From Tubulanus polymorphus (lineage: Eukaryota; Animalia; Nemertea), in the NCBI RefSeq assembly GCF_964204645.1, contig NC_134036.1, forward strand, positions 4,184,600 to 4,248,599: a stretch of 64,000 bases of DNA, given 5' to 3'. Positions within the stretch are counted from its first letter, which is position 1. Each line of letters begins with the position of its first letter. Positions 1-64,000 of the stretch are shown here, piece after piece. The notes beneath the pieces are model-generated. The model searched no databases. It saw only the letters and a list, made by a program, of their open reading frames with translations, and was not told the origin of the DNA. Made by a program: the position numbers and the translations under genes.

Positions 1-520
1 AATCGAAACTTTAGTCGAATATAATTTTGGTTAAGCCATTTTACGTGTATATATATTCGGAGTTAAATAAACGTTTTTCCTTTAATATTAGGGGTATTCA
101 AAAATCATGCTGACGCATTTAATTTAAGTCGTATGATGTTACGCTTCAAAACAGTTTAAAGCATGCACCACGCCTGCCAACGGTTGTAGCACATCTCTTA
201 TGCGTAGATATTTCTTTCGAAAAAGTGTTCGTATAGCAGGCGCCATCTATCGAGCTATGGCGACGCTATACGACCAGATACACGACTGTAGTACATGTTG
301 AAACGAATGAAAACTAACTGAAGGTTCAATTTATACAAATTGTCGAATGAAAACTCGCGCAAAAAACGACGTCGAATTCTATAGTTTTGACGCGTTTTAA
401 GGGTCACCATTACGCAACACATCAAATAAACTCCCATTTTAAAACCTTCTTTAGATTGGTCGCCGTTTACCTATACTAGAATAGCAATCGTTTGACGTGA
501 GCGCGCGGGTTCGAGTTCAT

Positions 521-1057
521 TCAGTTATCCTTCATGAGTAGTTCGTCCTTCAACAATTTCACCAGCGGATGCTGCCGCTTTTCGCCGAGGAAAAACGGGC
601 GCCGTCCCAAATTCGCGGCGAACGTTTTCGAAGCGTCGGCCCGAAAACGCAGGAACCTGTGCACGAATATCGGGTTCGGGTCCTCGCCGGGGAAGACGAG
701 TTTCTTACCGCCGGCCCACATGCGTTCGATCTCATCGACGACTCCGCCGGGCAGCGGTAGGTAGAACTGCACGATCGTCGGGTCGACGATCCATTCCGAC
801 GAGCCGGCGGTTGTGACCTGTACGATGCTGTGGTCGACGCGCTCGTCCCTGTCGTCGGGATCGACCAGGCGCCAGTAGATCCGATGGCAGTCGTCGAAGC
901 CGTTCTCGTGTAGATGATGCGTCAGATTTAGCGACACGGTTCCGCAGTGGATGTCGAAGCGATGACCGTCGGATTCGTGGCCCTGCGCGCACTGCCGGCG
1001 GAAGAAATCTTCGACGACCGAGATTAGGCGGTCGGGCACGGCTGGAGAGTCGGTCAT
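521..1057 (-). CDS. Intronless 178-aa protein with a putative papain/transglutaminase-like Cys-His-Asp triad
   Basis: ATG-started GC-rich ORF in AT-rich flanks. Motifs HCGTVSLNL (C38), DHSIVQV (H76) and WIVDPTIVQF (D92) have the order and spacing of transglutaminase-fold triads. A possible 5' UTR acceptor (aaacag|atatcaacATG) lies just upstream. Confidence 0.6.
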   Translation of the reverse strand: MTDSPAVPDRLISVVEDFFRRQCAQGHESDGHRFDIHCGTVSLNLTHHLHENGFDDCHRIYWRLVDPDDRDERVDHSIVQVTTAGSSEWIVDPTIVQFYLPLPGGVVDEIERMWAGGKKLVFPGEDPNPIFVHRFLRFRADASKTFAANLGRRPFFLGEKRQHPLVKLLKDELLMKDN

Positions 1058-3399
1058 GTTGATATCTGTTTATGCGCGGGTATGGTCTGGGATGAGTTGA
1101 ATATCCGACTTCTAAATCTCGATAACCGAATGGCCGGTACGGGTTTATAGGCCTAATTAACTTCAGTATAAACACTTCCAGTGCACTAACTACAAGTAAC
1201 TCGATATTCCGCCTATTCAATTCTCCACCATCACTACGCGAAAAAAAACGTTTCAAAACACGAGTGAACTAACACAATAACTGCTTTCCAGTCTCGAAAC
1301 ACCAGGTACCGGAATTCAATCCTGCACCGTGGATCGCTGCCAAAAAAGGTTGGCCACAGCTACGAGTTCCTGCAGTATCAGCGCTGCCTTGCTCTTATAA
1401 ATACATCTATTCACTGAATGTGCAGTATGGTTGCTACTGACGCACAGTGGTCAATCCCACGATCTTTGGACTTTTTCGAACACGAATCCTGTTCAGCACT
1501 TGTCGGTCTCCGAGTCGCAGTTCGTATTCCAAGCTCAGAGTTATGTTTACCGTGCAACCGCGACCTTTTCGCTATAGCGTTCAGTGCTACGCGCAAGCAG
1601 GGCCTACATACACGCTTACAGCCTTCACCAGTGCGTACTGCAAAATTTAAATAAAAAATCCCTCGTGAGATAGATACATACAAAAAACTATACGTGTTGA
1701 TGTTTGAAAAATAGGCACCTGAACTCGGTGATTGTGCGACTCAAGAAAAAACTATGAATACATATGCAATAGAAAAACGAATATGAAAGGAACAGCTTTT
1801 ACCGCGGTGAGGCCTATACAAAAAGGTCACGGTAGAATAAATGATCTCCCGTGCTCTTTATTAAGTTTTCAAATATTTTCCAGTTAGTACACGTGCTTTT
1901 ATTTCAAATAGGGAATTTCGAAAAAGTTATTTTTTTTCGTTATGCGCTATGGTATTTTTTCAATATCGGATATACATTGTGCTGGAAGCTTTCTCCGAAA
2001 TAGTTTTTTTTTGTAAGCAGACAAACTAGGCCGCGGAAATGATTGACATAATGGTCTAGATTGTGTCTATCATGTATGTAGTCTGTATCGAAAATTGTAA
2101 ATTGGGATAATCGCCAACTCTCCGCGTTAATAGCACGGTGCAAAAATTAGGGCTGCAGTTTCTAAAAGTGGCCTGCTTGAAATATAGAAATGATAAACAG
2201 AACTAATCGAGCAAATCATGATTCAGAAGATTGATTGGTCGATTAAGTGAATTCATTTTCCGACGTTTTTAACATAAAAGGTCCACAGAGACTGACCGGT
2301 TATTTTGATCTTGAAAAAGGGATTGTTATTTGTTATTTGGTGGTCTGATTTTGAAATCGGAAACAGAAATACAAATATAGTTGACGTGTGATCGGCTGTC
2401 AAATTTGCAATTTTTTTTTGATGAAATCGATATACATAATCCGATTCTATGAAACCTGTTCTGGATTGGTTCGACATTTTCTATAAAAGAACGTGTTAAA
2501 GATGGTTTGTTTTCGTCGACGGTGTGTTTGATTTTTTTCATATGATTTCTGATATTTATGAGTACGTATTCGCGGTGTCCAGTTCTGATTTTCGGGAATG
2601 AGACCGAATGTACATTGGCGACATGCTTCAGTTCAGCATTGCGAACATGTATTTGAATATTTGATATGATATGATATGATTTATATCCAAGTAAGATTTT
2701 CTAAACATTAATGAGTAAGAAAATACATAAAAAATGTCATAATATTAAATGAGAGACTACTTTGAAGCAACATTGAGCTTTTACAAGAAAGCAGCCCTAG
2801 AAAAGATGAAAAATATAAACAAGATGAATATAAAGAGAAGAAAAACGTCGTAATACGGATATAATATTTGGGGTTTGAGAAAAGGTTTACGAATTGGTGA
2901 TGCAAATATTGCTATCATATCAGCTCTGTTAGATAGCGGCTACTTTTCGCACTAATTTTTAGTGTTAACACTTGAAAGTGTAAGTAAATTATTTTTCAAG
3001 ACAAAATATCCCAGGCCTGGAATCCTATCGCAGTGGCATATTTACATAGTAGCCTCAGTGGTGGATAGATTGCAGCAGGTGCCGTGGGGCCTCCGCCCGG
3101 GTTCGATGAGTTTTTCGCGTTTTCTCTAACCTCACTGATATTCCCGTGTATTGTATTTTACCGTTAAATATTTTTGACTACAAATACGCGGGTACCGTTT
3201 AACATTGAAAGCTACGTTTTAGAATATGGACTAGATAGAATTCGAATGTCGCAATTTGTTACTAAAATATCAAACCAGCAATGGAAATTCAGCGTTAAAG
3301 TGTAGAAAAGAGGTTCGCAGTTTTATATCTATGTTTTATTTAGGCGGGTTTGATATTTTGATTAATATTCGAAAATGACGTTCGCATTAGTAACATTTG

Positions 3400-5085
3400 C
3401 TACGCTCACAATTGATTTATTTAAGAAAATCAATTTTGGGAATATACACCCGCCGCTCAACCTTTCAACCTCTGGCATAGAACAAAGCTTTCCCAATTAC
3501 TCTAATAATTCCATATAAATGAATATGAATTTATGAAACTCACATAAATGAATGCGGTTTATATTTGTATGAGTTAGATTTTTTAACATGAAAAGTGTGA
3601 GGAATGTGTGGGTGAAATAATTGAAAAAGTAACGAGTAATTAACGAGTGATGAAAATAAGATTTATTAACTAAAAACATAGTAAATTAATCAAATTTCAA
3701 TAAAATAAAAAGTAACGAGTAATTAACGAGTTGATAAAAATATCAATTTTGATAAAGAAATAACACTCATAAATGAATGAAAGAACAGATGCCACATTTC
3801 AAAGTTATTGATTGACATGAAGTAGAAAAATATTTTACAATTAAACATTTTATTCCTATGAAAGATTTGATTAAAACTGCACGTTTTCATTTTCAAGTGA
3901 ATAATATTACTAAATTAATGTTTAGAAATTATTATCTAATGATAGCGTTATCGAATGAAAAAGATAACATCTTATTCAATACAGCATTTCCGAAATTCAC
4001 GACATTTCATGAAGTAGATAAACATTTAATATTGACTCGTACTGTTTTCAGATGAAAAAACAAATTACAAAGTAAATATAAAACTCATCCTATTTGATTA
4101 TCATTCCTATTCATTCTATTCAATCTATTCATCTTATCATACCATTTTCGTTATTTAATATTCCTATGAAAAATAAATTTGTTCTTTTCCATTTTCAATT
4201 TTTCTACCTCTTAATCTATAAATCTCAAGTACTAATGAATATATATCTTAATTTGTATTATATAATTCATCATTTAGTTTAAGAGTGTATCTGTGATTTT
4301 TTTAAACCCTTTAAATTTTTATATATTTTTATTGCATATTTCACAACATTTAATATCATTAATTTTATCTGATAGGTAATTTATGTTATATTTTAATTCT
4401 ATGTATTAGATTTTGCAATTATCAAATAATTCTAACAACTGTTTTAATGAGTAAATTGAAATCATACCATTCTAGAAATCATTATAATTAACTTAATATT
4501 TTCTTGATTTTTGTAAATTAGATGTAATAAATCTAATATATTTTCACTCAATAATTTATTAGATTTATTCACTAATCTGATTCAATAACTTTTTTTATCA
4601 TTTTTACTTCTATGATTATTTCCATTTCTTCAACTTCTTTAATTTCTTACTTAATTTCATATTTTCATTAATCAGATCCTTACTAATATTTTCATAATAA
4701 AAGTATATAATTCTGCCACTATTAAACATCCAGCAACTGAATAATGTTTTAAATCACTACTTCCGGTTGGAATGAAACCATCCATTTATTTAAGAAAAAA
4801 ATATAAAAGATGAAATGAAAAATACAAGTCTGAGGTTGGGTTCCGGAACAACGACTAGATGCTAGACTAAAAGTGTTGCCGAGTCCCGAACTCACGCTAT
4901 TCGGTATCTGATTTTAAACAAGTAAAACCGTACCATCCACGTATATATTGACCCGCCAGGCTGGTTTCTATTCTGTTATCACAAAAAGAAGATGGTATTA
5001 ACTCTAGGTCCGGCCGGCAGAATTTTATTTTTACCGTTTCTGACCCGGCCGGGGAATGAGAAACAAGGTATCATTTTTTTGCCTT
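3400..5085. mobile_element. ~1.7-kb insertion specific to unit 1: very AT-rich core (~3500-4820) plus a DNA-transposon-like terminus (~4990-5085)
   Basis: In unit 2 the flanking sequences (gttcgcatt... and aattaaaacgggagcccga) are nearly contiguous at ~14275-14330. The terminus aacaaggtatc...ttttt(a)gcctt recurs at ~38710 and ~50190. Confidence 0.55.
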
Positions 5086-5298
5086 AACATAATTAAAACG
5101 GGAGCCCGATTTATTAATATACTGGGCGAAATGAAATAGTTTCACGTCTTAGCGTTTTGAAATAATAAGGGCATGCGAGTAAACGGTGCATGTTCGATTA
5201 CGTTTTGATTGCTTTTATTCTTTTTTATAACATAACGGTCGATCTCTTGGTGTGTTCGAGTATCATCTTACTATTTCACCGGTAATTTTCTGTTACAG

Positions 5299-5463
5299 CG
5301 TCGAACTCTACGCATCCTGCAAATACAAGTAGTCTCGTAAGGCGGGTATCGGTATTGTAGTACTGTACAGAGGAACATTTGAAAACAAATATGAATCGGA
5401 CAACGTTGCGGTTAGGACATTGTTGGTTGTAAGACACAGTCGTGCTTGATTTGTATAAAACCG
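5299..5463 (+). other. Putative non-coding 5' UTR exon of GPCR copy 1 (homolog ~14408-14580 in copy 2)
   Basis: Acceptor tgttacag| and donor ccg|gtaagt. The aligned copy 2 has tttgcag| and cag|gtaggg, and the inverted relic keeps |gtaagt. An acceptor precedes the first coding exon (6278, 15380). Confidence 0.45.
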
Positions 5464-6351
5464 GTAAGTGATTAAATATTTTGTGTGAAATCTATACCGA
5501 ATTTGAGCCTGACGGCGGTGGATCCAGGGGCTGAATTTGACAGGAGCAAAAACGAAATGAAAAGGGCTTACATCCTAAAAAGGGCAAACTCCGCGCAGCC
5601 AAATAAAGGGTCTGGACAATTTTGATATTTCATTACATTTTTGTACGATTTCTTGGCCTTAGGCCCATGAAGGGTCTGCAGCCAGGGGTTGTATTGGCGT
5701 CAGCTTCGGATGGCGGCAATCAAACCCTGGCAGGCGAGGATGTCACCAACGCAAGGCTAAGCGTCGTAGTAGCCGTTCTGAAATTGTACGCAATCGACGG
5801 TGGGCCAGAGCGCTCTATTACTTTTATCAGTGTTATCAAGCGTTTTCGTATTAAGGAAAATATTTCGCGTCTCATCTAGAGATAATTTGCTTGTAAAAAT
5901 ATCTGAATCTTAAATCTACTTTCTCTCACGTATGCGCATTATACTAGTATTCCGTTCAGACACCTGGCGTGGTATTCGGAAGACGTGTAGCCGTAGCGGC
6001 ATGTTTTCACGAATGATGCATATCCAGAAAACCAGAAAGAAGCGAAAATAGATTGAGTATTTTTAAGATAATAATTGGACATAAATTTTAACGCCATGTT
6101 CACTAGATAAAATTGGAAATCGTTGCACAGATAGATGGTAATTACTGTGAAGTTGATCCGAGTCTGAGCGAACACTAATGACAGAACGGATAAAAATACA
6201 TAAGAAATTGCTGGATTCTGATTTGAGCAAATAATTCATTTCACTAGTAGGGAGTGTACAATTCTACATCATTTATAGATAGAAGTTGAAGATCTGTGGA
6301 CAACCAAGCAGAGTTTGGATCGTGGAAGTTTTCGCTCGTTGTATCGTGTTG

Positions 6352-9300
6352 ATGTTGTTTGGTATGGAGCAGCGACTGAGAGCGCTGTTTATATCGTCGC
6401 TGATCGTCTGTCAAGATCGCATCGCACGCGCTGATCGCGCAGACTCTATCGAGGAATCGTCTGTGACGGTAAGTTCGTCTTGTAACAACACGTGGTACCC
6501 CCTAGATTCTACGTCCGGTTACATCGTTTCACCGAATTACCCTTCGTTAACGCGCGGTGTTGAATGTCGTTGGTTCGTCAACAGCTCTTTACCGGGGACT
6601 TTTCAGGCCCGAGTTTACCACGACATCGAGCCATCAATATTTTGCAGTGATAACTACCTTGTCGTCTATCAGTCTGATAACAGATTCTGTGGCAATGGTA
6701 AACACGAAATTCGCCGTAACAATTCGATCCCATTGATGTTTAGAAGTAACGTCGATAGTGCACGAGGAAGTCGGGTTTATATCATATATCGTTATACACG
6801 AAGCCAATTGATTTTAAGTCACGACTGTAACTCCAATTTTTTGGGATTGGGACGATTGCAAACATCGAATGGATACCGATTTGTTTTAGATTTTTTCAAT
6901 CACCAGTGTCAACTATATTTAGAATGGCTCAGACTCCAGGATGGCTTCGCTTTGAATCTGACATTCAGCAACGTTAGCTTCGAATTATATCATATTGTTA
7001 AAACAGCTTCGATTAAGATTCACGACGGTTGGAACACCAGTAGCGAACCTATCGCTCATATACCTGAACAAAAAGGACTAACACCGTCTACGCTTTATAC
7101 TAAAACAAACAAGGCCATCATCGGTCTGCCATCATTCGCATTAAAATTTCACTCAAAATTACATGTGCAGATTTACAAAATATCAGATTGGAACGTATCT
7201 AATCCATTGATTCAGATCTATAATAACGAGTGGGGAGTGCTCATTCCCGATGACAACAGTTTACACATAATAACTCGATCAAAACACTTACACTGCTGGT
7301 CTATCACAGTGCAGGTGTTACAGTACGTCGTCTTCAACTGGCCACGTGATCTCGTCTCGTCCGGTGACGTCATCGGTGTATATAAACTAGAAGGGTTACG
7401 CGTTGTAGGAACTGATATTTTACTCGGTTACAACTACCTGCAATCACTGAGTGTCAAATCTGAAAGCTTTCTCGTCATACTGTGCGTTTTAAGGCCACAA
7501 GAATCAACAAAAAATCATATTGAAATAATCTACAAAATGGAATCGCTTTCGATGACCGATGTTAAGGTTTTTCGGCTACGAGTAAGTATACAATATTTTC
7601 ATATATTATAAATATATTTCAATAATATATATTTCATATATATTTATGTATTTATAAAACAATTATTTCTCCGATATTATTCAAAACACAGATTATGAAT
7701 TCTAAAACTTGGCAACTTTTTCTACAGAATTTGGAGTTTATAAAACCTTTTCGAATGTTCCCAACGAAAAACAAACCGATAGTGACGTATCGCGCAAATA
7801 TATTGAAGCTCACATCGAAATCTAATGTCCATGAATATGGTTTGCGCATGTTGGTTTTATCAGAGAACTGCGAGCGAGCTGGATTTTACATATACGACGG
7901 TGGTAATTTCACGGCTAGACGATACGGTCCGTATTGTCCTCGTTCAACTAGGTACGACCGTAACGTCGTCAGTCTGATTACATCAGGCGGATCAGTAACT
8001 GTACTAGCGTACGCCTACAAATGGGACGGACAGCTGACCGAAGACAGCGAATTGGAACGCCCCTTTCTCAAATTTCAACCGACCGACTGTGTCGGGTACG
8101 TCCTCCAGGAGGGAGAACGGCAGGTCAACATGACGTCACATTGTCTCGTGATTACACCTGAAAATCGACGCCTTCCTTTGAGACATATTTACATATTATC
8201 AAAACACGAATATCAAATTGACCGTTGTTTTACTGGAAAATGGAGGAGATCTTGCAAAAGATTTACAACTTTTAAAAGTCGATTTCTCAATAACAGTCTC
8301 GTATTAAACACGGTTAGGCTTGACAACGAATTCAAGTTCTGGCAATCTCCATTCATAGTTAAAGTACGTCGTAAATGCCAAAGTTTGAAGCGGGCCGATT
8401 CAAGTGGTGCCGGAACGTTTTTACCGGATAAAGATGATTGCGGAATCGTGCAGTCACCGAACTACCCGGGATATGCAGGCTTATTTGCTCAAGCGCTTCG
8501 CTATACATTCGATACTAGATACGTAGGAAGCGCAATTAAATACAGATACTACAGATTCGTTATCAAATATATCGACATAACGCCGTGTTTAAGGATATCT
8601 TTAATGGACAGAGATCCGATCGAGTTTGTTCAACAAATGGACGATTATATCAACGGAAGGCAGATGCACGTCACGCGGAAAATCTGTAAAATTAACCATC
8701 CGTTACTTGGCGGCGTATTTCACAGTTTAATGAATGGTGGCTTCCATTTCGACATAAAAGGCAGAGCCCCGACATTTCAGATACAATACACATTAGAAGC
8801 ATCGTCACCGATCGAAGCGAATCGCTGTCAATCGGGATTCTTTGATTCTGGAATTTCATGCATACGATATATGAGAGGTGAGCGTCTGAATTGGGAGAAT
8901 GCTGAATTGTATTGTAGACAGAAGTACGCGGGACATCTACTCAGTATCAACTCAGAACAGGAAATGGCGGCTATCAAGACGTTATTCGCTACGAAACTTC
9001 TTCGTCATGCTTATTCACAGAAAACCCTCATAATGCTGATTGGATTAAAGCTGCAGGTGACAACCCTAAGTATTGAAGATTAGTAACAAAAAGTTTTGGA
9101 TTTACCATCTGGATAGAATGTTTCTACATAATTTCAGAGAACATGCATTAATGTTTTGTAATACTCTTTTGAATGAATCTCCGAAGACGAATTCAAACGG
9201 CAGTATAACTGCAGATCGTTCGACGTTCATCGTCAATACTGTGTCTTTTTTGCTCTTGAATGCAGCTTTTACTGAAATATGTTTTAATGTATAATGTGTA

Positions 9301-12300
9301 AAAATATATTATGCTTCTGCTTTTCAGCCGAATATAAGCCAATACTTTTGGTCCGATGGAAAACCATTGAGCTATACGGAGTGGTATGAACCTACAAATA
9401 ACGAAACGATACCAGAAGTTATTCGAGGTTTGATATCACCTCTAAGAAAACAACCGATAAATGACGTCAATATGCCGTGCACGGCGATGATACTAGATAA
9501 TCCACGAGGTTCGGCGAACTGGGTTCGATTCCCGTGTCTTATCGAGGAGGTTCATACGACGTTTGTTTGCGAATCGGATAGAAATGAAATAAAGCACGAT
9601 GTTAATATGAATAGATACGAAAATGAAAATAAAGATACCGATGTAAATGATTTATTTCCAAAGCTAGACGACACCAAATTAAGCTGTGTACGGGGAATGG
9701 TAGTTATAGCAGGACGATGTTATCAAATACTGACAAATTGGAACGAAAATCGAAGTTTAGATATTGTAAGCGCGAGAGAAATGTGTCGTGGTATCAGCGG
9801 TGATATAGGTGTGATTCCTTTAACTGTAAATTTCGTAAACTTTTTAGTCACTACGTTTCAATATCAACACCAATATGGCGCCATATTAGTAATGAATGGG
9901 TACGGCAGAGCCATAGTGATACAGCCATTGCTGACCAGGGACTATATCACCTACCATCATTCATTGGTTTGGTCCTTCAAAACCACCGAAAGTGCAGAAC
10001 TTGGTGATGTGCATTCTGTATTATGTTCCTACAATGGAACTGGTGATGACTTGGCTTCTATAAGCGGTTGTAAATCGTGGCAGTTTAAATGTAACGATCA
10101 AAGATGTATCAGTGACCATCGCGTATGTGATACCAGACACGACTGTCAACACGGTGAAGATGAACTCAATTGTACGGATATCAATTTACACAGTCAGTTT
10201 CAATGCGATGATGGTCAGGTGATATCAATGAGTGGATTCTGCGATTTCATACAGGATTGTGTAGATAGTTCTGATGAAGAATCTTGTATTCATCCACCGT
10301 GTTTGTCCGGGCAATTTCGTTGTAGTAACGGTCAATGTGTCGGTAAGACTGGAATTTGTGATGGAGTAACTAATTGTGAAGACGACTCCGATGAAATGGG
10401 ATGCACTGCTGAACTATGTCAGGGCTTCGTGTGTAACAGTGGAGACTGTATCAGTTCTAAGTTGTATCAGGATGGTGTCGTGGATTGCAGTGGGAGCCTT
10501 GAAGAAGATGAGTTAGTAACAACTAGTGTTACAGTGAATCCTACGGTCCAGTGCAATGATGAAAACCACTGTACGACTAACTTCACTAATCTATGCACAG
10601 AAGCTGATGAACAAAGATGTTCTTTTAATTCTCCTCATTGTTATTCAAGACGCCACAGATGTATTCTGGAAAGACTGGTCAATAGTTTCCCAGTTTGTAG
10701 AAATCTTGAGCACGTATTAAGATGTGAAGAATTTGAATGTCCAGCTAGTACCGTAAAATGTCCATCTTCGTACTGTATACCGATCAGACAAGTGTGCGAT
10801 GGTCAATCAGATTGTCCTAATTCAGAAGATGAGTTAAACTGCGAGACATTTTCATGTCCAGGAATGTTTAAATGTGGTCAGGAAAGTCGTTGTATTCCAC
10901 AATCTGAAGTTTGTGATGGTGTTGTTAATTGTAAAAATACAACTGATGACGAGGCTTTCTGTAACGTCACGTGTCCTAGTCGTTGTCAATGTCAAGGTCA
11001 TTCAGTAGACTGTAGGAATGTTGGTTTTATAGATATTACTGGTCTCATCACGATATCAACTCGAATCCTAATTTTGTCCAATAACAGCCTTCTTTTTAAT
11101 GCGTCAACATTTTCTCCTTTCGTCTATCTTCGCATGCTCAACCTTTCCTCAAATAAATTGTCTCAAATTCTACCAAATTCATTCACAAACCTGCATAATC
11201 TACGAACGTTAGACCTTACGTATAACTCGATTACATCCTTTTCAACTAATGCATTCAACGGTTTGTATAGATTAAAAGAGCTTTTCATAACTGGAAATCC
11301 AATTCGATATTTAGAAGATGGTAGCTTTAATGGTTTAATCTCGCTTTCCAGTTTAGACCTTCACGGACTGTACATTGCAATACTTACCGCTAATGTATTC
11401 AAAGGTTTATCCTCAATGACTTCATTGAATATCAGCAGCAATAGAATTGATTTCATATCGGAATATGCCTTTTCTGGTTTACGCGAACTATTGCATCTTG
11501 ATTTATCTAACAATTCCAAATACATTTCCACAGAAATAGGCGTTTTCGACAATCTGACATCATTAGTCTCGCTAACGTCTGATGCTTACAAATTTTGCTG
11601 CATGGCTCCGAATGTTGACCAGTGCCTTCCTGAAGCCGATCCGTTTTCCTCCTGTTCTGACTTGATGGGTAACACAGTTCTCAGAGCTATCATCTGGGTC
11701 ATCGCCGCGTTCAGTTTCTCCGCGAACAGTATCGTCATTTTACTTCGCATTCAACTACCATCATCCGAAACGCGTAACACATCTTCCGACATCCTCATCA
11801 CAAATCTCGCAGCCTGCGATTTCATGATGTCGATTTATTTGTTCTTGATCGCCGGTGCCGATAACGTTTACAAAGGAGTCTATTTTCTAAATTCAGAAAT
11901 TTGGACCGACAGTTCGTTGTGTCGTTTTGCCGGGGTTTTAGTTACTATCTCTTGTGAAGGATCTTTGACATTCTTGCTTCTCCTCACGCGTCATCGATAC
12001 TCGAACATCGTCGACCCATTTTCCGATAGTGTGATGATCACTCCTAAACACCTCACCAGTATTTGCTGCCTTTGCTGGATCATTTTGAGTATAGTTTCTT
12101 TGTTACCGTTGTCACAATCGCCGTACTTCGGTACGAAGTTCTACGGCACTACCGGAGTTTGTTTGCCTATGAATTTACTTTCGATCGACGTCAAAGCCTG
12201 GCATTATTCATTGGCTATTTTTGCTGCGTCGAACTCGGTCGTACTTGCTACAATAATGTGTACTTATGCCCAAATGTACAGATTCGTATCTGGAAGCAGA

Positions 12301-12579
12301 TCCGGTTCTGGTAGAGCTGATCCTACCGAACTGGTTTTGGCACGCAGGAGTTTGGTGATAAATCTTTGTAATTTATTTTGTTGGCTGCCGTTAATCACCG
12401 TTCAGTTTTGCGCGGTACTCCGCGTGGACATACCGAATCAGGTGGCGGCTTGGCTGGCGGTTCTTTTTTTACCGATCAACTCGTCCCTCAATCCTATTCT
12501 TTACACCATACTGACGATTGATATAAAATCCGTACGAGCAAAGAACAAACGCCTCCGCAGACAGAGAAGAATTCTCTAA
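6352..12579 (+). CDS. GRL101-like LGR GPCR copy 1 (CUB-CTLD-LDLa-LRR-7TM), ~1936 aa; exons 6352-7581, 7728-9056, 9328-12579
   Basis: Phase-0 GT-AG introns (cga|gtaagt...tctacag|aat; cag|gtgaca...ttttcag|ccg) join three ORFs in frame and rebuild the CTLD (LIGLKLQ-PNISQYFWSDG..SYTEW). CUB motifs SGYIVSPNYP and CGIVQSPNYP; LDLa CD...DC..GEDE; LRRNT CPSRCQC; LRRs; hinge CC..C.P..D.FSSC; 7TM with NPILY. Confidence 0.93.
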
Positions 12580-13844
12580 AATGAATTTTTACCGACAAAC
12601 ATCATTAAACTGTTCAATGCACATTCATATCTCATGTAATGACACATTTTAGTGGTCTACCTTTCTCAGTGCTGTTTTAAAATTAAATCGTGTTAGCTCC
12701 CATGATCAAGTGTACCGGTCATTAGCCATACGATCAATGTGAATGCTTCAGTCTTGATTCCTTGATCTCTTGATAACTATACATTTTCCCTATGCAGGTC
12801 ATATATATCTTAGATCAGCTTACGCATCGAGCATTTTGAGTCCCTGTTGTAGAAGACGTAATTATCAACACACAAGACAGATACCGGTACCACTTTTTAT
12901 CAGTGTTTTCATTAGCACACAGTAGATACTACTTTTATTATATATGGTTCGTAGAGATTAGATCATATCTTGACTGAAATACAAAAAGCACTGGTTTGCA
13001 CGCACCGTTCTCGAGACGAGATATCGTATTCTACGTTTACGTGTAATTTATAGAAGATAGTGTCACTTTGACAAATTTGGTCAGTGCCAAACTACTGAAT
13101 ACTAATACAGATCTTGATACGGGTCCAACCAGCTTTGTCGATGGAAAAGCTAGCCGAACAATCTCGGCATAGCGTCGACAACATTCGTGCCGGTTGATAT
13201 TGCGCACTAATTATACGTTGTACAAATGGAAGGTCCCCAATTGATGTTGCATCCAGGTCAGGGCCTCTTTATATATAGAAAGTAATCCTGATTGATTGAA
13301 AATGAATTCACGTATAGCGCACGGGCACCGGGCATTCTAAATAAGACTGGAAAAGAAGTGCACGATATGCAGTACACGATGTTGGAGTATCTCACAACCT
13401 CATATAACCTGATAGACGTTGTATTAAAGAAATAAAAACAAATCACCGAAAGTCTTTGTGTTGCGTTTGTTAAATGACCTCTGAGTTGTAGTGGTTCGAG
13501 GAAGGTCTTCTCACAATAGATTATGTTGATATTGCTACCAAGAACGACCCAAGAAAACCTGACGAGAAAATAAAATTGCATAGCTCTGGTCACGAGAGGT
13601 AACTGGGTTCTTCCACGAGATATTCTACGGATCTTAAGCATGGGATTTGAAATTTAAGATAATATTATACGCAAAATGGATATCTGCCAGTGCGTGCTGC
13701 TTTTCATTCAATTTCTTTATTCTCTTAACCTGTCAGTATCTTTCTACGGAGTCGAGAAGATACATAATATCCGTGGTAAGATTGAAAAATCCCACAATAA
13801 TTCAGTCAAAGATGTAAAGTTCTTGAATAGGAGAGTATAATATA

Positions 13845-13893
13845 TTTTGTTCAACGTTTCGGCTAAATACTGTTAGCCGTCATGAAGACAAAA
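13845..13893 (-). ncRNA. Degenerate Penelope-type hammerhead-like relic
   Basis: Minus strand reads attttgt-cttCATGA-cggctaacagtatttagcc-GAAACGTT-gaacaaaat. Stems I and II pair, but the CUGAUGA core is mutated. Confidence 0.4.
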
Positions 13894-15453
13894 TATCCCA
13901 TGCATGAAAGCCTATCGCATTGAAATATTCGTAGATAGTTAGTAGTCTCCGTAGTGGATAGGCTGCACTAGGTGAAATGGTTGCCTTCACCCAGGTTAGA
14001 TATGTTCTTCGCTGTACTTTGCTGATATTCCCGCGTATTGTATTTTACTGATAACGATTGCGTCTGAATACAATTAATAAGCGGGCATAATAAACATCGA
14101 AACCTACGTTTTAGAATGGAAACGAGATAGAATTCGAATGCCGCTAGTAGTAACCAGAATGCCTCTCCCGCAATGGAAATTCAGTGGCAAAGTCAAGAAA
14201 GACTTTCGCAGTTTTATATCTGTGTTTTTTAAGGAGGGTTTACTTTACATTTTAATTACTATTTGAAATTGGCGTTCGCATTTTTAACGTTACCCTAAAG
14301 GGCTTAATCAGAATTAAAACGGGAGCCCGAATTATTCTTACTGAGAGATGGAATGAAACAGGTCTTCTTCCTGATTAACTGTTTTTTTAAATTTCTTTCG
14401 TTTGCAGCAGCTTTAAAAGTCATCCTCTTGATACAAGTATAGATTCGTAAAATGGGGTATCAGAACTGTTGTACTGTGCAGAGGAACGACATTTTAAAAC
14501 GCATATGAATCGGACAACATGACGGTTAGGACACATTTGGTTTTGGGACACAAAAAGACGTGCTTGATTTCTATAAACAGGTAGGGTTTTTTGTGCGTAA
14601 AACTTTGTGTAAAATCTAGAATTTGAGCCTTCGGGGACGGATCCGGGGCAGACTTTGACAGGAGTACAAACAATCGTAAAACGCATATGTACTATAAAGG
14701 GCAAGTTAAGGATCCACGCAGCCAAAACAAGGTTCTGGGCAATTTTGAAAAATCATACGATTCCTTTGAAGAATCTGTGGCCAGGGGTTGTGTTGGCGTG
14801 AGCTACGGCTGGCGGCAATCGAACCCCGGCAGGCAAGGATGTCACCAACGCAACGCAAGTGTCGAAGTAGCCGTTCTGAAAATGTGCGTAATCGTTGCGT
14901 TTCCAGCGCACTATTACTTTTTATCGATGTTGTCGAGCGGTATCGATTTTAAGGAAAATATTTCGCGTCTCATCAGAGGTAACTTGCACTTACAAATATC
15001 TGATTCTTACATCTACTTTCTCTCAAGTATGCGCATTATACTAGTATTCCGTACAGATACCTCGCGCGGTATTCGAAAGACGTGTATCCTAGCGGGCATG
15101 TTTTCATGAAAGATGAATAAATATCCAGAAAACCTGAACGAAGCGAAAATAACTTGAGTATTTTTTAAGATGATAATTGGACATATATTTTTACGCCATG
15201 CGCGGAAACATAAAACTAGAAATCGTTGCACAGATAGATGGTAATTACTGTGAAGTTGATCTAAGCCTATGCGCACGCTAATGACAGAATGGATAAAATA
15301 TTTACGAAATTGCTGGATTCTGATTTGAGCAAATAATTCATTTCACTAGTAGGGAGTTTACAATTCTACATCATTTACAGACAGAAGTTGAAGATCTGTG
15401 GACAACCAAGCAGAGTTTGGATCGTGGAAGTGTTTGCTCGTTGTATCGTGTTG

Positions 15454-18400
15454 ATGTTGTTCGGTATGGAGCAGCGACTGAGAGCGCTGTTTATATCGTC
15501 GCTGATCGTCTGTCGAGTTCGCATCGCGCGCGCTGATCGCGCAGACTCTATCGAGGAATCGTCTGTGACGGTAAGTTCGTCTTGTAACAACACGTGGTAC
15601 CCGTTAGATTCTACGTCCGGTTACATCGTTTCACCGAATTATCCTTCGTTAACGCGCGGTGTTGAATGTCGTTGGTTCGTCAACAGCTCTTTATCGGGGA
15701 CTTTTCAGGCCCGAGTTTACCATGACATCGAGCCGTCCATATTCTGTAGTGATAACTACCTTCTCGTCTATGAGTCTGTTAACAGATTCTGTGGCGATGG
15801 TAAACATGAAATTCGACGTAACAATTCGATCTCGTTGATGTTTAGAAGTAACGTCGATAGTGCACGAGGAAGTCGGGTTTATATCATATACACATATCGT
15901 TATACACGAAGCCAATTGATTTTAAGTCACGACTGTAAATCCACTACTTTTAGATTGGGACGATTGCAAACATCGAAGGGATACCGATTTATTTTAGAGT
16001 TTTCCAATCACCAGTGTCGACTATATTTAGAATGGCTCAGACTCCAGGATGGCTTCGCTTTGAACCTGACATTCAGCGACGTTAGCTTCGAATTGTTTCC
16101 TATTGTTAAAATAGTTTCGATTAAAATTCACGACGGTTGGAACACTAGTAGCGAACCTATAGCTCATATACCTGAACAAAAAGGACTACCACCATCTACG
16201 TTTTATACTAAAACAAACAAGGCCATCGTCGGTATGCCACCATTCGAATTCAAATTTCACTCAAAATTACTTGTGCAGATTTACAAAATATCAGATTGGA
16301 ACCTAACTAATCCATTGATTCAGATCTATAATAACGAGTCGGGAGTGCTCATTCCCGATGACAACAGTTTACACGTTGTAACTCGATCAAAACACTTACA
16401 CTGCTGGTCTATCACAGTGCAGGTGTTACAGTACGTCGTCTTCAACTGGACACGTAACCTCGTCTCGTTCGGTGACATCATCGGTGTATACAAACTAGAA
16501 GGGTTACGCGTTGTAGGAACTGATATTTTACTCGGTTACAACTACCTGCAATCACTGAGTGTCAAATCTGAAGGCTTTCTCGTCATACTGTGCGTTTTAA
16601 GGCCACAAGAATCAACAAAAAATCATATTGAAATAATCTACAAAATGGAATCGCTTTCGATGACCGATGTTAAGGTTTTTTGGCTACGAGTAAGTATACA
16701 ATATCATTTACATAAAACACTATTCCTCGAAAATACTATAAAACGCACAATTTAGAATTCGAAAACTTTTTCTACAGAATATGGTGTTTATTAATCCTTT
16801 TCGGCTGTTCCCAATGAAGAACAATCCGGTAAGGACGTTTCGCACAAATATATTGCCGATAGTGACGTATCGCGCAAATATATTGAAGCTCACATCGAAA
16901 TCTAATGTCCATGAATATGGTTTACGCATGTTGGTTATATCAGAGAACTGCGAGCGAGCTGGATTTTATATATACGACGGTGGTAATTTCACGGCTAGAC
17001 GATACGGTCCGTATTGTCCTCGTTCAACTAGGTACGACCGTAACGTCGTCAGTCTGATTACATCAAGCGGATCGGTTACTGTACTAGCATACGCCCACAA
17101 ATGGGAAGGACAGTTGACCGAAGATAACGAATTGCATCGCCCCTTTCTCAGATTTCAACCAACCGACTGTGACGGGTATGTCCTCCAGGATGGAGAACGG
17201 CAGGTCAACATGACGTCACATTGTCTCGTGATTACACCTGAAAATCGACGCCTTCCTGTGGGACATATTAACATATTATCAGAGCACGAATATCAAATTG
17301 ACCGATGTTCTACTGGAATATGGAGGAGCTCTTCGTGCAAAATATCTACAACTGTAAAAAGCCAATTTCTCAATAACAGTCTCGTATTAAATACGGTTAG
17401 TCTTAGCAGCGAAAACATCTTCTGGCAATTTCCATTTATAGTGAAAGTGCGTCATAAATGCCAAAGTTTGAAGCGGGCCGATTCAAGTAGTGGGCATATC
17501 GGTATGTTTTTACCGGATAAAGATGATTGCGGAATCGTGCAGTCACCGAACTACCCGGGTAAAGCAGGCTTATTTGCTCAATCACTTCGCTATACATACA
17601 ATACTAGATACGTAGGAAGCGCAATTAAATACAGATACTACAGATTCGTAATCAAATATATCGACATAACGCCGTGTTCAAGGTTATCTATAATGGACAA
17701 AAATCCGATCGAGTTTGTTCAACAAATGGACGATTATATCAACGGAAGGCAGATGCACGTCACGCGGAAAATCTGTAAAATTAACCATCCGTTACTTGGC
17801 GGCGTATTTCACAGTTTAATTAATGGTGGCTTCCATTTCGACATAAAAGGCAGAGCCCCGACATTTCAGATACAATACACATTAGAAGCATCGTCACAGA
17901 TCGAAGCGAATCGCTGTCAATCGGGATTCTTTGATACTGGAATTTCATGCATACGATATATGAGAGGTGAGCGTCTGAATTGGGAGAATGCTGAATTGTA
18001 TTGTAGACAGAAGTACGCGGGACATCTACTCAGTATCAACTCAGAACAGGAAATGGCGGCTATCAAGACGTTATTCGCTACGAAACTTCTTCGTCATGCT
18101 TATTCACAGAAAACCCTCATAATGCTGATTGGATTAAAGCTGCAGGTGACAACCCTAAGTATTGAAGATTAGTAACAAAAAGTTTTGGATTTAGCATCTG
18201 GATAGAATGTTTCTACATAATTTCAGAGAACATGCATTAATGTTTTGTAATACTCTTTTGAATGAATCTCCGAAGACGAATTCAAACGGCAGTATAACTG
18301 CAGATCGTTCGACGTTCATCGTCAATATTGTGTCTTTTTTGCTCTTGAATGTAGCTTTTACTGAAATATGTTTTAATGTATAATGTGTAAAAATATATTA

Positions 18401-21400
18401 TGCTTCTGCTTTTCAGCCGAATATAAGCCAATACTTTTGGTCCGATGGAAAACCATTGAGCTACACGGAGTGGTATAAACCTACAAATAACGAAACGATA
18501 CCAGAAGTTATTCGAGGTTTGATATCTCCTCTAAGAAAACAACCGATGAATGACGTCAATATGCCGTGCACGGCGATGATACTGGATAATCCACGAGGTT
18601 CGGCGAACTGGGTTCGATTCCCATGTCTTATCGAGGAGGTTCATACGACGTTTGTTTGCGAATCGGATAGAAATGAAATAAAGCACGATGTTAATATGAA
18701 TAGATACGAAAATGAAAATAAAGATACCGATGTAAATGATTTATTTCCAAAGCTAGACGACACCAAATTAAGCTGTGTACGGGGAATGGTACTTATAGCA
18801 GGACGATGTTATCAAATACTGACAAATTGGAATAAAAACCAAAGTTTAGATATTGGAAGCGCGAGAGAAATGTGCCGTGGTATCAGCGGTGATATAGGTG
18901 AGATTCCTTTAACTGTAAATTTCGTAAACTTTTTAGTCACTACGTTTCACTATCAACACCAATATGGCGCCATATTAGTAATGAATGGGTACGGCAGAGC
19001 CATAGTGATACAGCCATTTGTGACCAGGGACTATATCACCTACCATAATTCATTGGTTTGGTCCTTCGAAACCCCCGAAAGTGCAGAACTTGGTGATGTG
19101 CATTCTGTATTGTGTTCCTACAATGGAACTGGTGATGACTTGGCTTCTATAAGCGGTTGTAAATCGTGGCAGTTTAAATGTAACGATCAAAGATGTATCA
19201 GCGACCATCGCGTATGTGATACCAGACACGACTGTCAACACGGTGAAGATGAACTCGATTGTACGGATATCAATTTACACAGTCAGTTTCAATGCGAAGA
19301 TGGTCAGGTGATATCAATAAGTGGATTCTGCGATTTCATACAGGATTGTGTAGATAGTTCCGATGAAGAATCTTGTATTCATCCACCGTGTTTGTCCGGG
19401 CAATTTCGCTGTAGCAACGGTCAATGTGTCGGTAAGACTGGAATTTGTGATGGAGTCACTAATTGTGAAGACGACTCCGATGAAATGGGATGCACTGTTG
19501 AACTATGTCAGGGCTTCCTGTGTAACAGTGGGGACTGTATCAGTTCTGAGTTGTATCAGGATGGTGTCGTGGATTGCAGTGGAAGCCTTGAAGAAGATGA
19601 ATTAGTAACAACTAGTGTTACAGTGAATCCTACGGTCCAGTGCAATGATGAAAACCACTGTACGACTAACTTCACTAATCTATGCACAGAAGCTGATGAA
19701 CAAAGATGTTCTTTTGATTCTCTTCATTGTTATTCTAGACGTTACAGATGTATTTTGGAAAGATTGATAAATAGTTTCCCAGTTTGTAGAAATCTTGAGC
19801 ACGTATTGAGATGTGAAGAATTTGAGTGTCCAGTTAGTACTGTAAAATGTCCAGCATCGTACTGTATACCGATCAGACAAGTGTGCGATGGTCAACCAGA
19901 TTGTCCTAATTCAGAAGATGAGTTAAACTGCGAGACATTTTCATGTCCAGGAATGTTTAAATGTGGTCAGGAAAATCGATGTATTCCACGATCTGAAGTT
20001 TGTGATGGTGTTGTTAATTGTAAAAATACAACTGATGACGAGGCTTTCTGTAACGTCACGTGTCCTAGTCATTGTAAATGTCAAGGCCATTCAGTAGACT
20101 GTAGGAATATTGGTTTTACAGATATTACTGGTCTAATCACGATATCAAGTCGGGTCATAATGTTGTCCAATAACAGCCTTCTTTTTAATGCGTCAACATT
20201 TTCTCCTTTCGTCTATCTTCGCATGCTCAACCTCTCCTCAAATAAATTGTCTCAAATTCGACCAAATTCGTTCACAAACCTGCATAATCTACGAACTTTA
20301 GACCTTTCGTTTAACTCGATTACATCTTTATCAACTAATGCATTTAACGGTTTGTATAGCTTAAAAGAGCTTTTCATAACTGGAAATTCAATTCGATATT
20401 TAGAAGATGGTAGCTTTAATGGTTTAATATCACTTCCTATTTTTGACCTTCACGGACTGTACATTGCAATACTTGCCGGAAATGTATTCAAAGGTCTATC
20501 CTCATTGACTTCATTGAATATCAGCAGCAATAGAATTAATTTCATATCGGAATATGCTTTTTCTGGTTTACGCAAACTTTTGTATCTGGATCTATCCAAT
20601 AATTCGAATTACATTTCGACAGAAAAAGGTGTTTTTGACAATCTGACATCATTAGTCTCACTAACGTCTGATGCTTACAAATTTTGCTGCATGGCTCCGA
20701 ATGTTGACCAGTGCCTTCCTGAAGCCGATCAGTTTTCCTCCTGTTCTGACTTGATGGGTAACACAGTTCTCAGAGCTATCATCTGGGTCATCGCCGCGTT
20801 CAGTTTCTCCGCGAACAGTATCGTAATTTTACTTCGCATTCAACTACCATCATCCGAAACGCGTAACACATCTTCAGACATCATCATCACAAATCTCGCA
20901 GTCTGCGATTTCATGATGTCGATTTATTTGTTCTTGATCGCTGGTGCCGATAACGTTTACAAAGGAGTCTATTTTCTAAATGCTGAAATTTGGACCGACA
21001 GTTCGTTGTGTCATTTTGCCGGGGTTTTAGTTACTATCTCCTGTGAAGGATCTTTGACATTCTTGCTTCTCCTCACGCGTCATCGATACTCGAACATCGT
21101 CGACCCATTTTCCGATAGTGTGATGATCACTCCTAAACACCTCACCAGTATTTGTTGCCTTTGCTGGATTATTTTGAGCATCATTTCTTTGCTGCCGCTG
21201 TCGCAATCGCCGTACTTCGGTACGAAGTTCTACGGCACTACCGGAGTTTGTTTGCCTATGAATTTACTTACAATCGACGTCAAAGCCTGGCATTATTCAT
21301 TGGCCATTTTCGCTGCGTCCAACTCGGTCGTACTTGCTACAATAATGGGAACTTATGCCCAAATGTACCGATTCGTATCTGGAAGCAGGTCCGGTTCTGG

Positions 21401-21659
21401 TAGAGCTGATCCTACCGAACTGGTTTTGGCACGTAGGAGTTTGGTGATAAATCTTTGTAATTTATTTTGTTGGCTGCCGTTAATTACCGTTCAGTTTTGC
21501 GCGGTACTCCGCGTGGACATACCGAATCAGGTGGCGGCTTGGCTGGCGGTTCTTTTTTTACCGATCAACTCGTCCCTCAATCCTATTCTTTACACCATAC
21601 TTACAATTGATATAAAATCCGTACGCGCAAAGAACAAACGCTTCCGCAGACAGAGGTGA
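15454..21659 (+). CDS. GRL101-like LGR GPCR copy 2, ~1948 aa; exons 15454-16689, 16778-18145, 18417-21659
   Basis: Same splice sites and phases as copy 1; open frame throughout; high identity to copy 1. Confidence 0.93.
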
Positions 21660-22853
21660 ATTTACTAAACTCGATTTCCACCGACAAACATAATTGAACT
21701 GTTCAATACACATTCATATCTGATGTTATGACGAATATTAGTGGTTCACCTTTCGCAGTGCGGTTTCAAATCAAATGTCAATAGCTCCGATAATTGGGAC
21801 TGCCATTGGCCACACGATCATTGTGAATGCTATAAAGTCTTACCTCCTTGATCTCTTGATAACTATACATTTTTCCCTTTGCAGGAAAGTCATATATATT
21901 TTTGACCAGCTTACACATTGAGCATTTTCAGTCCCGGTTGTAGAAGACGTAATTATTAACACACAACACAGATACCGGTACCACTTGTATCAGTGTTTTC
22001 ATAAGCACACAGTACATACCACTTTTATTATATATAGTTCGTAGAAAATAGATCATATCTTAATGACTGAAAGAAAAAAGCACTGGTTTGCACGCACCGT
22101 TCTCGAGACGAGATATCGTATTCTACGTTTATGTGTTATTTATAGAAGATAGTGTTTTTGGTCAGTGCCAAACTACTGAATACTAATACAGATCTTAATA
22201 CGGGTCCAACCAGCTTTGACGATGGAAAAGCTAGCCGAAAAATCTCGGCATAGCGTCGACAACATTCGTGCTGGTTTATTTTTAACTAGATATTGCGCAC
22301 TGATTATATGTTGTACGAATGGAAGGTCCCCTGTTGATGTTGCATCCAGGTCAGGGACTAAGCACCTCTTAATAGAAAATAATCCTGATTGATTGAAAAG
22401 GAATTCACGTATAGCGCACGGGCACCGGGCATTCTAAAGACTGAGACTGGATAAGAAGTGCACGGTATGCAGTACACGATGTTGTTCTATCTCACTACAT
22501 CATATAACGTGATAGACGTTGTTTTAGAGAAATAAAAACAAATCACCGAAAGTTTTTGTGTTGCGTTTGTTAAATGACCTCTGAGTTGTAGTAGTTCGAG
22601 GAAGGTCTTCTAACAATAGTAGATGTTAATATTGCTACCAAGAACGACCCGACAAAACCTGACGAGAAAATATAATTGCATAATTGTCACAGGAAGTGAC
22701 TGGGTTCTTCACGAGATATTCTGTAGATCTAAAGTATGGGATTTGAACAACCTAGGATGATATTATACGTGAAATGGATATATGCCAGTGCGTAAATGAA
22801 GAAATCCCACACTTCGAATTTAGAATTATACTATCAAAATTATTATTATGAAA

Positions 22854-22895
22854 CCGCAACGTTTCGGCTGTTGACTAATAGACATCATCAGGTGG
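22854..22895 (-). ncRNA. Minimal type I hammerhead ribozyme motif (Penelope-type)
   Basis: CCAC-CUGAUGA-u-stemII-GAAACGUU-GCGG with palindromic AACGUU; mismatches in stems I and II. Confidence 0.6.
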
Positions 22896-22999
22896 AATGA
22901 AGTGCAAGATATGCAGTATACGATGTTGCACTCTCACTACATCATATAACCTGAAGGGCGTTGTTTTAGAGAAATAAAAACAAATCACCGAAAGTCATT

Positions 23000-23041
23000 C
23001 CACCTGATGATGGCTGTTAGTCAACAGCCGAAACCTTGTGG
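23000..23041 (+). ncRNA. Minimal type I hammerhead ribozyme motif (Penelope-type)
   Basis: CCAC-CUGAUGA-u-GGCUGUU(aguc)AACAGCC-GAAAC-CUU-GUGG; perfect stems I and II, but G-to-C at the cleavage triplet. Confidence 0.6.
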
Positions 23042-24023
23042 TTTCATAATAATAATTTTGATAATATAATTCTAAATTCGAAGTGTGGGATTTCACGGAT
23101 TATAGTGTTTATTCGACAACAAATGCCAGTGTGTGTTGTTTTTCTTTCAATGTCTTTATTCTCTAAACCTGTGCGTATCATTCCACCTGAGTCGAGATGA
23201 TACACAATATTCCCGGTAAGAGTACAAACAATCGTAAAACGCATATGTACTGCAAAGGGCAAGTTAAGGATCCACGCAGCCAAAACAAGGTTCTGGAAAA
23301 TTTTGAAATTTCATCGCACTTTCATACGATTCCTATGAAGGATCTGTGGCCAGGGGTTGTGTTGGCGTGAGATTCGGCTGGCGGCAATCAAACCCTGGCA
23401 GGCGAGGATGTCACCAACGCAAGGCTAAGCGTCGAAGTAGCCGTTCTGAAAATGTACGTAGTCGTTGCGTTGCCAGCGCACTATTACTTTTTATCGATGT
23501 TGTCGAGCGGTATCGATTTTAGGGAAAATATTTCGCGTCTCATCAGAGATAACTTGCTCTTACAAATATCTGAATCTTAAATCTACTTTCTCTCGAGTAA
23601 GTGCGAATTATACTAGTATTCGGTACAGATACCTCGCGCGGAATTCGAAAGACGTATATCCTAGCGGGCATGTTTTCATGAAAGATGAATAAATATCCAG
23701 AAAACCTGAACGAAGCGAAAAAACCTTGAGTATTTTTAAGATGATAATTGGACATACATTTTACGCTATGTGCGGAAACATAAAACTAGAAATCGTTGCA
23801 CAGATAGATGGTAATTACTGTGAAGTTGATCTAAGCCTATGCGCACGCTAATGACAGAATGGATAAAATATTTACGTAATTGCTGGATTCTGATTTTAGC
23901 AAATAATTCATTTCACTAGCAGGGAGTGTACAATTCTACATCATTTACAGACAGAAGTTGAAGATCTGTGGACAACCAAGCAGTGTTCGGATCGTGGAAG
24001 TGTTCGCTCGTTGTGTCGTGTTG

Positions 24024-27000
24024 ATGTTGTTCGGTATGGAGCAGCGACTGAGAGCGCTGTTTATATCGTCGCTGATCGTCTGTCGAGTTCGCATCGCGCG
24101 CGCTGATCGCGCAGACTCTATCGAGGAATCGTCTGTGACGGTAAGTTCGTCTTGTAACAACACGTGGTACCCGTTAGATTCTACGTCCGGTTACATCGTT
24201 TCACCGAATTACCCTTCGTTAACGCGCGGTGTCGAATGTCGTTGGTTCGTCAACAGCTCTTTACCGGGGACTTTTCAGGCCCGAGTTTACCACGACATCG
24301 AACCATCAATATTCTGTAGTGATAACTACCTTCTCGTCTATGAGTCTGATAACAGATTCTGTGGCGACGGTAAACATGAAATTCGACGTAACAATTCGAT
24401 ATCGTTGATGTTTAAAAGTAACGTCGATAGTGCACGAGGAAGTCGGGTTTATATCATATATCGTTATACACGAAGCCAATTGACTTTAAGTCACGACTGT
24501 AAATCCACTTTTTTTAGATTAGGACGATTGCAAACATCGAATGGATACCGATTTATTTTAGATTTTTTCAAACACCAGTGTCAACTATATTTAGAATGGC
24601 TCAGACTCCAGGATGGCTTCGCTTTGAACCTGACATTCAGCGACGTTAGCTTCGAATTATATCCTATTGTTAAAATAGTTTCGATTAAAATTCACGACGG
24701 TTGGAACACTAGTAGCGAACCTATCGCTCATATACCTGAACAAAAAGGACTACCACCATCTACGTTTTATACTAAAACAAACAAGGCCATCGTCGGTATG
24801 CCACCATTCGTATTCACGTTTCACTCGAAATTACATGTACAGATTTACAAAATATCAGATTGGAACCTAACTAATCCATTGATTCAGATCTATAATAACG
24901 AGTCGGGAGTGCTCATTCCCGATGACAACAGTTTACACGTTGTAACTCGATCAAAACACTTACACTGCTGGTCTATCACAGTGCAGGTGTTACAGTACGT
25001 CGTCTTCAACTGGACACGTAACCTCGTCTCGTTCGGTGACATCATCGGTGTATACAAACTAGAAGGGTTACGCGTTGTAGGAACTGATATTTTACTCGGT
25101 TACAACTACCTGCAATCACTGAGTGTTAAATCTGAAGGCTTTCTCGTCATACTGTGCGTTTTAAGGCCACAAAAATCAACAAAATCTCGTATAGGAATTA
25201 ACTATAAAATGGAATCGCTTTCGATGACCGATGTTAAGGTTTTTTGGCTACGAGTAAGTATACAATATCATTTACATAAAACACTATTCCTCGAAAATAC
25301 TATAAAATGCACAATTTAGAATTCGAAAACTTTTTCTACAGAATATGGTGTATATTAATCCTTTTCGGCTGTTCCCAATGAAGAACAATCCGATAAGGAC
25401 GTTTCGCACAAATATATTGCCGATAGTGACGTATCGCGCAAATATATTGAAGCTCACATCGAAATCTAATGTCCATGAATATGGTTTACGCATGTTGGTT
25501 ATATCAGAGAACTGCGAGCGAGCTGGATTTTATATATACGACGGTGGTAATTTCACGGCTAGACGATACGGTCCGTATTGTCCTCGTTCAACTAGGTACG
25601 ACCATAACGTCGTCAGTCTGATTACATCAGGTCGATCGGTTACTGTACTAGCATACGCCCACAAATGGGAAGGACAGTTGACCGAAGATTACGAATTGCA
25701 TCGCCCCTTTCTCAGATTTCAACCAACCGACTGTGACGGGTATGTCCTCCAGGATGGAGAACGGCAGGTCAACATGACGTCACATTGTCTCGTGATTACA
25801 CCTGAAAATCGACGCCTTCCTGTGGGACATATTAACATATTATCAGAGCACGAATATCAAATTGACCGATGTTCTACTGGAATATGGAGGAGCTCTTCGT
25901 GCAAAATATCTACAACTGTAAAAAGCCAATTTCTCAATAACAGTCTCGTATTAAATACGGTTAGTCTTGACAGCGAAAACAAGTTCTGGCAATTTCCATT
26001 CATACTTAAAGTGCGTCATAAATGCCAAAGTTTGAAGCGGGCCGATTCCAGTAGTATCGGTATGTTTTTACCGGATAAAGATGATTGCGGAATCGTGCAG
26101 TCACCGAACTACCCGGGTAATGCAGGCTTATTTGCTCAATCGATTCGCTATACATTCAGTACTAGATTCGTAGGGAGCGCAATTAAATACAGATACTACA
26201 GATTCGTAATCAAATATACTGACGTAACGCCGTGTTCTAAAGCATCTTCAGCGGACAAAGATCCGATCGAGTTTGTTCAACAAATGTACGATTATATCAA
26301 CGGAAGGCAGATGCACGTCACGCGGAAAATCTGTGGAATTCACCATTCTTTACTCGGCGGCGTATTTCACAGTTTAATGAACGGTGGCTTTTATTTTGAC
26401 ATAAAAGGCAGAGCCCCGACATTTCAAATACAATACGTATTAGAAGCATCGTCACAGATCGAAGCGAATCGCTGTCAATCGGGATTCTTTGATTCGGGAA
26501 TTTCATGCATACGATATATGAGAGGTGAGCGTCTGAATTGGGAGAATGCTGAATTGTATTGTAGACAGAAGTACGCGGGACATCTACTCAGTATCAACTC
26601 ACAACAGGAAATGGCGGCTATCAAGACGTTATTCGCTACGAAACTTCTTCGTCATGCATATTCACAGAAAACCCTCATAATGCTGATTGGATTAAAGCTG
26701 CAGGTGACAACCCTAAGTATTGAAGATTAATAACAAAAAGAGTTGGATTTACCATTTGGGTAGAATGTTTCTACATAATTTCAGAGAACATGCATAATAG
26801 TTTTGAAATACTCTTTTGAAAGAATCGCCGAAGACGAATTCAAACGGCAGTATAACTGCAGATCGTTCGTCGTTCATCGTCAATATTGTGTCTTTTTTGC
26901 TTTTGAATGCAGCTTTTACTGAAATATGTTTTAATACGTATAACTTGGAAAAATATATTATACTTCTGCTTTTCAGCCGAAATTAAGCCATTACTTTTGG

Positions 27001-30000
27001 TCCGATGGAAAACCATTGAGCTACACGGAGTGGTATAAACCTACAAATAACGAAACGATACCAGAAGTTATTCGAGGCTTGATATCTCCTCTAAGAAAAC
27101 AACCGATGAATGACGTAAATATGCCGTGTACGGCGATGATGCTGGATAATCCACGAGGTTCGGCGAACTGGGTTCGATTCCCATGTCTTATCGAGGAGGT
27201 TCATACGACGTTTGCTTGCGAATCGGATAGAAATAAAATAAAGTCCGATGTTAATATGACTAGATACGAAAATGAAAATAAAGATACCGATGTAAATGAT
27301 TTATTTCCAAAGCTAGACGACACCAAATTAAGCTGTGTACGGGGAATGGTACTTATAGCAGGACGATGTTATCAAATACTGACAAATTGGAACGAAAACC
27401 GAAGTTTAGATATTGGAAGCGCGAGAGAAATGTGCCGTGGTATCAGCGGTGATATAGGTGAGATTCCTGTAAATGTAAATTTCGTAAACCTTTTAGTCAC
27501 TACATTTGACTATCAACACCAATATGGCGCCATATTAGTAATGAATGGGTACGGCAGAGCCATAGTGATACAGCCATTTGTGACCAGGGACTATATCACC
27601 TACCATCATTCATTGGTTTGGTCCTTCGAAACCACCGAAAGTGCAGAACTTGGTGATGTGCATTCTGTATTATGTTCCTACAATGGAAGTGGTGATGAAT
27701 TGGCTTCTATAAGCGGTTGTAAATCGTGGCAGTTTAAATGTAACGATCAAAGATGTATCAGCGACCATCGCGTATGTGATACCAGACACGACTGTCAACA
27801 CGGTGAAGATGAACTAAATTGTGCGGATATCAATTTGCACAGCCAGTTTCAATGCGATGATGGTCAGGTGATATCAATAAGTGGATTCTGCGATTTCATA
27901 CAGGATTGTGTGGATAGTTCTGATGAAGAATCTTGTATTCATCCACCGTGTTTGTCCGGGCAATTTCGCTGTAGCAACGGTCAATGTGTCGGTAAGACTG
28001 GAATTTGTGATGGAGTCACTAATTGTAAAGACGACTCCGATGAAATGGGATGCACTGTTGAACTATGTCAGGGCTTCCTGTGTAACAGTGGAGACTGTAT
28101 CAGTTCTGAGTTGTATCAGGATGGTATCGATGGCAGTGGGAGCCTTGAAGAAGATGAGTTAGTAACAACTAGTGTTACAGTGAATCCTATGGTCCAGTGC
28201 AATGATGAAAACCACTGTACGACTAACTTCATTAATCTATGCACAGAATCTGATGAACAAAGATGTTCTTTTAATTCTCCTCATTGTTATTCAAGACGCC
28301 ACAGATGTATTCTGGAAAGATTGATAAATAGTTTCCCAGTTTGTAGAAATCTTGAGCACGTATTAAGATGTGAAGAATTTGAGTGTCCAGCTAGTACTGT
28401 AAAATGTCCATCATCTTATTGTATACCGATCAGACAGGTGTGCGATGGTCAGTCAGATTGTCCTAATTCAGAAGATGAACAAAACTGCGAGACATTTTCA
28501 TGTCCAGGAATGTTTAAATGTGGTCAGGAAAGTCGATGTATTCCACAATCTGAAGTTTGTGACGGTGTTGTTAATTGTAAAAACACAACTGATGACGAGG
28601 CTTTCTGTAACGTCACGTGTCCTAGTCATTGTCAATGTCAAGGTCATTCAGTAGACGGTAGGAATGTTGGATTTATAGATATTACTGGTGTCATCACGAT
28701 TTCAACTCGAGTCCTAATTTTGTCCAATAACAGCCTTCTTTTTAATGCGTCAACATTTTCTTCTTTCGTCTATCTTCGCATGCTCAACCTTTCCTCAAAT
28801 AAATTGTTTCAAATTCTACCAAATTCATTCACAAACCTGCATAATCTACGAACGTTAGACCTTACGTATAACTCGATTACATCTATATCAACTAATACAT
28901 TCAACGGGTTGATTAGTTTGAAAGAACTTTTCATAACTGGAAATCCAATTCGATATTTAGAAGATGGTAGCTTTAATGGTTTAATCTCGCTTTCCAGTTT
29001 AGACCTTCACGGACTGTACATTTCAATACTTGCTGCTAATGTATTCAAAGGTCTATCCTCAGTGATTTCAATGAATATCAGCAGCAATAGAATTAATTTC
29101 ATATCGGAGTATGCCTTTTCTGGTTTACGCGAACTTTTGCATCTTGATTTATCTAACAATTCCAATTACATTTCCACAGAAATAGGCGTTTTCGACAATC
29201 TGACATCATTAGTCTCGCTAACGTCTGATGCTTACAAATTTTGCTGCATGGCTCCGAATGTTGACCAGTGCCTTCCTGAAGCCGATCAATTTTCCTCCTG
29301 TTCTGATTTGATCGGTAACACAGTTCTCAGAGCTATCATCTGGGTCATCGCCGCGTTCAGTTTCTCCGCGAACAGTATGGTCATTTTACTTCGCATTCAA
29401 CTGCCATCATCCGAAACGCGTTACACATCTTCTGACATCCTCATCACAAATCTCGCAGTCTGCGATTTCATGATGTCGATCTATTTGTTTTTGATCGCCG
29501 GTGCCGATAACATTTACAAAGGAGTCTATTTTCTAAATGCTGAAATCTGGACGGACAGTTCAATGTGTCGTTTTGCTGGGATTTTAGTTACCATCTCTTG
29601 TGAAGGATCTTTGACATTCTTGCTTCTCCTAACGCGTCATCGATACTCGAACATCGTCGATCCATTTTCCGATAGTGTGATGATCACTCCTAAACACCTC
29701 ACCAGTATTTGCTGTCTTTGCTGGATCATTTTGAGCATCATTTCTTTGTTACCGCTGTCACAATCGCCGTACTTCGGTACGAAGTTCTACGGCACTACCG
29801 GAGTTTGTTTGCCTATGAATTTACTTACAATCGACGTTAAAGCCTGGCATTATTCATTGGTCATTTTTGCTGCATCGAACTCGGTCGTACTTGCTACAAT
29901 AATGGGTACTTATGCCCAAATGTACAGATTCGTTTCTGGAAGCAGGTCCGGTTCTGGTAGAGCTGATCCTACCGAACTGGTTTTGGCACGTAGGAGTTTG

Positions 30001-30216
30001 GTGATAAATCTTTGTAATTTATTTTGCTGGCTGCCATTAATTACCGTTCAGTTTTGCGCGGTACTCCGCGTTGACATTCCGAATCAGGTGGCGGCTTGGC
30101 TGGCAGTTCTTTTCTTACCGATCAACTCGTCCCTCAATCCTGTTCTTTACACCATACTGACGATTGATATAAAATCCGTACGAGCAAAGAACAAACGCTT
30201 CCGCAGACAGAGGTGA
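24024..30216 (+). CDS. GRL101-like LGR GPCR copy 3, ~1943 aa; exons 24024-25253, 25342-26703, 26977-30216
   Basis: Same exon structure and open frame; two conserved cysteines are lost (LDLa4 and LRRNT). Confidence 0.9.
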
Positions 30217-32216
30217 ATTTACTAAATTCGATTTACACCGACAAATATAATTAAACTGTTCAATACACATTCATATCTGATGTTATGACGAATATTAGTG
30301 GTTCACCTTTCGCAGTGCGGTTTCAAATCAAATGTCAATAGCTCCGATAATTGGGACTGCCATTGGCCACACGATCATTGTGAATGCTATAAAGTCTTAC
30401 CTCCTTGATCTCTTGATAACTATACATTTTTCCCTTTGCAGGAAAGTCATATATATTTTTGACCAGCTTACACATTGAGCATTTTCAGTCCCGGTTGTAG
30501 AAGACGTAATTATTAACACACAACACAGATACCGGTACCACTTGTATCAGTGTTTTCATAAGCACACAGTACATACCACTTTTATTATATATAGTTCGTA
30601 GAAAATAGATCATATCTTAATGACTGAAAGGAAAAAGCACTGGTTTGCACGCACCGTTCTCGAGACGAGATATCGTATTCTACGTTTATGTGTTATTTAT
30701 AGAAGATAGTGTTTTTGGTCTGTGCCAAACTACTGAATACTAATACAGATCTTGATACGGGTCCAACGAGCTTTGACGATGGAAAAGCTAGCCGAACAAT
30801 CTCGGCATAGCGTCGACAACATTCGTGCTGGTTTATTTTTAACTAGATATTGCGCACTGATTATATGTTGTACGAATGGAAGGTCCAAAATCGATGTTGC
30901 ATGGGACTAAGCACCTCTTTATAGAAATCAATCCTGATCGACTGAAAATGAATTCACGTGCATCGCACGGGCACCAGGCATTGCAATGACTAGGACTGGG
31001 AAAACGTGAACGATATGCAGTAAACGATGTTGTAATATTCACTCATATAGCCCGATAGACGTTGTCTTAAAGAAATAAAAACAAATCGCCGAAAGTATTT
31101 GTGTTGCGTTTATTAAATGCCGTGAGTTGTAACGTTTCGAGGAAGGTATTTTCACAAAAGTTGATGTTGATATTGCTAACAAGAACGACCCAACAAAACC
31201 TTACGAGTATGATATAATGCAATGTCTACCTTTTTGATACGATACGACGATGCGATGCTCTAAATGAACTATTCTATCTCTCGTGTTTTAGGAGCTATAA
31301 TTCAAAACCCGCTTTCATCAAATTAAACGATGTAGAGTACGAAGAACGTGACGGTGACAAGTTCGAACCATCCAATCGTACCGATCACGGCTTACCGACT
31401 CTATAAATTCAATACGCCCCTACTCGGCGGATAACATTTCTGAGCAACTGATTCAATGTGCCAGCGAAGATTTTCCATCAACCTGTTAATCTAAACGAGC
31501 TGAAACAAGCCCTGGTATTATCTAACGCTTTTCTGAAAGTATCGATTTGTGTATACTGTTCATACTCCTCGTTGGTAAACGCGTTTTGGAAATTACATCT
31601 GTTCATACGCGTGGATATATATTTCACAGTTCTGACTATCCGAATACAGTCAACAACCTCACTGAACAGTTAAACGCTTTACACAGATACTGTACATGTT
31701 CAATCTGTAAAGAATTTTTTCTCTTGTTTAAAGCCAGTTCGATGGTAGTTTTAGAATTCAAATTGTGGCGCCTAATCACTGTATTTGCGCCGCTATCATT
31801 GGTTAAAGTTCCATCGTTCGTCGTACTTCCGGTCACTGTCCGTGCAGTTGATATTGAGTCTTGTGTGATCCGACGTGTAGCTGGTGGCTGTTTCTCCTTG
31901 ATTTGTTTGATTAATGTCTCAACCGTTCTGTAAGTTTTCTATTTTCTATTGTACTACGTATTCACTATTCATTCTTCGTAAATTAATGCCACATTATCCC
32001 AGTTTATTTGAGAATCTAGAATTCAATTATTTCGAACATTGTAGCTTTTTTGTATTATAGACCATTTCTGAATGTCATTTAGAGCATCGTTCTTTGTATT
32101 TTCTATAGAAACGGCTTGGTATGACCAGAGGCAATTTGTTGTGAAATCTTTTCTGGCTGCTAAAATACACAATATCAATATCCCGACCAATTGTAAGTCT
32201 ATCTAATTACAGAACT

Positions 32217-32352
32217 GGGACCGGTTGCAAAGCAACGGCTTAGACTTAAAACCCAGTTTAAAACCAGCTTAGCAGCCAATCTAACAATCTAAGGCTACTC
32301 TTAAGATTATAGACCACTTTTGGAATCAAGCCATGAATGTGCAACCAGTCCC
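32217..32352. mobile_element. Short MITE-like element
   Basis: Terminal inverted repeats gggaccggttgca ... tgcaaccagtccc. Confidence 0.55.
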
Positions 32353-32661
32353 TGAATCTAAAGTCTGATTAGACCGCCATACAACGTTGGAACGGGGTTC
32401 AGGGACAAATTAAACCAGGGTAGTACAGGTACACAGGTTAACTGATTTTATCAGCAAATCGCCAGCATTCAAGTTAACTGATTTGACACATAAACGACTC
32501 CTCTACGCAGCCCCTCTTAAAGACAAAAACAAATGACGACAGTACCTCGAGTGTAATGTTTTCGAACATATAACACATTGAACCGGATCCAAGAAATTGA
32601 CTATAAGCTGCGACCGATCCAGACAGGTCCACGAAGAGCACGTGCTCCCTTTTGAAAAGAT

Positions 32662-33043
32662 TCAGAAGTTTGGTAAAATATGAGACAACTCATTGTACGA
32701 GAGGTTGAGCATGCGCAGATAGACGAATGAAGAAAAGCTTGACGCTTTTAAAAGAATGCTGTTATTGGAAAACATCAGAACTCGAGTTGATATCGTGATT
32801 AGACCAGTAATATCTGTAAAATCTAGATTTCTACAGTCCACAGAATGACCTTGACATTGACAATGACTAGGGCACGTCACATTACAGAATGTCTCGTCAT
32901 CAGTTGTATGTTTACAATGTCAAAGTCTGCCCTTTAATCCGCCCCCGATACACTCAAAATCCTAGATTTTACACGAAGTACAAATCACTTACTAGTAATC
33001 GAAATCAAGCACGACTATTTGTGTCCTAAAACCAAAAGTGCCT
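32662..33043 (-). pseudogene. Inverted, internally deleted fourth GPCR copy
   Basis: 32662-32918 encodes CKHTTDDETFCNVTCPSHCQCQGHSVDC...LNLSYNELSHILPNF*. 32918-33043 matches the gene's upstream UTR exon/intron (copy 2 ~14530-14660). Confidence 0.88.
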
Positions 33044-34053
33044 GTCGGTGGATCACTGCTGAAAATCAGAATTTCACTAAGGGTTTATGATAATTTTTGT
33101 ATCGCGTAGTTCATCTTTTACCCATGTAGATGTCGCTGATTATGACGTAATATGGGCTTCACGCTGAATTCAATAAAGAGCGAACAAAACAGATATAGAA
33201 TATTTTGAAAATGTTACTGCGCGGTCGTTTTTAGAACGGAAGGAAGCAGAGGAAACAAGAAACATTATATTCTTCATCACCCCGGCCTACCTACTTATTG
33301 TATATATAAAACGTTTAAAATGTTCTTGATTAATATAGTTAATCATTACGATTATTATCATAACATATATTATTATTCAAAAATTTAGAATCTTTGAACA
33401 ATGCTTTCTTATGGAAATAGATTGGACTGTTGTTTGTTTTTTTTTTCAAGGAAAATGGTTTGAAGCTATCGTCGCGCGTGTTCCAGATGATGGTTGAAAG
33501 ACTCGAAGACCAAGTCGGCGTTGACTACGAGATATTATATCCGTCGTGGAACTAAAACCCACAGATCGGTTACTCGAGACTACCCGTACCGACGCCGAAT
33601 GTCTAATTAGATCTTGGGTTAGGCAAGGCTTGTATTTGAAGTTTAAACTGTTGCTTAGATCATCCAATATCCAAGATACTATATATATAAAAAGAATACT
33701 TGGATTTTGGATGATAAACCTGCACCGGCCCAAATCACCCCCCTGTGACGTGAGAATTTTTCGCAAGCTTTTAGAGAGTCCATAAAATGGTCTTAATTCG
33801 TAATTGTCGAGGGAAGTGTAATTAATTTACTGTACTAAGTTCTAGAATGGAATGTTAATTACAGAATAGTTTTTGGGAAAGCCATTTCGATTTCGGAAAA
33901 GCCCGCCAGAATTCAACGTTTGGTTCAATATAGTATTGCTTTTAATTGATTTTTTGTCGCGCGTCAGTCATTCTCAAGGTCGTCGAGCTGGACTGACGCG
34001 CTTCCGAAAAATAGATTGCCAAATTAAAAAGAATATCGCCGTTCAAAAAGACG

Positions 34054-37000
34054 ATGAGTGATGAAAATATGGACGAGTGCACGGTTACTGGAACCTGCAT
34101 GAAAATGTGTCCTCTGTACGAAGTCAGATTGTAAGTAGAGTGAAGTTTAGGAGCTCCTTTCTACCTTGAAAGAAGTTAAAACTACAAAATTGCCGCTGCC
34201 TGCGCTGTTGTTGAGAAGTCTGCGTCACTTTTCTGTTTCTGTTTAGTGTTTGTGTATGCGTTGACGTAACCACTTCTCAATAATTTTCCATAATAATCTC
34301 GATAATTTTGCCTTTTCTCTTTGAGCTACTGTCTGTCACACATGCTCTTCGTGCGACGTTTTGGTCCGTAATTTCGTTAATAATCGGTTGATCTGTAAAT
34401 ATTAATTATGCATCAATTTGTTCAGTAAGGAATTTGCATTCAGAAATAAATCATGAACCGGCAGAAATTTGTTTGTGTTTTCTTCTATCAGCGATAGTTT
34501 ACCTAGCATACGCTCGCGTAATGCTGAAAAACGGCTTTCATGGCCCGTCACGTGGCGCCACCTACTGTATTTTGATATGCTAATGAGCAGGTGATGACGT
34601 CACTGTAACGTTTCCGAGCGTCCGCGGAGCGGATTTATCAGCATTACGCGAGCGTATGCTGAGTAAACTATCGCTCATAAATGAAAACAAAAACAACTTA
34701 AGTGAAAATTGTTGTTTATTTCTGAATGCAAATTCCTCACTGAACAAATTGATGCATAATAAAGGTAGATAAACCGATTATTAACGAAATTACGGACCAA
34801 AACGTCGCACGGAGAGTAGGTGTGACAGACAGTAGTTTAGTCTGAACAACCGACGACAGTCTTAATTTGTCAGTTTTTTGGTTTGGTTCGTTCGTTCGGT
34901 GTTTACTGTTTCAGTAGTGTGGAGTAGTAGTGTGGGTTAACAGGGCTTACAGTGGTCCTTCCTTTGGAAAAAGTTTGGACAAACATCATCTTTGGGTAAA
35001 AGTGCAGATCCGCACCTCTCCGCGTAAACGGTTCAATCAATTACATGAAATATCATTGTTTCAGATTCAAAATGTCATCAGCAATTCAGTACATTGCCAT
35101 TGGCATTGGCTAATTTTTAGATATCTTCACTAGAGAGAGTAGAAAGATTTAAGCCTGGATTCTGTCATTCAGCAGATTGCGTCAATCACGAGAGGTGCGG
35201 ATCTGCACTTTTACCCATCTTTGTCCTTCTTTTTGACTCTGAAGTCCGTCCTTTTGATAAAACAGTGCTTCCGCATTAGATTTTTATGTATATTTCCTTT
35301 GCAATTTTGTCGCAAATTCAACTGTTGAACTGTTTTTTACTCAGGCCTGGTAATTCAATTGTCAGCAAAATTGAATATACAAGAAATTGTTATGGAATTA
35401 CCCATATGACTGGTCAACATGACTAGTATTCCAGTGAAGGCATTGCAAAAATGCTCCTTTATGGGCCCTCATTTTACAGGAAAGGACTTCTTTCCGAGTC
35501 AAAAAGTCCATCCTCCTTCCGTGTCAAAAAATTGCCAAAAAGTCGTTCTTAGTACTTCTTTTCACCCTGGCCTTACGACTGCACTGGAAACCCTGTTAAT
35601 GTGGTTAGGAAGAAGGTTCTGAAGATCTAGAAAGAGCCCTAAACATTGTGTTTTTGTCTGAATTCTTTCAATAATAAATATTTAAGATTATTTAGAGTTC
35701 TGATTGTTCTTCGTTTTTTCCAGAAGGCAAAGGGAAGGCTTGTTGCATCCGTTCGAAGTGGTTCCCGGTACCGAGAAGAATAGAAGGTAAGCCCGAATGA
35801 TTGTAGGTCAGAGGGGAACTGCGACACCAAATGGTGGCCGAGCGCTAGGTTTTACCGTCGTCAAAATTAGTTCATCTATTTCAACATGATTTTTAGGCTT
35901 CGTAAATCTCACTAGACCCACCAAATATAGGCCTATATTAATTTCATTATCTCTCGATGATCGGTATATAGTTTTCATTGATTCAATTAAAATTTCTTGG
36001 AAACTGCAAACGAATCCTAAAAATAATTCTACTCATCAACACATTTATTGTGTGCCCAATTTCCGATGTTGGAAGCTGAGAGATAAAAGTTCATCGAAAA
36101 TGAACGTAGTTTTGACGCGCCTTATTCATACGCGCCATTCAGCTGGATGGCTGGTGTCTGGAGGTCCTCATTGCATCCGGCACCTTGAGCCTACCAATGC
36201 TACTGTGGCGATTGAGGATTCCGCTTATGGCAAGCGAGGATTCGCCAGGTTCACTAGTAGTTAGCCTACTCGGTTTTCAGCGTTCGATTTCTTCTGCATT
36301 TCAGTTTAAGTTGAATGGACTTTTCTCCGGAGTAATTCAATTATTAATGAAAATGTTACCATCACAGTGAAGAAAAAGAAGTTGATGCATATTTGATGGT
36401 GCTCGTGATAATACATATGGATTCGGGAGCCGAAAATTGAAAATTGATTGAAATTTAACTAATTTTTCCGACTTGCAACTAAGTGCCCGATACGCCATCT
36501 GGGGGGATAACCGGTATTGCAGCTCCCCGTTGGATGCTGTCGCCCGATTTTTCAGCCAGTACTCAAACGTTTCAGTGATTTTGTCTTTTAGGCCGAGGGC
36601 GCATTCGAAGAATGTAGTTAAGTCGTACAGCCGATGCGCGGCGGGCCGCACCGACCCCGAACCGAAGCACCTGCGACCCCTACCCATGCTGGTGGATACC
36701 GTCGACTTCCTTCTAGAAAAGTACGTATCGCCCTTATTTCGATTTGCTCCTTGATTATGCAGATGGCGACACCGTCCACTACCCGCTAGATTAACTACTT
36801 TACCCTACAGATGGCGGCACTGTTCGCTTCCCGCTAGATTGACGACTTAACCCTATAGATGGCAACACTGTCCATTGCCCGCTAGATTGACTACTTTACC
36901 ATATCAATGGAGGCACTAATAGGTTATCTTCTTAGACGGTGACATTGTCCACTGTTCGCCAGATTGACAAGTTTATCCTAGGGTTAAAAGGGTATAACAG

Positions 37001-40000
37001 TTTCCGGGAGATTTTGAATTAATTTTTCCTACCTGGGAATTCTGATTTATTTTCCTAAAAATTGAGGAAATGGTGTATTTTTCGCGTCAACTTGTTGTTG
37101 CTGGTGATCAAGGGCCAGAATGAAAGAAAAAGAGCCCGCACTGCGGATACTCAATCGCAGTATTTTCGGTCAGCAGTCGGGGAAAATAACTATCAGGGAA
37201 TTTCGGATCAAAAACTGATTCACGTTTCATAAATTATCGAATCGTCTATTTTTTTTCCTTGCAGAGTAGCGACGCGGGTCGACGCCTCGTGGGTCGACGT
37301 TTACGATTACGCGTTCGACCGGTTGCGAGCCGTTCGCCAGGACGCCGTTATCCAGCGATGCCGCGGCGCCGGCATGCAGCGCGCGCTCGAGAAAATCGTC
37401 GAGTTTCACGTTTACGCCGGGTACAGGTGAGCGGCATAGTTTTCTTACCATTCAACGTTGAATTATCACAGCGGCGTTCCTACAGCCCCTCGATTCCCTC
37501 AAAAAATCCTCAAATTCCAAAATTCAATTACGAGCGTATAAAACCCCTCAAATTATGAGTTTTAGCCCTTGGCCGTGCTAAAGTAAAATGATAGTAAACT
37601 GTTAGTCATTCAAATTCCGATAATGTGTCTTTTAGAAAATCTAACTTAGCACATATTTAAGGTTCACCCCTTCGAACAATGGTAGATATGTCCTTGTATT
37701 CCGCCAGCAGTTAGAAAATATTTACTCGAAGTTCATAGTTGGTCTTAAAAACACCCCTCAGTTTTTGGTGATAATAGTATGCCCTCCTCTAAGCCCCTCG
37801 AATACTTAATAATTTGAAAATTGTGATCCCGTCCGAACCCTGTATCGAAACCTGGAAATGCTGGGGATGTCGTGAAAATTCCACCCCATCGTATTGTATA
37901 GCTTAAAGGCATCTACACTGCAGTGCCGTGTATTGTTACTTAATAAACATTGATTGTGTTTGACAGGTGCTGTCTTCTTTCGAAAGAGATAGCGACTAGT
38001 TACTAATAACATCAATGCACCGCAATGCCGTGTACTTGTGAAGTCAAAACTGATTTATACGCCACGCTGAAAGGGTTATTGCGGAAGAAATGACGATAAT
38101 ATTCGTTGAGATGTTTTTTCCTCGTTCCGTAGATTGTGCGAGGAGCCGCAGGCGCGGTTCGACCCGAAAATAAACGAAACGCACGCTCAGGAATGTCTGA
38201 AACGATTGTTGCGACGGTACGAAGACGAGGGCGACCGCTGCGGTAACCGCGCGCGATTCGAGGCCGTCTACTTGCTGTACAATCTCGGCAGCTACGACGC
38301 GCTCGCTCACTGCTTACAACTACACGCCGATTTGAGGTTCGTAACGTTATCGTTTTAGAATTATCGAGGTTTTTTCTACGATGGATGGAATTCCGTCAAC
38401 AGGGGCTGCAGTTGCTCGAGGTGTGGTTAAAGGTAACCGTTGGATAAATACAATAGTAACAATGAACTTTTAATTTCCACCATGTCAACTATCTTCTTGT
38501 TACCTATAACCAACTTTTGAGCAAATGGCCCTACTGTTGTGTAAGATTTCTTTGTTAGGCTTTGATATCGTGAGTCTCCTAATCGGCCGCTTAATTTTGA
38601 AAACGCCGAGAAAAGTTGTAATCAGTTCATGTATGTAGCTGCCGGGTCTGTTATTGTCAGCTTTATCATGACTTCTAAAAAAAGTTAAGGGTAGATGGTC
38701 GGCCTGCAGGAACAAGGTATCAGCGTTTTTTTAGCCTCCTAGATGATTCAGTAGACTCTGTCTCCTGCTGCGGTAGAGTTGAGACTGGTAAAATTCTCCC
38801 CTGAGTTGTCGTCAAATACTGAGTAAGAGTTTGTGAAATACAGTAGACTCTGTCTCTTACTGCAGTTAAGTTAAGACTGGTAAAATTCTACTCTGAGTTG
38901 GTGTCAAATACTGAGTAAGAGTTAGTGAAATACAGTAGACTCTTGAATAGTGATCAGTTAATCTAAGATTGTTAAACTAATTCGAACTCTCGTATTTATT
39001 CTTACAGGAAATCGGATGTTGTTTGGTTGGCTTGGAAAATCAACATGGCGTATTTAGAGTGTAACTACGTGCGAATGTTCAGACTAGTCGACCGGCTCAA
39101 TCCGGTTTTACTATGCGCCTTCCATCGGCATTTAAACCATATTCAAAAGTAAGCAAATCTTTTATTGACATATTGTTAATAATCATAATTTTACTGAATC
39201 ATTTTAGTTAATGAAAATGAGAAGGTCGTCGATAGTCATAACTAAATCATGATTTTACTGAATTGTTGAAGTAATTGGGAAGAAATTCATCATAAGTACA
39301 ATATTAGTTAGTACCCTACAACTCCTTGATTCCTTGTAAACGCCTAAACCGAAAATTCTTTTTTCTAGGTGCTTGAAATACCTTTAGTTTTAGCAAAATG
39401 CCCTTCAATTTTGAGCAATTGGCAAATGTCCGTAGTTGTGCAGTAGACTACGCCTAAATGCGTACAGTTGGGACCTGGATATTTTCTTTACGTCTCAATT
39501 AGGTAGTTTCTGAATTAGAACCCGAGTTAACTAGTTTAATTAGGAGTAAGTGGTCCACTATAATTAAGGGTATAAAAATTAAGCGGGCAATTCCTTGAAA
39601 TTTGATATTTTTTTCTTTGAAAACTGTTTCCTGAAATATCCCGGAATGACCGATCCGTAGGGATCTGTTTATTTTCTTCTATTCTTCGACAAGTGCTTTC
39701 GTCCCAGTCTCCTCTGGACTTAACCTGTCAGTGCTACACCAACTCCGTAGTACCGTATAATGAATTTTAGGATTCACAAAACCAGATGCTTCTAGGGATA
39801 TGGGGGACATCCCCTCATATAAAGTCTGGCTACAATCGGCTTGCTCACTGGTTGGCACACCTCTATGTGATGCTAGTCTTCGTAATCTTGGCAAATTATG
39901 GGACCCTCTTGTTTTTTAAAGGGACCTGATTTCTTCAATTTCTTATTGGTTTTATATATACCGGTATATATATTTACAGATTTGCCCTGAAGAGAATGTC

Positions 40001-40280
40001 GTACGGTTTTCACAGCAATAACCTGCGCTATCCGGCGGCGCGCGCGGCGACGTTGCTGCACTTTGACGACGCGACCGCGGCGCGAGATGCCTGTCACCGA
40101 TACGGCCTGACCGTCGCTGATGCGAAGGACGACGGCGTCGGCGGCGGAGAAATCGTGTTCCAGAAAGAAAGTTTTAAAGACGACGAAAATGCGGCGGCTT
40201 CGCGCTGGAACCTGCTGGAAAGTCGACTACTCAACGGATCTGCCGCTTACATGAAACCGATTTCGCAACCGAAGACCTGA
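34054..40280 (+). CDS. SAC3D1: SAC3/GANP-domain protein, SAC3D1-like, 358 aa; exons 34054-34130, 35724-35786, 36592-36720, 37265-37426, 38133-38336, 39008-39148, 39980-40280
   Basis: SAC3 motifs GTCMKMCP..E..LR, LHPFE, VKSYSR.AAG, LRP..L..TVDFLL, Y.Y.FDRLRAVRQD..IQ, FEAVYLLYNLG and NYVRMFRL. Six GT-AG phase-2 introns give 1077 nt in frame. The short stand-alone SAC3 domain favours SAC3D1 over GANP/LENG8. Confidence 0.9.
34329..34833. mobile_element. Foldback MITE (~505 bp, long imperfect inverted arms, TA flanks)
   Basis: TA|ctgtctgtcacac...gtgtgacagacag|TA with ~200-bp imperfect arms, in SAC3D1 intron 1. Confidence 0.85.
34994..35216. mobile_element. MITE with 27-bp perfect TIRs and 6-bp TSD
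   Basis: atcttt|GGGTAAAAGTGCAGATCCGCACCTCTC...GAGAGGTGCGGATCTGCACTTTTACCC|atcttt. Confidence 0.88.
36760..36970. repeat. Imperfect ~48-bp tandem repeat
   Basis: agatggc.rcactgtccact.cccgctagattgactactttacc repeated ~4 times in SAC3D1 intron 3. Confidence 0.75.
38401..38532. mobile_element. Short MITE-like element
   Basis: Imperfect TIRs aggggctgcagttgctc ... gagcaaatggccct. Confidence 0.45.
38748..38942 (+). repeat. ~92-bp minisatellite family, array 1 (~2 units)
   Basis: gagttggtgtcaaatactgagtaagagtttgtgaaatacagtagactctgtctc; same unit as at 47.4 and 48.5 kb. Confidence 0.85.
39309..39666 (+). mobile_element. Dispersed non-autonomous DNA element (CAGGGT..ACCCTG-type ends), copy 1
   Basis: Collinear with 40867-41290 and 41819-42440; ends atatcccggaatgaccgatccgtagggatctg. 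Confidence 0.55.
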
Positions 40281-40866
40281 TACACGGTAAATCTTTTTTT
40301 CGATCGTCGGTTTATCGCGAACGGGTTCTCGGATTTCAGTTTTTATTTCGCGGAGAATCAATGATCTTTAGTTCACCGTTGATAAAACCACTCTGGTCGT
40401 AGAGGGCGATTTAGAATCTCACTAACGGATGAACGATGTGCTAACTATTTTCGGACCAAATCCTAATAATCATCTTGATAATGATTTTTGTTGATTTATT
40501 CGCTTATACAGCGAGCTTGAACTGTTATCGATCAGCGCGCTTGCATCGGTATGAAATAAACGCGAGTCGATAGAATAGTAATTTAGAACGCTTTCAGAAT
40601 AGGTATTAAGTTTACAGCTGGCCAAGATTAGTCGCAAATTATGATGAATTTTCCTGAAGAAAAATTACGTCATTCGAATTCTTCTTAAAACATCAAAGCG
40701 ATGGATTTTGATACCTAAGATTCCGCAAGACAGGTGATATGTATGTAAGTGCCCTGTCGCCTATATTGCGCGCTTTCAGACTGGCTTAACTAGGCAACTT
40801 CTATCATGACTCCAAAGGAGAGATCTGTTGGTTGGTGCGTAAGCATATTAAATCTCCAGGATTGCG

Positions 40867-41290
40867 CAGGGTCCCTACGACTCCTCGATTCCGTAAAAAC
40901 TCTTTCTAAATGGAAGGCGCTTTCAAAGGTGATTGAAATTTTTAATTCGAGCAAAATGCCTGAAACACCTTTGAAACTCCTTCGATTTTTGCAAATAGGC
41001 AATTAGAAATGTTTGTAGTTGTATGGAAACACTGGTACTGCAAGCACCAGGATTGGATTTGTCTTTACCCAATTAGGCGGTTACCGAATTAGAAACCAAG
41101 TTTAGGTAGTATATAGGATAAAAACTGCTCTTTCGAAACTGCCGAATTACCGGTTTACCGAGATAAACAGTACCGATTCAGGAGGAGTCTACGGTAATTT
41201 GGATATAGAATTGATGCAGATGCTTCTTTGAAATTTAAAATTTTCTCCTTGAAATCTCCTTATATCCAGCAATAGCCAATCTGTAGGCCG
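40867..41290 (+). mobile_element. Dispersed non-autonomous DNA element, copy 2
   Basis: Starts cagggtccctacgactcctcgattcc; shares aaataggcaattagaaatgtttgta and other blocks with 41819-42440. Confidence 0.6.
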
Positions 41291-41818
41291 TAAAATTGTA
41301 AAAGTGTATTTAAGGGAAAAAAATTAATTTTCGCGATATGTATTTTCTTTTGGCTATTTATTTATTTCTCTCTCATTATTCGATTATGTCAGGGTAATAC
41401 TCGTAAACCTGAAATAGATCAAAATAATTCGTTGTAATGAATTTATATTGGTTCTTAAGAATTAAAATTCACCGGTTCCGAGGAAAACGAAAACATCTCA
41501 TCTCCGCTCGTTGATTATTGTGGCCGGTACAATTCGGAGTCGGATAATATTTGTTGAAATATTTCTCCAGCGCGCGCGAACTTAATCGGAGTAGTGGTCC
41601 TCACCCGGAGGGACTCATGAAGAAACCTAGTTAATGACGTATATGTGCCATCCTCTGAAAATATAATGAAGATAGATAACGTAGCACTAGGTCGCAAAAG
41701 CGGTGTTCGCTTCTGCACTTGCGCTGACCAGGGAGTCTTGCCAGACGTTCTAGTAATCGATATCTAGATCCTTCCACAAGCAATTATTCAAAAACCCTTT
41801 CAAAACGGAACATTTAAA

Positions 41819-42440
41819 CAGGGTCCCTGACTACTCGATTCCTCGAAAACTCCTTCTAAACCAGAAATGTTTTTCAAGGTACTCGAATATCCTTGAATTC
41901 GAACGAAATGCCCAAAAGTCCTTGAAAACTCCTTGAATTTTGAGAAATAGGCAATTAGAAATGTTTGTACTGTAGTAGATAGACACTACGCCTAAAAAGC
42001 AGTTCGATTTCTTCGAATTAGAAACCAGGTTTTTAGAGGATAATGATTGCTTACAAAACCACTGAAATGCTTTTAAACATGTTTGAAACTCCGTCTATTC
42101 AAATATAATGCAAGAAGCTCCTTTGATTTTGAGAAATAGGCAATTAGAATCGTTTGAAGTTGTACAGGAGTTTACGTATAAATCCATCCAGGCGGAACAA
42201 GGATTTATTCTTGATCCAATTAGGTGCTTACCAAATCTTAGGTATATGTAGTGTATAGGATAAACATTTGCTTACAAAACTAATGAATTACCAGTTTACT
42301 GAGATAAATAGTACTGATTTAGGAGGAATCTACAGTAATTGGGATACTAAAATGATGCATTTACGCTTCCTCAAAACTTTTTGAAATTTTCTCACTGAAA
42401 ACTCGTCATATCCAGGATTGACCGATCGGTAGGGACCCGG
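41819..42440 (+). mobile_element. Dispersed non-autonomous DNA element, copy 3 (with internal duplication)
   Basis: TIRs cagggtccct ... agggacccgg; the block gagaaataggcaattagaa occurs twice. Confidence 0.6.
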
Positions 42441-43721
42441 TCCTGGACTATCTGGTCGTCGGTCATCACTCCTAGAGACCAGGAATTAAGCTCGATGACA
42501 ATGCTCTCGGTAATTCATAGCCACCCCACTCCCTGCGTATAATCAATAATACCACCGCGACAGGAGAATAAGCGTCAACGCGTGACGCACGGCAGCTGCT
42601 GTTCTGAATCACTGCTATACGCGATGCTGCCATCTATCGGCGAGTTGCTACAACCACGACAGAGATAAACAAGATGGAGGAGGGAGGCTGTTAGATGATG
42701 GATAGTCTCGGCTAGTTATGAACGAAGCAACCGACTGAAAGGTTCGTACTTTAGACTGTCAAGCGGAAGAGATTTTCAATTAATTACTTCATCCATCTAT
42801 TGATCCTTGGGTTCTAATCGCGAAATTAGGCCACGACCTAGTTTTCAGACGAGTAATTCAATTCTTAAAAGAAGAGTTGCTCTCTCTCTCTCTCTCTCTT
42901 GACAATATGTGAAAATAATGATTATAGCTTATATGTACGTCACTAGAAGGCGCAAACGCGATCAATTCAATGATTATTATGTCCCTCAATGATGGTTTTA
43001 TATGCAGTTAGTTCAACGCTGGCCTGCGGCTGCTGTGTACTTGTGTGGTATGAATCATCAATAGCCCCTGGCATGCGCGTGTTTGTGTGTCTATATGTTC
43101 AGTATAGGGAAAGGCCTTTTAAGGATAAAGCGTGCTATTGCTGAATAGGGCTGTATCAGAATGTAGAGAGGCCTGATGATATAGAAATGTAGAAATATAA
43201 ATTGAGGTTTTCCGTGTTATTATAGATGGCTTGTAAGATAGCCTAACTATACTTTGTCTTTAGATCTAGGGCCAGCAATTGAGGCACGAGCTTAGACTTT
43301 ATCATTGCGATTTAGTAACTCAGTTTCATGGTTCTGAATAAGCTTAGGAAATATAGAAAATGTCCTTAAGATAAGTAAAGAAAACTGGCCTGTTTAACTG
43401 GCTGTTATGGGATGAACTGATACGTAGTCAGAGTGAAATCATGTCTCATCCAATTGAGTAATAGCATAATTCAAAAATGGTATATGAAACCTGAATTGAA
43501 ATCAAGATTGAGTGAGAACTTGCCTATAAAACTTGAGTGAGTTCGAGTAAAAACTGCTCTTTATAAAAAACCTGAATCGAAACAAGGCTCGAGTTAGAAC
43601 TGGTTTTAGAAAACTTGAGTTGAAACCAATTCACTGAATTGAGTTGCATTTGCTCTCTATGTTTTATGTATTTATTTACCAGACCCAATCAGGCTGTTGT
43701 CTGTAAAGTTTGTTTAGTTAT

Positions 43722-43892
43722 CAGTGTTTTCGATAAGAAATTAACAAGCCAGGTCCCTTTGAAAAACAGGAGGGTCCCATAATACGTCACAGTCCCTGAA
43801 ACGAAGGCTGATTTGAAAAAACTGGCTGGCGGCTCCATTACAAACGACAGACGGGTCCGAGACCTGGGACCTGGCTCTTATTGAAAACACTG
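43722..43892. mobile_element. MITE with ~16-bp TIRs
   Basis: gttat|cagtgttttcgataag...cttattgaaaacactg|gttat; a related internal sequence lies inverted at ~39895-39930. Confidence 0.7.
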
Positions 43893-44446
43893 GTTATAGT
43901 TACTATCGACTAGCCCCGGTCTCTAGCTTAGGCCTTGAGCTTAAGTAAATAGATTCATCGCTTAATTGTGGCCGTAAGTTCGAAGTTACCACCGGTCTAG
44001 AAACAACCTGTTTAATGGGCTTAATTGAATCGATGAATAACTGGCTGATCCTAGATGGATTCAGCGTAGGTAGACGCCCTAAGTCTCAACTGTGCTCCTT
44101 TATACCGAAATATACTCGATGTGTAATTATGTAATTCTTTTTTTTTTTCTAGGAAGAAAAGAAAAAGAAAAGAAAGAGAAATTTTTTTAGAATTACCCCT
44201 ATTGAAGACGTAAATAATCCATCATCCGAAAAACCGCGCGAGTTTGTAGGATTGCCTCCCCCCGGAGAACAACGAGACGACATGAAACGCGGAAAGGCTG
44301 ACCAGCCGAGATCGATTGCGCGATTGTTTCGCGTTCGATCGTAATTGGCGGCGTTTCGAGAGCGGCCATCTTGTTTCGTAGATAATTTCGTGAGCCTTCA
44401 TACAACGACGAATTGTCGGGGTCGCGACCTGATCATCGGGGTCGCG

Positions 44447-46314
44447 ATGGAGGAAACACGTCGAACCGGTCAAAATCATTCGTCCACTATAAACTCGAGT
44501 AGCAACGTCGTCATCATTGCCGCTGCCGCCGGCGCCACCAACGTGACGAGAAATGTCGCCGCAGAAATGCCGGAGAAAAAAATCGATTCCGGAAATGCCG
44601 AGGATGAAGCGACCCGCCGCGTTGCGACAACAACAACGACGCAAGCAGCGCCGTCTATGGAGGATAATCGAACTTCGGGGAAAAAACGGAATAATACATT
44701 CTTCGCTTCGTCGTCCTCGACGACCACGGCGGCGGGGACCACCAATTTGAACGTAACGGTTTTATCGGCTTCGGCCAATCAAAACGACGGAGACGGATTC
44801 AGATTGTCGATACCGGCGATTATAGGACTGGCGCTAGGTGGCGTGTTAGTGCTTTTAGTAGCGGGTACGTATTTGTGAGTGTGTGTGCAAGGTGGGGGGG
44901 TTTGTTATCTCAAGCCCTGCACCCTTGAAACATTTCAATTCATTATCGCTGTTCTCCTAATTTCTGATCGTCCACACTTCACATGACACATTGTGTTCAT
45001 GACTTCACCTTTCAATTGAAAATTAACTACAAACACCAGACATCAGATATTTTATCAGCACTCTTTCAAAAACTGATCGTCCACATTTCACATGTGTTCA
45101 GTGCTTCACCTGAGACATTTTCAATTGAAAATGAACTACAAACACCAGATATATTAGCCAGCACTTTTATATTTATCATCGCACTTTCAAAGACTGTTCG
45201 TCCACCCTTCACATGCGTTCAGAACTTCACCTGAGACATTTTTAATTGAAAATGAACTACAAACACCAGACACTAGACATTTTATCACGCGTTTTATCAC
45301 TTCATCTGTGTGCAGGACTTCACCTGAACCATTTTGATTAAAATCTAAGATCAATACGCTTGCGATCGTTATTGTTGTATTTCTAATCGACATGTGTATT
45401 ATTCTCTTCGTATCTCGTAGGTCTCCTGATCGGTTATTTCATATATCGCCACCGACATCTGAAAGTGACGAGCGCGAAACAAGCGAAGAAGAAAGACGAT
45501 GGCTGGGACGACACGATCGCGCTTAGTTACATCAACTCCAACTTCGACATCGTTGACTGGCAAAAAGTGAGTTTTAAAATCTGCGTATATCCAGTTATGT
45601 CCAGGAATGACCGATCGGTAAGGACCCTGAGTATATCCAGTTATATCCCGGAATGACTGATCCGTAGGCACCCTGAGTATATCCAGTTATATCCTGGAAT
45701 GACCGATCGGTAAGGACCCTGAGTATATGCAGTTATATCCCGGAATGACTGATCCGTAGGCACCCTGAGTATATCCAGTTATGTCCAGGAATGACCGATC
45801 GGTAAGGACCTGAGTATATCCAGTTATATCCCGGAATGACAGATCCGTAGGCACCCTGAGTATATCCAGTTATATCCTGGAATGACTGATCGGTAAGGAC
45901 CCTGAGTATATGCAGTTATATCCCGGAATGACCGATCCGTAAGCACCCTGAGTATATCCGGTTATATCCAGGAATGACCGATCCGTAAGCACCCTGAGTA
46001 TATCCAGTTATATCCAGGAATGACCGATCCGTAAAGACCCTGAGTAAGGCACCCTGAGTAGGTCAGTCTCGCCGGAGAATTCTCACATTCATTGTTTGTT
46101 CTTTCAGGAGATCAGCGATGACGTCGTGTCGCTGGACAACGACCAGTTTCTCAACAGCCTCGAGAGTATGATGTTCTCGAACCTGTGGATGCAGAGCGCG
46201 GCCAACATCTCCAACGCGCCGACCGCCGCCGTCCCGACGCCGACCGCTGGCGCCGTCGCGATCGTACCGCCGCCGCCCGCGACTACGACGACGGGCGCCG
46301 CGACGAAAACCTGA
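44447..46314 (+). CDS. Single-pass membrane protein with S/T-rich, N-glycosylation-site-rich ectodomain; exons 44447-44864, 45421-45566, 46108-46314 (true start uncertain)
   Basis: GC-rich exons; in-frame GT-AG introns (phases 1 and 0); TM IPAIIGLALGGVLVLLVAGLLIGYFIY followed by RHRHLK; acidic cytoplasmic tail. Confidence 0.75.
44920..45330. repeat. Imperfect ~110-120-bp tandem repeat in intron
   Basis: ttcacctgagacattttcaattgaaaatgaactacaaacaccaga occurs ~3 times. Confidence 0.7.
45586..46060. repeat. 46-bp minisatellite (~10 units, alternating A/B variants)
   Basis: gtatatccagttatatcccggaatgactgatccgtaggcaccctga. Confidence 0.92.
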
Positions 46315-47344
46315 CACAGGTTGAACCTGGCTGTTGGCGGCGGCGCGGACGAGCTGTCGGTCTGTCGCGGCGGCCAGGACCGCGCGCCCGGCACGAAAAC
46401 CGTTCCGAAATCGGCGGCCAACGAACAGTACAGTCGTTATAAATATTCGACGTTGGCGTCGGTGGTCGAGGGAGACGCGCCAACGCCGCACGCCGAGTCC
46501 GATCCGAAATCGAAGTTACTCGGCGATTGAGCGATATGGGCGGAGTCGAGTCGGGATGATTGATTGAGTGATAGATTGTAGCGCGTCAGGCCATGACACT
46601 CTATTTAGGCAGCAATTCGCAATCGGTACTGAGAAATCCTCGTATTTTATTTTCGAAAAAAATGTTAAAAAAATCCGATAGTAAGGATTGGAGGACAATG
46701 AAAAATCAATCCGACTGTTTCGATTTTGAAGTGCTGTATGGGTTAGCCACGAAGGCCAGAAATGATTCGATATTTCGATCGACGGATGATGTGGGCGAAG
46801 TCCGCTGTCTTTTTTATCTATCTCAAGAAATTTGTTAGTCATGTAAGAATCTAGTCATTGGTTTCTGCGCAGATATTCTTCGAAGATAACACTGAGATTT
46901 CAAAGGGTTCCTAATCGTAAGGGTTCCTGTTCGAGATTCGAAAATATAGGTTTTCGCTGTTTATCGGAGACTTTTTTTGGAGTCGAATCGACCACAAGCG
47001 ACCCTGTGAAACTGGGGCGCTAAGTTATGAATATCGAGAAAATGAAAGTTACGAAGAAAAAATAAGTAATACAATATCAGGGCTGTCTGTCTCTTTCCTT
47101 AACGTATATACAGAAAAACCGAAAATATAACATTCCAGAAACGCGCATCTTAAAAAGCGTGTAAATTATTTCCTTTTTCTACATAAACGAGAAATGTGTA
47201 ATATAGTGTATAGAAAGAATAGCGTAGGTTTTTCAGAGTCGCTTATATATTTATCGTGGGAGTAATAATCGAGCATTTTGTAGATACGCTATCGCTTATT
47301 ATCGCAATGTCCGGTTAGGTTAGGGCTGGTTAAATTATAACCGG

Positions 47345-47886
47345 AGTTAGAGTTTGTGAAGTACGGTAGAGACTCTGTGCCTTACCGAGGTTTAAGTTGT
47401 AGCTTACTGGGGTTAAGTTAAGACTGGTCAAATTCTACCCAGAGTTGGTGTAGAATACTGAGTAAGAGTTTGTGAAATACAGTAGATTCTGTCTCTTACT
47501 GCGGTAAAGTTGAGACTGGTAAAATTCAATCCCCGAGTTGGTGTCAAATACTGAGTAAGAGTTTGTGAAATACAGTAGACTCCTGTCTCTTACTGCGGTA
47601 AAGTTGAGACCGGTAAAATTCTACCCCGAGTTGGTGTCAAATACCGAGTAAGAGTTTTTGAAATACAGTAGACTCTGTCTCTTACTGCGGTTAAGTTGAG
47701 ACCGGTAAAATTCTACCCCGAGTTGGTGTCAAATACCGAGTAAGAGTTTTTGAAATACAGTAGACTCTGTCTCTTACTGCGGTTAAGTTGAGACCGGTAA
47801 AATTCTACCCCGAATTGGTGTCAAATACCAATTAAGCGCCTGATAAATGCAGAAGACTCTGTCTCTTACTGCCGTTAAGTTGAGAT
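47345..47886 (+). repeat. ~92-bp minisatellite family, array 2 (~6 units)
   Basis: Period 92 (ttggtgtc at 47631 and 47723). Confidence 0.9.
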
Positions 47887-48457
47887 TAATAAAAAAGCTG
47901 CCAAATACTGGAAATCATTTCGAATAACCTGGAAACCGTGTGGGATGGGGCTGAAACCCCGAGTTGCAACCCGCAGATTGATATTCAATGATAGGAACAC
48001 ATTAGCCGCCCCTATTGTAAATAAATACGATGCGGTCTTTTTTTGTATATATTCGTTTATAGGGGTTATATATTTATAATATTCGTGTATGTTCGTACCG
48101 TCATGTGCCATCATGTTTTAGAAGCTAATTTCTCTCATAAATTCCGCGTTCAATTCGTATTTACATTTATCTGTACGTACATATGTGAGATAGCAGCAGC
48201 TGATTTATTATTCGATTTATTTATTTTTTTCATAAATCATCGTTGATAGATTTGTTTTTGATAGCTGCTGACTAGCTCGGCGAATGTCATGTATTCAATT
48301 GCCATATGGGCCTTATTCGAGTATTGTTTGAATCGGTTAGACTACTGCATAAAAGGTCGTCTTCAAAATTGGATCGCTGGTTTTTTTTAACCAAATATCA
48401 AATTTAAGTTACGTGGAGGTAGACTTTATTTCTGCAAAGTTGCGACTTTTCTGCCCC

Positions 48458-48850
48458 AAGTTGGTGTCAAATACTGAGTAAGAGTTTGTGAAATACATCA
48501 GACTCAAACTCTTACCACGATAAAGTTGAGATTGGTAAAATTCAACCCGAGTTGGTGTCAAATACTGAGTAAGAGTTTGTGAAATACATCAGACTCAAAC
48601 TCTTACCGCGATAAAGTTGAGATTGGTAAAATTCAACCCGAGTTGGTGTCAAATACTGAGTAAGAGTTTGTGAAATACATCGGACTCAAACTCTTACCGC
48701 GATAAAGTTGAGATTGGTTAAAATTCAACCCGAGTTGGTGTCAAATACTGAGTAAGAGTTTGTGAAATACATCAGACTCAAACTCTTACCGCGATAAAGT
48801 TGAGATTGGTAAAATTCAACCCGAGTTGGTGTCAAATACTGAGTAAGAGT
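48458..48850 (+). repeat. ~91-bp minisatellite family, array 3 (~4 units)
   Basis: Period 91 (48461 and 48552); array-specific variant catcagactcaaactcttaccgcgataaag. Confidence 0.9.
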
Positions 48851-49249
48851 CTCTGACTCTTTTAGTTGAAATAGTTCCAAGTGATTTTACATTTACATAT
48901 CTTATAGTTCTTCGGTGTTGGCATTTTCTATTTGAATCTGTTTGTTTTTTTCGAGCGACATGTCAGGTCGAATCTCTCTAGGTTGTGATATCTTAATGAA
49001 ATCATTATCATATTAATTGATTAATTGATTATTAGTTAATATACCGGTGTGTGTATATACTTATTTTTTTACGCTATGATAGGATTATTTAGTTATACGG
49101 ATATATTTTTCTAGCTCTGTATTTATTTTCTATGTTGTGTGATTGGTTCGTTCGGTTGTGAAGTGTTTAGTGCGCCTCGCGTATTAATGATGTTACATTT
49201 TATTGAATTTATTACAAGCAGACCCCTGCCCGAATAAGGGCAAGCCTTC

Positions 49250-49430
49250 GTCGCAGGGATTTGAATCTAATAGCATCGCGAGACTCTGCCATATTCCTCC
49301 CTCGTAAAGATTTGAACCTGATGGCATCATGAGACACTACTACGTTCCTTCTTCGCAGGGATTCGAACCTGATGATGGCATCGCGAGACTTCGCCACATT
49401 CCTCCCTAGGGAATCAAACCTGACACCATC
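49250..49430. repeat. Imperfect ~50-bp tandem repeat with B-box-like motif
   Basis: gcagggattcgaacctgatggcatcgcgagact occurs ~4 times. Confidence 0.6.
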
Positions 49431-50519
49431 GCTATAGACTGTCACGAGACAAACCCCAGGCCTGTATAGTCGACCTATCCTACTCCGTTTTAGAATTGGA
49501 AGATCTGAGAGGAATGCGTGTAGGGACGAAGAGGTTCTGGGTCGTACAAGCTTTGCTGCCATCTCCGACCCGCTCTTTGCGTAACAAGCATAGATACATT
49601 GTGTCGGGGTCTGGCATTCCTCATGCATGCTATGTAATGTACTTAATAATGTCGTACTGTACCAGATTACTATGCAAATCACGAACTGGTCTTATGTAAG
49701 AATCGCTCTGAATTATTCCTATTTATAGTCATTATGTTCCTATTTAGCAAAACTGAGAACTCGCTTCATTCTATTTGACCCTTCAAAATTTCGTCTAAAA
49801 TATCCTCCCGTCCCTATCTGAGTGTGGACCAGGTTGACAGCCTTGAGAGTGTCGAAGTCACCAATTCTATTTCCTATTGGTAACATAGTTTGGCGGTGCT
49901 ATCAGATTCGAATTTCCGCTGTAGAGATAGAGACCTGTCTGCGATCTAAACTGGTGTTTCAATTTTATTCATGTTGCATTTCTGATTATTAGAATTATCA
50001 AAACGGTCGATACCTTGTTTCTCATTTTTGCTGAGTTTAAAAGTTGACCCGGCCGGCCGCCTGTCTACCCTGTACATAACTTTTTTTAAAACATAATCGA
50101 GCTAACAATAACAGACTCGGCAGCTGTATAGAAATGAACTGATTACAGATTTTATCGCAGTTTTTGAAATCACCCGCGGCCGATTAGGAAAAACAAGGTA
50201 TCTTCTTTTTAGCCTTGCATGTATCTAACAGTGTCGAGTGTACAGTGATGTCTTATAGTGCTGATGTGTTAAAAGACGAATAAAAATTTCCGGAAGAAAG
50301 GAATTTATTTTTAACACGAATATACTCGCTCGTTTGTCGTTTTATTGTCGTTTTATTGGATTTGTCGGTTTGGTGTGGTGACTTTTATATTGCCTTCTTT
50401 CAATGGAGTCTGGAGTGGAGACAGTTTATTACGCTTCAACTACACAGCCGCCAACTACCTTCCTGAATTTCAGTATTTGTTACTATCTTAAAATGAGAAA
50501 TACTGATTTGATGTGTGTT

Positions 50520-50745
50520 GCATACAGAAATATGAAATATGTTAGTGAGGGTCTTACTGTTGAATACTGATTAATTTGAACAGAAATATGAAAGATGTTA
50601 CTGAGGGTCTAACTGTTGATTACTGATTAATTTGAACAGAAATATTGAAGATGTTACTGAGGGTCTTACTGTTAAACTGATAAACGATAAATTTGAACAG
50701 AAATATGTAAGATCTTTCTCTGAGGGTCCCATTGTTGATTACTGT
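50520..50745. repeat. ~57-bp tandem repeat
   Basis: aacagaaatatgaaagatgttactgagggtct occurs 4 times. Confidence 0.8.
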
Positions 50746-50875
50746 TTAGCACATTTCAGAGATTGGTAGCCCTGCAACAGTCAATCCAACTCAAGTCTGA
50801 TAAGATAGTGCACAGATGTAGTGGCACTAATTTCGAAATGGTATGATTTGCACTGGCTTATCAAATTTGATACCT

Positions 50876-50976
50876 CCTGACATACCCGGCAATCCCAACA
50901 TACCCGGCAATCCCAACATACCCGGCAATCCCGACATACCCATCAATTCAAACATACCCGGCAATCCCCACATACC
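50876..50976. repeat. 18-bp tandem repeat
   Basis: (catacccggcaatcccaa) x ~5. Confidence 0.85.
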
Positions 50977-51289
50977 AATCACACTGATCGCATCTTTACC
51001 TAACTATACGTCCCCATCCCAGCCCATATATACCTCACTATCCCAGCCCATCTATACCTCCCTACCCCGCTGGACTTAGAAAATTTCGCCAAATTTTGCG
51101 AAAATTGGGATTCGAATATGCTAGCACCGGTGGATTCTGAAGTAAATTTTAACATTTTTGTACAATTTTTATATTCAGGAAATCGTTGCAAGTTGTCTGT
51201 GGCATGGCCTGTGATGTTATTCTTCTAGACAGCCCTTGATGTACGAGTTTTTGGTGTAAATGAATGGGAAAACATGGTAAGTATGTCTT

Positions 51290-51655
51290 ACTTGATTTGA
51301 ATTTGAAAAGCATTTGAAGTCCACGGAATTAAACTCATCGTTTAGACTTCAAATCCACGGAATTAGCTATTGTCTCAACGTAAAATTTCGACTTACATCC
51401 TCATTGCCTTCAATTAAACTTATTGTTCGGACTTAAGATGCTTGAAATTAGCTATTGTCTTCAATTAAACTCATTGTTTGGTTTTCAAATGCTTGCAATT
51501 AGCTATTGTCTTCAATTAGACTCATTGTTTGGACTTCAAATGCTTAGAATTAGCTATTGTCTCAACGTGAAATCTTTGTTCGAATTAAATAATTAGCTAT
51601 TGTCTTCAATTAAACTCACTGTTTGGTCGTGAAATGCTTGGAATTAACTGTTGTC
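51290..51655 (-). repeat. Diverged inverted array of the 51-bp satellite
   Basis: aattagctattgtcttcaattaaactcattgtttgg is the reverse complement of the 58-64 kb monomer. Confidence 0.85.
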
Positions 51656-52041
51656 GTATATCCCCTGCACTTTACACGTTTCATTTGCATTGGTACTACT
51701 GAGAACTATGCATTTATTTCAATCTTAAAAAATTCATATTTTTTGTCTTTGTTTACAGAATCTTGGAGACAACGGCCAACAGAACGACGACTTTCAGAGC
51801 GACCGTTTTTGTAGAAATTCTGTAATTCTGTAGGATTTAGGACACGTGTCTGTTTTTTAGCCGTAAGAATTTTTGAAAGTGTTTTTTTCTGGACGCTGTT
51901 AGGGAATAATTTAGCGTTGGAATTATATTCAGATATTCGAATTTAATGTCGAGTTGTCATTGCCGCCGTGACGTCACGGTTCTTTGTACGAATGCGAATG
52001 GTCGGCGAATATCTGTGAATGTTTACCGGTCACAATCGGGC

Positions 52042-52200
52042 GGACCGGATGGCTTAGTCGGTCGGCGACTAGCGTGTCACCGCTGTGGCCCAGGTTCGAG
52101 TCTCGGAGGAGGCGGGTCAGGATGTGGCAATTGATCTCCGGTAAGCGGGCGAGTCGAGAGTACTGTCCTCCCTGGAATGAGGTTGCTAATGCGTGAGTCC
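52042..52200 (+). mobile_element. tRNA-derived SINE-like head
   Basis: A-box-like TGGCTTAGTCGG and B-box GGTTCGAGTCT; no complete cloverleaf; 3' boundary uncertain. Confidence 0.6.
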
Positions 52201-53589
52201 TACAGAATATCTGGCGTGGGGTAAATTATGTTTAATTCAGTCGTTTCTGGCTGAATTATTTATTTATCCCACAATGCCGGTCCAGGTTGCGGAGTAATTC
52301 CCCCAGGGACCTTCGACTTTTTTACAATATTAGTTTGTTATTTTAAGTTGATTGGTGAGGGTTTGGGGAACTTTTTATTTTTCTTTATCCCTCAAAGAAA
52401 TTGAAGAAAATCGCAGCAGGAATTCCGTAGATCTTTATGAGTAGTTCGGTGATCAATCTTCTAGTTCATTTCTCAAGTGATGGAAAAATTTCAGTATTTT
52501 TTTTTTAATTTGCCGGATTCCAATCAGAGTAGATGTGTACGCGGCGATGTCTGGTGAACGTGTGTATAAAATCGGCTAAAAACGACTATCCAATAGAGAA
52601 TCACTCACTGGAGACCTGCCATACGCTCTACTACACAATAGTGCCGCTTGACTGCACAAACTTTCAAGCTAAATTATAGATTCCTGAAGCAAAATTCTGA
52701 AAATAGTAAGATTATGATTTTGTGATATAGTATAAAATAAACAAAATAGAGAGGAAATCTACACTTAAGTTTGTTGGATAGTTTAGATAGAATTTCAGTA
52801 TGAAACTTAAAGCTAAAATCGTCGCATTCGATATTTTATCGATAACAATATGTGTCTCTATGAATAGTCGGATTAAACTCGACGACCTGTAATCTCTATA
52901 GAAAATGCGTGGCACGAATTGAATGGTTCTCGAGGATTAGCGTCACGGACTCGGGTCTGTCACAGGAATGCGCGATCGAGCCTTCCGATTGATCCATTCC
53001 GGTCGCATCGATGATGCAACGTCGCTGATTGGTCGACGCAGGTATTAGAAGCGCTGTTCGAGCCACCCGGTGCCAGTTCGAGAACTGCTGTCCTGATGTG
53101 AAAGTCGAGCTATAAGATCTCTCCAACAAGGCGTGAAGAACGTGTGGCTTCAAGCGAACAACTTTGCTGGTCCTGGTCCTGGTCCTGATGATAGCGGAGG
53201 AGTTCAGAAACACCTTGCAATGAGCATAAACTGCTGATTCCCCTGCAGCTGGTACTGATGTAGTTTTCCAGGCTAGAAGAGATTTGCTGATGAGGGCGAG
53301 TTTTGATGAGGTTTGTATTTTACTAGACTTTGATGATGAGTTTCAAAATGAGACTTGAACCAGTTCTAGTTAGAACCAACTTTGACGTGGTTTTATTTGA
53401 AAAACTTATCCGAAATTTTACGTTTGGAATCTTATTCTTGGTTAATTTATTGGCTCTCTGTATTAATTCCAATTCGATTTAAAAATATCTAGACTAAAAG
53501 ATAGCGAACCTCGTCGGCCTTGATTGACATTCAGTTTATTCTATTTTTTAGAAGCAGACTTTTTAGACTTGCATCGTTTGGCAGCATCT

Positions 53590-54030
53590 CTCGAGACGCA
53601 AACTCTCACCTTCAAACCTCCAACTTCAAACCTCGAGACGCAGACTCTACTCCGACTACCATCTTCAAACCTCGAGACGCAGACTCTACTCCGACTCGAA
53701 CCTTGAGACGTAGACTCTACTTAGACTACCATCTTCAAACCTCGAGACACAGACTCTACTCCGACTACCATCTTCAAACCTCGAGACGCAGACTCTACTC
53801 CGACTCGAACCTCGAGACGTAGACTCTACTTAGACTACCATCTTCAAACCTCGAGACGCAGACTCTACTCCGACTACCATCTTCAAACCTCGAGACGCAG
53901 ACTCTACTCCGACTACCATCTTCAAACCTCGAGACGCAGACTCTACTCCGACTACCATCTTCAAACCTCGAGACGTAGACTCTACTCCGACTACCATCTT
54001 CAAACCTCGAGACGCAGACTCTACTCCGAC
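53590..54030. repeat. 39-bp minisatellite
   Basis: cttcaaacctcgagacgcagactctactccgactaccat x ~11. Confidence 0.93.
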
Positions 54031-54402
54031 TTCCTGGTGTTTTGCTGCATGTAAATAAGACGTAAATAAAAAAGCGTAAATTAAATTGCTCGACTTTATT
54101 GAAATCTCTTTTGCCCCGGAAAGGACTCTTCCGCTCACTCTCTTGTCTCGGGCCCTTTTCCCCACTCTTCCGCTCTCAACTCACACTAGCTCAAAGGAAA
54201 GGACTCTTCCGCTCTGGACACACACTGTTCTTTCAAAAGCACAAAGTCAGGACAAACGCAAAGAAATACAAATCAGTGACTTTTATTGAAGAAGAAACAT
54301 CCGGAATTCACAAATTCAATTAACAATTTGTTTCAGTTTGTTTGCAAAAGTCAAATTCAACATTTTATTGAATCATCAACAACCAAATAATAAAATAAAT
54401 TT

Positions 54403-54464
54403 ATGGGATTTGAACCACCAACCACACGGCTAGCAGCCCAGCACCCTACCAACTACGCTATAGC
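54403..54464 (-). pseudogene. tRNA-like relic or SINE head
   Basis: Minus strand has A-box TAGCGTAGTTGG and B-box GGTTCAAATCC; acceptor and anticodon stems pair poorly. Confidence 0.5.
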
Positions 54465-54595
54465 GACATATATACAACCCACAGGGGAGGTCATATTTAT
54501 CCATTGCTTAAGCACATTTTATTAAAAAAAATAATGCCATCTACCGGGTGAGACAGGAACTAAGTTCCTATTAACCCGGTAGATGGAAGTGGATA

Positions 54596-55270
54596 CGAGA
54601 GAGGAGAATGAGACAGACAGAGAGCGGGAGAATGAGACAAAGAGCGAGAGAATGAGACAGAGAGAAGAGAATGAGACAGAGAGCGAGAGAATGAGACAGA
54701 GAGATGAGAATGAGACAAAGAGCGAGAGAATGAGACATGAGATGAGAATGAGACAGAGAGCGGGAGAATGAGACAAAGAGCGAGAGAATGAGACAGAGAG
54801 AAGAGAATGAGACAGAGAGCGAGAGAATGAGACAGAGAGATGAGAATGAGACAAAGAGCGAGAGAATGAGACAGAGAGAAGAGAATGAGACAGAGAGCGG
54901 GAGAATGAGACAGAGAGAAGAGAATGAGAGCGAGAGAATAAGGCAGAGAGAAGAGAATGAGGCAGAGAGCGAGAGAATGAGACAGAGAGCGGGAGAATGA
55001 GACAAAGAGCGAGAGAATGAGACAGAGAGAAGGGAATGAGACAGAGAGAAGAGAATGAGACAGAGAGCGAGAGAATGAGACAGAGAGCGAGAGAATGAGA
55101 CAGATGCGGGAGAATGAGACAGAGAGATGAGAATGAGACAAAGAGCGAGAGAATGAGGCAGAGAGAAGAGAATGAGAGCGAGAGAATAAGGCAGAGAGCG
55201 AGAGAATGAGGCAGAGAGAAGAGAATGAGGCAGAGAGAGGAGAGGAAGATGAGGAGAGAGAGGAGGATGA
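54596..55270. repeat. Purine-rich 18-20-bp minisatellite
   Basis: (gagaatgagacagagagcga)n variants. Confidence 0.95.
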
Positions 55271-55554
55271 AAGAATATGATGGCATATCACCTGGACGTC
55301 TATGTTCCTTGTTGTTTTAATCCAGATTCTAGATGCCTCGAGCAGTTTTACATTTTTCAGTTCAACAATAGCAGCATCAGTTATGTCCTCGTGGACATAA
55401 AGTTCATTGTAACTGAAGTCAAGTTCTCTCAATATGTGTTCGTTTGTTTGTTTTTCCTGTCACTGCCTTCACGTATATATCCAGTTCATCTGAAGTAGTC
55501 CTGATCAACAAACACAAATGAACGTCAATAGTTCCACCGTATCGACGACAAACG

Positions 55555-56280
55555 TCCTAGAAATATACATGAAACTTAATAGATTTGAGGTGACCAAGTC
55601 TAGTTACCGATGTATCAGAGAAATGAGGGTGAAATATTTTTTTTCTCCGATTTCGATGAAATTTAGTATAGACATGTATTTTGGGGTGCTGATCACGAAT
55701 CTGTAGGAATTTATCAGATCCAGGGCTCCCGAAATGAGAAATTCGAATTTTTAGGGGACCCCCTAAACTTTCAAAAGGCCTTGGACCCCAGAGTTTTCGA
55801 GATATTGAAAATCTGATTGCAGATTTGGAATCAGCACCCCTAAAAATAGTAGGGACTAAAATTTTAAGCAAATTGAAGAGATTCGATTTTTTGTCCAAAA
55901 ACGGCAAAAATCTAAGGTCCAGGAGTTTTTTTTCGGCGAAAAATTTTTTTTCTCTGATTTCTTCGAAACTTGATAGTGTGTAGAATCCGGATCTGCAATT
56001 AGATTTTGAATCGGAGTTCATCTTCATGGACAAATCAGGGTTCAAATGGCCAAAATATGCACCCCAAAAATGGGGTGCAAAGTCAAAAAATTTTTTTCAC
56101 CCTATTTTAATAAAATTTAGTACAGACATGTTTTTCGGGGTGCTGATTACGAATATGAAGTTAGTTTTTGGATCCGAAGCCTCTAAAATGAGATATTCAG
56201 GATTTCGTGTTTTGACCCCTAAATTTTGTTACTAATTTTGATGAAATTTGTTCTAGAAATACGATTTTTTATCAACCCGA
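55555..56280. mobile_element. Degenerate non-autonomous DNA-transposon-like segment
   Basis: Internal direct and inverted copies of aaatttagta.agacatg.ttttggggtgctgat.acgaat; no coding similarity recognised. Confidence 0.4.
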
Positions 56281-56334
56281 TAGATGGCATAGAACAAACA
56301 AACAACGGAGAAGAGCTAATTTGCATAAACAACG

Positions 56335-56597
56335 GGGCAGAGAGAGGAAGAGGAGAAGCGAGGGAGAGAGAGGAGAGGCAAGAGATATGCAAGTGAGAGG
56401 AGTAAGAGGGACCCAAGTGGAGGAGAGAGAAACAAGTGAAGAGAGTTAGACAAGTGAGGAGAGTGAGAGGGAAACAAAGGGAGGAGAGCGAGACAAGTGA
56501 GGAGAGTGAGAGGGAGACAAGTGAGGAGAGAGAGACAAGTGGGGGCTAGGGAGACAAGTGGGGAGAGTGGGAGAAGTGAGGGGTGTGAGAGAGAGAA
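56335..56597. repeat. GA-rich low-complexity repeat
   Basis: gagacaagtgaggagagtgag variants. Confidence 0.85.
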
Positions 56598-58069
56598 CGA
56601 TTTATGATTTACAACGAACTTCCTTCATATTTCTGGGCACATGTTCTATAATTCAGAGTCGCATTCTGTTTTTGAAATAATTAAATTTTTGAATATCCCG
56701 GAACCACAGTAGAATGCCAGCGACCAGAAACGCTAATGTGTCAAATTAATAGGTCGAGTAGGTGATCGACCGAACCTGGTATCTGGCTACAGGTAATCAA
56801 ATACTGTATTATGAAATAACCTATGATGAAGGTCCGATGTTTAAACACTCAATACAATTAGGAGAAGGATATATTCACCTGGCTGTTTGACTGATCCGAA
56901 TTAGGTGCCGGAAATCTTCCAATGTTGTTGTAAATCCATTAATGCTTTTAGGTTTTAGTTCATAGTTCACACACATTTTACATTCAATCTGTTGTTAGCG
57001 TTGCGCAATATTTAAGTCCATACTATTAGACGGTGGTGAATCCTCGAGGCTGTTTTTGTTCGCTATGATGCATTCCTTTGTTCACTGAGTGTTCCGTGAA
57101 TTGTATGTCACGATAGGTCCTTTAGTGTGAAAATGCTGGTGAATTCGCATTTAGAATTCGCCGGTTCGAAGTTCCGTGTAGAGGCGAAATCGATGAAATG
57201 TCCAAGATATCTAAGATGATCAGGATAGAGTCCACCATGGATTCTGAAATTAAAAGCAATGGAAAACTAAATTAAAATTGCATTTACAGACATCGAAACG
57301 GTGCAGTGCAAGTGCCACTAAAACTCGTAATAGGAAGGTCACAGTTGAATAGTTGTGACTCAAGTCAAAAGTGTTTTGGAATTTTAAAGACAGGTATTTA
57401 AGTTGGTAGATTGGTTTTTGCCGAATTGTTTACCGTGCTTACTTATTAAATCCTTTTCAACATTTTGCTAAGGTATCAAGGAGTCGTAAGGTAACTGAGA
57501 AATGTTCATAAATTATAAACCGTGATTAAGAAATGAATTCACCAAAAGACACTGTAACTTTATGGGTACATTGACAATTGTTCTATAAACTGGTTATCGA
57601 CAATGTCAAAATCAACGAACCGTAACTAAAACGAACTTGGATAGAACTCTTTCGATATCAATACATACAACAGTTTAGATCGACGAGTTGATATCGACGC
57701 CATTGGGTTCGAGTCCCAATTATTCCAGCGGTTTAGAGGTTTTATGGCGTAATCCAAATTTCGGCAAATATGCAATTAGACATTAGATTTCTTTAATTAA
57801 ATAATCTACCCAATGTGATATTTTACACTAACTCCCAAAATTGAAAAGCCATGGAATACAACACTTAGTTTGGCGAGTAGGCACCATAACGATATGATAT
57901 GGTATGATACAGGATAATTTGGGTTCGAGTCCCGATTATTCCAGCAGCAAAGTGGTATTAATGTGAAATAGAAATTTCAGCTATTATAAAACCAGGACTT
58001 TATTTACTTGATTGATTAACCGAAAACGTTATCTAAGATTGCACCGAAATTAACAGAATAACTAATTAA

Positions 58070-61000
58070 TTGGAGTTGAAATTAACGGTTACTAATTTCA
58101 AAGCACAGACAATGAGTTTAATTGTCTAATTTCAAACATTAAGCCAAAACAACGAGTTAAAATGAAGACAACGACTAATTTCAAAGATTACGAGCCTAAA
58201 CAATGAGCCAAATTGAAAACAATAACTAATTTTAAGGATTCAAAGCCTAAATAATGAGCTTAATTGAAGACAATGACTAATTGAAAGACAATAAGCCTAA
58301 ACAATGAGCTTAATTAAAGACAATAACTTATTTCGAGGATTCAAAACCTTAACAATGAGCTTAATTGAAGACAATGACTAATTTCAAAGATTCCAGGCCT
58401 AAACAAAGAGTTAATTTGAAGACATTAACTAATTTCAAAGTTTCAAAGCCTAAACAACGAGTTTAATTGAAGACAATAACTAAATACATAGATTCAAAGC
58501 CTAAACAATGAGTCATTGAAGACAATAACTGATTTCAAACATTCCAAGCTTAAACAATGAGTTCTATTAAACACAACAGCAAATTTCATAGGTTCAAAGC
58601 CTAAACAAAGAGCTTAATTGAAGACATTAACTATTTTCAAAGTTTCAAAGCCCAAACAACGAGTTTAAATGAAGACAATAACTAAATATATAGATCCAAG
58701 GCCTAAACAATGAGTCTTATTGAAGACAATAATTTATTTCAAGGATTCAAAGCCCAAACAAAGAGCTTCATTGAAGACAATAACTAATCTCAAAGATTCC
58801 AAGCCTAAACAATAGGTTTTATTGAAGACAATAACTAATTTCCAACATTCCAAGCCGAAACAATGAGTTCTATTAAACATAACAGCTAATTTCATAGCTT
58901 CAAAGCCTAAACAAACAGCTTAATTGAAGACATTAACTAATTTCAAAGTTTCAAAGCCTAAACAACGAGTTTCATTGAAGACAATAACTAAATACATAGA
59001 TTCAAAGCCTAAACAATGAGTCATTGAAGACAATGATTTATTTCAAGGATTCAAAGCCTAAACAATGAGCTTAATTCAAGACAATAATTGATTTCAAAGA
59101 TTTAAAGCATAAACAATGAGTTAGATTGAAGACAATAACTAATTTCAAACATTCCAAGCCTAAACAATGAGTTCTATTGAACACAACTGCTAATTTCATG
59201 GGTTCAAAGCCTAAACGATGAGCTTAATTGAAGACAATAACTTATTTCAAGGATTTAAAGCCTAAACAATGAGCTTAATTGAAGACAATAACTAATTTCA
59301 AACATTCCAAGCTTAAACAATGAGTTCTATTGAACACAACAGCTAATTTCATAGATTCCAAGCCGAAACAATAAGCTTAATTGAAGACAATAACTTATTA
59401 AAAGGATTTAAAGCCTAAACAATGAGCTTAATTGAAGACAATAACTAACTTCAAGGATTCAAAGCCTCAACGATGAGCTTAATTGAAGACAATAACTTAT
59501 TACAAGGATTTAAAGCCTAAACAATGAGCTTAATTGAAGACAATAACTAATTTCAAACATTCCAAGCTTAAACAAAGAGCTTAATTGAAGACAATAACTA
59601 ATATCAAACATTCCAAGCCCAAACAATGAGTTCTATTGAACAGAACAGCTAATTTCATAGATTCAAAGCCTACACAATATGAGTCATTGAATACAATAAT
59701 TTATTTCAAGGATTCAAAGCCTAAACTATGAGCTTAATTGAAGAAAATAACTAATTTCAAACATTCTCAGTTTAAACAAAGAGCTTAATTGAAGGTAATA
59801 ACTAATATCAACCATTCCAAGCTTAAACAATGAGTACTATTGAACATAAAAGCTAATTTCATAGATTCAAAGCCTAAACAATAATCTTAATTGAAGACAA
59901 TAACTAATTTCATGGATTCAAAGCCTCAACAATGAGCTTAATTGAAGACAATAACTTATTTCAAGGATTCAAAGTCTAAACAATGAGCTTAATTGAAGAC
60001 AATAACTAATATCAAACGTATCAAGCCCAAACAATGAGTTCTATTGAACAAAACAGCTAATTTCATAGATTCAAAGCCTAAACAATATGAGTCTGATCGA
60101 AGACAATAACTAATTTCGTCGATTCAAAGCCTAAACAATGACTTTCCGAGTAAGGATTCAACGATTCAAAGACAACGACTAATTTCAAAGATTACGAGCC
60201 TAAACAATGAGCCAAATTGAAAACAATAACTAATTTTAAGGATTCAAAGCCTAAATAATGAGCTCAATTGAAGACAATGACTAACTGAAAGACAACAAGC
60301 CTAAACAATGAGCTTAATTAAAGACAATAACTTATTTTGAGGATTCAAAACCTTAACAATGAGCTTAATTGAAGACAATGACTAATTTCAAAGATTCCAG
60401 GCCTAAAAAAGGAGTTCATTTGAAGACATTAACTAATTTCAAAGTTTCAAAGCCCAAACAACGAGTTTACTTGAAGACTATAACTAGATACATAGATCCA
60501 AAGCCTAAACAATGAGTCTTATTGAAGACAATAACTAATTTCAAAGTTACAAAGCCCAAACAACGAGTTTAATTGAAGATAATAACTAAATACATAGATT
60601 CAAAGCCTAAACAATGAGTCATTGAAGACAATAACTGATTTCAAACATTCCAAGCTTAAACAATGAGTTCTATTGAACATAACAGCTAATTTCATAGCTT
60701 CAAAGCCTAAACAAACAGCTTAATTGAAGACATTAACTAATTTCAAAGTTTCAAAGCCTAAACAACGAGTTACATTGAAGACAATAACTAAATACATAGA
60801 TTCAAAGCCTAAACAATGAGTCATTGAAGACAATGATTTATTTCAAGGATTCAAAGCCTAAACAATGAGCTTAATTCAAGACAATAATTGATTTCAAAGA
60901 TTCAAAGCCTAAACAATGAGTTAGATTGCAGACAATAACTAATTTCAAACATTCCAAGCCTAAACAATGAGTTCTATTGAACACAACTGCTAATTTCATG

Positions 61001-63805
61001 GGTTCAAAGCCTAAACGATGAGCTTAATTGAACACAATAACTTATTTCAAGGATTTAAAGCCTAAACAATGAGCTTAATTGAAGACAATAACTAATTTCA
61101 AACATTCCAAGCTTAAACAAAGAGCTTAATTGAAGACAATAACTAATATCAAACATTCCAAGCCCAAACAATGAGTTCTATTGAACAGAACAGCTAATTT
61201 CATAGATTCAAAGCCTACACAATATGAGTCATTGAATACAATAATTTATTTCAAGGATTCAAAGCCTAAACTATGAGCTTAATTGAAGACAATACCTAAT
61301 TTCAAACATTCTCAGTTTAAACAAAGAGCTTAATTGAAGATAATAACTAATATCAAACATTCCAAGCCCAAACAATGAGTTATTTTGAACAGAACAGCTA
61401 ATTTCATACATTCAAAGCCTACACAACATGAGTCATTGAATAAAATAATTTATTTCAAGGATTCAAAGCCTAAACTATGAGATTAATTGAAGACAATAAC
61501 TAATTTCAAACATTCTCAGTTTAAACAAAGAGCTTAATTGAAGATAATAACTAATATCAACCATTCCAAGCTTAAACAATGAGTACTATTGAACACAACA
61601 GCTAATTTCATAGATTCAAAGCCTAAACAATAATCTTAATTGAAGACAATAACTAATTTAATGGATTCAAAGCCTCAACAATGAGCTTAATTGAAGACAA
61701 TAACTTATTTCAAGGATTCAAAGTCTAAACAATGAGCTTAATTGAAGACAATAACTAATATCAAACGTATCAAGCCCAAACAATGAGTTCTATTTAACAA
61801 AACAGCTAATTTCATAGATTCAAAGCCTAAACAATATGAGTCTGATCGAAGACAATAACTAATTTCGTCGATTCGAAGCCTAAACAATGACTTTCCGAGT
61901 AAGGATTCAACGATTCTAAGACAACGACTAATTTCAAAGATTACGAGCCTAAACAATGAGCCAAATTGAAAACAATAACTAATTTTAAGGATTCAAAGCC
62001 TAAATAATGAGCTTAATTGAAGACAATGACTAATTGAAAGACAACAAGCCTAAACAATGAGCTTAATTAAAGACAATAACTTATTTCGAGGATTCAAAAC
62101 CTTAACAATGAGCTTAATTGAAGACAATGACTAATTTCAAAAATTCCAGGCCTAAAAAAGAGTTCATTTGAAGACATTAACTAATTTCAAAGTTTCAAAG
62201 CCCAAACAACGAGTTTACTTGAAGACAATAACTAAATACATAGATTCAAAGCCTAAACAATGAGTCATTGAAGACAATAACTGATTACAAACATTCCAAG
62301 CTTAAACAATGAGTTCTAACAGCAAATTTCATAGGTTCAAAGCCTAAACAAAGAGCTTAATTGAAGACATTAACTATTTTCAAAGTTTCAAAGCCCAAAC
62401 AACGAGTTTAAATGAAATAAATAACTAAATATATAGATCCAAGGCCTAAACAATGAGTCTTATTGAAGACAATAATTTATTTCAAGGATTCAAAGCCCAA
62501 ACAAAGAGCTTCATTGAAGACAATAACTAATCTCAAAGATTCCAAGCCTAAACAATAGGTTTTATTGAAGACAATAACTAATTTCAAACATTCCAAGCCG
62601 AAAACAATGAGTTCTATTGAACATAACAGATAATTTCAAAGCTTCAAAGCCTAAACAAACAGCTTAATTGAAGACATTAACTAATTTCAAAGTTTCAAAG
62701 CCTAAACAACGAGTTTCATTGAAGACAATAACTAAATACATAGATTCAAAGCCTAAACAATGAGTCATTGAAGACAATGATTTATTTCAAGGATTCAAAG
62801 CCTAAACAATGAGCTTAATTCAAGACAATAATTGATTTCAAAGATTCAAAGCCTAAACAATGAGTTAGATTGAAGACAATAACTAATTTCAAACATTCCA
62901 AGCCTAAACAATGAGTTCTATTGAACACAACTGCTAATTTCATGGGTTCACGATGCCTAAACGATGAGCTCAATTGAAGACAATAACTTATTTCAAGGAT
63001 TTAAATCCTAAACAATGAGCTTAATTTAAGACAATAACTAATTTCAAACATTCCAAGCTTAAACAATGAGTTCTATTGAACACAACAAATAATTTCATAG
63101 ATTCAAAGCCGAAACAATAAGCTTAATTGAAGACAATAACTAACTTCAAGGATTCAAAGCCTCAACGATGAGCTTAATTGAAGACAATAACTTATTACAA
63201 GGATTTAAAGCCTAAACAATGAGCTTAATTGAAGACAATAACTAATTTCAAACATTCCAAGCTTAAACAAAGAGCTTAATTGAAGACAATAACTAATATC
63301 AAACATTCCAAGCCCAAACAATGAGTTCTATTGAACAGAACAGCTAATTTCATAGATTCAAAGCCTACACAATATGAGTCATTGAATACAATAATTTATT
63401 TCAAGGATTCAAAGCCTAAACTATGAGCTTAATTGAAGACAATAACTAATTTCAAACATTCTCAGTTTAAACAAAGAGCTTAATTGAAGATAATAACTAA
63501 TATCAACCATTCCAAGCTTAAACAATGAGTACTATTGAACACAACAGCTAATTTCATAGATTCAAAGCCTAAACAATAATCTTAATTGAAGACAATAACT
63601 AATTTCATGGATTCAAAGTCTAAACAATGAGCTTAATTGAAGACAATGACTAATATCAAACGTATCAAGCCCAAACAATGAGTTCTATTGAACAATACAG
63701 CTAATTTTATAGATTCAAAGCCTAAACAATATAAGTCTGATCGAAGACAATAACTAATTTCATCGATTCAAAGCCTAAACAATGACTTTCCGAGTAAGGA
63801 TTCAG
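58070..63805 (+). repeat. 51-bp AT-rich satellite (~110 monomers) with higher-order repeats
   Basis: Monomer cctaaacaatgagcttaattgaagacaataactaatttcaaagattcaaag; unique marker variants recur every 1.75-2.0 kb. Confidence 0.97.
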
Positions 63806-64000
63806 TCTACCGTGTGTAAGTTCATTATTACTGGAATCATTAAATGAATTAACCGAATGTTTCCTAAATAATAACACAATTAGAATGACAACTTACAAAT
63901 TTATGTGTGTTTGTTTGTGCATCTTCTTGGTTCACACGGAGGGGAGTGACGTCTAAGCTACAGCAGTTAGCTCACTTGAATCATCTATCGGGTCAGGTCG

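Follow-up and report, generated by a model that had tools for sequence, protein, structure and literature searches.

A family of predicted giant CUB, lectin-like, LDLa, LRR and seven-transmembrane receptors of the GRL101 kind in the nemertean Tubulanus polymorphus

Background

GRL101, a type C2 LGR, combines multiple LDLa modules with succeeding LRRs and a seven-transmembrane (7TM) domain (PMC4079206; bioRxiv 10.1101/2021.04.15.440029). A hypothesis that GRL101 is an IGF receptor has been put forward, and ambulacrarians have one GRL101 (bioRxiv 10.1101/2021.04.15.440029). In RXFP1, the LDLa module, which is N-terminal to the LRRs, is needed for activation (PMC4837482).

Lineage-specific expansions of the GRL101 type are recurrent in invertebrates and have been encountered in the sensing organs of snails, at a snail locus associated with schistosome resistance and in the sensory tentacles of starfish. 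We know of no such expansion for which a ligand or function has been established. Apple snails (Ampullariid) have GRL101 expansions of 29-132 genes that are expressed in tentacles and palps (PMC6573481), and GRL101 expansions are likewise expressed in starfish sensory tentacles (PMC6267866) and triton tentacles (PMC13403566). SudRes2 of Biomphalaria sudanica holds a tandem cluster of 12 GRL101-like GPCRs with C-type lectin-like, LDL, LRR and 7TM domains, whose haplotypes differ by structural variation; a Biomphalaria GWAS has linked the cluster to schistosome resistance, and the resistance-associated variants are located in an adjoining non-GRL101 gene (PMC12297450).

Gene model and splicing

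Within the window, i.e., the whole 64-kb stretch of Tubulanus polymorphus DNA that was analysed, a triplet of ORFs of ~450, 460 and 1,067 aa is repeated three times in tandem on the forward strand (Table 1). The first-pass annotation had read the three ORFs of each unit as exons of one gene separated by two phase 0 introns, and both points are borne out: all three units have two GT..AG introns in phase 0 and stop-free exons, with spliced models of 1,936, 1,948 and 1,943 aa for units 1, 2 and 3, respectively. The acceptor of intron 1 is ambiguous in unit 1, where exon 2 could start at 7692 (alternative intron, 7582-7691) or at 7728; units 2 and 3 have the 7728-type acceptor only. In 21 of 21 paralogous loci, the donors of both introns are present at the homologous codon, and the introns, which measure 76-726 and 81-912 nt, show no bias towards multiples of three. 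The junction of exons 2 and 3 is also colinear with a predicted protein of the flatworm Macrostomum lignano (P0130), the end of exon 2 aligning up to residue 951 and the start of exon 3 from residue 980. Paralogue L001, which has a 1,607-aa frame across exons 2-3, was considered as a case of intron loss and rejected: the frame runs through an 81-nt intron that is in frame and stop-free, and L001 therefore provides no evidence for splicing.

Table 1. Units, exons, introns and predicted domains in the window
Feature	Position	Strand	Remarks
Unit 1	6352-12579	+	
Signal peptide	about 6352-6432	+	unit 1 exon 1
CUB1	about 6481-6801	+	unit 1 exon 1; Pfam CUB
Two CUB-like candidate modules	6802-7581	+	unit 1 exon 1
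Unit 1 exon 1	6352-7581	+	410 aa; in-frame stop then ATG; GTAAGT donor at end
Unit 1 intron 1	7582-7727	+	146 nt, phase 0; GTAAGT donor, polypyrimidine-CAG acceptor homologous to units 2 and 3
Unit 1 exon 2	7728-9056	+	443 aa; open frame
Three CUB-like candidate modules	7728-8801	+	unit 1 exon 2
Lectin-like domain 1, N-terminal half	8802-9056	+	unit 1 exon 2; Lectin_C positions 2-36
Unit 1 intron 2	9057-9327	+	271 nt, phase 0; CAG/GTGACA donor, TTTTCAG/ acceptor; inside lectin-like domain 1
Unit 1 exon 3	9328-12579	+	1,083 aa plus stop; Pfam LDLa, LRR, 7tm_1
Lectin-like domain 1, C-half	9328-9576	+	unit 1 exon 3
Variable linker	9577-9675	+	unit 1 exon 3
Second lectin-like module (weak)	9676-10047	+	unit 1 exon 3
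LDLa region	10048-10965	+	unit 1 exon 3; Pfam Ldl_recept_a
LRRNT, 7 LRR and Cys-rich hinge	10966-11652	+	unit 1 exon 3
7TM and tail	11653-12576	+	unit 1 exon 3
Unit 2	15454-21659	+	
Unit 2 exon 1	15454-16689	+	open; GT donor; DNA 94% identical to unit 1
Unit 2 exon 2	16778-18145	+	AG acceptor, GT donor, open frame
Unit 2 exon 3 with stop	18417-21659	+	open frame; Pfam LDLa, LRR, 7tm_1
Unit 3	24024-30216	+	
Unit 3 exon 1	24024-25253	+	open; GT donor
Unit 3 exon 2	25342-26703	+	AG acceptor, GT donor, open frame
Unit 3 exon 3 with stop	26977-30216	+	open frame; Pfam LDLa, LRR, 7tm_1

Each unit is thus very probably a single three-exon gene, as predicted by the gene model. That the three ORFs are separate genes, or that most of the array is duplicated DNA without function, left by a recent segmental amplification with many decaying copies, appears highly improbable. 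ORFs 2 and 3 begin inside domains and their sole in-frame entries are AG acceptors, the splice sites are kept between paralogues at 52-78% protein identity, and in the flatworm the homologue forms one chain. The stops, frameshifts or unclear acceptors of 3-4 of the 21 sampled paralogues and the absence of full-length models from the public annotation would be compatible with decay, but each of the three units has kept its reading frames, which extend to 1,070 aa, free of stops, 17 of the 21 paralogues are fully open (1,907-1,955 aa), and the 7TM region evolves with a dN/dS of about 0.1. An Rfam scan of 12580-64000 returned nothing at the gathering score, and nine neighbouring ORFs had no Pfam match.

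The LDLa, LRR and 7TM core

Exon 3 encodes the part of the chain that the first-pass annotation had likened to GRL101. Pfam recognizes five Ldl_recept_a stretches in each window copy and six in paralogue L001, and two further degenerate Cys-rich modules can be read by inspection; accordingly, five of the seven LDLa modules originally proposed are clear, whereas the other two are degenerate. LRR_8 matches four stretches before the 7TM, and inspection of exon 3 residues 575-780 reveals seven repeats of the LxxLxLxxN type and, directly before TM1, a hinge of the form CC...C...C. The 7TM region is matched by Pfam 7tm_1 at an E-value of 1e-22, and the best PDB match of the LRR and 7TM regions taken together is RXFP1 (E-value 3.6e-70), followed by LGR4, LHCGR, FSHR and TSHR. 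Among the activation motifs, R3.50, CWLP and NPxxY are invariant in the 21 copies, and D/E3.49 is replaced by Thr in all of them, such that TM3 reads T-R-H/Q. The domain layout, with several LDLa modules N-terminal to the LRRs (the type C2 hallmark), a hinge and an LGR-clade 7TM of the rhodopsin type, together with the PDB matches, supports the assignment of the predicted core to the GRL101 or type-C LGR kind, in agreement with the earlier proposal.

These similarities could also be taken to suggest a hormone-receptor role for the proteins, on the model of the single-copy GRL101 orthologue, for which binding of an insulin/IGF-like peptide via the LRR and LDLa modules has been proposed (bioRxiv 10.1101/2021.04.15.440029). 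Both the closeness of the 7TM and LRR regions to RXFP1 and the multiple-LDLa layout shared with type C2 LGRs (PMC4079206) would fit such a role. We nevertheless regard it as improbable, given that a conserved hormone axis does not need ~283 copies with divergent ectodomains, that ambulacrarians have one GRL101, and that classical GRL101 is without the extra ectodomain of the nemertean chain. This extra ectodomain amounts to ~1,090 aa before the LDLa modules, close to the ~1,000 aa estimated at first.

CUB and CUB-like modules

The N-terminal part of the ectodomain had been described as a series of CUB domains of unspecified number, a description that holds for the first module only. Module 1 scores 23.6 bits against a Pfam CUB cut-off of 21.4, and a profile built from its paralogues matches the CUBs of cubilin and MASP in the PDB (E-value 2.7e-12); it is the only module firmly identified as a CUB by these profile comparisons. 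Pfam detects no CUB match in modules 2-6, and hhalign comparisons among the six ectodomain segments yielded neither a significant pair nor an internal-repeat signal. Three of modules 2-6 align over their full length, weakly, with a small CUB profile (hhalign E-values 0.005-0.08), and the Atlas language model gives CUB leads for the rest of exon 1 (0.93) and for exon 2 (0.92). AlphaFold models of exon 1 alone (pLDDT 32.7) and of exon 2 with 24 paralogues (pLDDT 37.6) are too poor for a CUB count; the top Foldseek matches of the low-confidence exon 2 model are MAp19 and the MASP2 CUB (E-value 3e-3), which are hints at most. The remaining five of the six modules may tentatively be viewed as divergent CUB-like candidates.

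A C-type lectin-like domain split by an intron

The end of exon 2 corresponds to the first ~60 residues of a lectin-like domain (Pfam Lectin_C positions 2-36; residues 2-60 of lectin chains in the PDB), and the W-x-D-G...Y-x-x-W part at the start of exon 3 aligns with residues 84-104 of mannose-receptor CRD4. As all domain searches were run exon by exon, the two halves were matched separately, and they firmly establish that intron 2 splits a predicted C-type lectin-like domain which splicing would complete, as the first-pass annotation had also concluded. Of the two lectin domains that it had counted, this split domain is well matched, whereas the second module is weakly matched and may doubtfully be assigned to the lectin-like domains.

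Calcium-dependent sugar binding by lectin-like domain 1 is not supported, because the EPN/QPD and WND motifs are absent from it. All 21 copies examined have K/E-P-T in place of EPN/QPD, in a register taken with a small ambiguity from the alignment with mannose-receptor CRD4, and an invariant W-V-R in place of WND, located by inspection; the glycan recognition proposed earlier is accordingly not supported. The region corresponding to the ligand loop, NPRGSANWVRFPC, is invariant across the copies and is conserved as far as a flatworm. The possibility of a special nucleotide-level conservation of the RGSANWVRFPC-coding stretch was considered and rejected, its codon identity of 0.73-0.85 being no higher than that of other conserved parts.

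Family size and selection

A 33-place degenerate pattern for the RGSANWVRFPC-coding stretch has 283 matches in the genome as against 0 for a control. The family therefore comprises ~283 copies, a scale missed by the initial three-copy picture; at least 95 intact copies of exon 2 were scored, of 369 candidates. Units 1 and 2 share 98.9% identity in intron 2, and along the gene the units resemble one another in a mosaic fashion. Judging from these identities, the copies in the window arose by recent tandem duplication, and gene conversion or unequal crossover continues to move sequence between them. The local expansion postulated in the first reading of the locus is evident from the tandem copies, the intact exons, the pattern matches and the mosaic identity alike.

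When the copies in the window are compared with one another, dN/dS amounts to 0.07-0.14 for the 7TM and 0.14-0.21 for the LDLa modules. The second lectin-like module and CUB-like modules 2-6 have values of 0.35-1.5, the middle CUB-like modules being the fastest-evolving part. The ratio of about 0.1 shows strong purifying selection on the predicted 7TM. Diversifying selection is not demonstrated, because the family-wide dN/dS is below 1 everywhere.

A single model, a 689-aa truncation (P0001), was found in the public annotation, and no exon 2-bearing protein is present in a collection of 15 billion proteins. Against 1.84 billion representative proteins, exon 2 returned matches to its lectin half and three distant Macrostomum-type matches only. 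The public annotation of the Tubulanus polymorphus genome probably under-calls the family.

Proposed function

We consider the gene identity and, in outline, the following receptor mechanism to be likely. The chain, a mosaic in type-I orientation, would begin with a signal peptide, one true CUB, about five CUB-like modules, the split lectin-like domain and the weak second lectin-like module, after which 5-7 LDLa modules and 7 LRRs with their Cys-rich hinge would lead to a 7TM of the rhodopsin type that resembles RXFP1 most closely. The large ectodomain may bind an extracellular macromolecular ligand, plausibly a protein rather than a Ca-dependent sugar, and, as in RXFP1, the LDLa, LRR and hinge region would pass the binding on to the 7TM. 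Taken as a whole, the family may constitute a diversified sensor repertoire.

A role in environmental or chemical sensing is possible, if tentative, and by analogy with the snail and starfish GRL101-like genes it appears somewhat likelier than immune or non-self recognition. The latter would follow the proposal made for SudRes2: molecules on pathogen, parasite or allogeneic surfaces would be bound by the CUB and lectin-like ectodomains, with the 7TM transmitting the signal. Such a role seems to us rather unlikely. Complement-type recognition proteins frequently carry CUB and lectin-like modules, the best PDB matches of the CUB module are MASP and cubilin, and the fast evolution of the middle ectodomain modules would suit a recognition repertoire. 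The GWAS association of a lectin-LDL-LRR-7TM tandem cluster with schistosome resistance in Biomphalaria points in the same direction, but the associated variants sit in the neighbouring non-GRL101 gene (PMC12297450). Moreover, the lectin-like domain is without Ca/sugar-binding motifs, and its invariant loop, kept in the flatworm, is the opposite of a diversifying recognition surface.

A bolder and doubtful proposal is that the ribbon worm relies chiefly on these ~280 giant LGR-type receptors to sense macromolecular cues from prey, mates, microbes or non-self. The fast-evolving modules, both the CUB-like ones and the second lectin-like one, would then determine specificity, and a relaxin-receptor-like LDLa/LRR relay would read it out. 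If true, these receptors would represent a large-ectodomain class of chemoreceptors or recognition receptors distinct from the small-ligand GPCR chemoreceptors of other animals.

Comparison with known systems

The architecture, whose possible novelty had been raised, is not novel, because the same CUB-lectin-LDLa-LRR-7tm_1 order is present in predicted proteins of Macrostomum lignano (PAA57333.1, i.e., P0130; 2,163 aa) and Amphiura filiformis (P0070 and P0071; 2,492 and 2,813 aa), and lectin-LDL-LRR GRL101-like clusters (PMC12297450) and GRL101 expansions (PMC6573481) have been published. The Macrostomum protein is homologous from CUB-like module 6 via both lectin-like modules into the first LDLa module, exon 2 residues 176-443 matching it at 97.9% in hhalign and the start of exon 3 being colinear with its residues 980-1265 at 99.6%, and it has the loop in the form NPR..NW[VI][RK].PC. 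The Amphiura proteins differ in having additional kringle, F5/8C and EGF modules, and the predicted proteins of both species show no detectable homology to exon 1. To our knowledge, none of the three has been studied.

Among solved structures, RXFP1 (7tmw) matches the LRR, hinge and 7TM regions best and likewise has LDLa before the LRRs, but it contains a single LDLa, is without CUB or lectin modules and has an ERY-type TM3, unlike the T-R-H/Q of the nemertean receptors. GRL101 of Lymnaea stagnalis shares the multiple LDLa modules, the LRRs and the rhodopsin-type 7TM of the LGR clade; it differs in having 12 LDLa modules as against 5-7, one or few copies as against ~283, and no counterpart of the CUB, CUB-like and lectin-like modules before the LDLa region. 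The Ampullariid expansions are similarly massive, tandem and lineage-specific, although in another phylum.

Both the domain layout and expansions of this kind have precedents in other invertebrates; it is the scale that is striking, and the nemertean family, with ~280 mostly intact copies, would be the largest case found. Given the clear partition between conserved and variable ectodomain modules, it offers a good system for finding which modules set specificity. SudRes2 resembles it in combining lectin-like, LDLa, LRR and 7TM regions in one chain and in its tandem clustering, whereas the mollusc genes have no CUB modules described and the nemertean family is ~20-fold larger and has a CUB-like N-terminus.

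Three-exon structure of the tandem receptor genes

A triplet of open reading frames of ~450, 460 and 1,067 aa recurs three times on the + strand at 6.3-30.2 kb. The first-pass annotation placed this array at 6352-30216, and these limits are exact: the start codon of unit 1 lies at 6352, and unit 3 ends with its stop at 30216. All nine exons of units 1-3 are stop-free with lengths that are multiples of three, both introns are in phase 0, and each splice-junction motif of unit 1 occurs once per unit.

Coordinates of the receptor units, unit 1 splice junctions (marked by a slash) and protein features
Feature	Position	Strand	Remarks
Unit 1	6352-12579	+	predicted product 1,936 aa
Unit 2	15454-21659	+	predicted product 1,948 aa
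Unit 3	24024-30216	+	predicted product 1,943 aa
Unit 1 exon 1 end	7581	+	...CTA CGA/GTAAGT
Unit 1 exon 2 start	7728	+	preceded by polypyrimidine-CAG; an alternative AG gives 7692
Unit 1 exon 2 end	9056	+	...CTG CAG/GTGACA
Unit 1 exon 3 start	9328	+	preceded by TTTTCAG/
Lectin-like loop NPRGSANWVRFPC	9490-9540	+	exon 3 residues 55-71
7TM domain and tail	11653-12576	+	

At least 95 genomic matches to exon 2 were scored among 369 candidates, and 21 loci were fetched for comparison. Exon order is retained in all 21 paralogous loci, whose three exons show 52-88% identity, and both introns have a GT donor at the homologous codon; a pyrimidine-rich (C/T)AG acceptor is present for intron 1 in 21/21 paralogues and for intron 2 in 20/21. 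The two introns range over 76-726 and 81-912 nt in length, with no bias to multiples of three. Fully open models of 1,907-1,955 aa could be built for 17 of the 21 paralogues, the defective ones comprising one with a stop, two with exon 3 frameshifts and one with an unclear acceptor. The open exons and the comparative splice support bear out the earlier reading of the three ORFs as exons of one gene with two phase-0 introns, and the predicted three-exon model is, at the level of sequence, well supported by comparison.

Three of the paralogues are probably pseudogenes: L006 (G000:C10:2158117-2166117, in the source genome) has a single in-frame stop in exon 3, L010 (C8:2781289-2789289) has an exon 3 frameshift and also lacks a start ATG, and L011 (C12:4787934-4795934) has a frameshift in exon 3. 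In another paralogue, L001 on contig C9, intron 2 (L001:6357-6437) is 81 nt long, in frame and stop-free, so that exons 2-3 form one 1,607-aa open frame; if retained, this intron would add 27 residues inside the lectin-like domain.

Domain composition of the predicted receptors

Domains were searched for in each exon separately. The N-terminus of exon 1 is hydrophobic and is followed by one CUB domain, detected by Pfam at 23.6 bits (cut-off 21.4) and by a paralogue profile against cubilin (2.7e-12). The end of exon 2 resembles the N-terminal ~60 residues of a C-type lectin-like domain, and the start of exon 3 resembles the W-x-D-G...Y-x-x-W segment of the mannose-receptor CRD4. In a 2,163-aa protein of the flatworm Macrostomum lignano (P0130; PAA57333.1), the alignment with the exon 2 profile reaches residue 951 (hhalign 97.9%), while residues 980-1265 align with the exon 3 profile (hhalign 99.6%). 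The exon 2 and exon 3 portions of the lectin-like domain therefore adjoin in a single chain in another phylum, which also supports the splice model. The proposal that splicing rebuilds a C-type lectin domain holds, both halves matching lectin-like domains and being colinear in the flatworm protein.

Within exon 3, the C-terminal half of the lectin-like domain is followed by a variable linker and by a second lectin-like module with a weak match (E 0.3-0.7). Seven LDLa domains had been counted in the next region; five are recognized by Pfam, and the remaining two are degenerate Cys-rich modules. The chain then continues through seven LRRs and their Cys-rich hinge to a 7tm_1 domain, and the closest solved structure to the LRR and 7TM regions is RXFP1 (3.6e-70), followed by LGR4, LHCGR, FSHR and TSHR.

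The array of CUB domains originally assigned was too generous in number, as only one is significant and a stretch of ~500 aa, made up of residues 151-410 of exon 1 and residues 1-358 of exon 2, is not demonstrably CUB. Pfam found no match in this stretch, hhalign detected no internal repeats among the ectodomain segments, and AlphaFold models are of low confidence (pLDDT 33 and 38), with a weak Foldseek list headed by CUB proteins. Three of its five segments align full-length, though weakly, with a small CUB profile, its language-model features fall with CUB clusters (0.92-0.93), and by eye its cysteine spacing and 'C-x-W-x-I', 'Y-D-G' and 'SPNYP' motifs are compatible with CUB. We regard these modules as CUB-like candidates.

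Functional residues and sequence constraint

Sugar-binding C-type lectins carry EPN/QPD and WND motifs. In the lectin-like domain of the receptors these positions are occupied by K/E-P-T and W-V-R, because of which Ca-dependent glycan binding appears unlikely from the sequence, and the glycan recognition suggested in the first-pass annotation is not upheld. The loop NPRGSANWVRFPC, located at the WND position, is invariant in 21 copies and occurs at 283 sites in the genome, and its flatworm counterpart, NPRHHSNWIKVPC, is recognizable around residue 1040 of P0130; together these suggest a conserved partner or a structural role rather than variable recognition. In the 7TM domain, R3.50, CWLP and NPxxY are likewise invariant (21 copies), and the TM3 'DRY' site reads T-R-H/Q in 21/21, with Thr replacing the acidic residue before R3.50.

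Exon DNA identity among the three window copies is 90-96%, and the closest pair changes along the gene, with units 2 and 3 being 99-100% identical at 7728-8294 and units 1 and 2 at 8739-9336. This switching indicates gene conversion or unequal crossover among the units. The dN/dS values of the window copies are 0.07-0.12 for the 7TM, 0.14-0.21 for the LDLa and 0.10-0.14 for the first CUB, and 0.35-1.5 for CUB-like modules 2-6 and the second lectin-like module. Over 24 copies, all domains lie below 1 (0.14-0.43), with the linker at 0.66. The receptor family is clearly under constraint, and diversifying selection in it is at most suggested.

Synonymous divergence in the 24-copy alignments of exons 1-3 shows a threefold spread between modules, from ~0.4 in the first CUB, CUB-like 3 and the lectin C-terminal half to ~1.3 in CUB-like 2 and 6, which fits module-wise gene conversion or differences in mutation rate.

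Extent and annotation of the family

A degenerate DNA pattern for RGSANWVRFPC gave 283 genomic matches, against 0 for the reversed control, mainly in arrays with a period of 8-13 kb on contigs C3-C6, C8-C12 and C22. Upstream of the window, at a distance of 20-53 kb (G000:C12:4131666-4165750), the same strand carries five additional copies spaced at ~8 kb, which share only 58-60% exon 2 identity with the window copies; the local array thus comprises at least eight genes in two subclades. No copies were found in the window beyond 30.2 kb, no Pfam match in neighbouring ORFs of 150-290 aa (521-1256 on the - strand, 44345-44878, 49212-49682 and 54522-56045), and no Rfam family at gathering score over 12580-64000, a span that takes in 22782-23134 in the spacer between units 2 and 3.

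The only public T. polymorphus protein found for the family, that of LOC141911221 (689 aa; G000:C9:2808485-2810878), is a truncated exon 3 model that skips ~125 residues and matches C9 at 99% across part of its length. No exon 2-bearing protein was found in large protein collections. Full receptor chains seem to be absent from public annotation, and the family appears under-annotated.

Relationship to known receptors

The earlier interpretation of the array is right in outline. Its architecture, considered possibly novel, is not new, as predicted proteins of Amphiura filiformis share the domain order, running from three CUB through lectin, LDLa and LRR to 7tm_1. What is new is how large the family is. 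Our literature search found no paper linking GRL101 to nemerteans. GRL101, or type C2 LGR, receptors are defined by multiple LDLa together with LRR and 7TM (PMC4079206; bioRxiv 10.1101/2021.04.15.440029). In Biomphalaria sudanica, a locus for schistosome resistance contains a cluster of 12 genes for lectin-LDL-LRR GRL101-like GPCRs (PMC12297450), and in apple snails tandem duplication has produced 29-132 GRL101 genes, with expression in tentacles and palps (PMC6573481). Expression of GRL101-like genes in sensory tentacles is also known from starfish (PMC6267866) and triton (PMC13403566).
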